Assembly: GCF_004010195.1 (NCBI RefSeq)
Contig: NC_057715.1
Span: 30,018,033 to 30,082,032, forward strand
Source: Chiloscyllium plagiosum
Lineage: Eukaryota
Length of the DNA: 64,000 nt
Direction of reading: 5' to 3'
In this document: positions 1-64,000 of the stretch, one piece after another
How positions within the stretch are numbered: position 1 is the first letter of the stretch
Layout of the letters: every line of letters starts with the position of its first letter
The notes under the pieces: model-generated
The model's database searches: none
Seen by the model: only the letters and a program-made list of their open reading frames with translations
Told to the model about the DNA's origin: nothing
Made by a program: the position numbers and the translations under genes

Positions 1-1470
1 AGCACTCAGTAATTCATTAGCAAGCATCAGGAATAAACTGATAGAATTGGCACAATTATTGGTCAGCAGTATTGATTTTTTTCCAAGTCATTAAATTCTT
101 ACCAAGTGCTTATTACAGTTTAAATAATACTGCACCGTATAAATAGTTTTGTCCACCACTTAAAACTCTCTTTGGGAGGAAGCAAAGTATAAATGATATA
201 CCTGTCACCTGAAGGTTGAACGAAGAAGCTTAGATTTAACTGTAAACATTGAATGAAGGTGTTAATTGTCATTTCGCAAATAAACTGCGTTATAACATAT
301 CCGCAATTATTGTCAGGTTCTTGTTGATATGATGATGATGCCGACCAATATGGCTGTGAGGGTAACGGTCGTATGTTTTGTTATAGGTCTTCATGGCTGA
401 AGTGAGCTCTGAGTTGGCACTGACCATCAGAGTGGTAAAAGACTATCAGAGTGAATAGGGTTACATAGGTTGGGATTGGAGGATGTGAGAGACCACGGGG
501 GGTGGGTGAGAAGTCATGAGGTAGCATGGATGGGATGCCGTGAATGTGGAGAGCTGTAAAGGGTAAGGACTGGAAGGGGGTGGGGGGGGGGGGGGGTGGA
601 GAAGGATGGCTCACAGTTTTGATAAAGTGCTGGAGCACCAAGACAAGCCTTCTTCCCAGCCTGCCTCCAAATTATTTCCAGCATTGACTGGCACAGTTCC
701 CATTTCACCATACCTTGGAATGAAAATCCAAACTCTGACTTTTCTTTTCCTGGGTGAGGTGTGTGAAGCCAGGAATTGTCCCAACTCTGCTTTTTCTGCC
801 CTGGAAAGAAACCTCCAAGACCATAATATTCCTGACATTGAGCCTGGGATACTCCACCACCATCTTTCTTTCTCTCTCTCTCTCACCCCCTGCCTTCCCC
901 ACTCAACACTACACACACCCACACACTTACCTTTCAGCCATTTTCTTATCCAAGTCTTTTTCCTGATCATCTCAGATTTGAAATTTATACAGTAACACTT
1001 TAGCAACACTGTTCCATATCCTCCAATCTCCAGATAGTCAGAGACTGGATGTACCCTGGATGACCAGTGTTCGGACCTCTCAGAAGCCTTGATGCACTGA
1101 CTAAGCAGTTATTATTCAATGTATGGAGACTCCAAAATTGTTCTCCAACTTGGAGTATGTATTGGAGACTTAGAAGGATTCCCGCTAATTTGAGATGACA
1201 GTTATTTAGGAAGATTAGAGGAACTAAAGTCCACCCCATCTCCTGGATAACTATAAAACAGACCACCCTAACGAATCTGTGTACATCCAAGCACTTGCAC
1301 TGATCCTTCCCACTCACAACCTGACTCCCTGCTGGACTCTGCAATCAATCACACCCAAATCCCTCACTCCTACCCCAGGCAAAATCCTTGGAACTGATCA
1401 CCCTGTCTATCATGCCACCTTACCTAGCCTATCCAGCCTATGAACCTGACTGAACCTTGGGCCACCCCCA

Positions 1471-1562
1471 CATTCCTGAAGAGCTTATGCTCAAAATGTC
1501 GAATTTCCTGCTCCTCGAATGCTGCCTGAATGGCTGTGCTTTTCCAATACCACACTTTTTAC
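1471..1562 (+). mobile_element. PLE terminal repeat with degenerate hammerhead motif
   Basis: ATTCCTGAAGAGCTTATGCTCAAAATGTCGA...TGCTGCCTGA...GTGCTTTTCCA; same repeat as 37068-37189 and 50316-50442; CUGAnGA present, GAAA mutated. Confidence 0.6.
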
Positions 1563-3254
1563 CCTACCCATAGTTATGTTCCTACCCTCCCCCCCCCAAC
1601 CAACTCACATTCATTTACTAACAGTAAAAGGCTATTCAAATGTTTGACGGTTGTTCAGAGTTGAGTGAATGGATGAATTTGAACAGACATAAGGTTAAAA
1701 AAAAAAGGTATGGGGGCAAGGACATCAATCTGACAGTGACTGCTGCTCTCACAAGATTCAGGTTATTTTTGTCAGATGTCATCATCATGGGATTTACCAC
1801 AGCCCTTCACAAACTACTGGTGGATTCTGATAGATCTTTGCCAAAGTACACCCAATTCTATACCTCCTGAAAAGCTAAGAATATCAGCTGAGAGCTTAGT
1901 TCTGCTGTAAGCACCACAGGGATTTGTGATCTTGATTCCTTTACATATATTCTGTCAGATTCAGTCATCTGTTATTTCCTGGTTTTGAATGAAAGTCATA
2001 ATTGACAAGTGAGATCCTAAATTATTTTGTTAAGAATTGTTAACATGTTAACTACCTTCTGCATTCTTAGCCCTGTCAAATCTAACTTACTTCTAATGAC
2101 AGCTACATTTTGTGCAACAATGGAGCGTCACACTTTGTGGCACATTGCAAGATTTAGACTCACTCCAGTCGATTCAAACTTCACTTCATCATTTTTTTCT
2201 TGAAGAATTGTTTCCATTTTTTAAACATTGGCGTTGCTGAGACTGGTATTCTCCTTGGTGACAAGTCTTGGCTTCATAATGCAGCAATATGGGCAGCAAT
2301 ATCATGAACCACTTGGAAAAATAAGCATAAACCTGAGTCCAACCACTACTGGGGTCATCACAATAGTTAAATACTTTGTCAATCACTCAAAGAATTCAGT
2401 TTTACTGTCTGATGGATGCAGGTTAACATAAAATATTGACCAAGTTTCTGTACTTAACATGAGCTACTGCTTATTACAAATAGGTGAATTCTAACTACAG
2501 GCAAACAAAATTATCAATTATCAACAATGCTTTACTGACTGAAAAATTGAACCCCATCCTCAAAAACTTTACAGATATGTACAGACAGAAACAGACAAAC
2601 AAGCCAATGCAGTCATTATGAGCAGAGGAAAAAATACTGAAAAAACACAGTTCAGTAGCACCAATCCATAAGATTCAATGAGGTGTTCCTTTTGGTTCTT
2701 CTAGTTCTTTTTGATCTCAAATTTCCTTACTTCCAGGTGCTTTCAGTTCTTAGCTGAATGGACAGAATGGTTAACTCATTCATTATTCAGTCTTTCAGTC
2801 ACTGCAGAGAGAGAGAGAGAGGAAACAACTTATTGCAAATGGTAGGGGAGATAGCTGTCTTTCAGTTTTAGGTTACTTCACTATCAAGAGAGAAAACAAG
2901 AGATGCTGCAATGGTCTATGCAGCTCTGCACTTGCGAGGCCTAGCTTCAGCCTGCATCACATTGACAAGAGCAACAGAATTCAGGAATGACTGGCTGACA
3001 GGCAGCAGCAGAGTGATAGTAGTAGGAGCTCAAGGGTTTAATTCCATGCTGTACATCTATATAAGTCTATGATCCTATGATAGTGGACAGCAGCTTTGTA
3101 CACTACATAGGCACTGTCCCTGGGAGACACCTTTGCATTTCTAGAAACCTGCAGGAGCAGAAATTGTCAGAGTCTCTGTAAACCTCATCAATCATTGGTA
3201 TCTAGGGATGTGATAACAGCAGTCTGAATCTACAGAACAAGATGGATCTCATAA

Positions 3255-3560
3255 CTAGAGTCTGTTGTCAGACTTGGATTTTGCCCAAACTCTAATGAAA
3301 GCTGTTACACAGCTTATCAGCAGTGCCCTCTTGGAGTTACTCACCACTTCTATGGCTGGAAAGGAAAGACTTGAAGCAAGCATGAAACTATGGTACAAGA
3401 AGCCAGATTCATTCATGTTTCTTGACAGCGACCAGACACTTTCTGGTACATTGCTTGTAATCTCTGAATGCATTTTTACAGCAAAACTCTCTCCAAGCGC
3501 ATCTCCTGGGGGAGCTGGTACATTGTTATTCTCTTCTCCAATCTCGTTGCTATGCACTCA
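3255..3560 (-). mobile_element. Possible decayed distal part of a PIF/Harbinger Myb-like accessory ORF
   Basis: 100-aa ORF (MHSEITSNVPESVWSLSRNMNESG...) resembles, from recall only, the coiled-coil region of shark Harbinger accessory ORFs; no diagnostic motif. Confidence 0.3.
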
Positions 3561-3817
3561 TGCCTGGTTCTTCACCATGTGCTGATCCCAACTCTGCTAA
3601 CCTCAAAAGAACACACCGTTCCAGAATCTGAACTGAATGTCCAGCTTTATTGCAGCTAATTGAAATGTTCTTCGCTTTACTACAGAGAAAGGAGTTAACT
3701 ATTTGGTGAGTGTCTGGTAAGTGGTTATATGTTTGTGATTAAATTAATGAAATATATAAAAACAACATATTTAGTTATTTAATTATAATGTTCAGTTATT
3801 TAATTCAAACTCATTAA

Positions 3818-4260
3818 TCATGGCAGGACAAATGATGTGTTAAAGCTGTAGCAGGTGGGTGCTCCTGGGTACATTGTGATTGAGGGCAAACATGTCTGCA
3901 TTAAGTGTTTGAACTTCCTGCAGTTTTCACTGTGAGTTTATAAGGTGAAGCCTAAATTACACATCTGTGACAAGGAAAGTTACCTGGATTCTTTGCAATA
4001 GGAAGCTGTCATACCGCTTCAGATAGGCTCACCTGATTAAGCCAGTGGTCAGGAGGGTGTTACTGTGAATGAACCCACATAGGCGCCCAGAGGGCAGAAG
4101 TACAGTTGAGGCAGTCTCTGCCCAATAGATTTGAGATTCCCTCAGCCTGATTGAATGATAAAAGGAGCTGCAGGGTAGTTAAGCAAATTCACCATGGCAT
4201 CCTGGTACATGAAGCCATTCAAGTCAGAGGAGTATCAAGGAATGTGGCTTGTTTTTCTGG
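3818..4260 (+). mobile_element. Old CR1 LINE 5' fragment (ORF1 zinc-finger/leucine-zipper region)
   Basis: Translates, with stops and a frameshift, to MAGQMMC*SCSRW...KHVCIKCLNFLQF, the CxxC...CxKC start of CR1 ORF1. Confidence 0.55.
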
Positions 4261-4489
4261 AAATGATGTGTGGTACGATGAGGCTAGAATCTGATGTGAG
4301 AAGCTTGATTTTAAATGTCCATGATGGTCTTCTGCATCCAGCTAGCATTTACTGGAACTGGGTCGCAATTCGGTCCAGTCTGTTTTGTAGTACCTTTTAC
4401 AGCGGTCATCCATAAGGAGAGCTTCCTCCAGCTCAATATTTTCATCCACCTCCTAAAAGACTGCTCCTGTTCCACCGCTCGTCAGAATC

Positions 4490-5850
4490 TATCACGTTAC
4501 TGTGTTGCCTGCTCCAATTGTGCAGAGCACAACACACCAAGATATTGCGGAGCACTGTGTGCACTATACTGGAGGATCTCATTGACACTACTCCAGGCTG
4601 TCAAAGTGCATCTTTGGCATTGCTCTACATAGTCCTGGTCACAGCATGTGCACCAACATGGTGAAGATGCAACACCAGCTGAGTGACTAACATATTACAT
4701 CCAAAAGAAAGTGCCCACTGTGTTCTGACCATTATTCCATCCCACACCTAATCAACCATTCCACTTTCCATTGCATTCATTAGAGTCCATCACGGTGGCA
4801 CAGTGGTTAGCACTGCTGCCTCACAGCGCCAGAGACTCGGGTTCAATTCCCGCCTCAGGTGACTCTGTGTGTAGAGTTCGCACATTCTCCCCGTGTTTGC
4901 ATGGGTTTCCTCCGGGTGCTCCGGTTTCCTCCCACAATCCAAAAGTGTGCAGGTTAGGTAAATTGGCCATGCTAAATTGCCCGTAGTGTTAGATGAAGAG
5001 GTAAATGTAGGGGAATGGGTCTGGGTGGGTTATGGGTCGGTGTGGACTTGTTGGGCCGAAGGGCCTGTTTCCACATGGTTAGTAATCTAATCTAATCATA
5101 CGGACATGACATAAAATGCAGCAATATCCCCTTCATCCCAAACCATCCTTGCAATTTCTACAAGTGATGGAATGTTTTTGACCAGTATTCACTTTCTTTT
5201 CTGTTACTGCTGCTAACGTGTGCATCTCCGAGATGACAAAGTTGATTTAGTCAGCACCAATAGCATGGTGCAATTGCCTTTGAACAGCATTTAACTTGTC
5301 AGCGAGTCTACTCTGTGTGTTTTACACATGTGAAGAAATGCTTCCAAATGAACTGTCGCTGGAGTTTGAAAACAGATGCTTTGCACATTGGCCCCTGTAT
5401 TTGTTCCCATTTTCCTAGCTCCTCGACATCTATGCCATCACGCTGTTGCTCCAATTGTGCAAAACACAGCATGCTGAAATAGTATGGCACACTCTTAGCA
5501 AAGGTGGTATGTCAACTGAGTGACTAATACATTATGCCCACGAGGGAGCACCGACTGTGATCTGATCCCTTTCCCTTCAACCAGACCACATATCATTTAA
5601 TTCATTAGAATCCATCATTATACTGATGTGACAGAAGATGAAGTAATGTTCCCCTTGTCCCACCAGCACCCTTGGAATTTCTTTGGGTGAAGAAATGCCT
5701 CCTCAACTCCATCCTAAAAGGTCCACCCCGAATCCTCAGACTGGACTCCTGGTTCTAGATGCATCTACCATGGGGCATGTGCCTCCTTTTACATTTTTGT
5801 GACCAACTCTGGATGACATTGTTAGTTTAGTCAGCAATACTAGTCAAACA
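4490..5850. repeat. Old diverged tandem duplication (unit 1 about 4490-5275, interrupted by HE1; unit 2 about 5435-5850)
   Basis: Collinear shared anchors GCTCCAATTGTGCA, CTGAGTGACTAA, ATTCATTAGA.TCCATCA, CCTTG.AATTTCT, TTTAGTCAGCA. Confidence 0.65.
4790..5098 (+). mobile_element. HE1-type SINE (tRNA-derived, V-domain)
   Basis: A box GTGGCACAGTGG, B box GGTTCAATTCC, V-domain GGGTTTCCTCCGGGTGCTCCGGTTTCCTCCC, CR1-like tail GGGCCGAAGGGCCTGTTTCC, (TAATC)n end. Confidence 0.92.
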
Positions 5851-6299
5851 AGTCACTCATGCCAAAATCAAATCAGGATGGGTAATATCTTCTGGCTTAG
5901 CTAATGATGTCCACATTCTATGAAAGATTGCAAAAATGCAGAAGGAGAGGGTTAAAGTAAGGGAATTGAGAGAGAATGGAAAGTTCATTGTCACATTGTT
6001 TGCTGCTTTCATTTCATGTCAAGAGAGCAGGCAGAGGGTGTAATGGAATTTGAGAAGGTGCATAAGGCAGGAACACGTCATAAATCCTGAATATTCTTTG
6101 TGAAGAAGGAATGTTGGAATAGTTCAGTAACTGCTTGCCTAATGTTTCACTGCACTGTCTCCACCAAGAGGTTTAGTAATATAGAATCTTAATGTATCCT
6201 TTTATATATGAGCTTGTTCCAGGAGAAAAAGGGAAGAGTTGTCAACTAGAGTATGTATTGATGGTTTGTTAAATAACAAAGTAAAAGGAAACTGATAGA

Positions 6300-6532
6300 T
6301 AAAACAAAAACAAAAGAACTGCGGATGCTGTAAATCAGAAACAAATGATCCTGGAAAAGCTCAGCAGGTCTGACAGCATCTGTAGACAGTAATCAGAGTT
6401 AATGATTCGGGTCATGTGACCCTTCCTGAGTTCTGAGGAAGGTTTACTCAACCAGAAAAGTTAACTTTGATTTCTCTCCACAGATGCTGCCAGACCTGCT
6501 GAACTTTTCCAGCAATTTCTGTTTTTATTTCA
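6300..6532. mobile_element. Inverted pair of PLE terminal repeats joined at their hammerhead motifs
   Basis: CTGGAAAAGCTCAGCAGGTCTGACAGCATCTGT vs ACAGATGCTGCCAGACCTGCTGAACTTTTCCAG; centre CCTTCCTGAGTTCTGAGGAAGG; + strand HHR-like motif 6429-6466. Confidence 0.75.
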
Positions 6533-6978
6533 ACTGAAAAAAAATGTTTGGCTTGTAGCACTAGTGAGTCTGTGAGGATGAGGGGAAGCATTTGGGTATG
6601 AGCCTTATTGCTGGAGGTTGCTGACGGATGAGTGGTGCATGGAGTAGTATGTGAGGGGATAGAAAATGGCATTTGGAGATGAGTTCTTTGGCATTGATAA
6701 ACTGGATGGGGCAATTGAACTTTGTATAACCACTGCAGCCAAGGCCTTAGCACGAGACACGTATCTTAATGGCCAACTGCTCTTATTCTCTTTGCAGTGA
6801 ATATCTCAAAAGCCTGCTGGTCCCCTGAATAAGCAGAACGTTTCCGGTTTTTCTATCTCCTCAGACAAACCAGACTCCCTGCTCAGACCAGCAGCTTTTT
6901 GGAAGTCTTATTCCTTGTCTGGTATTTTTTTTTCAGACAAGCCCACTATCTGTTGCAGGCAGAATGCATTGCCTCCCA

Positions 6979-7303
6979 GGGCGGCACAGTGGCACAGCGC
7001 CTAGCATTGCTGCTGCACTGCGCCAGGGACCCGGGTTCGATTCCTGCCTCAGGCAGCTGTCTGTGTGGAGTTCACACATTCACCCCATGTCTGCGTGGCC
7101 TTCCTCTGGGTGCTCTGGCTTCCTCCCACAATTCAAGGATGTGCAGGTTAGGTTGAAAAAGCTATGCCAAATTGTCCATATTGTTAGGTATATTAGTCAG
7201 GGGTAAATGTAAGGGAATGGGTCTGGGTGGGTTACTCTTCGGAGGGTCGGTGTGGACTTGTTGGGCTGAAGGGCCTGTTTCCACACTGTAGGGAAACTAA
7301 TCT
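6979..7303 (+). mobile_element. HE1-type SINE
   Basis: GGGCGGCACAGTGGCACAG head, B box GGTTCGATTCC, V-domain, CR1-like tail. Confidence 0.92.
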
Positions 7304-7321
7304 TAAAAATGATAAAGTTAA

Positions 7322-8101
7322 TAGGTCATTGGCGAGACAAAACATAGACTACGGCAATGGATGAATGGATACCACAGAACAATCTTCAGACAGGAGTGTT
7401 CTCTCCCAGGCGGAGAACACTTCAGTGGTCTGGGACATTCGACCTCTGACCTTTGGGTGACCGTCCTCCAAGGCAGACTTCGGGACAGGCAACAATGAAA
7501 AGTGGCCAAGTAGAGGCTGAAAGCCAAGTTCGTTACCCATGGGGATGGCCTCAACCGGGACCTTGGGTTCATGTCATCCTACCGGTGACCCCATTGCACT
7601 ACACACACACACACACATATAAGTTTGTGGGGTGAATTTATATTTGCAGAATTACATTTTACTTTGCTTAAAAAGTGCATGAATCCATGCAAGGTTCTGT
7701 AAGTCTGTTTTTTTGGATTAGAATCAGTCTGACTACTGTGGCACAGACAGTTAACACCTTCAATACCTTATTTGGGCTGACATGACACCAATTGTTAAAG
7801 TGCACTTGAGAATGTAACTTTTAAAAAAGGCTTTGTGATTTATATATGAAAGAACTGAAACCAACATGGTCATTCTAAAAGATGAGAGACTTAACAAACA
7901 ATCTGGGTCTTTTTCAATATATAATTTCAGTTACATCACACTGTAAACTTTTGCTATAAATTCTGTGTCTTACAGTTTTATTCTCCATAATCACCAAAAG
8001 CTCTGAAAGCTAGTGCTTCCAAATAAACCTGTTGGACTATAACCTGGTGTGTTATTTTTAAACTTTGTACACCCCAGTCCAACACTGGCGTCTCCAAATC
8101 T
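7322..8101 (+). mobile_element. PLE 3' fragment (GIY-YIG C-terminal half, 3' UTR, terminal repeat)
   Basis: IGETKHRLRQWMNG...EHFSG...GLNRDLGFMSSYR*; (CA)n; ends GAAAGCTAGTGCTTCCAAATAAACCTGTTGGACTATAACCTGG (HHR 5' core deleted). Confidence 0.85.
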
Positions 8102-9199
8102 TAAAAATTATAGTTACCTTTTAGGAAGTATAGGCCACCTGTAACCTGGGCAAGCCAATTTTTTCCATTGGACCTGATCATGCAACCAGTAAGTAGTGCA
8201 TTCATGCTGGACTGCTCACAAAGGTCATGCCAATGACTGGCAACACAACATTTCAGCGTTACCTGCCTCACCTTGACTAGATGCAGGGTAATTGCACAAG
8301 GTACCCCTGTGCCCAGAAGAAGTGATTGTGACCAATTTTTAGCTGATCTTGGAAAAAAATCAGATCTATTTTCAGTGCTTACTTTTTAAAGAAAATGCAC
8401 TTGCATTGTGTTTACTGTGATGAAGGATGTCAGTCCTGGGGATGGCAGATATTTTTACCTTTGGCCAATGCTGTCAACATTAAGTGCTGCCACACACGTT
8501 TGACAAAGTAGGCACCAGTTATAATTCGGTCTACTTTCACACAACATTATTAGATTAATTAAATCTACAGTCCAGGATCTCTTACCACATTAAATTGACT
8601 TTAATTTTCTACTTTGCTCTGATCAGAATTTATTAATTTAGTGTAATTCACATTCAATGTAATGTCATGTGACAGTTTACTACTTGCAATGAATCAGTTG
8701 AGATGGACAAACTACCTTAACAGCGGACTTTTACAACTAGCAAGTTGATTGATGTGTGGTGTCTTAGAGGATTCTTAGCATGCATTGATCTATGACTTTA
8801 GATATTGCTAGGGTTTGAAGACTTTTCAGACTAATTCTTTATTTGCATAATACTTCATATGTACATGGTAGATAACAAGATCTAAGACTCCTCTTCAGAG
8901 TCTCCCCATCGTGGAATCATGGAGATGATTGCATTTCTTCTTGAACTTTGTTGATGCTTGGAATCTGAACACCCTCCTCAGTGATGATAGCTGTGGAAAA
9001 CATCTCACCCAAACCACTAGAGTAAAATCTGTCCATCTCTTTTAATGTATGAAACTTTCTTTTCATTCCAGTATAACTCACCTCTGGCAATTTCTTTTTG
9101 TTTGTTTAGGTTCTGCTATGAGTTTATATAATACAAAATTCTCTATTGGTTTTTTTCTTTTAATCTTGGTGTCTTCAAGATTGTTTTAACATTCACAGT

Positions 9200-10525
9200 A
9201 TCTCCCAGTGGTTGGCCTTCTGCTCATTTTTAATGGTGTGCTAGTTTCAGCTTTCCCAAGCATCTGAACAGCTTTGAGATTTCAGTTCTGAATCTATGTT
9301 TTCGTTTCTGGTCATCAACTTTAAACATTAATTTCAAATCCACGCATATTTTTCTGCTTAGTAACAAACATTCATGGTTCTTGTTAATGTATTAATCTTC
9401 AAAAGATTTCTCTGTGTTTGTAATGAAAAAGCATTTGATCCATTCTGATCCTTGGAGTAGTTCTGTTAATGGTTAAAATGATTCTTGATTCAGCTAATCT
9501 AACTCACTAGAGAGTATTGGGATCTCTGTTCTAATGTCAATTTTAAAACTGGCAAGTGATTTATCTGTTATTGGACCCTTTAATTTCTCAAATAGTGTCT
9601 TTTCTAAAATGTTTTCTCTCTGTTAGGTGGATAAAAATTGAAAAGATGGATTATTTAAAATGACCCACAGGTTCTTGTTGGGGGGAGTTGAGACATTCTT
9701 TTTACCTATGCATCATCTTCCCATCACAACAGGAACATTGCAAATGTCATCCCCGCACTTTCTTCATGCTTCCCTGGCTTTTGTATAAAAGCAGGTTCAG
9801 TTTAGCACCTAATACCTTGAATAACTCAAATAGTCTTTACTCGTGGAACTTCTCTTTTACCAATAATAAACATCCTGTTTTATTTTCTCACTTTAGTGAG
9901 ACACTTCAACCTGTAAACTCAGCTGCATAACTTTAGTCGATGTTAATTCATCCCTAGAATATTGCAAGTCTGAAAGATCTTTCCTCTGTAAATCCTGTCT
10001 TTTTACAATTCTAACCCTGATTAAGGCATCCTTTAATGCCCTGTAATCACAGCTGACTGCCAAATCACAAATGTTCTTAATAAAGCCTTTTCCTGGCTTT
10101 TGTTTCCATTGATTACATTTTGCTCTCTCGGTAGTACAGTGTCAAACACTAAAGTATGGGTTTACTGTTCCAATTACCATCTTGGAGGTGGCTGTCTCTT
10201 CATTCACCTCCTGTATTGATGGAGCAAGGTTTATTCTGACCTTTCCTAGTTTTTGCTGCCAAATATGAAGCATTTCTGTAACAACCAGTTCTGCATTTCT
10301 CTGCTTGTTGTGGACCATCCATGTGTTTGGGTGCTTTTAGAAGCAGTAAGGTTGAATTCATTCTTTACGCTGATTCAAGGTTTCCTTCCAGTGCTGTTTC
10401 TTTGCCACTCACTGGCTGTGTGTCTGAGGTTTTACTCATCACGCTGTCTGGTGGCCAGGGTGGTCTTCCCCATTTCTCCCGCAATTGGACCTGCTGCTGC
10501 ATCTCCTCACCAATGCCACCATATG
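9200..10525 (-). mobile_element. Decayed Ty3/Gypsy LTR retrotransposon: PBS-like site, gag, aspartic protease
   Basis: Minus frame 10129-9962 ERAKCNQWKQKPGKGFIKNICDLAVSCDYRALKDALIRVRIV (gag); FKID at 9547-9536 (protease FKxDTGA-like); LLSRKICVDLKL and KLFRCLGKLK downstream; TGGTGGCA PBS-like site at 10521-10514 just after ...AACAACA. Confidence 0.75.
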
Positions 10526-10530
10526 TTGTT

Positions 10531-10730
10531 ATAGGAACAGGAGTAGGCTATTCATTAATTGAGATTGTGGTCCGACTCCATAAACCTGCTTTTGGCTCAT
10601 ATCCCATAAATGTTTGCTTAACAAAGATTTATCTATCTCAGAATTAAAATTAATTGATTCAGCATCTACTGCTGTTTGTCGAAGACAGTTCCAAACATCT
10701 ACCAGTTTGTGTGTCAAAGTACTTCCTAAT
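10531..10730 (-). mobile_element. Old CR1 3' fragment
   Basis: KLVDVWNCLRQTAVDAESINFNSEIDKSL, a CR1 ORF2 C-terminus. Confidence 0.65.
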
Positions 10731-13074
10731 AATGTTGTCATGTGGTGACTTGTAGGATGTTTAAGGTGCAGTGCTCTATGAAAAAAATGTTTTTGGTGTC
10801 TGTGAACATGTACATTCAAGCAAGCATGAAGTTTAGCCTATGGCTTCTGCTGTCATAGTCTCTCAAACATCATGTGTCCATTACAGCATCATGGACATAG
10901 CTTCCTATGTACATTCACAAGAGTTAAACCTTTCCAAATGAAGTAGGGAGGCAATAGTTCCTTTAGTAGGAGTCGGTTTGGATACTGGCAACAAACCTTG
11001 CAGACTAAACATGGAGACCTGACAGTACATGTGCCATTTTAAAACGATTTGCCCAAAAATATCATCCCATGTATAACATGAGGCTTGGATTGCAAAGTTA
11101 GCATTAAAGTGGTGAGTTTAATTGTACAGATAATACAGACGGCCTGAAAACTTATATTAAACTCTGGGAAATTATTCATGCAACAGGCAGCTGCTTAACA
11201 CATTTGGGTCACATTAGGTGAACAAACTTTGCGATTTTCAAGTAATTAGTTTTCCTACTAATGCTAGCATCCTATCATTAACTACATTGTACAGACCAAT
11301 TCTGTTTAAATTGTACACTTTATAACAAATTGCATCCCTTGGTCAGAATCCTAAATATAACAGGATTTTAAGCCATAGGATATGTGTGAGCACTTTCTCT
11401 TTTGATTGTCTACAACCATAGAATCTGCACAAAACATTGTAATCAAGGCGCTTTGGAACCTTTGGAAATTTAACCATTTTTCTCACCAATTTGTGCAGAA
11501 TCAACACCCCAAGAAGGGGGGATACATTGCAGAAGTTAAATTATAATCATCACAAAATTCATAGTGAACTGAAAGCAAGATACCAGTTCAAACCTTGAAT
11601 CAGTAATACTGCATGAATCCAAAGAAGTTTGTTGCTAGCATGCATTAACGTAGAGATTGAAAAATGCCTTCACTTGGTCCAGACATATGATTAAAGGTAG
11701 TGTCATGATTCGGTGTCACATTCACTCTAAAAAGTGAAAGGAAAATAGAAATTAGAATTGTAGGCACATATGATATAAACCTTATTACTGGCTGGTCCAT
11801 ACATAGCACAGCATGAGTCTATTATAGAAACTGAGATGTACCAGTGTTTGGAGCTCTTTCTACGATTTGGTTAAGGATGGCGATAAGGAGATGTGTCAAT
11901 AAGTCATCTGGCAAGCCAGCAGAGAAAAAAATATAGAGAAAGCATCTTGATCATTGGTGCTTCTGTAATACAGATCACAAGAGTGTAACACACATAAACG
12001 AGATCCTTGTCCATTATCAAGATAGGAAAATCACTGTATGATTCTTCCATTGTGAGAAAACACCTATCTTTGATGCTTTCCTGCACACCAAATACTGTAA
12101 CAATAAATAGAAAGGCACCTAAAGATTGGGCACTCCCATCCCAGGTGATTGCACACCTTCCCGTTTCCTGGACTCCACCCTTCCCTTTACCTTGGTAATA
12201 TTCCCAATTGAAACTGAATTTCTAACATTTCCCAGTTTTGGTAAAATGTCATCAGCCTGAAGTGCTATCTTCGGGTTTCTCTCCATGAAACCTGTCTGAT
12301 CTGTTGTTTACAGCATTTTCTGTCTTTGTTTCCTGAGCTGTGGCCTTCACACTGTGTTAGAATACACTTTCCCAGTACAAATTCGGCAACTCAGCTGTTA
12401 CTGATAATACCAAACCCCTTTTTTTCCATCTTTGCCCACCCATATTACCTCCCTCACCATCCTCTCTCAATACAGTAGAAGGAATTATTTAATTGCATGC
12501 GAATTGTGTGTTTAATTGTATTCTGGAGGTGAGTTTTAACTGGAAATTCCATGAGAGCAGACGGATAGTGTGCTCTTTGAGATTTTGGCAGTGCACGTTT
12601 TGACTATGTATCTCTAATTTAAAGCGTATAACATATACAAAAATTAGGTTGGTTTCAATCCTGTATTGCATAGAGATAACAGAGCTGTGCATTAAGTATG
12701 CTTGCTGTTGTTCATTAGAAAGGCATTGATTGCAACTTTGTAGCTTCAATGCACCTCTTTTAAGAATGTCTTGAAGTCCGGGGCGGGGTGAGGAATGTCA
12801 AAAGAACACACAGGCTGGCCAGCACTGATTTCCCAGTCAACTCAGAGTGAAGGTGCTGAAAAGTTATTTACCTTGTTTTACAAAACAGTTCAACAAATAA
12901 GCAAGCTATAATTTTGCACCAACTCAAAAATCAGGATTGTTGATTATTTGTGGCATTGCTCCCTCTGTGTTATAGGGCACATTCTTACATGGATACCAGT
13001 AGGTTGACAGTATGTTGACTCATTTTCATCTCTTGTCCTATGTCTCTCATTTTCCTTTCTCTTGGTCAGTGTAC

Positions 13075-13360
13075 AGATGTTCCCTCACGCTTCTAAATTC
13101 CAATGAATGCAGCCCTGGATGACCCAATCTCTCCACATAAAACAAACTTGTCATCCTAAGAATCAATCTGTTGAACATTTTCTGCACTCTCTCTATGACA
13201 AGTACATCTTCTCTTGGGTAAGGTGACCAAAACTGCACACAATACCTTCTGTGTGGTCTCACCAAGCCTTACACATCAGCAGTGAGACAAGTCTTGCTTC
13301 TATACTCAAATTGTCTTGATATGTAAGCCAATGTAACATTTCTTTCCTAACTGCTACCTG
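13075..13360 (-). mobile_element. CR1 ORF2 fragment
   Basis: VRPHRRYCVQFWSPY...IERVQK...LHSLE. Confidence 0.8.
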
Positions 13361-13734
13361 AATATGGAAGAGAGAGGTAGGTAGGCTGAACAGATGCAGA
13401 CCATCCAATGCACTAGCTCACACTTCTCCTATCCAAACAGCTGAGGGATAAATATGCTGTTACCTGCCATGGCAACTGCAACATTTGTTCATTTACCTTC
13501 TCCCTTCTCATAGTCTAGGATCAAAAATACATTTTGGCTGAAATAGTATTTATTTTGTAATTTCTCCATATTGCATTCACTGCTCAGGATGTTGTCTTCC
13601 CTCCTAGTCAAACAAAAGTCAGGTGATCACTATCCTAAACTCAGCATGTATTACTCTTGCTTTCTGGGTATTTTGCATTGTCATTCTCTATCCTACTGCG
13701 ACATTGGCCTCCTACATTATTCCAACTTTGCAAA

Positions 13735-15238
13735 AATTAAAAATCACAGAGCACCAGGTGCACCAGAGCACCAGGTCTAACAGGTTTATTTGGAAGCACT
13801 ACCTTATGGAGCACTGCTCCTTCATCAGGTGGTTGTGGAGTATAAGATCATAAGGCACAAAATTTATAGCAAACAATTATAGTATCAGACAGTGATATAT
13901 TGAACAAACCTGGATTTCTAAGTCTTTCATTTTTTTAGAACGCAGGTTTTGGTTCGTTATTACGAAAATCTCAGAACACCTTTTAAGTCATCTTCTCGAG
14001 ATAAGGTATTATAACAAAGATGACATCTCAGTTCAGACAAAGAATTAAAGGTGTGAGGTCAGAGTCTGTCTGTATCCCAATCTTGAGTCACACTGGTTCT
14101 ATTTTCAAAGTGGAATTTACAAACTATTACATAGATTGACTGCCTGCAGATTGTGCATTTTACTTGCAAATATAATTCTGCAAATACAATTCTGCAAATG
14201 TGGGCGGCACGGTGGCACAGTGGTTAGCACTGCTGCCTCACAGTGCCAGAGACCCGGGTTCAATTCCCGCCTCAGGCGACTGACTGTGTGGAGTTTGCAC
14301 GTTCTCCCCGTGTCTGCGTGGGTTTCCTCCGGGTGCTCCGGTTTCCTCCCACAGTCCAAAGATGTGCAGGTCAGGTGAATTGGCCATGCTAAATTGCCCA
14401 TCGTGTTAGGTAAGGGGTAAATGTAGGGGTATGGCTGGGTTACACTTCGGCGGGTCGGTTGGACTTGTTGGGCTGAAGGGCCTGTTTCCACGCTGTAATG
14501 TAATGTAATCTAAACAACTTCACCCCATAGACTTGAATTTGTGTGCGCATGCATGACAGAGAGAGAGAGCAAGAGTGAATATATGCATTTGAGAGTGTGT
14601 ACGCATGAGTGTGAGTGCATATGAGTGTGTGTGTTTGCACGTGTGAAAGCTACACGCAAACACACACTTTCTCACGTGCACTCACATGCACACACTCTCT
14701 CTCATGCACACACACACAAAACATATACAAGTCTATAGGGTGAATTTGTATTTGCAGAATTATATCAGCAGATACATTCTATTTTGCTCAAAAAATGCAC
14801 AATCTGCAGGCAGTCAATCCATGTAATATTTTATAAATTCCACTTTGGAAGTAGAACCAGTCTGACTCAGGATTGGGATACAGACGGACTCTAACCTCAC
14901 ATCTTTAATGCACTGTCTGAACGGAGATGTCATCTTTTGTTAAAATACCTTGTTATTTCGAGAATGTGACTTAAAAGAAGTTTTGCGATTTACATATTAA
15001 TGAACCAAAACCTGCATTCTAAAAGATGAAAGGCTTAACAATCCAGGTTTGTTCAATATATCACTGTATGACACTGTAAGCGTTTGTTATAAATTGTGTT
15101 GTATGATCCTATACTCCACAACCACCTGATAAAATAGCAGCCCTCTGAAAGCTAGTGCTTCCAAATAAACCTGTTGGACTATAACCTGGTGTTGTGAGAT
15201 TTTTAAGTTTTTCCAACTCAGTTCAAGCACCAGCTCCT
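13735..15238. mobile_element. About 1.5 kb foldback of two inverted PLE 3' UTR/terminal repeats with HHR motifs near both outer ends
   Basis: Left arm (minus, 13735-14640, split by HE1) is the reverse complement of the right arm (14650-15238), e.g. GAGGTCAGAGTCTGTCTGTATCCCAATC vs GATTGGGATACAGACGGACTCTAACCTC; HHR motifs 13797-13831(-) and 15123-15157(+); inserted in an older PLE C-terminus (IGLLHYSN | LEKQHFIF). Confidence 0.8.
14202..14512 (+). mobile_element. HE1-type SINE, CpG-rich young copy
   Basis: Well-preserved head, A/B boxes, V-domain and tail; CpGs retained. Confidence 0.95.
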
Positions 15239-16674
15239 TAAAAACCTTGAGAAACAGCACTTCATCTTCCTACAAGGCATTTTACAGCTTTCTAAAGATC
15301 CACTAGTACTGTGGAAAATTTATAGCATTGCAGTGACAACTTGAAGTCTTAACCACCATTCTCAACTTCTGTGAAGCAGGGGCCAGTAACAGTAATCAGT
15401 TAACTTAGAATAAGTAATGGTTAGTATTTGGGATTCTTTGCACTCCTGGTGTCAATAAGCCTGTCTCTTCTGATATACCTGGGCAATGAAATCTTTTCCT
15501 TCCGGCTTTATTCAAAATAGTTCACGTAGTTCACTATGTTAGAAGAACTATTTTATATTGTTCATATCAATTGAAGAGAAGTAGACTTAAAGAATGGTGG
15601 GCAGCTCATTATTACGAGTGTTCAATTACATTGTGCCTTGAAAAGCTATGACTTTGACTCATACCTACACATCTCACACTCTAAACTCTGATGAAATATT
15701 TCTCCGATTCTATGCTCCTGACAGAACTCTCATCTGCTGAACCATGTTTTGAAACCTAGTGATAAGTAATGGAACATTTCTAACCATTTACAGGATACAA
15801 TTTCCCATCCATTTCAAATATGTGCATGAATTTCTAATATGAGTCCCCAGTGGCTAAGGCTTAAAAAAGGAAAAAAAAATCTCAAATCTCAGCCACAATG
15901 TCAATGGGAACCAGCAGATAGAGTCAAGGGACTTCTTCACAATGAGAAAAAGAGAATCAAAAGAAACATCATCCCATTATACACACATGCAGCACTTATG
16001 GGCAGCCAGCCGGCACCATAGTGGCATTGATAAGAGTACAATTTTGCAGAGGACCCTGTAATCAGTTGCATCCCACTTGGCAGTGCAGAATGGATTTTCC
16101 AGCTGGTGGGATCAGTCCCCCCGGAGTGGAATATACTTGAGATGGCCAAGAAATGCAGCAGGGAATACCTTTTGTCAGATCCATGCCTGATTATTGCAAC
16201 ATGCACAGAATGTGCAAGAGCTTCATTTTGAAATGATAATGGATGCTAAGAGGTCCCAGCATGCATTCCCATCCGCTAAGGAAAGGATCACACTGTGCTC
16301 TTGCTGCTAATTCATCTGGCAAAAAAGGGGAAGCCCCATGTGCAAAAAACAAGCTCTTAAAGAGACAGGGGCCATTATTTTGAATGTTTTATTAATTAGT
16401 TTCTCAATATCATTTTAGCGTGAGTGTTTCTGTATACTTTTCTTTGGCTTAATTTTTAATGGCACCAGCAGAGGAAGGAATCTTTATGTAGAAATGAAAC
16501 AGCTAAATATTGTCTGTATGTTCACTGGAAAGCCATTTGTAAACAGACACAATTGCAAGTTCTCAACAAACAAGGAAAGAGGGAATTCCTATATAAATTT
16601 CCATAACAGCTCAGAGAGCATCAAGGTATCTAGCAAAAAGGTAAGTGTCTGATGATAATTAACAAACCATATTT

Positions 16675-17022
16675 GGGACAGCACGATGGCTGAGTGGTTA
16701 GCACTGCTGCCTCACAGCACCAGGGAGCCAGGTTGGGTTCCAGCCTTGGGTGACTGTCCGTGTGGAGTTTGCACATTCTCCCTGTGCCTGCATGAGTTTC
16801 CTCCAGGTGCTCTAATCTCCCCCACAGTCCAAAGATGTGCAGGTTAGGTGGATTGGCCAGGCTGAATTGCCCTGTAGTATGCAGGCTAGGTGGATTAGCC
16901 ATGAGAATGTAGGGACATGGGGATAGGGTGAAGGGCCAGATCTGGGTGGAATGTTCTTTGGAGGATCAGTGTGGATTCGATGGGCCAAATGGCCTGCTTC
17001 CATGCTGTAGAGATTCTATGAT
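16675..17022 (+). mobile_element. HE1-type SINE, older
   Basis: Head, V-domain and ATTCTATG tail; AAACCATAT on both sides (TSD). Confidence 0.88.
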
Positions 17023-17164
17023 ATTAAACCATATGATGGGGAGTGCTTTTTAACTGACCCAGATGCAGTGTGTAATATTGGAAGCTAAAAAGAAGAATCA
17101 GACCTGTATCTAAAGGACAACAACATCAATGACAGTCAATTTAAGAATCACTATCAACAATATC

Positions 17165-17265
17165 GAGAATACTGGAGAAATTCATCAGATCTGGCAGAAT
17201 CTGTGTACAGAGAAACAGAGTTAACCTTTTTTAGTTAGTATGACTCTTCTTTATGTTCAGAGCTC
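17165..17265 (-). mobile_element. Degenerate PLE terminal repeat
   Basis: CTGGAGAAATTCATCAGATCTGGCAGAATCTGT...AGAGTTAAC, same family as 6300-6532. Confidence 0.5.
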
Positions 17266-20200
17266 TGCACAGAAGGACTGCTTCAAAACTGCTCAATTTC
17301 TTGTCAATCACCCTCCTGCCTTATGTCTGTTCCTCCCCGCGCTCTGAAAGCACAATTCCAGTTTTTCGCTCCCTGCTGGCTTCATCCAGCTAGATCTATC
17401 CCTGGGTTTTCCCGAGCTTCCAAGTGAATGAAACAACTACTTAATTGTGACTGTTCAACACCACTGTCAACTATGCTAATCTGTTCACGGCAACTGACTT
17501 CTGGTGAACCACCACAACTTCCAGGATTTTCTCTGAGACCTGTCTGCAACACCATAGGTGTCCGAAAGCTCCTGTAACGTGGCCGGAGTTCCAACTGCAG
17601 AGAGAAATCCAACTGCTTTTGGGACCTTAGTCACTGTGTTCCCCACTCAGAACCTATACAGTGCAGTTGGCTTTTGTTGCAGGACAGCCAAAAGCCAGTA
17701 CTCCTAATATAGAATTTGCTGCTGTCCCTTCTTCTAAATGTCTAGGACCCCAGAATTACATTTCAGTCAACTCAGAGCTCACCTAAGTGACCAACTGAAA
17801 CTATTGTCACAGGTCCTGCATATATCTATCACTGGGTAGAATTGAATGCTGCCATCCAAAACGGACATGCTTGAACCTTCCATTCTCAGAGTATATTGCT
17901 TCCCCGGTATGCTTGGATACACAGGAAATGGATTTGATTACTCAAGCTGCAATACTGTGGTGGAGCTTCCTAACACTGGTGAACGATAAAAGGAGCTGAT
18001 CTCTGTTTCTGTACCATTTAAATGCTGGCATTTGTCTCTTGTGCATTCCCAATAACAGAGCAGGACCAGAAGTTATGATGCACATTCTTAGGCCAAGCTT
18101 CAAACGCAACATTCTGCGTGTATTCTTTATCAAAGGTGGAGTCAAGAAATAAGAAAAATTTAGGTTATGTCCACTGTGCTTGGGGGTGACTCAAGATTTC
18201 ATTAACTCGTCTGCACACATTTGATTTTTCCAGCTGCCCTCCAGTTTGGATCCTTGTCTTGCGTTTAAAAATACCTGGTCCAGCAAACAGAAAGGAACGC
18301 CTTCTGTTGCAGAAATGCACTGAACTTGTAACTTGACTTGTTTGTGTGTAAATGACCATTGTTATAGATATGGATTGATTGTACTATGAATTACTGCAGG
18401 AACACCTCTAACACTCCATAGCCTCTAAAATCGAGGAACAACAGTTTCAGAGATTTGCAGTGAGTGAGTGTCTGATGTTAACATCTGACATGTCTGTGTC
18501 CCTGACGTTGTATAGTCTTTGATAGTAACAATCTTCTTGTGGCTGTCAGTCAGCTGACTAAATCCTCTCAGACAATGACCATGAGTAGATACTCATGATG
18601 CCAAGTTGACCATTGTCTCCTTGCCCACTTCCATTTGAAGGTTTCTTTTAACATACATTTAAGAACCAAACCACCTTATTTCCCCAAACACTTAATTTAT
18701 AATAGTGTCAGGTGGCATCCAGTAAATATTTTGTTTATGCTGAGATGGCTTATTACTACAAATCTGCTCTCACGCTTCACAGGAAATACTAAATATGGAA
18801 TAGAAAAGTTTTAAAGGGGTTCCAATTTCCAAAAGAACTCTACTTTCACAGTAGTTTGTAATCTAGAAGTCCTTGTTCTAATGATATTTTTGACCTCTTC
18901 TGTTCGTTCAGAATTCAGTATTTGACTTGTATTCTGTGATGCACTCTTAAGAATTGCATTGTCTCATTTTTCATTCTCTTTGCACATTGTTATCCTTTTG
19001 TTCTTATTATACCGTATACTGTTTCAGATTGGGAGAGATATGGGAACATTTTCTGACTTTTCTCACCTCTCAGCTGACTGCAACAAGATGTATTTTTTAG
19101 AAGAAGTGTTCTAATCTTTTTGAGAGCTGCAACTTTAAAGAACACACACATGCTTTCTTGTAAGTTTAAATCAAAGGAAAGGATGAACATATATTTCCAC
19201 AGCACCCAAAATATGAAGAAAATACATAGCCACAGAAATCAGATATACAGACACACAGAGAAAAATATTCATTTTAGTGCAGAGATTACAAGAATATAAC
19301 AAACAATTCAATTGTTCAGATTCCACATGGTTGAAAAGTTACCAGACTGCAGGATTCTCTATTAGTTCACTCACAGCAGATAATGGAGTTGTGAAATGTC
19401 TGGCTATTTGCAAAGAAATTGTGGCTACACTTCTGCAATGAAGAAATGTAATTTTGTAGGTAAAACAAATAAACATTACTTCACTGTCAGAAATGAGTGT
19501 TTTTTCACAGCAGAGTTTGTCCCTTTTTGCTGACCAAGATCTCTTCATCCAAGGCAGGGGTCTTGGATTGCATTGCTCGGTTGCCCAGGTGGAATATTGA
19601 GTGATCAGCTCCCCTTCCAACCAGTTTCAATCATGTGCTGACAGTAATGTCTACTGTCCACACAATGACATGTAATTGACATGCAATGGAGGAATGTATG
19701 AGATCCTTCAATATTCCATGTTCGATCATCCAGACTGAATGATTCAATTTAATATCTGATCGACATGGGGCTGACAGGAATGGCAGCCATTTTCATTTTA
19801 AACCTCCTCTTTGAAATGGCAAGGGTGGGCCAATTAGCATTTGCAAAACTTGCAATTTAAGGAACTTCCCAGAAGTAGGTGGTTACGTCTATCTGCCTCT
19901 CGAGAAACTACAGATGAAGTTACCTGACTTGCCAGAATCCATCTTGTAAAGGTAAAGCGTCAATATTTCATGTTGGTTTCTTTCAAAATCTCTGGTCAAA
20001 GCCACCGCAGGGTGAAGTTCTACATGTAAATGCACAAATTCAAGTGCAGCTTCTGGTAGCAACACACTCGGCATTATAAATAAATGGAAAAAAAGGTCAA
20101 GGCTAAAAATATGAAAGTGATTTTCTCGTTGAGACCTTAAAAGCATCCTTCAAAGTGCTGACCATATTCAGAACTGTTCAGAATCTTTTCTGATTTCCCT

Positions 20201-20942
20201 GTGTTTAATAGACTTGCATACTTTATTGCTATTTCGCAACTCTCTTGTCCTGTATAAACCCAACCTCAGCATTTAACTTTTAATTATCTGGCAGTAGATA
20301 AATTCACCACAAATAAAAATATAGCCTGACCATCATTGACATTCAAGACCATCAGCTTTTCAGAGATAGCGCCCTTAAGAAACATCAAAGGCAACCTGTG
20401 GTTTGCAACTGTGCAAAAATATGTTTCTTTTTGAAAGTGCATCAAGAGCTACATAGACTGTACATTACAGGTTGTATTTCACTAGTGATACGATATCATA
20501 AGGGCAACTGTGCATGTGCAGATGGAAAGTAGGCATTTTTAACAGTAGCACCCCTGCACTGGAACAAACACTCCATTTTATTTAGAAAGTAGTGTCCATT
20601 TCCCAATAAACGTTATGGGCATATGGCACAGTAGCATTGTATTCTATAAGGTACCTATGCTCTGGTTTCTGGTAATTTTCTGTTGCGCATGTTTTCTATA
20701 TTACAGCTGTACCACAGAGTAACACAAGTGTTATGGCACAGGAGGCCATTCAGCCCATTGTGCCTGCACTGACTCTTCAAAAGAAGCACCATTCTAGTGC
20801 AAATTCTTGCTTGTTTATCATTCACCTGCACACTATTTCTATCCAAATAAACATCAATGCCCTCTTGAATGTCTCACAATTTCAAGTAGTACATTCCATA
20901 GTTTAACTACTCACTGTGTGGAAATTATTTTTCTCACTTTCA

Positions 20943-21400
20943 AGTACTCCAGTAACCCTTGAGAAGCTCAACACAATCCAGGACAAAGTAGCCGACTTGA
21001 TTGGCACCACATCCACAAACATGCACTCCTTCTACCACCAATGCTCAGTAACAGCAGTGTGTATCATCAACAACAATGTGCATTATAGAAATTCGCTCCT
21101 TAGACAGCACCTTCCAAACCAATGACCAATTAGAAAGACAAGGGCAACAGCCATATGGGAACAACATCACCAGCAAGTTTCCCTCCAACCCATTCACCAT
21201 CCAGACTTGGAAATATATCACCATTCCTTCACTGTCACTGGGTCAAAATTCTGGAATTCCCTATCTAATAGCATTGTGGGTGCACCTGCAGCACATGGAC
21301 TGAATTGATTCAAGAAGGCAGCTCACCACCGCCTTCTCAAATGCAACTAAAGACAGGCAATAAATGTTGGCCCAGCCTATGCGTCATGAGTGAACACTAA
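20943..21400 (+). mobile_element. CR1/L2-group LINE 3' end (second family), nested in a minus-strand CR1 fragment (about 20725-21590)
   Basis: STPVTLEKLNTIQDKVADLIG; tail GGGTCAAAATTCTGGAATTCCC...GGCAATAAATGTTGGCC shared with 27934-29356. Confidence 0.75.
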
Positions 21401-22042
21401 CAAAAACGCCTTGCTTCTTTTGCATATCACTTTAAATCATTATCCTTTGGTTCTTGCTCATTTTGCAAGGGGAACAGCTTCTCCCTGTCAATTCTGTTGA
21501 GATCACTCATCATCTTGGAAGCCTTTATCAATCTATTATCCTTTTCTCCGAGGAGAATAATCCCAACTTGTTCAATCTATCCTCATAAGGTACTTCCTAC
21601 TGACTTTGCATGCAGAATCTGTATTTTAGATTCCACTCCATATTAATTCTGTTATGTATTGCTACTTAATTCTGCATTAGCCTCCATTTTGATTTTTTTT
21701 TGTCTTAAGAATCCTGTGCTCAAGAATAAATTTAAACATGTCTTGCTCAGCAAAAAACTGGACAGAGCAGGGGTTAAAGTAGATCACGTCAATTTTGAAC
21801 TCTGTTACTAACTGAGGAGGTCTCAACACTACTGCTTCCACTGACAACAATGACACTGTTTTAATACCAAGGACTTTGGAGGATACCTGCGGAGGTCACT
21901 CCTGCAGTAAAATGTGGCCTGGAGGAAGATGAAGCCGCACAAGATACATTTTGTAATGGCCTTTTTAAGGACCAAGACAAACAGAAGTGTTTGTCTGAGT
22001 CTGCATGTCAAATCCAAGCATCTCAAATAAAGCCTCACCTTT

Positions 22043-22697
22043 TGTTAGCGAGGCGAGGAATAGGGAGAGAGAGGAGTTGAACACGTGGCCACAAGGATGG
22101 TGCAGTAGGGAGGGTTTCGGATACCTGGATAACTGGGGCTCATTCTGGTTAGGTGGGACCTCTACAAACAGGATGGTTTACACCTGAACCAGAGGGGTAC
22201 CAATATGTTGGTGGGGGCATTTGCTAATGCTCTTTGCAAAGCAGGGGGGGTGGGAACCTAAAATGTAGTTCCATTGTCCAGGAGGTTGAGAGTAGTGAGG
22301 TCAGAAATGAGGTTTCAGGCTCAACAAGAGTTCACCAGCAAGCAGGAAGGTGGTTTGACGTGTGTCTGCTTCAACACCAGGAGCATCCTGAATAGGGTGA
22401 GTGAACTTGCAGCATGGGTTGGGACCTGGGACTTCAACGTTTTTGCCATTTTGGAGACATGGATAGAGTAGGGACAGGAATGGTTGTTGCAGGTTTCAGG
22501 ATTTAGATGTTTCAGTAAGAACAGAGAAGATGGTAAAAGTGGAAGAGGTGTGACATTGTTAGTCAAGGACAGTATTACAGTGGTGGGAAAGACATTTGAG
22601 GACTCATCTTTGAGGTAGTATGGGCTGGAGTTAGAAACAGGAAAGGAGAGGTCACACTGTTGTGAGTTTTCTATAGGCCTCTGAATAGTTCCAGAGG
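22043..22697 (+). mobile_element. CR1 (HER1-like) fragment: ORF1 SGNH-esterase end and ORF2 APE endonuclease start
   Basis: LYKQDGLHLNQRGT (DxxH motif); LTCVCFNTRSILNRVSELAAW...AILETW. Confidence 0.85.
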
Positions 22698-23198
22698 TAG
22701 AGTCATAGAGATCTACAGCATGGAAACAGACCCTTCGGTCCAACCCGTCCATTCCGACCAGATATTCCAACCCAATCTAGTCCCACCTGCCAGCAACCGG
22801 CCCATATCCTCCAAACTCTTCCTATTCATATACCCATCCAAATGCCTCTTAAATGTCGCAATTGTACCAGCCTCCACCACATCCTCTGGCAGCTCATTCC
22901 ATATACGTACCACCCTCTGCGTGATGAAGTTGCCCCTTAGGTCTCTTTTATATCTTTCCTCTCTCACCCTAAACCTATGCCCTCTAGTTCTGGACTTTCC
23001 AACTCCAGGGAAAAGATTTTGTCTATTTACCCTATCCATGCCCCTCATCATTTTGTAAACCTCTATAAGGTCACTCCTCAGCCTCCGACGCTCCAGGGAA
23101 AACAGCCCCAGCCTGTTCAGCCTCTCCCTGTAGCTCCGATCCTCCATCCCTGGCAACATCCTTGTAAATCTTTTCTGAACCCTTTCAAGTTTCACAAC
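22698..23198 (-). mobile_element. CR1 (HER1-like) 3' end, young
   Basis: ORF 22713-23195 KLERVQKRFTRMLPGME...FSLERRRLRSDL...WNELP; tail CTATGACT. Confidence 0.92.
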
Positions 23199-24043
23199 TG
23201 GAATGGAGGGAAGGTCTTATGAGGAAAGGCTGAGGGACTTGAGGCTGTTTTCATTAGAGAGAAGAAGTCTGAGAGGTGACTTAATTGAAACATATAAGAT
23301 AATCAGAGGGTTAGATAGGGTGGATAGTGAGAACTTCTTTCCTCGGATGGAGATGCTAGCATGGGGGGACATAACTTTATATTGAGGGGTGATAGATATT
23401 GGACAGATGTCAGAGGTAGTTTCTTTACTCAGAGTAGTAGGGGTGTGGAATGCACTGCCGGCAATAGTAGTAGACTCGCCAACTTTGAGGGCACGTAAAT
23501 GGTCATTGGCTCAACATATAGAACATAGAACATTACAGCGCAGTACAGGCCCTTCGGCCCTCGATGCTGCGCCGCCCTGTCATACTAATCTGAAGCCCAT
23601 CTAACCTACACTATTCAATGTACATCCATATGCCTGTCCAATGACGACTTAAATGCACCTAAACTTGGCGAATCTACTACTGTTGCAGGCAAAGCATTCC
23701 ATACCCTTACTACTCTCTGAGTAAAGAAACTACCTCTGACATCTGTCTTATACCTATCTCCCCTCATTTTAAAGTTGTGTCCCCTCGTGGTTGCGGTCCC
23801 CATACTTGGAAAAAGGCTCTCCCTGTCCACCCTATCTAACCCTCTGATTATCTTGTATGTCTCTAAAATTAACCTGGAAATGCCCACTGAGGGTGGAATC
23901 GAACCCAGGTTCGCGGCGCTGTGAGGCAGCAGTTTTAACCACTGAGCTGCCATGCCACCCATATGGATGAAAGTGTAGGATAGACAAGCTTCAGGTTGGT
24001 TCCACAGATCAGCGCAACATCGAGGGCTGTAATGTTCTATGTT
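23199..24043 (+). mobile_element. CR1 3' end (ATGTTCT-tail subfamily), split by the 23520-23960 insertion
   Basis: MEGRSYEERLRDLRLFSLERRSLRGDL; resumes at 23961 and ends AATGTTCTATGTT. Confidence 0.85.
23520..23960 (-). mobile_element. Chimeric retroposon: HE1 tRNA-like head (23960-23888) fused to about 345 bp of CR1 3' end (23865-23520)
   Basis: CATAT at 23515-23519 and 23960-23964 flanks both parts; the host CR1 reads continuously across the insertion; B box GGTTCGATTCC. Confidence 0.75.
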
Positions 24044-25144
24044 GTCTCGGTTCCTCTTGACCCAACTGCTGAAATCACAACCCCTGACATGCTATAGACC
24101 CTCGAACCCTCCCCCCACTAACAGCAACTCAAGCGAATCAGTGGCCATATACATGGCCTTCAACTTTCAACTGCAAGCAGCTAGCCAGCTCCCTTTTTGC
24201 CCCAGCTGGCTTTGAGAAGACAACACACTATAAAAGCAATGCTAGGCTTCCCACTACTACTCTTGGCAATTCTACCCTTCTATCCCACAATCAGCTTTCT
24301 ACCCAGGTATTAAACTTTCCTTGCTGACATTTGGCTCTTTAGCTTGACTTTCCAATTCAGGAAACAAAACATCAGAAACATGAAATCAGCATTTGGCAAT
24401 GTATTATATACACACTTCTACGTATTTTAACAAAAGTAGTAATAGCTGAATTCTTCAGCTCTTTACCTCGGGCCTTTCTCTTTATCTTTTCCTTTAGCCT
24501 CTCATGTTCACTGCCTTCTCTGAATTTCTTTCCTCAAACCTCTTTGCCAATTTATATCTTCATTTTAAGAGTCATGCAAAACCCACTTTCTCAACCAGGT
24601 CTTTGGTTTCTCCTCCAGATCTCTTGCTCAAAAACTGTTTATTTTTCCTTTTATTTCTATTTGTGATACCTTGAGCCATTTTCTATAACCATACGAGGGT
24701 GAATTATTGTTGTAAGAGTATAGAAGCATCACCCTTTATGAGCACAGAAAGAGAAAGCTGAACCATATTTGAAGACTTTGTTAATTAGACAAATTCCATT
24801 TTGTAATGTATGTTAGTTACTGCTTTCCTCGAGTATGCAGTTTAAATAGGTACCCTTTCCCTTTGAAGTTGTTGTGCATAGAAGGTAGCACTATCGTGTC
24901 TGATCCAGAAGCTCCTGGTTCAAGTTCCACTCCAGGACATGTTAGCTACTGAAGGTACATTCAGAATGTGACCCAACATCTCAAGGGTCAATTTGAAAAC
25001 CCTTCTAATATGCGAAATAGAAGGAAATTGGTGTCTCCACCATCATTACCTATAGTTCCGGTGTACAATATATATGTACAAGTATTTTTCTTCTCAAAAG
25101 CAACTTGGATTCTTGATAGGCTGGTTGGTTTGACAGTTAGTTTT

Positions 25145-25430
25145 CTTCTTTCCATGTATGGGATGTGGGAGTCACTGGCTCGGCCAACATTTATTGTTCA
25201 TCTCTAATTGCCCAGAGGGCAGTTCAGAGTCAATCTCATTGCTGTGAGTTGGGAGTGACATGTCAGCCAGACCAGGAAAGATGATAGATTTCCTTCCCTA
25301 AAAACTTTCGTGAATCAGATGGTTTTGTGACAATTAACAGTGGTTATGTGGTTACATAATTAATATTAAGCTGGTGTATATTCTTTATTTCAGGTTTTTA
25401 GTGAATTTAAAATTCAGCATCTGCCACTGA
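25145..25430 (-). mobile_element. Second-family tRNA-derived SINE (degenerate)
   Basis: Shares TAATTGCCCAGAGG.CAGTT.AGAGTCAA...CATTGCTGT and GCCAGAC with 27075-27362. Confidence 0.65.
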
Positions 25431-25794
25431 TATTAACTCATCATTTTCCAAGGCCGACAATCGTTTTGCCCATAAGATTCCCTCAGTACCTGCACGATCC
25501 CCTTCTTCTGTGTGGTGATCACCCAGTCATGCCATATTCTTTGGCCATCTGTCCTAATTCTTCCTTCATTGGCTAGCTATCAAATACTTTTTCATGACAT
25601 CTCTGTGAAGCTGGATGCTTTAATGTAACAAAGTGCAAACTGTTGTTCTTGTTAACCTAATCTATGTGCTGTCTGTAAGTAATTACTGTTTTTGACATTG
25701 TTGGCAGATGTGGTTGTAGATCAATGAACAGTCTGTACCAACATGTGCAATTCTCCCTGGGTTCTAAAGGTACTGTCTTCCCTTGTAGAATGAG

Positions 25795-26985
25795 GGATAT
25801 GAGATAACAAGAGTCCAGAGACAGTATGTTCCTGTTAGTATGAAGGGTATGGTTGATAGATGTACAGAATGCTGGGTGACTAGAGAAATTGAGGCTCTGA
25901 TCAAGAAAAGAAAAGGAAGCATATGTAAGAGATAGACAGCAGAGATCAAGGGAATCTTGAAAAGAATATAAGGGCAGTAGAAACATACTCAAGGGGGAGA
26001 TCAGGAGGGGAGAAAGGGGGCATGATGGGATATGGAAGCTAAAGAACTTAGGGAAATAAATAGTGAATATAGAAGATATGCAGATGACACCAGAATTGGA
26101 GGTGTAGTGGACAGTGAAGAAGTTTACCTCAGACTACAACGGGATCTTGATCAGATGGGCCAATGGGCCAAGAAGTGACAGATGGAGTTTAATTTAGACA
26201 AATGTGAGGTGATTCATTTTAGTAAATCAGGGTAGGACTTAAACATTTAATGGTAAGGCCCTGGGGAGTGTTGCCAGACCAAGAGACCTTGGGGTGCAGG
26301 TTCATAATCCCTTGAAGATAGAGTAGCAGGTAGACAGGGTAAAGAAGAAGGGGTTTGGTATGCTTGCCTTGGTTGGTTAATCATTGACTATAGGAGTTGG
26401 GAGGTCATTGCTGCAGCTGTATAGAACATTTGTTAGTCTACGCTTGGAATGCTGCATACAACTTTGGTCTCCCCGCTGCAGGAAAGATGTTGTGAAACTT
26501 GAAAGGGTTCAGAAAAGATTTATCAGAATGTTGCCAGGGTTGGAGGGTTTGGGCTATAGAGAGAGGCTGAATAAGCTGGGCTATTTTCCCTGGAGCATCA
26601 GAGGCTGTGGGGTGACGTTATATAGAGTTTTATAAAATCATGAAGGACATAGATACAATGAATAGTCAAGGTCTTTTCCATAGGGTAGAGGAGTCCAAAG
26701 CTAGAGCTGAGAGGGGAAAGATTTAAAAGGGACCTAAAGGGCAACTTTTGCACACAGAAGGTGGTGCATGTATGGAAAGACATACCAAAAGGAGGTCATG
26801 GACAATGATATGATTACAACATTTAAAAGATATCTGGATGGATACATGAATAGGAAGGATTTAGAGGGATATGGGCCAAGTACTGGCAAATGGGATAGAT
26901 TAATTCCAGATACCTGGTCGGCATGGACAAGTTGAACCAAAAGGTCTGTTTCTGTTGTGTACATTTCTATGACTCAATGACAATG
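25795..26985 (+). mobile_element. CR1 LINE with internal deletions (RT C-terminal part to tail)
   Basis: ADDTRIGG, CIQLWSP...KLERVQKRF, CTATGACT tail. Confidence 0.88.
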
Positions 26986-27074
26986 ACTCTATTAAAGTTC
27001 TTCCTATTGAGAGGTGACCCTTGAATTTGAAGGAGCATTTTAGTGGGAAATTTTCAGCACTCAGACATTTTTAA

Positions 27075-27362
27075 AATTCATTCATAGTGTGAGGGCTTTG
27101 CTGACTAGACCAGCATTCATTGCCCAACCTAAATTGCCCAGAGGTCAGTTAAGAGTCAAACACATTGCTGTCGGTCTGGATTCATATATAGGCCAGACTA
27201 AGTCAGGTGACATTAGTGAACCAGATGGAACTTTTCAACAATTGGCAGTGGATTCATGGTCATCACTATCTGCCATTGCAGGATTCAAACCCAGGTCCCC
27301 AGAACACTATCTGGGTTTCTGGATTAACAGTCCACAAATAATACCACTGGGTCATCACCTTC
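27075..27362 (-). mobile_element. Second-family tRNA-derived SINE
   Basis: Minus strand A-box-like GACCCAGTGG, B box GGTTTGAATCC; tail GGGCAATGAATGCTGG...ATGAATGAAT matches the LINE tail at 20943-21400 and 27934. Confidence 0.7.
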
Positions 27363-27427
27363 CACTTGGGATTTTGGATGGTGGAGGGGGTGGGGACAAG
27401 TTGCCTCCAGCCCATTCAGACACAGTA

Positions 27428-27932
27428 TCATAGAATCCCCACAGTTTGGAAACAGGCCATTTGGTCCAAAAAGTCCACACTGAACCTCCAAAGAATAACC
27501 CATCCAGACCTATACCCCTACCCTGTTACTCTACATTTATCCCTGACTAATGCATCTGGCCTACACATCCCTGAACACTATGGGCAATTTAGCTTGGCCA
27601 ATTCACCTAACCTGCACATCTTTGGACTGAGAGGGGAAACCAGAGCACCCTGAGAAAACCCACGCAGACATAGGAACAAAGTGTAAACGCCACATAAAAA
27701 AAGGCAGAAAATTTATAGGAAAATACCTACTGCCCAGAGAAATAAATATGAACAGTTTGCCTCCTTATCCGAATCAACATTTAGGGTGTCAACTGGGATT
27801 TAAGCAGTTTTAAACAATTTTTGAGAGAGTACTTCAGCTCACTCTGAAAAAGAATAAACCAAGGCTGGAATCGAACCCGGGTCCCTGGCGCTATGAGGCA
27901 GCCGTGCTAACCACTAAGACACTGTGCTGCCC
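27428..27932 (-). mobile_element. HE1-type SINE interrupted by about 164 bp of foreign DNA
   Basis: Head 27932-27859, body and tail 27694-27428. Confidence 0.85.
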
Positions 27933-27933
27933 A

Positions 27934-29356
27934 AGATGGGTGTTGCTGGCTGGCCAGCATTTATTGCCCGTCCCCGGTAGCCCTTGAGAAGGTGGTGTTG
28001 AGCTGCCTTCTTGAACTGCTGCAGTCCACCTGCTGTGGGTTGGCTCACAATGCCATTAGGGAGGGAATTTCAGGATTTTGACCCACAGACAGTAAAGGAA
28101 TGGTGATATATTTCCAAGTCAAGATATATTTCCAGTTGCTTGGAGGGGAACTTGCAGGTGGTGGTGTTCCCATATATCTCTGCCCTTGTCCTTCGAGATG
28201 GAAGTGCTTGTGGGTTTGGAAAATGCTGTCTGACAATCATTGATGAATTTCTGCAGTGCATAGATAGTACACGCTGCTGCTACTGTGGTGGTGGTGGAGG
28301 GAATGGATGCTTGTGTATGCAGTGCCAATCAAGCAGGGGCTGCTTTGTCCTGGATAGTGTCAAGCGTCTTGAGTGTTATTGAGACTTCATTCATCCAGGC
28401 AAGTGGGGAGTATTCCTGACTTGTGCTTTGTAGATGATAAACAGGAGTTGGGGAGTCAGAAGGTGAGTTATTTGCCCGAGCCTCTGACCTTCTCTTGTAG
28501 CTGCTGCATTTATGCAGTGAGTCCAATTGAGTTTCTGGTTAAAGGTAACTCCCAGGATGTTGATAGTGGGAGATTCAGTTCTGGTAACACCAATGAATGT
28601 CAAGGGGCAGTGGTTAGATTGTATCTTATTTGTGATGGCCATAGCCTGCCATTTGTGTGGCATGAGTGTTACTTGCCACTTGTCAGCCCAAGTCGGATAT
28701 TTTCCAGATCTTGTTGCATTTGGATACTGACTGCTTCAGTGTCTAAGGAGTCGCGAATGGTGCTCAACATTGTACAATTATCAGTGAACATCCCTACTTA
28801 TGACCTTGTGATGGAGGAAAGGTCATTGATGAACAAGCTGAAGATAGTTGGTCTGAGGACACTATGCTGAGGAATTCCTGCAGTGATGTCATGGAGCTGA
28901 GATGACTGACCTCCAACAACCATGACCATCTTCCTATGTGCCATGTTCCTCTAACCACTGGAGAATTTGCCCCTGATACTCAATGGTTCCAGTTTTGCTT
29001 GGGCTTCTTGATGTCACACTCAATCAAATGCAGCCTTGATGTCCAGGGCTGTCACTCCCACCTCACCTCTGGAATTCAGCTTTTTTGTCCATGTTTGAAC
29101 CAAGGCTGTAATGAGGTCAGGAACTGAGTAGGCTGGCAGAACCCAAAAGGTGCGTCATAGAGCAGGTTATTGCAGAGCAGGTGTTGCTTGATAACACTGT
29201 TGATGACACCTTCCATCACTTTAATGATGATCGAGAGTAAACTGATGGGGCGGTAATTGGCCAGGTGGGTTTGTCCTGCTTTTGATGTACCGAATATACT
29301 TGGGCAATTTTCCACATTGCCAGGTAGATGTTAGTGTTGTAACTGTACTGGAACAA
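27934..29356 (-). mobile_element. CR1/L2-group LINE (second family): RT region to 3' end, decayed
   Basis: WKIAQV; ANYRPISLLSIIIKVMEGVINS; NILGVTFNQKLNW; IYKAQVR; same tail as 20943-21400. Confidence 0.85.
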
Positions 29357-30186
29357 TGAATTTAAAAAAAAAGATTGAACCCTCACCATTCTCCTTCGCC
29401 GCTTTAAAGTCATAACATCAATGTTTATTTAATCCAAAAAAAACGATCCTGGTATATTCTGCACAATCTATTATCAATACCATCTTCATAGAAGATGACT
29501 ATTTGCATTGAGTAGAAATGAATTGTAGCTGCTGTGTAATGTTAGCAGTCTTCATTCTGCCATCTTTTGTGGCACATCAGTTTGTGGGACAGGGAATTTT
29601 TGTATATTGTGGTTAGTGGTGACGCTGTTTTGAGCTTTACTCCGTTTATTTCTTTCTGCTTAAAGCTAAACTCTCAGCAGATCCTCCCCTGCTGATCACC
29701 TTCAGGCAAAAACAGAGCAGCTGGTGAATGGACCTTGGACCAGTCTCCTGTCACATGATCCCTGTCAGCTCCAAAGAAAGCAGAGTCTTGACACAGAGCT
29801 GGGGGTTAATTACCACTTTATTCACCGGCAATTTAACTCAGCAGGTAGATGTGAAAGAATGAGATGCCTGTCCAGGATGCACAGAACCACATATTCTTCT
29901 GTTTTAAAATAGCCTGAATAAATAGATAATATGTCATTCATAAATTTACATATATTAGAATGTCTACCACAGTATGTTGGATTATGTATTTGACCCGTAA
30001 GTCACTGCTGGAACATTACATTGTTTGTAGTTCAAAGACTCTCAATGTTATCAATGATCAACTCTCTCTGCTGGTACAGACAAGTTAAACCAGTTGGTTC
30101 TATGGTATAGAATGTTATACAGACATTGCCATGAACCAGTGAAACTAAGCAGAATTGTAAAACATAATTTAAAAAGAAGAATAACC

Positions 30187-30735
30187 TTAGAACATAGAAT
30201 GGTACAGCACAGGAACATGCCCTTCGGCCCACAATGTTGTGCTGAACATGATGCCAAATGAAACTAGCCCCTTCTGCCTGCCCTTTATCCATATCCCTCC
30301 ATTCCTTGACATATTCGTGTGCTTGTCTAAAAGTCCCTCAAATGCCACTATCATATCTGCCTCCACCAACACACCTGGCAGGGCATTCCAGACTTCTACC
30401 ACACTGTAAAAAACTTGCCCCTCAAGTCGCCTTTGAATTTTTCCCCTCTCGCCTTAAATGCATGCCCCCCAGTATTAGATATTTCAACACTGGGAAAAAG
30501 ATTCTATCTATGCATCTCATAATTTTATAGACTTCTTTAAAGTCACCCCTCAGCCTCCGCTGCTCCAAAGAAAACAACTCATGCTTTTCTGGCCTCTCCT
30601 TATAGCTCATACCCTCTAATCCAGGCAGCATCCTGCCAAACTTCTTCTGCCCCCTCTCCAAAGTATCCACATCCTTCTTGTAATGTGGCAACTAGAATTG
30701 AATGCAATACTCTTAAGTGTGGCCTAACCAAAGTC
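30187..30735 (-). mobile_element. CR1 3' end
   Basis: LERGQKKFGRMLPGLEG...FSLEQRRLRGD; VWNALP; ATGTTCT tail. Confidence 0.88.
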
Positions 30736-30835
30736 TTTCTTATGATGAGAGGCAATAAATAGAGTGAATAGTCAAGGTCTTTTCCTCACGGTAGGGGAAC
30801 TAACACGTTCTTTGTCATAATGAATGGTATCTTAA

Positions 30836-31660
30836 GTCACAGAGTCATTGAGATGTACAACACCTCAACGGGCAGCACAGTGGCACAATGGTTAGTACTG
30901 CTGCCTCACAGCACCAGAGACCTGGAGTCATATCCCGCTTCAGGCAACTGTCTGTGTGGCGTTTGCACATTCTCTCTGTGTCTGCGTGGGTTTCCTCTGG
31001 GTGCTCCGGTTTCCTCCCACAGTCTAAAGATGTGCAGGTTATGTGAATTGGCCATGCTAAATTGCCCGTAGTATTATGTGTAGGGGAATGGGTCTGAGTG
31101 GGTTGCTCTTCAGAGGGTCGGTGTGGACTTGTTGGGCTGAAGGGCCTGTTTCCACACTGTAATTAAGCAATCTAATCTAACATGGTAACAGACCCATGGG
31201 TGCAACCAGATATTCTAAATTAAGCTAGTCCAATTGCCAGCATTTGGCTCATATTCCTGTCAACCCTTCCTATTGATTTACCCATCCAGATGCCTTGCAA
31301 ATGTTGTAACTGTACTTGCCTCGATCACCGCCTCTAGCAGCACATTCCATACACACACCACACTCTGCATGAAAAAGTTACCCCTTAGGTTCCTTTTAAA
31401 TCTTTTCCGTCTCACCTTAAGCCTAAAAAGCCTCTAGTGTTGGACTCCCCTGTCCTGGAGAAATGACCTTGACTATTCATCCTCTCCATGCCTCTCATGA
31501 TTTTATAAACACCCCCATAAGGTAACGTTGCAGCTTCTGGTGCTCCAGGGAAAATAGCCCCAGCCTATTCAGCTTCTCCATATAACTCAAACCCTCTGAC
31601 TCTGGCAACATTGTTGCAAGTTTATTCAGAACTCTTTCGAGAGTCACAACATCCAATGAA
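30836..31660 (-). mobile_element. CR1 (HER1-like) 3' end with HE1 inserted in its tail
   Basis: DVVTLERV...KLNRLGLFSLEHQ; tail split at 30870-31180. Confidence 0.8.
30870..31180 (+). mobile_element. HE1-type SINE
   Basis: Head, V-domain, tail and (TAATC)n end. Confidence 0.9.
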
Positions 31661-34282
31661 ATAGGGATCTCACCAAAACCTACGTGAGTCAACACAGTGT
31701 CAACTCTCTACTCATGTACCTGTAATTTGGAATGCCTGCCAATGACATGAAAAGCTACAGCTCTATTATCCAGTTTGATTAGGTTAGGGGTTGGAGAAGA
31801 TAAGAGAGAGAGAGAGAGAGGTGCTCATGTTCATCAGCACCTGCTATTGCACTCATTAAAATAAACTACTTCAGGTTTCCACAATTTTGATTATTTTCAT
31901 AAGCAGGCAGTGAGCAGTTTGAATAGAAACAGTTTGGACGTTTCATGAAATCTGTACATTTGTCAAAGATTTCATCATTGATTCTCCAATCGAATTTGTC
32001 TTTTAATAATTGGTTCATGCCTCAGGGTTTAAAGAGAACAATTGCTATCACAAAAATAGTGTAATACACGTGAAATACCCCTCAAATGCTCATAGCACAC
32101 AGGCTGGACTAGCACAACTTGAAATCCCGATCTGTGTAACCTTCTGTGGAATATATCAAATATTGCACAGGGGAATGGGATGGTTTCTTTTCGCTTGTAA
32201 AGCATAAATTAATATATCATTGTGCTTACTGTCTTGGTGTGTCATAGTTCCTACATGACAATGAAAGAACAAAAGCAGTATCCTACTGTCGGTATCATAG
32301 TTCCTAGTCATTACGTTAAACAAGCTGTCTGAATTGGAAAGGCTTTACTGCACTGTTTCTTGAGACAGATTTCACGGTGTTATATGACTTTCTCAAAGAA
32401 ACGAAGAACCTAACAGCATATGGTAGTGAGCAGTCTCCAGATTTCACAATACATGTGTTCCAGCTGGTCCCCGTTTTCAAGGCTATGAACCAGGGAATGT
32501 CACATCTCTCCTATCTCCTGCCTCTGGCAGGTGTTTTCTGGGTGCCTGACTACTAAGTACATTGTAATTAGCATGCCCTTGAGCGATGGCTGTCATCTTA
32601 CATCTGTAACTTGCACAAGGGCACTGTTAACATCTCTATATTCATTTCTCTAATGTCCCGGACTTCGTTTTTACTGTAGTGCTGTCTGCAGCATCAGTAT
32701 TTGATGGATGTAGCTTGAAGCAGCTTCTAAACTGTATCACATAATGCTGGCTGTTCCCACTTTCATCTTCGAGAGGAGATATTGCTTGCTGCCACGATTC
32801 ATCACCATTCCCACACATCAGATTGATGTTTTAAATAAAATAGTGCCATCAAAATGAAAAAGAATTCTGGTTCAAATGGGAAGGAGCCATTATGCTTCCT
32901 TCTGAACTTGCCTTAATACTTATTTATGCATTATACTACAATTTTCTGTAGATGAGTCACAGAGAGAGGCAAGAAGAGGCACTCTCTTGCCCGAATATTA
33001 ATGTTGATAAATGTCAGTGAGATTGTCTCACTTCTGCTCACCTCTGTCTCAAGCTTTTAGTAAGAACTTACATTGCAATATTTTGCACAAAGAGAAATTC
33101 ATCTATCATACATCTTTTAGAAAAATGTGTGCTTTAAATGTTTCTTCCCTGCTCTTGCTAGATAGATCAGTATTAGATAACAAAACCATACTGATGTGAC
33201 TATCAATAATTTTAGAATTCTCCGGAAAGAATAATTTTTTAAAAAACTTCAAGTTGATGAAAAAAAAGTCTTTCAAGGGGAGACTTTGAATTAAGTCACT
33301 GTAATGCATAATTTCCACTCCACCTTTCAAAGCCACAATATAATTTGTTTCACTTTATTTAAAAAAATTAATCCCATCCATTGATGTTCCCTTTGCCAAA
33401 TGCTTGCAGTTTATAGGCAGGTAGCACTAATAATATTTTACTAAGAAGTAACTTCAAACCAAGGGACTAAGAGAGAAACTAGCCAAATGCTGACGTTAGG
33501 AAATCTGAAACAAATTCTGGAAGTACTCAGCCCTATCTTTATTTTCCCTTCCGTAATGTAATGTTGCATTACATCAATTCCAAATGTAATTGTATATTTC
33601 ATTTCCGGTTTAGACTCTATGCAGCTTTACCCCAACTCATTGGGCAGAATTTAATGAATTGGGAATTGATTCACATCCACCTTGGCAAATGGCCATTCCA
33701 CCCCTGAACTCACCTCCAGGTTTGTGGGGGGGGGAATAAAATTTCTGTCTGTTGAATGGGGAACGTAAATTGAATGACGGACTGATTTTTCACCTTGAAG
33801 AAATAAGCTTCAAAACGCACAGTATCTAATTTGTTATATTATAGGTTAAAAAAAATCAGATTGGTTAAAAAAATTGTACGAACTGATCCCCAGGTGGCCT
33901 TCTCAATGAATTCAGTTACTGTTACCCCCTTAGTTGTCTCAGGGTTCAGCAAACTGATTGGATAAGGAAACACATCATTGTTTGCCATGTTCACACAGAG
34001 CCCAGCTTCTTAGTGAAGGCTGTTGCAAAGGTTCAACTTTAATAACTGCAAATCACAGCAGAAAATCCCACAGAAGACTAATTAAGTATAAACGTAATGA
34101 ATGATGAGCAACATTCATTTCACAACTGATTGCAAAATCCAGTACAGTGTGAAGCTTTTTTTTAGTCAGTCAGTTCACAATTACTAGTTAGCCATTTGGC
34201 CAAATGCTACAATCAAAACTGCACAGTTTAAAAGGTTACAATACTGAAAAGATGTAACTATTGCAGACACTACAGACAGACC

Positions 34283-34350
34283 TGCTGCGCTTTTCCAGCC
34301 ACACATTTTTCAGCTCTGATCTCCAGCATCTGCAGTCCTCACTTTCTCCT
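34283..34350 (+). mobile_element. 68-bp PLE terminal fragment with 15-bp TSD
   Basis: TSD CACTACAGACAGACC at 34268-34282 and 34351-34365; insert matches the reverse complement of part of 37068-37140. Confidence 0.8.
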
Positions 34351-35330
34351 CACTACAGACAGACCGACAAGGAACAAGCATGCAACTTCATTCCCGAGTT
34401 TACACAGTGACTATAGTACAACTGCAGTTCCTGTTAACCTTAATTTTGAAAACTTTACTCTGGCATGCAGATCATATATTCTAATTTTTTTGCTTTTCAA
34501 GTACTTGACTGGGAACGCACATCAGAAATGTAGCTGCAAGCCCTTTCATCCATCCAAACTAGTCACCCCTTATTTTAGTGAGGAGCTTTCAACAAAGATG
34601 AACATTTACCTCTTTGCTGAAAATATCACTAACATTCCAAAATGCACAAGTTCTGCACAAGTTTTTGACCATTTACACAATGTTTCTTCCTGAGATACCC
34701 AACAGTGCAAAATGAGCATTATTACTCACAACTGCCAGCTCACAGCACTGTGGTAGTGACTAGCCTTCTCAAATGATTTTGCACTATAATTGCAGCATTA
34801 AAGTTATTGCAGCAAGTACACAGAGCCAATTATATCCATCCAGCTCCAGCTGTCGGCATTAACAGGGCTTAAGAAATACTGCAACTACTAAAAGTTTTTT
34901 TTTTATTGAGCAAAAAGCCCTCAAGTGTCTTCCTAGCCATATGCTCTTATAATACATGCCCCCAGGAACAGCATATCTGTTTTTGCATAATGTTCTACAA
35001 ACATCAGGGGTGCACCTTTCAGGCGTGTTCCTTTAAGATATGTATAGTAACACTACATCCGAATAACTTATAAAAGTGACAGTTTTATAGCTCTATCAAG
35101 AGCCAAAGGCAGCTTAAAAGCTCAGATACTTAGACAAGGTTGACTTCAGTAGACCACTGAACAATGAACTGATTAACATTTACAGAGGCATAAATGGGGA
35201 ATAGAAGGCAAAATGGTTTGTCTGAAAAACACATCAAACCTATGATGTTGTGGAGATAGATATCTTACAGAGATTAATCAGAGAACACAAAAAGTGAGTA
35301 AAACCAAAAAAGAAAGACAGACTTGCATTA

Positions 35331-35541
35331 GTCCACTGGACCATAGGGCTGTTCTCCCATTAGAGGGAGAGTGAGAGAGACAACTGGTGGTGGTTTAACC
35401 CGAGGGTCATCACGCCTGAGGCGAGGGGAGAGGTTGAGAAGGAGAGTCCTTCATGGTAACCTCAACAGGTGTGGGAACTGAACCCACGCTGGTGGTGTCA
35501 TTCTGCATCACAAGCTAGCTGCTCGGCCAACTGAGCTAACC
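35331..35541 (-). mobile_element. Third-family tRNA-derived SINE
   Basis: Minus strand begins GGTTAGCTCAGTTGG (A box) ... GGTTCAGTTCC (B box); body unrelated to HE1. Confidence 0.7.
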
Positions 35542-36682
35542 AACCATCTCAAACTCAAAATAACAAAGAGATATATGGATACTCAGGGCATAATAGCCAG
35601 TGGAAGGATTAGGGATTTTATTAAGAAATGGTTCATGGTAGTATTAAGAATTTTAACTGTGTTAATTTAGAAGTTAGCGGAGACAAGTTTTATTTCTTTG
35701 CTTCCCCTACGTTGTACCCAAAAAGCAGAGCGATAGCAAGAAGAGTAAATGGCCTCTCCACTCCACTCACTTATGCTGTTTAACAGCCACTTTGAATTTC
35801 CAAAGGACATCTGTCCTGGGTGACCAGAGTTCCTTTCTGAAACAGGCAGATGCACAGCGCAAAACAACAACACTTTACTATTATAGAGGCGCTGTAAAGT
35901 GTCCCGTTACACTTCACAAGAGTATTGATTACTGAACCAAAATGCAGAAATATTAGGAAACGTGGTAGAAATGTCAAAAAGGCTGGTTTTAAGGAGTGGT
36001 TTAAAGCAAAAGTGAAAGGTGGAGTGGTTTATAAAGCCAATACCAAAGCTTCAGTGGGTATAGGTATGATTGCCAATGGTAGGATGAAGCAAGTGGGAAA
36101 TGCATAAGCGGCTAGAATTGGAACAATGCAAGGTTCTTGGAGGAATGATGTCTCAAGAAGGTTTCAGAGACCGGGGGGAGTGGAAATGTTGAGGGATTTG
36201 AACCTAATAAATTGCAGTTTTCAATCAAGGAGCAGGTTCCTGAGGCCTGGATAATTTCCAGGTTCCAAGCTCACATGTTCAAATTGTTCCCACAATAACA
36301 TGTATAAATGCCCACACTAATGTGGCAAGCTCGCCATCTACTTAGTGGATAAGCTGACAGTAACCTCAGGAAAACATCCCCCACCCTTGATAATGTTTCA
36401 CCCCCTTTCTTTCCCAAGAATCAAAACATCTCTGCTTTTAAACTATTCAAAGTGTCTGCTTCCATAATGTTTTCATGATAGGACTCATGTGCCCTCTGTG
36501 GGGAATTAAAATTGCTGTATTTGTTTTAAATGATGACCCATTCTTAAAACTGTGACCTCTAGTTTCAGATTCTCCCAAAAAAATGAAACACACTCTTCAC
36601 ATTTACACTGTTAGGACCCCTCAGGATCACAGACTCAACACAAGCTGGAGGAATAGCACCTCATTTTCTGCTTAGGCATTTT

Positions 36683-36997
36683 AGATTAGATTAGATGACT
36701 TAGTGTGAAAACAGGCCCTTCAGCCCTACCAGTCCACACCAACCCTTGAAGAGCAGCCCACCCAGTCCCATTCCCCTACATTTACACCTTCACTTAACAC
36801 TACAGGCAATTTAGCATGGCCAATTCACCTAACCTGTACATTTTTGGAATGTGGGAAGAAACCGGAGCACCCGGAGGAAACCCACACAGACACGGGGAGA
36901 ATGTGCAAACTACACACAGTCAGTCGCCTGAGGCGGGAATTGAACCCGGGTCTCTGGCACTGTGAGGCAGCAGTGTTAACCACTGTGCCATCCACCC
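36683..36997 (-). mobile_element. HE1-type SINE
   Basis: Reverse-complement head, V-domain and (GATTA)n end. Confidence 0.92.
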
Positions 36998-37067
36998 AAT
37001 ATTGACTTCCACAACTTCAGAGTATGACCTATATATTCCCCTACCCTTCTCAGGTCACATCTTGTTT

Positions 37068-37189
37068 CTGGGAGAAAGTGAGGACTGCAGATGCTAGAGA
37101 TCAGAGCCGAAAAATGTGTTGCTGGAAAAGCGCAGCAGGTCAGGTAGCATCCAAGGAGCAGGAGAATCAACGTTTCGGGCATAATCCCT
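37068..37189 (-). mobile_element. Mini PLE terminal repeat truncated inside the HHR core, 8-bp TSD
   Basis: TSD TCTTGTTT at 37060-37067 and 37190-37197; minus strand GAAGGGATTATGCCCGAAACGTTGA. Confidence 0.8.
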
Positions 37190-38883
37190 TCTTGTTTATG
37201 TCTTGTTGGATTTGTTCTCAGTAGTGTGAACCATTTTCTCCTCTTTATAGCTAATATTTACACCTATTTTACATCTCTACTGACTCCTTTACCGCCATTA
37301 TTACTATCTTTGTCTTTTTCTCTAGGCAAAGATCACCACCTCTTTCACTTGTTCCTCCTCCCCCACAGTCCCACGCATAAAGACCATAATTTTCCAGCTC
37401 CATTCAGTTCTGAAGAATTATACTAGATTTGAAATGTTAACTCTGTTTCTATCCACAGACGTGCTGAGTTTCTCCAATCCTTTGTTCTTTCAAAATTTCA
37501 GCATCTGCAGTAATTTGCTTTTATTATCCCTTCAGGGTTAAGTATATTTCAATCAAATATCCTGAAACTCTTCTAAACTGCAGTGGATACAAGCCTAGCT
37601 CATCTAATCTTTCCTCATAAAACAACCCACCCATTCTTGGTATTAGTCTGGCAACTGAACTGTTTCCAAGATATTTACATCCTTCCTTGGCAGCCATGAT
37701 GGGGTCTGCCATATCCTTACGGAATGCAAGTGGCAGACCATTGGATGGTCAACAGTCTTGTGGCACAGAGCCGTGCCCTAATGGCCAACGAGAAGGTACT
37801 GCATTTGGCCTGACATTATAACTGCGATTGCCAAATATATGACCCCCAGATAAAACATCATGGCTAATTGGATTGGCCCAAACAGCAGTACAATTACATG
37901 TAGCAGATTCTTTGGTTTGGTTATGTGTTTTGTGAAAACCACCATAGTCCCTTAACAAGCTCTTTAAACAATTTAGCAGGCTGTTAATCAGAGGCAATTG
38001 AGTTCCAAACCATACCTTCACACCCTACAAACATCACCCTGAAAGTAGCAACATGTTCAAGGAGCAATTAGTCTCACTTTCACAAGCAAATGAAAATCAT
38101 GTCCAATGATGAAAAGCTTATCACCAAAGCATTGCTTTAGCAGGTACCGATGGAAATGTGGTTTAAGATTTGAACAGTAGCCAAACTACAATTATGTAGC
38201 ATTAGTATGACCAATCATTCTGCTTTCCAAATTCACTGCCTGACTATGCTACGAATTGTAAACAAATACAGAAATTGCTGGAAAAACTCAGCAGGTCTGA
38301 CAGCATCTGTGGAGAGATAGCAGCATTAACATTTTAGGTCCAGTGACCCTTCTTCAGAACTGATGGTGCCTAGGAAGAAGATGCTTTTTATGTAGAAGAT
38401 GTGATGGGGGAGGAGTAAACAGTGAAAATAGAGACGAAAGAGCAAGAAACACAGTTGAACAGATAAAGGAGTGGTTAAAGGTCAGCCAAGGGGAATGAGT
38501 AATGGGAAGCAGTAGTGTTGACAATGAATTGTGTGTGGTAGCAGCCCATGTGATGACAAAGACTGGTGTGTGAGGTTGGGGTAGGGACATGGGAAGAGAT
38601 CCTCAGCCCTAAAACTGTTGAACTTGATATTGAATCCTGAGAGCTGCAGGGAAATCGAGCGGAAAATGAAGTTCTTTTCTTCCAACTTGTGCTGAGCTTT
38701 GCTGGATCACTACAGCAAGCCTGAGACAGAGATGTTAAACAGAGTGGTGCAACTGGAAGCTCAGGGTCTTTTTTGTGGACAGAACATAAGTATTCTGTAA
38801 AGCAGTTACCAAATGTGCATTTCATTACCACATTGTAGAGGAGAACACATTGTGAGGAGCTTATGCAGTAGACTAGATTGAAC

Positions 38884-39158
38884 GATTAGATTCCCTACAT
38901 GTGGAAACAGGCCCTTCGGCCCAACAAGTCCACACCGACCCTCCGAAGAGTAATCTACCCAGACCCATTTCCCTCTGACTAATGTACCTAACACTATGGG
39001 CAATTTAGCATGGCCAATTCACCTGACCTGCACATCTTTGGACTGTGGGAGAAAACCAGAGGAACCCACACAAACTCCACACAGACAGTTGCCGGAGGCT
39101 GGAATTGAACCTGGGACTCTGGTGCTGTGAAGCAACAGTGCTAACCACTGATGCCGCC
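38884..39158 (-). mobile_element. HE1-type SINE (internally deleted), nested in the PLE
   Basis: Head, partial V-domain and tail. Confidence 0.88.
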
Positions 39159-40357
39159 TCAAAGTGCAGATAATGTGCTACTTCAACCACGTATGTTTGG
39201 GGCCTTCAATAGTGAGGAGGGAGGATGTAAACAGGCAAGTGTTACACCTTCGGCGGTGGCTTAGGAAGGTGCCATGGAGACATGTTGGGAGTGAAGGAAG
39301 AGTGGACCTGGGTGTCCCAGAGGGAACAGTCCTTGCGGAAGGCTGACAAGAGAGAGGAGAGGGGAATATGTGTCTGTTGCTGGCATTCTATGAGACGTGT
39401 TGGGAATGGTAGCTCATGTTCATGGATGTGGATGCTAGGAGGATGGTAAGTGAAGACAAGAGTGATCATATCAGTGTTGTGGCAGGGAAGAGAGGGGGTG
39501 AGGGCCGAAGTGTGCAAGATGGGGCAGACTCGGCTAAGGGCCCTGTTAACCACAGTGATGGGGAATCGTCAATTGAGGAAGAAGGTGGACATTTCTGAGG
39601 GCCCCTTGTCAAAGTTGGCATCATCAGAACAAATGCGACAGAGAAGGAGAACTGGGGGAGTGGAATAGCCTTTCTCGGAAGCAGGGTCTGAGGATGTAGA
39701 ATCAGGGTAACTGTGGGATTCATTGGGTTTGTAATGGAGATTACAGTCTATCCCCAGAAATGGAAACCGATGTCAAGGAAGGGAAGAGAAGAATCAGAGA
39801 TGGACCAGGTGAAATTCAGACCTGGTGGAAATTGGAAGGGAAATAGATTAACTTTTCCAATTCCGGACAAGGGTGGGAAGCAGCACCAATGATGTAATTG
39901 ATATACCAGATAAAGAGTTGTGGGTGGGAGCCGGAATAGGACTGAAACAAAGAATGTCCATGTACCCCACAAAGAGACAGAAATAACTATGGCCCATGTG
40001 GGTACCCATGGCCACACCTTCGGCCTGAAGACAGTGAGGAGAGTTAAAATAGAAGTTGTTTAGAGTGAGGGTGAGCTCGGCCAGGCAGAGGAAGGTGGTA
40101 GTGGATGGGAACAGTTCAGGCCTTTTCTCCAGGAAGAAACAGAGAGCCGTGAGGGGGATGGCTGTTAAGAGGGATTGCCCGTCCATGGTGAAGAGGAAGC
40201 AGCTGCAGTCAACAATCTGGAACTTCTGACACTGACAAAATGCATCAGAGGAATTGCTGATGTAAGTGGGAAGGGATTGGACAAGAGGACAAAAAGAAAT
40301 TGAGTCAAGATAGGATGAGATGGGTTCTGTGGGGTAGAGACAGGCAGAAACAATGGG

Positions 40358-40436
40358 AATTGCTGGAAAAGCTCAGCAGCATCTGTGGAGAGAAATCAGA
40401 GTTAATGTTTCAGGTCCAGTGAACCTTCCTCAGAAG
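40358..40436 (-). mobile_element. 79-bp HHR-headed mini PLE insert with 7-bp TSD inside the PLE ORF
   Basis: TSD CAATGGG at 40351-40357 and 40437-40443; RNA UU-CUGAGGA-AGGUUCACUGGACCU-GAAA-CAUU-AACU. Confidence 0.8.
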
Positions 40437-41329
40437 CAATGGGTCTGCCTAGGCAATCATGTTTCTAGAGTGTGGAGAGACGATAAAAGCGAGCTGTGCG
40501 CGGTTGGGAGACTATGAGATTGGAGGCAGTAGGGGAAGAGGGAAGAGCACCAGATAAAATGTGATTCGTGACCATGGTGGATATGATGTTCCAGGTGGGG
40601 TCACGGTCCAGGAAGGCGGAGATAACTGAGAGCCGACGTTCAGCCTCTGCAATTTAGAAGTCAACACACCAGAGAACAACAGCACCACCCTTGTCGGCAG
40701 GCTTAATTACAAAGTCAGAGTTGGATCTTAGAGCACGGAGAGCAGTCAGTACAAAGGGAGTTAGGTTGGAATGGAAGCGGGGGTGGGCAGAGAAATTGAG
40801 GCAAACAGTCTCACATCAACAGCTTTTGATTAACAGGTTGAGTGCAAGTAAAAGGCTGGAGGGAGGGGTCCAGGTGAGGAGGGGTGTTGGAGCTAGGCAA
40901 AAGGGTCTGTGGGAGAGGACTCTTATTCAAAAAAATGGTGACAGAGGTGAAGGCGATGGAAATAAAGTTCAACATTGTGGCGCGCCCAAACTTCATTAAG
41001 GTATGGAAGCATAGGGACAAAACTGTTTTCTCTCCACAGATGCTGTCAGACCTGTTGAGTTTTTCCAGCAATTTTTGTTTTTGTTTCTGATTTCCAGCAT
41101 CCGCAGTTCTTTCAGGTTTTTTGATTGATGAATTGTTTAAGTGTTGAGGAAACCTTTTAAAATCCTACTGAAATTAATCCTCAGCTGCTCAGGTCTATGC
41201 AGTGTAAAGATTGAGTTGACATTTTTCTTACTTTAGTTTTTAGCTTTCTAGCTTTTAATAGATTTGCTCACAATTTGCTTACTATAGATTCTGAACAGCT
41301 GAGGAGCTCCTGGGATTGCTGCTGTTTCT

Positions 41330-41840
41330 GAATGGCATTTTGGCCAGGAACCTCATACCTGGAAAAAGAGAAAGAGGAAAATATCACAGAGGAACCCTTG
41401 TCTTCCTCATTATAGAGAACAGAATGAGACGTCTGCAGTGCTCTGAGGAGCACTGCATAAGGTGGTTTTGATTCTCAAGGGAAGTTCTGAGAGTCAGCTG
41501 GAATGTTAAATAAAGAGCTGCAGCTAAACACTGCAACTGGTTCAGGATTGTCTGTTGTAGTCAAGGTCACTGCAGCTGTTGAACTTATTTGCCTCCAGCT
41601 CCTTCCAGTTTGTCGCAGTGATTATTCATCTGTCTGCATTAACCAGATGACGGATGGCCTTTTCCTCTGGACAGCAGAAGCAGCAAGATTGGGTGTGAAC
41701 ATTACAGGGTTCTCCAACACCTACAAACATCAAAGACTCATCCATGTCAACTTGCTGGTTCCTCTAACAATGTGACTGTCTTCGTGAATCATGTTAGCTT
41801 CCATTCTGTTATGCTGAACCTGACACGTGACAACAGGGAG
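41330..41840 (+). mobile_element. Decayed PIF/Harbinger (HARBI1-like) DDE transposase
   Basis: Frameshifted motifs in the expected order: SEEHCIRWF, LSVVVKVTAA, FASSSFQ, CINQMTDGLF, ITGF, FVNHVSFHSV; possible continuation CSAFHK (CCALHN-like) near 43984-44001 after the LINE. Confidence 0.75.
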
Positions 41841-41844
41841 GCAG

Positions 41845-43870
41845 AATGATTCATCAGCTGACAAGTGAAGTTGGTGGTGAGGAGTTTTGTGGAGTGTAGT
41901 TGGAGGTAGCCAGTGGAAGTATTCCTCTATCAGACTTGATACGGTTCAGAGCTAAGGATTCCCCAGAGCAAGTTCCTCCCAACTGCATACCACTGTGCCA
42001 CCACCCCTGGTGGGACTGACCTGACAGTGGTACAGGACATAGCCAGGGATGGTGATGATGGCATCTGAGTTATTGTCTGTAATGTTTGATTCTGTGAGTA
42101 TAACTGTCAGGCCATTGCTTGATTAGCCTGTGAGACTGCTCCCTCAAATGTAGGTATCAGTGAGGAGAACCTTGCAACATTGACAGGGCTTGATTCAAGA
42201 GACTGGGACTATGGCCGGAAGAACAGGAACCAACAAGAGAGACAAACCTACTCAGCACCAGCCATTCCAATCTATTCATCACAAATGCATCTGACCATGA
42301 CATATCAATAGGAGTGACCTTTTCCACCACACAGACCTTGTAAGGATATATTCCCATCTTTACATCGACGATATCCTTCATTGTGATGTGTAGCCCAATC
42401 CCAATGTTAAAAGAGAGATATTTCATACAGATCTTGGATCTCAAAATGCTGTATTTAACAACTATCTGTAATTTTACACACAGGTTTGCCAGTCATCTAA
42501 CATTGCCATCAATTTGGGAACCAGCCTTGGTTCCAAAAAAAAAGTGAAGGAGAGCATGCCAAGAACAGCACTGGGCCAACCTAAAATGAGGTTTGCACCA
42601 AGTGATGGACAGGGTTAAAAGAATCCACAACCAACAGATCAGATTTACATTTTGCAGTCTTGCCATATCCAGTCATGAATAGTTGTGGATAATTCAGTAA
42701 CGAACAGAAAGTGGAAGCTCGACAAATATCCTCATGCTCAATGATGGGGGAGCCAAGCACAATAGTGCAAAAAGAAAAGGCTGAAATATTTGTATACATC
42801 TTCAGCCATAAGTGTCGAGTGGATGATCCATCTCAGCCTCCTCCAGCAGCCCTCAGCATCACAATTGTCATTCTTTGGCCAATTGGATTCATTCCATGTA
42901 ATATTATGAAATAACTAGAAAGTACTGGATACTGTAAAGACCATTGACTCTGACAAGATTCCAGCAACAGTACTGGAATCCCTGCCCCAAGCCAAGTGCA
43001 AATGTGGAAAATTGCCCAGGTCTATCCTGTTCATTAAACGGAGGATAAATTCACCTTAGTCAATTACTGTCCTATTCATTTACTCTTGAATATCTGGAAA
43101 GGGATGGAAGGTGTCTGCAACAGCTTATTACTTGGCACTTGTTCATCAATAACCTGCTCACTGATTCTCAACAATTTGTGTTCTGCCTAGGCCACTTAGC
43201 TCTTGATCGCCTTACTGCCTTAGTTTAAACATGGACCAAAGCACTGACCTGTATAAGTGAGGAAACAATTACTGCCTTAGCATCAAGGCAGCATTTGAGA
43301 GAGTGGAGCACCAGGAGCAAAACTACAGCCGATAAGAATCAGGGGAAAGTTCTGTGCTGGTGGAGTCATACCTGGCACACAAAGGAAGATTGGTGTTTTT
43401 GGAGATCACTTCAGCTTCAGGACAGGTCTTCAGGGAATTCCTCAGGATAGTGTCCTTGGTTCAACCATCACCAGCTGCTTGATCAATGATCTCCCTTCAT
43501 CATCAGATCAAAATGGGGATGTTTACTGATGATTGGACAATGTTCAGCACCTTTCCATTCATCACACTGCAGCAACTCAAAAAAGTTCCTTTAACAATAT
43601 TTTCCAAAGCAGTGACCTCTAACACTTTGAAGGGCCCAGGGTACCATATGCATGGGAACACAGTCACTCGGAAGTTGCCTTCAAGCCACTTATCATCCTG
43701 ACTTGGAATAATACCACTGTTTCTTCACTGTCAAAATCCTGGAACTCCCTTCCACCAGCATTATGGTTATACCTATCTCCCAAAGACTATAGTGGTTCAA
43801 GAAGGCAACTCACCACCATCTTCTCCAATTAGAAATTGGCAACAGCATTATCCATAACCTTAAGTGAGTA
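41845..43870. mobile_element. CR1/L2-group LINE (second family) with inverted 5' segment (41845-42215 minus; 42225-43870 plus)
   Basis: Minus: SHRLIKQ, ILTES, TIPGYVL, TRGGG, SADES (endonuclease N-half). Plus: EPTRETNL, KAEIF, WKIAQV, PQDSVLG, FTDD and family tail. Confidence 0.75.
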
Positions 43871-45178
43871 AAAGAAAACATTAGATTATTTTGCTCTCTG
43901 CCTCCTTCTCCAGCAACTGTCAAAATGCATCAATTGGCCATGTATGCACTCATGCCTCTGTGCAGCAATTGTGGAACCTCTACTGTAGTGCCTTTCACAA
44001 ACTCAGAATGTGCCAAAGTGCTTCAAAGCCAAAATAGATTTCAGTAATATCATCACAGTCACAGTGTAGTGAAACATGGCAACTGATACATGCACAATGA
44101 GATAAATCGCCCAAGTTGGCCTGGATATACTACACGTGCACATCTTCACGTGGTCAGCTAGGAGGTATACCCTACCAGAACTATTTCCCCAAAGTCTAAA
44201 AAATTCCTCTTTTACATAACAGATCGTCTGCAGTTTCTCCAGCATTCTCTGTGTTTATTTCAGATTGCCAGCATCCACTATATTTTATTTTACTGGATGT
44301 TTATAGGTAGCTTCCTTTGAGGTCATCATTGAGCAGCATCACTTTGCTGCTGGCAACAAAATTTGGGTTATTAATTTTTCAAAGATGCAATGTCGTTTTC
44401 CTCATTGACAGTCAATAATAGAAAGTCACATTCCATCTACCATTCAAGGAATTCACCACTGAAAAATTTCTGATAAAGAAAACCTCAAAAAGCTGGGATA
44501 AAGTTAAGATTTCATTGGCAGCTGTGTGAAATAATTACACTAAAACTTACAAGGAAAGAATATTTTAAAAGCAATGAAGGGGTTGTACATTATTCTACAT
44601 ATTGTTAAAGAAGTTACTTAGATATGGATAGATGGATAATGATTCGGAAAAAATATACTTAATGTTGTTGTCACTATCAGGGATGATTTCTGGAAAACAA
44701 TTGTGCCTAGCAGGTTCTTCTGAAGTCACTAACTAAGTCAATAAATGCAGGAGTAATAAGATAATGTTCAAATTCTCCCAGTGAGAATGGCTGCAAAATA
44801 GAAAAAAAAACTTTTTTTCAATTATCTCCATATATATATATATATAGAACACGTGAGCAAAGCATGACACACCTTTACCATCCACTTGGGGAGGAATGGA
44901 AGTGGAAAACCTGAGTAGGAAGTATGCCATGCTTAATGATGTGTATATGGCCCATGTTGACATTGCATGACTTTGGCATCTTTTGTATACACGTGTTCCC
45001 TTGATTCTAACCATTATAGACAGTCATGCACCATTACAGGTGGCTGCACAATGACAGAAAATTCAGTGTAACACTCACTTTTGTGTGACAGAATTCAAAC
45101 ATAGCAACTTCAAAGTCACTGGATGAAGCAATGGAGTAGAATAATATTCAGTATCCTCTCCTTTCTGGGTTTAGATCC

Positions 45179-45348
45179 AGGTTAAATGGGTGGAGTGAAA
45201 GTGTTTATTCTTTTTTTTTCTTTTCTTACAGTCCTTTTTTTTTAACCCCCACACTACCGCCTAAGTGCGGTAGTGTGGGGGTTAAAAAAAAAGGACCGTA
45301 AGAAAAGAAAAAAAAAGAATAAACACTTTCACTCCACCCATTTAACCT
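45179..45348. repeat. Near-perfect palindrome: 82-bp arms, 6-nt loop, 1 mismatch
   Basis: 45179-45260 is the reverse complement of 45267-45348; loop CTAAGT; homopolymer run lengths match. Confidence 0.95.
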
Positions 45349-45633
45349 AAGTGCGGTAGTGCTTATTTTTTTCCCCAGCACCCATGGTGTGTGTGTATAC
45401 GTGTGAGACAGTAAAAGACACAAAGTGCACGAATCTTTATTCAAATTCCACCACCAGAAAGATAGGAAAACACCCGAGTGGCCAGTGACAAACACTGCCC
45501 TTCACATCAAAGGGCAGTGCTGTGTGATCAAAACAGTGAAGGGGAGGGTAGGGACTAAATCAAAATAGAGTTGGAGGGAGAAATGATGCACTCCACTCCC
45601 TGCGGCGCCCACCTCTCCCTGAACAACTCCAGG
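45213..45633 (-). mobile_element. 5'-truncated Tx1-like (L1 clade) LINE with 16-bp TSD
   Basis: ORF2 end LELFRERWAPQGVECIISPSNSILI* (stop 45557-45555); 3' UTR hairpin 45493-45519; A-rich tail; TSD GAAAGT(G/C)TTTATTCTT at 45197-45212 and 45634-45649. Confidence 0.8.
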
Positions 45634-47741
45634 GAAAGTCTTTATTCTTAAGGCACTGCTGTCAATTGTGCATCATTGTTTTCAGATGGTAGGTATTAAC
45701 TGGGGATTCAATTTGTCCCTATAAATAGACACAACACAAAAAACAGAGGTGCTCCTGTCATCTGTGATTCCATAAAGAAGGGCTTATAAAGGTATGTACA
45801 GATTGGCTGGTGGAGTATGACAATTTCAAAAGGTCCTATGTGATGTTAAATTTACCAGCTCACATTCAAGACAGTTCACAAAAACACTGAATCAAAGTAA
45901 ACCACACAAAAATTCAAATGGCAATCTTGCTTAGCAAAGTCAAATGTCTGACCAATCCCAGAAGTATTTCAATAGTCTTCCACTGTTGGAATTGGGTTTG
46001 ATTGTGTTGGATAGAGCGAGATGTACTCAACTTTTAAATTGCATTAACCAGACAAGTGGTTAATGCTAACACTAGTTAGAATGCCATTCCATTGCCCAGC
46101 TGAAAAGCTGAAAAGAAAATTGATGTCAGTTACAATGTTGATTTTCTGAATTTTCCTCCACAATCTCTTTCACCTGGTATGTGGTCATGAAAATTGTCTG
46201 TGATGCCAAAATATTCACGTAAAACAGAGCCTTGTACTGACTTTTTAATTTTCCCGTATTCAATAAGAACAAGACAATTGGTTTCGGCAACTTTCCACTC
46301 GGTCAATATTGCTGAGGGCAATAAAATAGGATAATCTGGAAAAAGAATAGTTTTGATGATGTCAGTATCTCCTAATGAAAATTTTAGGCTTACTTCCTGC
46401 TTAGGGACTAAATTTGATTTTCAGCAGTTTTCCCATAAGTTGTATCAATAACTACATCGTCGCAAGCACAGAATCAGACTGCTCTATGCAAATACTATGC
46501 ACCACACAAGTGCCTTCCCATTCTGTTTTTTCTAACTAGGTCCACCTTTTCTGCCTTTTTCACCTATAAACTGATCTACCTTCAACTTTTAAGGCATCCA
46601 TGCTATTCACCTCAGCTACTTCCCATAATTACAACTTCCACATTCTCATAATTTAATGCAAACAAGCTTCTCTTTGAGTTTATGATTGAAAATAATCCAA
46701 TATAATCAGAATAAAATCACAAAGTGTTTGAGAATTTCATTTCAGCTTTTCCAAAGACTAGCACCTGAAAATGCCTACACAGGTTTGCAAATTTGACGAC
46801 ACCAAACTAAAACATCCTCTGAACATTCATTGTTTCTTCACAGCAACAAGACAAGGAAAGTCCATTCCATTGAGGCTAGGCAGGGCAATGTAAGGTGATA
46901 TATATAATACTATCCCCAGCATCACATGAGAGGAATATCACACCCAGGGGCCTTACATATGCCAAATTAATTTTATCATATTAAGACTTGTGGGTTCTGG
47001 CCAATACAGGCTGTTAGAACTGAAATCTTAATTCTTCAGATCCAAACTGTGAACAATGCATAAACTAATCGATTACATCTAACAAAATGCTTTGTGGGTT
47101 ATAATGATGCATGAGTAACATGATTTGATTTTTATAATAGCTTTAATAGACAATCGATTTGTGCAGCATTTGGAGATTGTTGACAAGGTGATTTTAGCAG
47201 ATAACTAATCGAAGGAATCCTGCACCACAATCTGCTGAGATCCCTCAACATAACGCGCATGTTTATTTTGACCAGTTCTTTTATCAAATTTTAATATATA
47301 AATAATATTTGCATCTCAATGTCCTGCAGTGTAATCAATTTACAGGTAAACTATAGAAGTTGCTCTCATGCTGAAATCTGGATATCATAGACAAGAGCCC
47401 TATTGTGTTAGCAATGATCTGGATCTAATTTTCCATTTGGAGGTTTCATTTTAAGGAATTCTTGAACAAAAAGAATGAGGACAATTTAGGCGAGGTTCTA
47501 TCAATCAATCAGGTAGATACATGTTATAATGATAAGTCAATTTTTCACATACATTGGGTACAGTTCACACATGTGGACCTCCTAACTTTACGCAAAGTAG
47601 GACAAACCTATGGACCTGAATGATATATCTACTAGATTGGGCTTATAGCAGGTGGTGTGTGATCCAACAAGAAGGGAAAACCTATCGTCAATTTAGCTTT
47701 CAAACATGTTCTTGTGCCTCACAGTCTGAACCATTCAGAGA

Positions 47742-50720
47742 TGATGTGGAGATGCCAAAGTTGGACAGGGGCGGACAAGGTCAAAAGTTAAATGACACCA
47801 GGTTATAGTCCAAAAGGTTTATTTGAAATTGCAAGCTTTTGGAGCTCCACACACCTTCCTCAGGCTAGGGATGATAGAGACACAGTATTTAAAAGCAAAA
47901 AAATTAACAACTTTAAAACTAGCTGCCCTTGTTGAATCCTTTAATCAGTTAGGAGGTAGACTACTGATTAAAATGCAAAATCCAGATTCCTTTCGAGTCT
48001 TTGTCCCTAGATAATTAAACGTTTTATCATTGTTCAAGAAGTGATATCTCAGATTAGACAATGCACATTAAGTGTGAGGTCCCTCTTCGAATCTGTCTGT
48101 GCTTTAAGCTGAGGTTGGGTTTTATTTTTGTGAAAAGAATCTTAACTGAAATAATTCTGTGCGTGTGCGCGTGCATGTGTGCAGTGAGAGAGAGAGTGTG
48201 AGTGAGTGAGAGAAACTGAGTGTGTGTATGTGCATTTGGCAGAGTCTGAGTGTGACTGCTTGTGTGCATATGTCAGTGTGAGTATGCTTCTATGGGACAA
48301 CCCCTACACATATACAGGAACTGTTCAGATGAGGGGGAATGTGACAGTCACCTGAAGATGTTGAAGGTTGCATTCATAATAACAGAATATGAAGCTCAGC
48401 TCATCAATTGCAAATTTCATTGTGCCACAGTGAAAAACCATAGTGACCTCCTCAGATGACAGACACAGGATATAGCTCCCTTTGTCATCCAGCATTACTC
48501 AGGAACAGAGAATCTATGCCATGTTCTTCACATCCTTCAACACATCATTGACGATGATGGACACCATGCCATGATCTTACCTACTTCTCCACTTCTCACC
48601 TTCAAACAACCACTGAACCTTAAACAGACCATTGCTCGCAGCAAACTGCCCAGCCTTCAAGACGACATAGACCACAGCACCACACAATCCTGCCATGGAA
48701 CCCTCTGCAGGACATGTCAGATCATCGACATGGATACTATCACACGTGGGAAAACCACCCATCACATACACGGCAGATACTGATGTGGCTCGGCCAATGT
48801 CATCTATCTTAAATGATGCAGGCATGGATGCCCTGAGGCATGGAACATTGGCGAGACCATGCAGATACTACAACAATGGATGAAGAAACACCACACAATG
48901 ATCAAAACAGAACAGGCTCCCTCCCAATAGAGGAACATGTCGGCTGTCCAGGACATGCAGCCTCCGATCTTTGGGTGAGCATCATCCAAGGCAGACTTCG
49001 AGATATGCAACAATGCAAAATCACCGAACAGAGGCTGATAGCTAAGGTCCATACCCATGAGGACGGTCTCAACCATGATCTTGGCTTCACACTACTGGTA
49101 ACTCCACCATACTACATACTCCCACATACAGATTCACATATTCAAACTTGCACACATACACAGCCCCTCTCCCACACACAAACACTCACACATGTACACT
49201 CATATATACACACACTCTCACTCTCAAATGCACACACATACACGCTCAAACTCTCTCAAATATACATACACACACACTCTCTCTCTCTCAAACACATGCC
49301 CTCTCTCAATCACACACACACACACACATTATTTCATTCAAGGTTCTTTTCTGTCAAAATATAACACACACATATTCAAGATTTTTTCTGTCACAAAGGT
49401 AAAATATGAGGACCGTGATGGGCACCTGGAAGTACTCAAGGTTGCTCTCATAAGAACAGGGTACAATTCTCAACTCACTGACCGCTAGTTCTGACGTGCC
49501 ACAATGAGAAACTATAAATGACCTCCTCAGGAGACAGACACGAGTTGCAACTGACAGGGTACCCTTCATTGTCCAGTACTTCCCAAGAGCTGTAAAACTA
49601 CGCCATGTTCTTCGCAGCCTGCAACACATTATCAATGAGGATGAGCACCTCGCCTCCACTTCTCACCTTTAAACAACCACCAAATCTCAAACAGATTATT
49701 GTTCGCACCAAACTGCCCGGCTTCCAGGACAACACCATACAACCCTATCATGGCAGACGCTACAAGACGTGTCAGAATGTTGACATGAATACCACCATTA
49801 CACGTGGGGACACCTCCCACCATTTGCGTGGCATATACTCATGTGACTCGGTCAATGTTGTCTATCTCATACGCTGCAGGCAAGGATGCCCTGAGGCATG
49901 ATACATTGACGAGACCAAGCAGAGGCCATGGCAATGGATGAATGGACACCAAGCAACAATTAACAGATGGGAGTGTTCTCACCCAGTCAGGGAACACTTC
50001 AGCGGTCCAGGACATTCAACCTCAGATCTTCAGGTGACCATTCTCCCAGGCGGTCTTCGGGACAGGCAACAATGCAAAGTGGCCAAGCAAAGGCTGATAG
50101 CCAAGTTCAGTACCATGAGGATGGCCTCAACCAGGACCTTGGGCTCATGTCACACTACAGGTGACCCCATTGCACTAGACACTCCTACACTCACACACTC
50201 CTTCACATACACTTCTCTCTCTCTCTCACACACACCTCTCTCTCTCTATCTAACACCTCTCTCTCTCTCTCTCTCCGTCTAACACCTCAGCTTAAAACAC
50301 AAACAAATTCAAAGCCAGAGAAAGTGAGGACTGCAGATGCCGGAGATCAGACTCAAGAGTGTGGTGCTGGAAAAGCACTGCAGCTCAGGCAGCATCTGAG
50401 GAGTAGGAGAGTCGAAGTTTCTGCGAAAAGCCCTTCATCGGGAATTCAAAGCTGGACCTCATTCCTGAAATGCATTGTCTAATCTGAGATAGATCTTTAA
50501 AACCTTTAATTATCAAGGGATAAAGACTTGAAAGAAATCTGGATATTACATTTTAATTAGCAGTCTACCTCCTAAATGATTAAAAGATTCAACATGGACA
50601 GCTTGTTTTAAAGTTGTCAACATTTTACCTCTCTATCATACCACGCCTTTGGAAGGAGTGGAGCTTGCAATTTCAAATAAACCTGTTGGACTATAACCTA
50701 GTATCATTTGACTTTTTATC
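47742..50720. mobile_element. PLE array: inverted 3' end (47742-48290 minus) plus two tandem partial ORF copies (48295-49370 and 49400-50720 plus)
   Basis: PLLTFKQPLNLKQ / PLLTFKQPPNLKQ; CHGTLCRTCQ linker; NVVYLIRCRQGCPEA*YIDETK GIY-YIG; terminal TTCAAATAAACC..TTGGACTATAACC at both outer ends. Confidence 0.88.
50316..50442 (-). mobile_element. HHR-headed mini PLE insert with 10-bp TSD
   Basis: TSD AATTCAAAGC at 50306-50315 and 50443-50452; minus strand CCGATGA-AGGGCTTTTCGCA-GAAACTTC. Confidence 0.8.
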
Positions 50721-51039
50721 TTATTTCTGGATGAGGGTGAATCCAAGTGACTGCACTAAATCTTGTACCTTGGGGGCATGGATGGAGGCATTACTGAAAG
50801 CATAGATACCTAGGAGAAACTGAAAGCGAATGCTTAATAACCAAGAAGGGCAAAGATGTGGGGGACTGGGGGGTGGGGTTGCATGCAGTGTGATTCAGCT
50901 AGGTCCCACACCTCATAGGGACTGCCCTGACATGGATAGGTTATTCTTACCAAGAATCAGTCCTTGTAGAGATAAAGTTTCTTCTTCATATTGAAGATCC
51001 CCTCCATCTTCCAGTTTGTCACTCAGGACAATCTACCAC

Positions 51040-52010
51040 TCAAAATTGAGCATTCGTGACAGCTGTTTGCCACTAGCTGTACCAGAAAGTGAGTTACCAC
51101 TGACCAGAAACTTAACTGGTCAAATCACATAAATACTGTGGCTAAAATTCAGAAATTAGAATTTCTGCTGTGAGTTACTCATCTCTTGACTCCAGAGATC
51201 TGTCCATAATCACCAAAGTCGAGAGTGCGATGGGATGCTCTCTATGGATCCATGCAGCTCCCACAACACGCAAAAAGCTTAAAGTCATCCCAGACAAAAC
51301 AGTCTGATTGATCCACACTGCAGCACCACCTTAAACATTCAATCCCTCCATATAGTAGCAGCATGTGTACTTTCTACAAGATGCATTGAAGCAATTCACC
51401 AAGAGTCCTTTGACAAATCCTTCAAATCCCACACCTCTAGTACACAGAAGAACAAACACAGCAGATACATGGGAAAACTATCCTTGCAACTCCTCTCCAA
51501 GCAACCAGTCATTTTGACTTAGAAATACATCACTGTTACTTCACAGATCAAAAAGCTGGAACTCTGTTCCTAACTGCACAGGCCATACCTAAAAACACAC
51601 AGGCTTGGGGAGTGGATGTTTCCACCAGTAATAGAGACTGAGAGCCAAGGGCACAACCTCAGAGTGAAGGAACAACCCTTTAAAACTGAGGTGAGAATGG
51701 ACTTCTTCAGCCAGAAGCTGGTGAATCTGTGGAACTCACAGTCACTGAAAGCTGTGGAAACCAAGTCATTGACTGTACTGAAGACAGAGATAGATAGATT
51801 CTTAATTAGTAAGGGGATCAAGGGTTACTTGGAGAAGGCCAGAAAATGGGATTGAGAAACAAACCACCAAGATCGAATGGCAGAGCACAGGCCAAATGGT
51901 CTGATTCTACTGCCCTATACCTTATGGTTTTATGGAGAACAGCAGGTCAACTGGCTGCTTGTTACCAACACTACAAGGCAGTTAGTGACAGCAACAAATA
52001 CTGATTTCAC
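51040..52010 (+). mobile_element. Old second-family LINE 3' fragment with nested CR1 3' end (51610-51935)
   Basis: TGACCAGAAACTTAACTGG; nested ORF GHNLRVKEQPFKTEVRMDFFSQKLVNLWNS. Confidence 0.7.
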
Positions 52011-54270
52011 AACCGATAATACACAATTCTGAGAACATCAGAAAGAAAGTCTTGCTCTCCTAAGTGCACAATCCGTTACTTATATTTCTTAACGTTTCAG
52101 GACATACATAGAATTGCCACATTTGCACAACATGGCTGATCATCCTGGGGCAAAAATCAAGTGGATTGTACAACAGGCAGGAAATCAGCTTTACCCAAGT
52201 ACCATCCAGACAGTGTAAGTATAGTTTGGAGATGTGATTGAAACAACAACAAACAGAAGATATAGATAGAATAGAGTGGGAACAAGGATCAGGGCTGCTT
52301 CTTGCATGGAGAATAAATACCAACATGATGTTGTGGGATGAATGGCCAGTTTCTACTCTAAAGTCAATGTAATTGTCTACATTTTTGTTCTTAAAACCGA
52401 AAGATGGTAATTGCTTACATTTACTTTTATTGCCAGTCCATTTTTTCCTAAGATGGGTACAGTACACTTTACATTTAGTGTCGTCCAAACCTGGTATACT
52501 AGTATTAGCTTCTGCATGTATGCATGGTATGAATATTATGATGCAAACAAAATGCATTAAATTACTCATATGACCTGCAAAAGGTCATCACACAGTTGTG
52601 ACATTTTCAGCTTATCACTGTATCGCAATTTGCCTACTGTAGTAGAATTAGTTCTTTGTAGTGTACTAGATCTCACTTGGACTTTATAAAACAAACATCT
52701 ATGCCACAAAATCATTACCCTAAATGTAGCCACAATCTGTCCAGCACAGATCTGTTTTCCTGCATATTGCATTTCATAGTGATGCACTGTATTGATCAGA
52801 CTTTTCCAGGAAATAGATTAAGTGTCTTTTTACAGACAAAAACAAAAAAAAGAGATAAGAGTAAGAAACAGTATACAGAATGTGAGAAACCTAGAGGAGA
52901 AAGGGAACAGGCAGAAATAAGGAGGAAGACAGAGAATAGAGAATAAGGGCAAAAGAAATGCAATGATATTAAGAAATCTATATTCTTTTATCTGTATAGA
53001 ATAAAACAATGTGGTAGATTGCATGTCACTTATCATATCAATATCAATGATTGAATATATTCAGTTGTGATCCTCAAAACACCATTAAAGGTCAGTGAAA
53101 TGTGAAATCTTAGATTTTTCTGTTCTGATGTGCAGCCAGAAATATCACAGTCACTGAGCTCATATTTACAGTAATTTGCACTGGTAGATTTTGTATTTCA
53201 TTGCTGCGTTTTGTGCTGATTAGTTTTGTGTGGGGCCTCTGGATGTTGTACCTAAAAATAAGTTACATATCCAAAGTTAGTTGACATTCACACAAACGTG
53301 ATGCACTCCTATTAAGTTGATCAATAAAAATGTACAATTTAGTTTGCGTTATCTGTAGCATAATGCCTACGTTCTATAGCTTTTAAAGAATTGATGCCCA
53401 ATCCTATCAATATTGTGCATCAATGTCAATTGCCAGATAAAAGACTAAAAGATGCGCAGATGCCCGAAAGAATCTGCTGAGTCTCCATTTGTTGGCCACT
53501 GGAATGAATAGCCCATCATGATTAAAGGGTTTTTGAGGACCGTTCGTTTGGAATTTGGAAGACATAATCTGTAAAATCAGGCACCATGCCAGTGACTCCA
53601 TTCCTAGCACCCCTGTGATTTTACTAGAGACCCCCACCCATCCACTGTGATTTGACTTGTAGCAGAGGAGGCATTTGTTAATGCACTCATGTGCAGTTCC
53701 CGTGAAGACTTTCTCACTCAATGCTGTGCCTTAACTTGCAGAGGAGGGGGCTGATACAAAATCTGCAGCTTGCCACATGAAACCTGATGGACTGGTGGCC
53801 AGACAAAGCTAGTATCCTTTCCTTTTTGTGCCCCTTGTTCAACAACACCACCAAATGAGTTAGCCTCCTAAATTGTTTTCCCATTCACAGTCTACCCTTA
53901 ACCCCGCTCCTCTCAAACCCCCTCAATGGAAGTCCCAGCAGTGGCCAACACTTGCATTGGCTGTTGAGACCAGAGTTCCCAGTGATTTATTTGGCTGGCA
54001 CTTGTGAGGTGGGCCTTCCTCCCTGATAAGAGTGGAAAGTCTTCCTGTCGTTAATGAATAGTCCAACAGCCATTCACCGACTGGGAAATGAATTAACCAA
54101 GCAAGAGCAACCTACCTCCATCTTTTAAACAACTGGATGGAGACTTCCTTTCAGCATAAAATGCAGCCCTTCTGATATCCTGGAGGTATTAAAGCAGTAT
54201 TAAATGAAAAACAGGATTATTTATGTGTGAGGTAAATTTTGGGGAAATCACAGCATTGCCTAATTGCTGA

Positions 54271-54452
54271 GTTAAAAATCGCACAATACCAGGTTATAGT
54301 CCAATAGGTTTAATTGGAAGCACTAGCTTGTGAAGATGGTTGTGATGAAGGAGCAGTGCTCTGAAAGCTAGTGCTTCCAATTGGAATATAACCTGGTGTT
54401 GTGTGATTCTTAACTTTGTACACCCCAGTCCAGCTCTGGCATCTCCAAATCA
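54271..54452. mobile_element. Mini PLE insert with inverted 5' part and 14-bp TSD
   Basis: TSD TGCC(T/G)AATTGCTGA at 54257-54270 and 54453-54466; 54271-54329 is inverted relative to about 54365-54415; HHR-like GTGATGA-AGGAGCAGTGCTCT-GAAAGCTA-GTG. Confidence 0.8.
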
Positions 54453-55880
54453 TGCCGAATTGCTGAACAGTCACACCAGACTTGAAATGTTAACTTTATT
54501 TCTCCCACCTCAGAAGCTGCCAGACTTGCTGAATTTCTCCAGCACTTTCAGATTCTAAATGGCGTAACTAGGTCCAAGAGGTGGTGTCAGATCTCCAAGT
54601 AGCACCAAGCATATTGGACATTCTGAAAATTGTCAGCCAGTTGTTGGCAAAGTATGATTTAGCTCTAAAGTAGCAGCTTCTCTATTTCAGTCATGCTCTT
54701 TTCATATAATTATTTGAAAGTGCTTGTGGCAAGAAACTTTGAAATATCATAGTGAAAAAGTGATAGGCCACCATCTTTGAAATATAAAGTCCCTTCTGCA
54801 AAGTCAGAGTTAGTGGGCTTTTTCAACAGGATCTGAGCAGGGCAGGATGTACTCCCAGGTTGGTAGCATAGATATGAATTCCAGCCGCAGGGGCACTCTT
54901 TTATAACCAATTAGCCACATTACTCAACGGTTCTAAGTTTGGATCATTCGGTTTTCCATTAAACAAGCAAAATGGACTGAATTTTCGCAACGTCAGGCAA
55001 AGTGTATTATTGAGCCAAATTCTTGACACCTTGTCCGCCATAGGTCATGCGACTTTTCCCACATAATCTTTCACTTTTTACTTCACCTAGAACTAGAATC
55101 TATGGTGCATATCTTGTGGAATTGCACTTGTGAAACTGCTGGGATCTTCCATCATTATGCCATCAGAGCCATATTTGAACTCCAGCTGTGCACTACTTCA
55201 AATACTGTAAGCCAAGAACTGACATTCACACAGTGGTGCTGGAGTGCTACAGTCAGGATGTGGCCCAGAAAAGGGAAGTTAGCTCCTTGGTTCACCTACA
55301 ATAACCTCGAGGTGGTGGATGGTTTGGTGCAGAGGAGGGCAGTGATGCATCTGGCTGACCAAAGGAGGCCACACCACCAGCCAGCCTGCACTGAGACAGT
55401 AGCAGAGAAGTGTCCTGAGTAGAACACAATGCATAGCAGTGCAGGAAAATGATCAATGACCTTCAGTGCTCTGCTTGATGGTGGGTAATGCTTCTCTCGC
55501 TTGCCTCACATTCACTAATTCTGTAATTGCACATGCCTCTCATTGACATTCAGGGAGTGAAAGAGAATTCAGGGAACTAAAGACCAGTTAGCCTTCCACC
55601 AGTAGTAGAGAATTTAATAGAGTCTATTGTAAAAGATGGGATAAATAGACACCGGGTTGATAACAATCTGATTGGGTATACTCAGCGTGCATTAATGAAA
55701 GGCAAATTGTGTTTGCTGAACTTGAAGTTTGTTGACGATGTTACTAACAAAATTGATAAAGGAAAGCTGAGGGATATAGTGTACTTAGATTTCTAAAAGG
55801 TTTGTAATAAAAACCTCCTCTGAAGCTTGGTTAGGAAAATTAAAGTACATGGCATTGGAGGAAAAAAAAACTGACATGGA

Positions 55881-56979
55881 TTAGATCTCACGGAATACAG
55901 GGAGAGCTAGCCATTTGGATACAGAACTGGCTCAAAGGTAGAAGAGGGTGGTGGTGGAGGGTTGTTTTTCAGACTGGAGGCCTGTGACCAGTGGAGTGCC
56001 ACAAGGATTGGTGCTGGGTCCTCTACTTTTCGTCATTTACATAGATGATTTGGATGCGAGCATAAAAGGTACAGTTAGTAATTTGCAGATGATACCAAAA
56101 TTGGAGGTGTAGTGGACAGTGAAGAAGGTTACCTCAGATTACAACAGGATCTTGACCAGATGGGCCAATGAGCTGGGAAGTGGCAGATGAAGTTTAATTC
56201 AGATCAATGCAAGGTGCTGCATTTTGGGAAAGCAAATCTGAGCAGGACTTAATGATAGAGAGTGTTGCTGAACAAAGAGACCTTGGAGTGCAGGTTCATA
56301 GCTCCTTAAAAAGTAGAGTCGCAGGTAGATAGGATAGTGAAGAAGGCATTTGGTATGCTTTCTTTTATTGTTCAGAGTATTGAGTACAGGAGTTGGAAAG
56401 TCATGTTGAGGCTGTACAGGACATTAGTTAGGCCACTGTTGGAATATTGCGTGCAATTCTGGTCTCCTTTCTTCGAAACTTAAAAGGATTCAGAAGAGAT
56501 TTACAAGGATGTTGCCAGGGTTGGTGGATTTGAGCTATAGGGAGAAGCTGAACAGGCTGAGGCTGTTTTCCCCGGAGCGTCGGAGGTTGAGGGGTGACCT
56601 TATAGAGGTTTAAAAAATCATGAGGGGCATGGACAGGATAAATAGACAAAGTCTTTTCCCTGGGGTCGGGGAGTCCAGAACTAGATGGCATAGGTTTAGG
56701 GTGAGAGGGGAAAGATATAAAAGAGACCTAAGGGGCAACTTTTTCACGCAGAGGGTGGTATGTGTATGGAAAGAGCTTCCAGAGGAAGTGATGGAGGCTG
56801 GTACAACTGCAACATTTAAAAGGCATCTGGATGGGTATATGAATAGGAAGGGTTTGGAGGGATAAGGGCCGGTTGCTGGTAGGTGGGACTAGAGCGGGTT
56901 AGGATATCTGGTCGGCATGGACAGGTTGGACCGAAGGGTCTGTTTCCATGCTGTACATCTCTATGACTCTATGACTCTA
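55881..56979 (+). mobile_element. Young CR1 (HER1-like) 3' 1.1 kb
   Basis: [43 protein letters not shown]; (CTATGACT)n tail. Confidence 0.93.
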
Positions 56980-57509
56980 ATGTTGGTTAACAGACAGAAA
57001 ACGGGGAGGAGGAACAATTGGGTAATTCTCTCACTGATAGACGGTGACTAGACGGGTACCAAAGGATTCATACTTCGGCCCCAGCAGTTCATAATGAATC
57101 TCAATGACTCGAATTGGGCCGAAAGTAATATTTCCAAATTTGTTGATGATGCAATGTGAAGTGGAAATTTATGTTGTGAGGAAGATGTAAAATGGTCTTT
57201 GAATAACTTGGACAGGTTTAGTGGATATTTTGGACAGGCTTAGTGAATGGGCAAGAACATGGCAGATAATGTGGAAAAATGTGAGGTTATCTACTTTAGT
57301 GGGAGGAATAGATGTGCAGAAGATTTCTCAAATGGTAAGTGGTTGGAAAGTATACTTGTACTCAATACTCTGTATTAATGTCAGTACATCATTGAAGGCT
57401 AACCTGCAAGTGCAGCAAGCTATTAGGGAGGTTGATAGAATATTAGCCTTTATTGCAATAGCATTTGAGTACAGGAATAGTGAAGTCTTGCTTCAATTAC
57501 ACCATGCCA

Positions 57510-57828
57510 AAGGCAGCATGGTGGCTCAGTGGTTAGCACTGCTGCCTCACAGCGCCAGTGACCCAGGTTCGATACCCACCTTGGGCAACTGTCTGTGTTG
57601 AGTTTGCACATTCTCCCAGTGTCTGCATGAGTTGCTTTCAGGCGCTCAGGTTTGCTCCCACAGTCGAAAGATGTGCAGGTCAGGAGAATTGGCTACGCTA
57701 AATTGCCAATAGAGTTAGATGCATTAGTCAGAGGGAAATGGGTCTGGGCAGGTTATTCTTTGGAGGGCTGGTGTGGACTTGTTGGGCCAAATGGCCTGTT
57801 TCCACACAATAGGGATTCTAATCTAATC
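57510..57828 (+). mobile_element. HE1-type SINE
   Basis: Head, B box GGTTCGATACC, V-domain and tail. Confidence 0.9.
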
Positions 57829-58378
57829 AATTGTATGCAAATTTGGTTAGACCACAGAATATTGCATGCAGTTTTGCTCTCCTTATCTCAGGAAAAATAT
57901 TATTGCCAAAAAAGGACTGAAATGAAGTTTCACCAGACTCATTCCCAGGATGGCAGGACTGTTCGATGAAGAAAAATTGAGCAAACTTAGCCTGGACTCT
58001 CTTGAGTGTTGAATAGCAAGATGAATTTCCCATTCACAAATCTATGCTGACTATACCCAATCAGATTATTATCAACCAGTTGTATACTTATCCCATGCTT
58101 TATGATAGATTCTAGCAATTTCCTGACTACTGAAAGAAGACTAAAGAGTCTGTAGTTCCCTGTTTTACTGAAACATAGAATTTAAACAAGTTAGATATAA
58201 ATAAGATAGCTCCTTTCACTGGGGAGTCTAGAACCAGGGGGCACAAATTAAAAACAAGAAGGATACCACTTAAGTTCAATATGAGGAGAAATATTTTTAC
58301 TCTAGAGGTTGAAAGCCTTGTGAATTGTCTACACAGAGGGTTGTGGAAGGTCAGTCTTTGAGTATGCCAAAGATAAAC

Positions 58379-58413
58379 CACCTGATGAAGGAGCGTCGCT
58401 CTGAAAGCTAATG
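58379..58413 (+). ncRNA. Minimal type I hammerhead ribozyme motif heading a ~90-bp PLE repeat (58377-58468)
   Basis: CAC-CUGAUGA-A-GGAGC GUC GCUCU-GAAA-GCUA-AUG: intact core, 5-bp helix II, palindromic AGCU helix III, CUA cleavage triplet; one mismatch in helix I. Confidence 0.7.
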
Positions 58414-59156
58414 CTTCCAAATAAATCTGTTGGACTATAACCTGGTGTTATGATTTTTAACTTTGTACAGCCTAATACAAAGGTTGATAGATTTCTGATT
58501 ACTAGTAAAACATAGGATTAAAGGGATGGGGCAAACAAAAGACACTGAAGTCTTTGATCAGTCATGATTGCATTAAATGACTGGGAAGGCTCAATGACCT
58601 GAATGGCCATTCCTGTTTCTGAATTCCAGTGTAGCAAGTTTGATTTTTCATTCTCATTGTATTTCCCATCTCTTTCACCATTGTTCATGCCCCTGAAGGG
58701 AGTGGAAAATTCTGCCCCATAAATTGTATTTAGTTGAGACTGTGGTACTGCTATATGGAAAGTCAGCAGGATCTAGGCAGCATAGCTTACCTGTTTATGA
58801 AGGAGTTGAAATGGCTTGATAAGACATGACAAAAAAGCAATATGAAGAATGAAATACAATGGTGGACTTGTCTCTAATCTAGGACATTGATTTACGACAT
58901 TATGAAGACAAACCCAACTGAATTGACCCTCATGCGTCTATTTCACTAATAAGTGTCACTGATTCAAAGGTTGAGAAATCTATTCAATGTTTACAACCCA
59001 ACAGCCACATTCATAACATTACACCTATCAGCCAATGTGCCACATTCCTCCATCACTCTCACTAAACGTTCCCCAACTCTCTGACAGAACAAACCCACCA
59101 AAGTGGATAGACAGTGTTATCCATAAAATATGACACGTTGACTTCAAACTTCATGA

Positions 59157-62100
59157 AGTCATAGAGTCATACAGCATGGAAACAGACCCTTCAGTCCAAC
59201 TGGATCACGCCAGCCATATTCCCAAACTAAACTAACTAGTCCCACATGCCTGCACTTGGTCCAAATTCATCTAAACATGAACTTATCCAAATGTTTTTTA
59301 AACATTGTAACTGTACCTGCATCCATGACTTCCTTTGACAGTTCATTCCACACACGAACCATTTCCTGTGTAAAAAATGCCACTTATGTCCTTTTTAAAT
59401 CTTTCTCCTCTTACCTTGAAAGTATGCCCCCTAGTTTTGAGCTCCCCCACCCTAGGAGAAAGATCCTTATCATTCCCTGTATCTATGCTCCTCATGATTT
59501 TACAAACCTTAATAAGGTCACCACTCAACCTCCTGTGCTCCAGCGAAAAAGGTCCCAGCCTTTCCAGTCTACTTTGATATCTCAAACGCTGCATTGTCAG
59601 TAACATCCTGGTAAATCTCTTCTGAATCCTCTCCAGTTTAATAATATCTTTCCTGTAGCAAGGCAACCAAAAATGTGTACAATACTTCATCAATGTCCTG
59701 TACAACCTCAACGTGGCATCCTAACTCTGATACACAAAGGTCTGAGCAATGAAGGCAAGTGTGCACAAAGCCTTCTTAACCACCGTGTTTACCTGTGACG
59801 CAAATTTCAAAGAATGATGTGCCTGAATCCCTAGGTGTCTCTGTTCTACAACATTACCCAGGGCCCCACCATTAATTTTATAAATCCTTTCCTTGTTTAT
59901 ATTTCCAAAATGCAATACCTCACATTTATCCCAAATGAACTCCATCTGCCATGCTTCAGCCCATTGACCCAATTGATCCAGATCTCTTTGTAATCTTAGA
60001 TAACCTTCTTCATTGCCCACTATACCACCAATTTTGGTGTCATCTGCAAGCTTACTAACCATGCCTCCTATGTTGTCATCCAAATCATTTATATAAATGA
60101 CAAACAAAAGTGGACCCAGTGCCGGTCCCTGTGGAATACTGCTGGTCATAAGCCTACAGTCTGAAAAACAACCCTCCACCACCATCCTCTGTCTCCCACT
60201 ATAAAGTCAATTTTGTATCCAATTGGCAAGGTCATCTGAATCCCATGTGATCTAATTTTATTAATTAGTCTGCCATGTGGAACCTTGCCAAGAGATTTAA
60301 TAAGATCTAAGTAAACAATGCCTTGCACTCTGCCCTCATTAATCTTTTTTGTTACTTCATTAAAAAAACTAAATCAAGTTTGTGAGATATGGTTTTTCTT
60401 GCACAAAACCATACGAACTATCCCTAATCAATTCTTGCCTCTCTGAATGTATTTAAATCCTATCTTTCAGAATCACTCCCAACAACATACCTACCATCAA
60501 TGTTAAACTCACAGGTCTATAGTTTCTAAGCTTCTCCATATTACTCTTCTTAAACAGTGGCACAACATTAGCTATCATCCAGTGCTCCAATATGTTACCC
60601 ATATTTATAGAATATACAAATATTTTTGCTAGGAGCCCTTCAATTTCCTCCCTAACATCCCGCCACATCCTGAGATGTACTTGATAAGGTCAAGGAAATT
60701 TATCGACCATTATATTTTTTAAGACCTCCAGCACTTTCTCTTCTGTCATGTGAACTGTGTTCAAAACAAGAATATTTATTAAAAATCCATAAGGAATTGA
60801 AGATGATGTAATTTCTGTGTTTGTTTGTGATCATTATTTATTTCTGAGTTCTCCAACCTTTATTTCTTTCCCAACAGTAAAAACTGACACAAAATAATCA
60901 TTTAATATCTCTCCCATCTCCTGAGCTTCAAAATAAAACTGACTTTGTTGATCATTAAGGGGTCCTCCTCTCTCTGGTTCCTCTCTTACTCTTAATGTAT
61001 TTGTAGAATCTTTTTGGATTATCTTTAATCTTATCTGTCAAGGCTATCCCAAATTGCTTCTTTGCCTTCCTGACTTCCTTCTTAAGAATGCTGTTACACT
61101 CTTTATACTCTTCAAGAAATTCAATTGATTCCAGTTGTCAATATCTAATATATTACTTTTTATTCTTGACTAGAAGCTCAATATCTTTATTCATTCATTG
61201 TTCCCTAATCTTAACAGCTTTGCCGTTCACTCTAACAGGAACATAATGCCTCTGAACTCTCGATATCAGACTTTTAAAAGCTTCCCACTTATCAGTCATC
61301 CCTTTACCTGTGAACAATGTACTTCAATCAACTTTTGAATGTCCTTGTTTCATACCTTAAAATTTGCCTTACTCCAATTAAGAACTTTAACTTTTATTGA
61401 AGACTTAACATTTTCCAAAACTATTTTAAACTAATAATATTATGGTCACTAGTCCCAAAGTGTTGCCCTACTAACAGTTCAGTCACCTGCCCTACCTTAT
61501 TTCCCAGGAGAAAATCAAGTTTTGCTCCTTCTCTAGTAGGGACATTTACATACTGATAAAGAAAATTTTCTTGAACATGTGTAACAAATTCTTCACCATG
61601 CAAACATTTAACACTATGGCTGTCCCAGTCAATATTTGGAAAATTAAAATCCCCTAACTATTACAACCTTACTAATCTTAAATATATTTGAGATCTCTCT
61701 ACATATTTGTTTCTCAATTTCCCTCTGACCATTGGGGGGTCAATAGTACAATCCCATCAAGGTGATCATTCCTTTCTTATTTCTAAGTTCAACCCATATA
61801 TTTTCACTCAATGATCCCTCAGAAATATTTTTATTAATTACAGTAGTAATGTTTTCTTTAATCAAAAATGCCACTCACCCTCCTGTCTTGCTGCTCTTTC
61901 TATCTTTCCTATAACATCCAAAACCAGAAACATTGAGCTATCAGTCCTGTCCTTCCCTCAGCTAAGTTTCTGTATTAACTATGACATCCCAGTCCCATGT
62001 TCCCATACATGCCCTGAGTTCATCAGCCTTACCTTAAGACCTCTTACATTGAAATAAATGCAGTCTAATTCTTCATAGTTACTTTGTTCTCTGACTTGTA

Positions 62101-62940
62101 CTTGTCTTTTCTAAATAACTTGCTCTTCTTCGATTCAGAACCATCCTCATCTTTCTTTCCGTTTTCATCATTACTCCACTCTCTCAAAGTTTATAGGCTC
62201 CCGAAATAGAACTATCAAATCTCCCTGCCAGGATATTGGTCCCTTTTCAGTTCAGGTGAAACCCATCCACTTCTACCCCAGAAGTGATTTCAATGATTCA
62301 AAAATCTGAATCATTGCACATCACACCATCTCTTCAGCCACTGATTTATCTACTCTATCTTTTTATTCTTACTTTCATGAGATGGTGGCACCATGAGTAA
62401 ACTAGAGATTACTACTTTTGAGATTCTGCTTTTTAACTTCCTACCTTACCTCTTATATTCACTCTGCAAAGTCTTAACCCTTTCCCTAACTATGTTGTTC
62501 CTACCAAACTGTTCAACAACTTCTAGCTTCTCACCCTCCCCTTTGACAATATCCTTTAACCATTATGAGACATCCTTAACCCTGACATCAGGAAGACAAG
62601 ATACTATCCAAGATTCATGCTTACGTCTGCAGAATTTCCTGCCTATGCCCCTGACAGGACAGTCCCCAATAACAATTATTTTTTAAAAATTTTGCCAAAC
62701 CATGTGTAACATTCTTAGTGCCCAAGATCTGACTACCATTTCTATTTCCCTCTGAGAGACTATCTCTTACAACAATCCCCAAAACAGAATACCTGTTTGA
62801 GAGAGGAATAGCTGCAGGAGACTTCTGAGCTACCTTCTTACCTTTCCTGACAGTCAACCATCTAACTGAATGATCCTGTTGTGTAATCACTTCTCGAAAT
62901 GTACTCGTCATCACACTCAGTGTCTCTTGACTGCCCTCAG
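59157..62940 (-). mobile_element. Near-full-length decayed CR1 LINE (ORF1 esterase, ORF2 EN + RT)
   Basis: IPLSNRYSVL and DGFHLN (ORF1); PTREGAKLDF...GTSDHNII (EN); [32 protein letters not shown] (RT); CTATGACT tail; many stops and frameshifts. Confidence 0.92.
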
Positions 62941-64000
62941 TGACATTAAACCTAAAAAGAAGCTCTCAATAGCACCATATATAAAAATCTTTCCTCACCC
63001 ACAGATTTAATATTAAGAATACAAAAAAGGGAAAAAAATAAACATGTAAATATTTAAAAGGAATCAAACATTTAGCTGATAAAATGAAAAATCAACTCTC
63101 CTTCAAATAATCCAACATTCAATCCCCAGATTACAGAAAAAGTCTCTCCAGAGCCATGTACAAGCCTCTCCTCACACTTTGTACATAAACAAACAATCTC
63201 TCTTTCACTCGATAAAAGGTCACAAGCAGCTTAAACCTAATAAGATGTTAAAGGCTGAGACTCTGGTGTGACTATTGTGGGTATAAAGAATTTATCGGCT
63301 TTCTTCAGAGTGTATAAAGTAGTGTTTTAAGATGTATTGGATTATATTTTACTGTGTCTAAATAGAATTGACTTTTATTTTGTTTAATAAACATTGGTTC
63401 TACCATTAAAGCAAAATCTGCAAAATTGTATGTTTATGTTTCTTGCAGCAAAAGACCATATTTTTACTAACAAACTAAGACCTATCAAGGCTGGGTTTCA
63501 GTCTGGGATCCGACTTGTTCAGTCATAACATCAGCTGGGGTGAAATGTTACAAATCCTTTGAAATGAAAAAAAAGAAATGACTGTTTTTCAAGACAATGT
63601 TTAGGAAATAAAAGATAGCGTGGCTAAATAGTTTTTAAAATAAAGTTCATATTTAATGCAGATGGGTGGAAATGAATCATGCCATGTTTCCACCCGTTTC
63701 CTCGTATTACCATTCATACCATTATGCAGAGGGAAAGAATGATATAATTGCAACAACAATATAATAGGCCGAACAACAGCCTTCAATGGCGGTTTGCCAT
63801 TGCCACAGTGATGCCAGTTTAGTAGCCAATAAGGTGACCATTGTTGCAAGTGGTAATTGGCTACATTGATACCAGTAGCAGAATCCACACTACTGATCCA
63901 CAGTGGGAAGAAATGTTGAATCACCCACTGAAAATAGCTTTAAAAAGGATTAGGGCAACTTCAGCACAAATAAATACAACAGGATACAGGAGTTCCTGTC

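Follow-up and report, generated by a model that had tools for sequence, protein, structure and literature searches.

Short Penelope-like element copies in the Chiloscyllium plagiosum genome end near a hammerhead ribozyme, probably at the predicted 5′ end of their transcript

The 64,000 nt stretch of Chiloscyllium plagiosum DNA analysed here (the window; NC_057715.1, positions 30,018,033–30,082,032 of the forward strand, assembly GCF_004010195.1) contains many short Penelope-like element (PLE) inserts whose 5′ edge lies close to a minimal hammerhead ribozyme, which raises the question of what sets this edge. An earlier note on the window proposed either an independently mobilized, hammerhead-headed mini-element or arrest of the reverse transcriptase (RT) by the ribozyme fold, in place of random truncation. 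The non-random truncation and the retained cleavage site have stood, but both proposed causes fare poorly. We compared four hammerhead-bearing PLE families (A, B, C and D). Edges are counted relative to C3 of the hammerhead, with a pile-up zone of −10 to +9, and the genome-wide breakpoint statistics come from 1.5 Mb of chromosome-arm samples taken across the genome. Hits adjoining region edges or N gaps were left out of the counts (20–21 in A, none in B, one in C and five in D; 26–27 in total) and copies longer than the reference were censored at −300.

The claim that at least three PLE families carry a minimal type I hammerhead with a palindromic helix III is borne out by the sequences of families A (CUGA(A/U)GA-A-GGGC..GCCC-GAAA-CG-UC↓G), B (CUGAGGA-A-GGGUC..GACCC-GAAA-CG-UU↓A) and C (CUGAUGA-A-GGAGC..GCUCC-GAAA-GC-UA↓G), in which helix III is ACGU, AACGUU and AGCU/AAGCUU, respectively; the inserts do keep the cleavage site (arrow). 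Helix II is maintained with differing sequences between families (GGGC/GCCC and GAGC/GCUC in A), and no compensatory change was found among the six family C copies compared. The core is intact in 96 of 170 A, 12 of 58 B and 36 of 68 C sampled copies that reach C3, and predicted folding energies of about −8 to −10 kcal/mol indicate weak folds. The covariance-model check that had been suggested, an Rfam scan, returned no hammerhead in the window, only repeat-driven miRNA matches.

Judged from their sequences, the stubs derive from several autonomous EN+ Penelope-like families, with RT and GIY-YIG in one ORF in family C. Locus L033 of this family gives a Pfam match to RVT_1 (E = 1.3e-8) and contains a YIDD motif. 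The family C endonuclease end lies 490–960 nt upstream of the hammerhead in the loci checked, its GIY-YIG being recognized by motif with no Pfam GIY-YIG match, while the endonuclease-like tails of A, B and D were recognized by translation alone. The CX2–5CxxC linker, as defined in the accessible part of PMC8557442, lies between RT and EN in C (L033) and A (L143). A 1158-aa open frame at L031 was rejected as an assembly gap. A pLTR at the 5′ end running into the ORF, a one-sided tail and an inverted arm, the anatomy of EN+ PLEs, are found in L285, the pairs and the long copies; inverted arms also occur on the long copies L032, L037, L038 and L040. The elements themselves belong to a known kind. 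As described in the accessible parts of PMC8557442 and PMC3846280, Neptune/Nematis-type EN+ PLEs share with them the RT and C-terminal GIY-YIG-like region, the linker (A, C), 5′ truncation, the head-to-head inverted arm, a 35–45 nt tail on one arm and TSDs of 8–17 bp. Unlike in those reports, as far as their accessible text goes, about half of the copies here stop at a predicted start site with a cap-like G.

The copies in the window are listed below with their strand.
1455..1558 (+), family A stub; edge about 20 nt upstream of C3 (1476), damaged core, no tail, TSD not found
6306..6436 (−), family B inverted arm with tail; 5′ edge about −6
6429..6532 (+), family B direct arm, tail-less; edge −4 after G, intact core 6433, head-to-head with 6306..6436
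7327..8100 (+), long family C copy; GIY-YIG end 7327–7590, (CA)n, 3′UTR, hammerhead deleted, tail
13733..14199 (−), long family C copy; inverted partner of 14705..15243
14705..15243 (+), long family C copy with pLTR anatomy; TATAAAT 15088 (−38), initiator-like TCCA+1CA at −8, C3 15126, AATAAA 15164, tail
17146..17251 (−), old family B stub; 5′ edge about +3
34279..34350 (+), family A stub; truncated 3′ of the hammerhead (+55), 16 bp TSD
37071..37193 (−), family A stub with tail; edge +3 to +7, overlapping TSD 37060/37190
37201..37523 (+), longer family B copy; reaches −208, core 37410, TATA-like box near −35, TCAGTT initiator
38227..38640 (−), long family B copy; extends into endonuclease-like coding sequence
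40358..40436 (−), family B stub; edge −3 to +2, overlapping TSD 40345/40431, intact core 40433
41023..41120 (+), family B stub; starts at +33
47743..47864 (−), old family C stub with tail; 5′ edge −1
50316..50445 (−), family A stub with tail; edge at the initiator A (−4), TSD 50305/50442, inside a family C copy
50662..50722 (+), end of the interrupted family C copy
54270..54332 (−), family C inverted arm, tail-less
54343..54451 (+), family C direct arm with tail; edge +1, paired with 54270..54332 and flanked by TSD 54257/54453
54465..54554 (+), old family B stub; 5′ edge about +5
58376..58480 (+), family C stub; edge −6, intact core 58382, TSD not found

By alignment, nine of 21 copies in the window have their 5′ edge at −10 to +9 (ten if the copy with core 40433 is bounded by its TSD instead of the aligner's −17), and the remainder have it elsewhere. 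What the earlier note had observed is mostly confirmed, apart from the blank Rfam scan and a few details of the copies it cited. The copy at 1471 does not end at the core but extends to about 1455 (about −20). Solo stubs are present, but two of the inserts taken to stand alone, 6429 and 54342, are arms of head-to-head pairs. The core is damaged in several cited copies: 37193 lacks C3–G5, 54343 lacks C3, U4 is changed at 50441 and GAAA is mutated at 1471. The four TSDs called clean all exist, but each has one mismatch (37060/37190, 11 bp; 40345/40431, 13 bp; 50305/50442, 11 bp; 54257/54453, 14 bp). Our survey found exact TSDs of at least 8 bp at 25 of 69 A pairs and 10 of 27 C pairs, and at 7 of 51 A, 3 of 35 B and 0 of 10 C solo stubs (controls 0–1); since exact TSDs are few among solo stubs, most of their edges rest on alignment. 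Extrapolation gives about 350,000 short copies of A, 120,000 of B and 95,000 of C.

In the 1.5 Mb sample the edges form a wall within the pile-up zone in A (143 of 270), B (50 of 102) and C (39 of 94). The truncation hazard at −10 to −1, compared with −100 to −21, is 8.3 versus 0.30% per nt in A, 10.8 versus 0.33 in B and 5.1 versus 0.65 in C, the wall being 8–37 times background. Plotting breakpoints against C3, as had been suggested, thus upholds non-random truncation genome-wide in these three families, with no even spread. Uniform truncations simulated in the same way were miscalled into the zone in 6 of 87 cases for A, 0 of 71 for C and 11 of 66 for B, and the rarity of such miscalls excludes a caller artefact for A and C. 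The fourth family, D, has a hammerhead and a TATA box but shows no wall (3 of 36; hazard 0.6 versus 0.32). Median edges are −4 in A, −3 in B and −8 in C (p about 5e-6). The wall is wider than a single base: whole-genome patterns give 6571 family A breaks at −3 versus 6477 at −4, a shoulder at 0 to +9 lies inside the fold and certain edges lie as far out as −5 to −14. Starts at the cleavage site show no peak in A, B and C (3, 0 and 0 observed; 3.5, 2.2 and 1.2 expected). Ribozyme cleavage has left no mark in the junctions; most likely the hammerhead simply comes first in the transcript.

The long copies carry motifs which resemble a promoter at the corresponding positions. A BBCA+1BW initiator has its A at −4 in 36 of 49 long A copies and at −8 in 35 of 44 long C copies; TTTATCT occurs at −35 in 25 of the 49 and TATAAA at −40/−38 in 30 of the 44. 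The initiator A (−4 in A and B, −8 in C) falls 30–32 nt after the TATA-like box. These are sequence resemblances and the family A box is noncanonical, but the position of the wall appears to track the predicted promoter and not the hammerhead fold. TATA and initiator-like motifs are also noted for the rotifer Pen2a pLTR in the accessible parts of PMC8557442 and PMC3846280. The RNA reads of run X21, from a poly(A) single-cell library, show no start peak.

Whole-genome patterns with a nontemplate base before the initiator A were tallied by eye over the first 100 matches listed for each. The base in question was G60/A26/T14 in family A (first 100 of 6477), G68/A9/T23 in family C (of 3971) and G39/A25/T36 in family B (of 746), while controls one base away gave G20/A19/C61, G18/T37/C45 and G18/A20/T62, again for the first 100 listed. 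The G:A ratios of 60:26 (A) and 68:9 (C) thus compare with 20:19 and 18:20 one base upstream; against a genomic G/(G+A) of 0.415, binomial probabilities are 1e-7 (A), 1e-17 (C) and 1e-3 (B), with 0.14 and 0.28 for the controls. A family A control at −13 (A90/G4/T6) is uninformative because it reflects a subfamily variant. Neither arm supplies a template for the G in L209, L217, L195 and L184 and in both arms of L088; for many Gs in pairs the opposite arm could have served as template (roughly half of the first 50 or so listed pair rows, by eye). In solo A stubs, seven of eight G events have the same G in the downstream TSD copy, so the G is target-derived there, and the solo-only excess (8 of 17 versus 4 of 18, p = 0.16) is not significant. 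A target-derived G would need to have been selected by annealing to a C of the cDNA; target preference may be the alternative. The G excess points to a cap: the accessible part of PMC11702581 interprets the additional G found at the 5′ junctions of full-length L1 insertions as a copy of the cap, and PLE stubs starting exactly at the initiator likewise carry an extra G.

At their other end the stubs have two fixed 3′ ends, the tail end and a position about 37–45 nt upstream of it. Head-to-head pairs make up about half of the A and C copies. Most pairs have one tailed and one tail-less arm (54 of 69 A, 12 of 13 B and 25 of 27 C pairs), which fits the two internal RT starts, with both strands extended and uncleaved RNA as substrate, reported in PMC11167929. 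The family C copy L285 consists of TATAAA (−38), initiator, hammerhead, tail and an ATG (+121) at the ORF start; because this ATG directly follows the tail, the stubs would equal the 5′UTR. The ATG junction was found in one of six loci examined, in family C only: sequence shared 3′ of the tail in the sample gave just flanking matches and no ORF junction, and a targeted search found that of L285.

In our view, the data are probably best described by internal RT starts near the AUG followed by run-off at the predicted capped 5′ end of the RNA, each stub thus probably being a cDNA of the 5′ untranslated leader alone. Pol II would initiate at an A about 31 nt downstream of the TATA-like box, which lies 4 nt ahead of C3 in A and B and 8 nt ahead of it in C when counted from the A, and the uncleaved hammerhead would be the first structure of the predicted transcript. 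From the work on the Anolis PLE and the two fixed 3′ ends, we infer that the enzyme nicks the target and primes RT internally, at the tail end or about 37–45 nt upstream of it. It would copy about 85–130 nt to the capped end, often adding a C opposite the cap, and the cDNA would then be joined by microhomology. Joining to the target would give a solo stub, and joining to another cDNA, primed on the second nicked strand, a head-to-head pair with one tailed and one tail-less arm. To make a long copy, RT would have either to use a tandem transcript produced by read-through or to switch from the 5′ end of the RNA to the repeat at its 3′ end. The ribozyme would be a passenger in the stub pattern. 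The absence of a wall in family D is not explained by this model.

Three other origins of the edge have to be weighed. RT stalling or dropping off at the hammerhead fold, or at a bound protein, on longer RNAs would account for edges no more than 10 nt from the core in three families that are unrelated and for the shoulder inside the fold, and PMC11167929 reports that a PLE protein assists hammerhead folding. The peak, however, lies on the 5′ (far) side of the fold, where a stall is expected on the 3′ side; its position shifts by 4 nt from A to C, following the initiator, and it is absent from D; the folds are weak and an extra G is not predicted. We regard such arrest as very improbable. A real RNA end made by processing, such as a splice-exon start, nuclease trimming or a noncanonical cut, would suit a wall several bases wide, and the accessible part of PMC4209133 describes a D. 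virilis intron whose end coincides with the 5′ edge of helix I; but the long copies have no conserved AG before −4 or −8, the TATA-to-initiator spacing of about 30–32 nt recurs in A, B and C, and the G excess points to a cap, which makes processing unlikely. We consider it equally unlikely that the boundary is set at the DNA level, either through cuts that the endonuclease makes in the element's pLTR or through microhomology between the target and the edge motif. PMC11167929 shows that the Anolis enzyme prefers ATT, which is how the family A edge reads, and cleaves the element's own junction, and TSDs often overlap the first 2–5 bases of solo stubs. The C and B edges, however, read ACA/ACT and AGT, an ATT at about +29 in A has no peak, and pair junctions contain nontemplated Gs.

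An independent, hammerhead-headed mini-element (retrozyme-like, rolling circle) would explain the very high copy number, and pLTR-derived retrozyme monomers are described in the accessible part of bioRxiv 10.64898/2026.07.22.740005. Against it, 11 of the 12 listed haplotypes contain both short and long copies, with no short-only clade, and the ends vary (tail or no tail, pair or solo). In a poorly resolved family A tree (91 rows, 78 columns) there are 16 label changes, compared with a shuffled mean of 16.9, and four sets of identical rows contain both short and long copies; this mixing argues against a separate mini-element, no lineage with fixed ends of its own being seen. Nor are there tandem hammerhead units: the 1.5 Mb contain nine same-strand neighbours within 400 nt and no regular multimer. 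Direct repeats of the first 30–45 nt or so number 297 genome-wide, with scattered joints; among the first 100 listed, one joint is exactly at the cleavage site and eight lie there through 5 nt microhomology, and jumps at this site are not enriched. One array of 4–5 units of about 35–40 nt fragments was seen among the listed repeats. This origin is already largely refuted and we give it hardly any weight.

The preferred reading, internal starts with run-off at a capped end, agrees with Poseidon of Anolis carolinensis (PMC11167929), which likewise has two internal starts bounding the tail, 3′ of an uncleaved hammerhead, and no reads or ends at the cleavage site. The Poseidon ORF starts inside hammerhead stem II, with RT 111–118 nt into the ORF, whereas the family C ATG follows the tail; the accessible main text does not treat 5′ edges, start site or cap. 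Metazoan PLE hammerheads, as described in the accessible part of PMC4209133, likewise have a minimal type I core, an unpaired base before stem II and a palindromic helix III, and are mostly solo with certain opposite-strand pairs, but the circular-RNA self-cleavage model given there has no trace in the shark junctions. Palindromes are attributed to antisense self-priming in the accessible part of the rotifer paper, whereas the shark data fit two sense-templated cDNAs. The non-LTR retrozymes of bioRxiv 10.64898/2026.07.22.740005, in its accessible part, are similarly short, pLTR-derived, hammerhead-bearing, noncoding dispersed monomers; the shark stubs differ in having no tandem hammerhead units in the sample and no lineage of their own, with ends set by the predicted start and the tail. 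A search of openly readable literature found no published statement of the start-site/cap pattern in PLEs.

Retroviral minus-strand strong-stop DNA is primed near the RNA 5′ end and gives a short R-U5 first cDNA. Family C likewise has its predicted promoter upstream, a poly(A) site inside and the putative priming site downstream. PLE synthesis would differ in being target-primed and not tRNA-primed, with a short cDNA that is chromosome-attached and fixed and with no integrase; strand transfer is putative in PLEs, and A and B have no AATAAA. We tentatively raise the possibility, doubtful at present, that the PLE pLTR is a retroviral-like U3-R-U5, with the TATA box upstream, a capped start just before the hammerhead, a poly(A) site some 60 nt further on in family C and internal priming at the AUG. 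Each transposition would then open with a strong-stop cDNA primed by the target, which would have to jump to the 3′ repeat of the RNA before synthesis could continue, and the roughly half-million stubs and hairpin pairs would be failed jumps. If this is true, the stubs are a genome-wide fossil CAGE record and fill a gap in the account of how PLE ends are renewed when there is no poly(A) tail.

Internal RT initiation of PLEs was demonstrated in vitro only in 2024. Hundreds of thousands of junctions in this genome suggest that the template is a capped, uncleaved leader and that twin priming takes place, and give exact positions (−4, −8, +57/+60 and +121). Many animal 'solo hammerheads' and 'retrozyme monomers' may be by-products of autonomous PLEs and not ribozyme-driven elements.

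The SINE and CR1-type repeats of the 3.56-Gb assembly that holds the window (G000:C6:30018033-30082032) look shark-like. Scanning the window for CUGANGA..GAAA, together with a look at each site named in the earlier note, confirms three repeat families with a minimal type I hammerhead and palindromic helix III, as the earlier note had claimed; an Rfam scan of the window did not detect these motifs. With all positions numbered from hammerhead C3 = 0, 21 family copies were found in the window by profile search, nine of which have their 5′ edge at −10 to +9 (ten if the target-site duplication, TSD, is taken as the boundary of the 40433 copy). The four TSDs cited by the note are all real. The 1471 copy, which the note placed within a few nt of the hammerhead core, reaches about −20, and the inserts at 6429 and 54342 are each one arm of a head-to-head pair. 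We note that stubs commonly lie in or beside other Penelope-like element (PLE) copies (50316-50445 inside 50444-50722; 54465-54554 beside 54343-54451; 37071-37193 beside 37201), possibly reflecting a preference for PLE or repeat targets. The window also contains an inverted pair of long family C copies (13733-15243), separated by about 550 nt that include a SINE-like repeat and a (CA)n palindrome, and a MITE-like, near-perfect palindrome of about 130 bp with T/A runs (45195-45326), for which Rfam gives spurious miRNA matches only.

Families A, B, C and D represent terminal parts of autonomous EN+ PLEs. In the family C loci examined the endonuclease end lies 490-960 nt upstream of the repeat, and one locus (L033) codes for a reverse transcriptase (RT; Pfam RVT_1), a CX4CxxC linker and, by motif recognition, a GIY-YIG-like end. 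The upstream extension of A, B and D is endonuclease-like coding sequence, and the Neptune/Nematis linker, as defined in PMC8557442, is present in A and C. In a family A copy in L066 (minus strand, upstream of L066 position 6472) a three-fold tandem duplication of about 66 nt within the GIY-YIG coding region suggests repeated template slippage or jumping.

Each copy's 5′ edge was mapped against natural long copies in 150 arbitrary 10-kb stretches (L041-L190; 45 kb of these are N), leaving out matches adjacent to stretch edges or gaps (A 20, B 0, C 1, D 5). The clustering that the earlier note proposed holds genome-wide for A, B and C and fails for D, as summarized in the table.

Copies in the genome sample (hazard in % per nt, −10 to −1 vs −100 to −21)
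Family; 5′ edge at −10 to +9; breakpoint hazard; p vs D; head-to-head arms; pairs with one tailed and one tail-less arm
A; 143/270; 8.3 vs 0.30; 5e-11; 139/270; 54/69
B; 50/102; 10.8 vs 0.33; 1e-9; 26/102; 12/13
C; 39/94; 5.1 vs 0.65; 1e-5; 54/94; 25/27
D; 3/36; 0.6 vs 0.32; reference; 6/36; –

When uniform truncation was simulated, 6/87 A, 0/71 C and 11/66 B truncations were wrongly called into the zone, so that the clustering is least secure for B. Breaks at the cleavage site itself numbered 3, 0 and 0 for A, B and C, against 3.5, 2.2 and 1.2 expected.

The pile-up of edges stands at a family-specific offset, with medians of −4 (A), −3 (B) and −8 (C; A vs C p=4.5e-6). Promoters combine an initiator consensus with a TATA box about 31 nt away. 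In long family C copies TATAAA lies at −40/−38 (30/44) and the initiator A at −8 (35/44); in long family A copies TTTATCT occupies −35 (25/49) and the initiator A −4 (36/49); and eight long family B copies show TCAGTT, its A at −4, behind an A/T-rich box at about −35. The 5′ edge thus appears to track the predicted promoter. In A subfamilies the conserved TTTATCT at the TATA position is a GATA site on the opposite strand. Published work places the start site inside the pseudo-LTR (pLTR) of PLEs from D. virilis (PMC2377424) and Chlamydomonas (PMC8557442), and notes a TATA box and initiator in a rotifer pLTR (PMC3846280).

The base preceding each possible edge was tallied by eye among the first 100 matches listed per whole-genome exact pattern. 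Before the initiator these gave G60/A26/T14 (A), G68/A9/T23 (C) and G39/A25/T36 (B). Three control patterns one base off the initiator gave G20/A19/C61, G18/T37/C45 and G18/A20/T62; among the matches listed, G enrichment is confined to initiator positions (genomic G/(G+A) 0.415). Transitions would yield T rather than G here, because the template base is C. Full-length L1 insertions carry an extra G as a mark of cap copying (PMC11702581). Of the eight G events in solo stubs, seven have the G within the TSD, and a solo-only test gave 8/17 vs 4/18 (p=0.16); in pairs the opposite arm can template many of the Gs, and those at L209, L217, L195, L184 and L088 are clearly untemplated. We infer that a cDNA-terminal C selects a G for microhomology joining.

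The earlier note's independently mobilised mini-element is very unlikely. On a tree of 91 family A cores, which has few columns and many open forks, short and long labels change 16 times (mean after shuffling 16.9), and both kinds of copy occur among identical alignment rows. The genome sample yielded no regular multimers, and the whole genome has only 297 direct repeats of the first 30-45 nt, whose joints are scattered. The sole retrozyme-like tandem encountered (G000:C7:77962992-77963146) comprises 4-5 head-to-tail units of about 35-40 nt, each with a family A hammerhead core.

Among six loci with the N-terminal part of the ORF, one (L285) retains the 5′ pLTR; its features, and the poly(A) signals, are as follows.

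L285, −38: TATAAA
L285, −8: initiator
L285, next: hammerhead
L285, to +119: tail
L285, +121: ATG, leading into about 100 codons interrupted by one stop
L285:960-1000 (family C +40 to +80): A(A/T)TAAA, then a GU-rich tract
Window 15164: A(A/T)TAAA, then a GU-rich tract

DNA contigs matched to L285 fall about a hundredfold just beyond the ATG (not a copy number). On this evidence a stub would correspond to the leader of the element's RNA. The two frequent 3′ termini of the inserts thus lie within the predicted RNA, as in an Anolis element, for which biochemistry established RNA-internal starts, extension of both strands and uncleaved RNA as substrate (PMC11167929).

In our view, a capped RNA would begin just ahead of the hammerhead and target-primed RT near the AUG; the cDNA, about 85-130 nt long, would run off at the cap and be sealed to the target or, after twin priming, to its twin cDNA. 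Pairs may alternatively arise by snap-back synthesis, known for R2 (PMC11371274), or by antisense self-priming (PMC3846280), but neither easily accounts for the fixed tail-less end. Long copies would come from read-through or strand transfer. This model leaves the absence of family D stubs unaccounted for: D (L096, L075, L160, L176 and others) has TATAAA at −47 to −53 and a hammerhead, yet yields almost no short stubs and few pairs. The elements and their minimal hammerheads have already been described, as have solo stubs, opposite-strand pairs and tails (PMC4209133; PMC8557442; bioRxiv 10.64898/2026.07.22.740005); searches of the open literature gave no description of 5′ edges that coincide with a start site and carry a cap G.

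The A(A/T)TAAA signal is present in family C and absent from A and B. In one sample, the poly(A) single-cell RNA run X21, reads ending in poly(A) stop at +57 (275) and +60 (323), 15-20 nt past the signal, and may be host transcripts terminating in inserted copies. By extrapolation, about 200,000 family C copies could supply poly(A) sites for host transcripts.

What the first reader, a model, noticed from the sequence alone, without database searches (positions are those of the whole stretch)
45179..45649. Snap-back palindrome at a Tx1 insertion that copies back into host DNA
Seen: after the left TSD and T-rich tail, the sequence passes a small hairpin (CACTACCGC-CTAAGT-GCGGTAGTG), continues as the reverse complement of tail, TSD and 18 bp of host flank beyond the TSD, then re-enters the element at CCTAAGTGCGGTAGTG (45346-45361) through a CCT microhomology. 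Inference: during target-primed reverse transcription the nascent cDNA folded on the 3' UTR hairpin, was extended on itself and on the genomic primer strand, then jumped back to the RNA; a later replication template switch is the alternative. The result is a cruciform-prone, dsRNA-forming 170-bp palindrome.
Basis: partly seen in the sequence, partly recalled or inferred. Interest (0 to 1): 0.7.

Follow-up and report, generated by a model that had tools for sequence, protein, structure and literature searches.

The report
Fold-back palindrome at LINE tail
A young, truncated jumping gene carries a 170-base palindrome made of its own tail plus 18 bases of neighbouring host DNA, likely left when the copying enzyme doubled back on a small hairpin during insertion; it looks like a one-off accident of a known kind, with no function shown.

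Summary
Arms 45179-45260 and 45267-45348 pair at 81 of 82 positions around a 6-nt loop, and a 16-nt direct repeat re-enters the element. Reads add three things. Two related organisms have the site empty with one copy of the 16-bp TSD, so the insertion is young and the 18-nt flank is host DNA. Other family copies end plainly at the 9-bp hairpin, so the hairpin is native and the fold-back arose here. A second individual has both insertion junctions. No listed read or contig crosses the palindrome itself, so it is not independently confirmed. The structure is a '4-before-1' short template switch. Timing during insertion (about 0.5) is favoured by strand polarity, young age and rough base rates. 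A later replication or repair switch (about 0.3) remains open, because the palindrome arm shares the left TSD's variant base, which may be derived. Tx1 membership was not tested. dsRNA and cruciform effects are not shown. Close kinds are in print: R2 snap-back, L1 templated insertions and hominid template switches. The scan noted related templated captures at Penelope insertions in this genome, but my look-ups did not return this event.

The parts
45179..45196 (+). 18 nt of host flank beyond the TSD; start of arm 1; template for the far end of the inverted copy
   Evidence: Present in the empty sites of organisms B and C (table 8: pieces run to 45196); paired with 45331-45348
45197..45212 (.). 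TSD copy next to the poly(A) tail (primer side in TPRT); has G at 45203
   Evidence: 15/16 identical to 45634-45649; one copy only in the empty sites
45213..45243 (-). A-rich tail of the element, interrupted by a short non-A stretch that seems copy-specific; holds the arm mismatch at 45230
   Evidence: Sequence; loose ends of family contigs before 45235 give a poly-T consensus at agreement about 0.5 (table 7)
45252..45275 (-). Native 3' UTR hairpin of the family: 9-bp stem, 6-nt loop; centre of the palindrome
   Evidence: -15.0 kcal/mol as RNA-sense RNA, -8.9 as cDNA-sense DNA; family reads go from 45275 straight on to the 45362-45369 region (tables 5, 5c, 7)
45276..45345 (+). Inverted templated copy of terminal 3' UTR, tail, left TSD (G allele) and host flank; core of arm 2 (arm 2 = 45267-45348)
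   Evidence: Reverse complement of 45182-45251 with 1 mismatch
45346..45361 (+). Second copy of the 16-nt loop-and-stem stretch; return point through 3-nt CCT microhomology
   Evidence: Exact direct repeat of 45260-45275
45362..45634 (-). Rest of the 5'-truncated LINE-type element: 3' UTR and a 25-codon ORF end (45558-45632, stop 45555-45557)
   Evidence: depth up to about 5,900 in X18 at 85% likeness; 2,390 X18 reads run on past 45634 with further family sequence
45634..45649 (.). TSD copy at the 5' truncation; C at 45640; nick-site context TT/AAG at 45649/45650
   Evidence: empty sites

Best explanation
The palindrome is a single short template switch seeded on the element's own 3' UTR hairpin, and it likely happened while this LINE copy was being inserted. 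Shown: the element inserted at an empty site with a 16-bp TSD; the hairpin is the family's normal 3' end; the extra 86 nt are an inverted copy of local sequence plus a re-copied loop. Inferred: about 60 nt into first-strand synthesis, the cDNA (window + strand) let go of the RNA, folded on the 9-bp stem and was extended on itself through the tail, the primer-side TSD and 18 nt of host strand. It ran to the first AGG beyond the tail, where its 3' CCT could pair with the loop end of the RNA hairpin. It then jumped back to the same or a sibling RNA and copied about 290 nt more before 5' truncation. Second-strand synthesis fixed the product as a linear palindrome. It is probably neutral; no function is indicated.
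For: (1) The easy first step (9-bp stem, 6-nt loop, -8.9 kcal/mol as DNA) works only if the nascent strand is the + strand, which is the first-strand cDNA; a 1-in-2 coincidence under replication. (2) The return lands at the loop of the template hairpin and re-copies at least 4 nt, which is simple if the template is a released RNA (inference). (3) The only AGG on the + strand between 45039 and 45235 is at 45179, where the copy stops. (4) The insertion is young: empty in organisms B and C, and B differs from the window at 29 of 1,064 flank letters, leaving little time for a later event. The arm mismatch (1/82) fits that age. (5) A rough base-rate sum with my own assumed fractions favours insertion-time origin in 13 of 16 settings, by 1.6- to about 3,000-fold. 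Its inputs: 22 templated insertions in a set of 3,598 solo L1s (10.1101/2024.08.27.596794) and 4,017 hominid switches with copied tracts of median 12, max 128 nt (PMC7954356). (6) R2 cDNA 3' ends do snap back onto cDNA or nearby target DNA in cells (PMC11371274). L1 ORF2p extends RNA hairpins, copies DNA templates and jumps templates in vitro (PMC10830420).
Against: (1) Arm 2 shares the left TSD's G, not the right TSD's C. In both empty-site contigs the joint is placed at 45196/45634, which suggests C is ancestral. If so, the G arose after insertion and was copied later, or the arms were homogenised. The base was not printed and the placement may be a tool convention; I put this at only 1.1- to 2.2-fold for a later event (assumed inputs). 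(2) The copy ends 18 nt past the TSD edge, not at a TPRT landmark, so host duplex had to be displaced or resected. (3) The same '4 precedes 1' layout is reported many times in ape genomes without retrotransposition (PMC7954356). (4) The base-rate advantage reverses in 3 of the 4 settings with 1000-fold hairpin enrichment. (5) No listed read or contig crosses the palindrome. (6) The cell and enzyme data are for R2 and human L1, not this family.
Confidence: 0.5

Rival explanations
1. The element inserted plainly. Later, during replication or break repair, a nascent + strand folded on the 9-bp hairpin, copied 73 to 82 nt backwards and returned by CCT (four-point type 3-2-4-1, mirror 4-1-3-2).
For: Arm 2 carries the left-TSD base, which may be derived. 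'4 precedes 1' events and copied tracts up to 128 nt are known in apes. Existing hairpins are proposed to trigger intrastrand switches (PMC8794818). Fold-back inverted duplications form at yeast breaks (PMC11724301 abstract).
Against: The time since insertion is short. The tract is far longer than the typical 12 nt or 5-34 nt. Nothing is deleted at the site, although repair of a break would often leave a deletion (my knowledge). Base rates mostly favour insertion time (assumed inputs).
Confidence: 0.3
2. The event happened at insertion but through host repair: an aborted short cDNA snapped back and was extended by a host polymerase, then was joined by 3-nt microhomology to a second, separately made cDNA of the family.
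For: Inverted duplications of flank at L1 insertion sites are explained as self-annealing of ORF2p-made break ends with 2-bp microhomology (10.1101/2024.12.14.628481 section 9).
Against: The two such cases described there lie on the reciprocal end. Here the second piece resumes at the hairpin where the first stopped, within 4 to 16 nt, which one continuous RT explains more simply.
Confidence: 0.12
3. The palindrome is an assembly or library artefact on a plain insertion.
For: No listed read or contig spans 45276-45345. The contig of a second individual (X4, record 1) runs unbroken through arm 1 and stops at 45262.
Against: The arms differ at one site in a CpG-decay pattern (CG in arm 2, CA in arm 1), which a copying artefact would not be expected to make. 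The sequence returns to the forward path with a clean microhomology instead of folding back to the end. X18 had zero depth from 44700 to 45158, and contig graphs break or prune at repeats, so absence there says little.
Confidence: 0.07

Closest known systems
Snap-back junctions of R2 retrotransposon insertions (PRINT; PMC11371274, passages read)
   Same: The cDNA 3' end primes DNA synthesis on the cDNA itself or on nearby target DNA.
   Different: There the snap-back comes before 5'-junction formation, often after full-length synthesis. Here it is about 60 nt after priming, is seeded by the element's own hairpin, runs into host flank, and the element then resumes with an intact TSD.
L1 templated insertions and local inverted duplications (10.1101/2024.08.27.596794, passages; 10.1101/2024.12.14.628481, section 9)
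   Same: A short piece (under 250 bp) of DNA next to the insertion site is copied into the insertion; inverted duplications start from small hairpins with 2-3 nt microhomology; a TSD-like duplication is kept.
   Different: The inverted duplications described are on the reciprocal (5') end and in tumours or cell clones. This one is on the primer (3') end, inside the element, in an assembled animal genome. The orientation of the 22 templated insertions is in a supplement I could not see.
Short-range template switch mutations, four-point model (PMC5453318 sections 4 and 6; PMC7954356 section 8)
   Same: Left flank, reverse-complement tract, return; point 4 precedes point 1, giving a direct repeat plus a perfect inverted repeat.
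   Different: The tract (73-82 nt) is near the upper end of their range (median 12, max 128). The model makes no claim about mechanism, and RepeatMasker-masked templates were filtered out of that study.
Tx1-clade non-LTR retrotransposons (PMC4494074, passages)
   Same: Poly(A)-tailed, 5'-truncated, TSD-flanked LINE end; family reads show tandem joints (45516 back to 45235 and similar).
   Different: Clade assignment needs the RT domain, which this copy lacks; not tested.

Membership tests
Four-point short-range template switch | The descendant equals left flank + reverse complement of nearby sequence + right flank | tested here: met
   45276-45345 is the reverse complement of 45182-45251 with 1 mismatch
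Four-point short-range template switch | The pre-event state is known from a relative or ortholog | tested here: inconclusive
   The plain 3' end is shown from other family copies (tables 5 and 7), but no plain allele of this locus was seen; organisms B and C lack the whole insertion
TPRT snap-back / templated insertion | A TPRT insertion (poly(A) tail, TSD, empty site, TT/AA-type nick) | tested here: met
TPRT snap-back / templated insertion | The folded strand is the first-strand cDNA and the template lies within about 15 bp of the insertion site | tested here: met
   The 9-bp fold-back works on the + strand, the cDNA strand; the template spans the junction itself. Polarity alone has a 1-in-2 chance
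TPRT snap-back / templated insertion | The rearrangement is as old as the insertion (no plain allele; the arm copies the ancestral TSD base) | tested here: inconclusive
   Arm age fits (1/82); the empty-site base was not printed and the joint placement leans the other way
Tx1 clade | The RT domain groups with Tx1-clade elements | not testable with these tools
   Only 25 codons of the ORF end remain; 0 Pfam hits; too short for the locus search; no genome held
Tx1 clade | Target-sequence preference (common, not universal) | tested here: inconclusive
   Tandem joints with short spacers occur in family reads (table 5c); this site was not compared with the family's preferred target
Hairpin-derived miRNA or dsRNA locus | The locus is transcribed and processed | not tested
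   No RNA run was laid; no Rfam match in the window; no host exon identified

The most novel reading that the evidence does not exclude
The 9-bp hairpin at this abundant family's 3' end is a recurrent snap-back trap for its reverse transcriptase, so a measurable share of its roughly 10,000 copies carry locus-specific palindromes that reach into host DNA. That would make a LINE a standing source of new long hairpins (fragile sites, dsRNA or miRNA-like stems) and give a natural record of RNA-to-DNA-to-RNA double switching by a non-LTR RT.
Probability: 0.1. Interest if true: 0.6.

Novelty: new variant of a known kind. Interest (0 to 1): 0.3.

Why it matters
If the timing is right, this is a record in an animal genome of a non-LTR reverse transcriptase leaving its RNA, copying DNA backwards across the insertion junction and returning to RNA. 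Each step is known from R2 or L1 work in cells and in vitro, but I did not find this 3'-end geometry in the passages I read. The family has thousands of copies with the same hairpin, so the rate is directly countable in the assembly. As a single locus it has no shown effect on the host, and a known replication error explains it nearly as well, so a specialist would find it neat more than surprising.

Tried and rejected
No whole genome is held, so I could not count fold-backs across copies. No second family copy was found in the window. The hairpin motif had 0 hits in viral and metagenome contigs. A second 3' UTR motif had 0 viral hits and 1 metagenome hit; that hit, L001, matches over only 25 nt and was dropped as chance. 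The slightly raised X4 depth in bin 45159-45209 (4.66 versus 3) is not evidence for arm 2: the empty-site organisms show excess there too. The X4 contig running unbroken through arm 1 is not evidence against it either, since graph cleaning can remove such a branch (my reasoning). The idea that the 16-nt repeat is the TSD of a second insertion was dropped: 12 of its 16 nt are the two microhomologies. An inherited palindrome from the source element is excluded, because the arm contains this locus's own flank. A family-wide programmed fold-back is not supported: the listed X18 rows show plain ends (379 and 872 reads in same-strand and opposite-strand joints). However, the tables are capped (159 joints and 1,354 loose ends not shown), and a fold-back read would lie on the window without a joint. 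My first idea that '4 before 1' never occurs in replication (PMC5453318) is overturned by PMC7954356. A supplement search for event-type counts found 0 hits in 6 files. Pfam scans found no host gene: 1 of 47 stretches hit (RVT_1 at 59721-60206) and 1 weak hit of 7; only some of the listed ORFs were scanned. The ORF-stub references were in the wrong frame; the Pfam scan was redone in frame with 0 hits. Rfam gave 0 matches.

Full report
Observation. The window holds an inverted repeat with arms 45179-45260 and 45267-45348, 82 nt each, paired at 81 positions. The one mismatch is 45230 A opposite 45297 C, and the loop is 6 nt. It is the best-paired of the 8 short-range inverted pairs in the 64 kb. 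It folds at -94.9 kcal/mol with z = -23 against 200 shuffles. The 16 nt at 45260-45275 recur exactly at 45346-45361.

The element. On the minus strand, 45558-45632 encodes a 25-residue ORF end followed by a stop, a 3' UTR and an A-rich tail. Raw reads of run X18 pile up to a depth of about 5,900 on this stretch at 85% likeness. That is roughly 11,000 copies if the genome is 3.6 Gb; the size comes from an unchecked scan note, e1-8025441. In X18, 2,390 reads continue past 45634 with further family sequence, so this copy is 5'-truncated. The flanking 16-mers, 45197-45212 and 45634-45649, differ at one base. Contigs of organisms B (X5, record 9) and C (X8, record 16) run from 45196 directly into 45634 (table 8). 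The site is therefore empty there, the TSD is real, and 45179-45196 is host DNA. A second individual of organism A (X4) has both junctions (records 1 and 8). B differs from the window at 29 of 1,064 flank letters and X4 at 5 of 1,158 aligned letters, which brackets the insertion as young. That the host is a shark and that the genome has abundant Tx1-type LINEs comes from earlier scan notes, not from my tests. I could not test the clade: the stub has no Pfam hit, and two sequence look-ups in the scan's notes found no look-alike.

The native end. Family reads go from 45275 straight to the 45362-45369 region: 379 reads in four listed same-strand joints, and 872 in three opposite-strand rows that I read as the same plain end laid on arm 2. 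Loose ends agree (389 and 606 reads). The 9-bp hairpin is thus the family's normal 3' end, and the extra 86 nt are not part of it. Because arm 2 contains this locus's own flank, the palindrome formed in place.

What the structure is. Relative to a plain end, the sequence reads: left flank to the end of the stem, then the reverse complement of 45179-45260, then a return 4 to 16 nt behind the point of departure. The first switch has 9 bp of pairing and the second has 3. In the four-point notation of PMC5453318 (sections 4 and 6 read) this is 3-2-4-1, or its mirror 4-1-3-2. That paper saw no '4 before 1' events among 794. PMC7954356 (section 8 read) shows this was a filter effect and reports many, with copied tracts of median 12 and maximum 128 nt. 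The class of structure is therefore known.

When it formed. For insertion time: the favourable first step needs the nascent strand to be the + strand, which is the first-strand cDNA. The return is at the loop end of the template hairpin, and the copy stops at the first AGG left of the tail. The insertion is young, and one arm mismatch fits any age in the bracket, so it does not discriminate. R2 cDNA ends snap back in cells (PMC11371274, passages). L1 ORF2p extends RNA hairpins, copies DNA and jumps templates (PMC10830420, passages). Templated insertions numbered 22 in a set of 3,598 solo L1s in tumours (10.1101/2024.08.27.596794, passages; supplements closed, and they may show cases with this geometry). 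Inverted duplications at L1 sites are described on the reciprocal end (10.1101/2024.12.14.628481, section 9). A rough comparison of base rates favoured insertion time in 13 of 16 settings, but its key fractions are my assumptions.

Against insertion time: arm 2 has the left TSD's base. The empty-site joints are placed at 45196/45634 in both organisms, which is where they should fall if the right TSD's base is ancestral. The arm would then have copied a mutation younger than the insertion, unless the arms were later homogenised. The tool did not print that base, it places some equivalent joints in two ways, and both contigs lie on the same strand, so I weigh this at only 1.1- to 2.2-fold (assumed inputs). 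The copy also overshoots the TSD edge by 18 nt, which TPRT does not predict. My odds are 0.5 for RT fold-back and return during insertion, 0.12 for host repair during insertion, 0.3 for a later switch and 0.07 for an artefact.

Is it real outside the assembly? Not shown. X18 (about 4 in 100 of the run read) had no depth from 44700 to 45158. No listed X4 piece crosses 45276-45345, and 21,584 pieces were not shown. The CpG-type difference between the arms argues for an aged, real structure.

Function. None is indicated. There is no Rfam match, no host exon among the ORFs I scanned (not all ORFs), and I laid no RNA run. Template switches can create miRNA stems (PMC10710096, passages) and RNA hairpins (PMC8794818, passages), but the 30-55 nt stem criterion used in the former is shorter than this 82-bp stem.

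Novelty. Eight paper searches gave the neighbours named above. In the passages I read, I did not find a fold-back at the primer end, seeded by the element's own 3' UTR hairpin, that crosses into host flank and then resumes the element with an intact TSD. The library lacks most subscription papers and I read passages, not whole texts. I also saw the abstract of PMC11724301, passages of PMC4494074 and passages of the first version of the L1 rearrangement preprint, PMC11702581. I class the finding as a new variant of a known kind: a single-locus accident, interest 0.3.

Noticed in passing
window 45213-45243: The A-rich tail is interrupted by a 10-nt non-A stretch and a short A-run unit. Family contigs show a poly-T consensus at this place, so it may be a short 3' transduction or a source-copy signature.
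   Followed up: partly
tables 5 and 5c (joints 45516->45235, 45527->45240, 45550->45237): Reads and contigs of all three organisms show head-to-tail family copies separated by 8-24 nt spacers, as in the stacked LINE arrays that earlier scan notes describe for this genome.
   Followed up: no
joint 45269->45345: As I read the joint, 766 X18 reads carry a one-base variant in one stem strand of the native hairpin (probably CpG decay or a subfamily change) that would weaken the stem; useful as an internal control for snap-back rates.
   Followed up: no
window 47741-50722 and 54270-54453: Several 55-129 nt inverted and direct repeats, with a 1,058-1,084 nt spaced duplication at 48478-50189; these look like Penelope-type retroelement pieces (label recalled, not tested).
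   Followed up: no
window 6339-6524; 23355-23794; 14514-14749: Older imperfect inverted repeats (74-86% paired), including a 92-nt-arm hairpin with a 2-nt loop at 6339-6524.
   Followed up: no
window 59721-60206 (-): Reverse transcriptase fragment, Pfam RVT_1, E = 4.3e-08; clade not determined.
   Followed up: no
window 45494-45524: A second strong hairpin (13-bp stem) in the same 3' UTR, kept in both the minimum-energy and the centroid fold.
   Followed up: no
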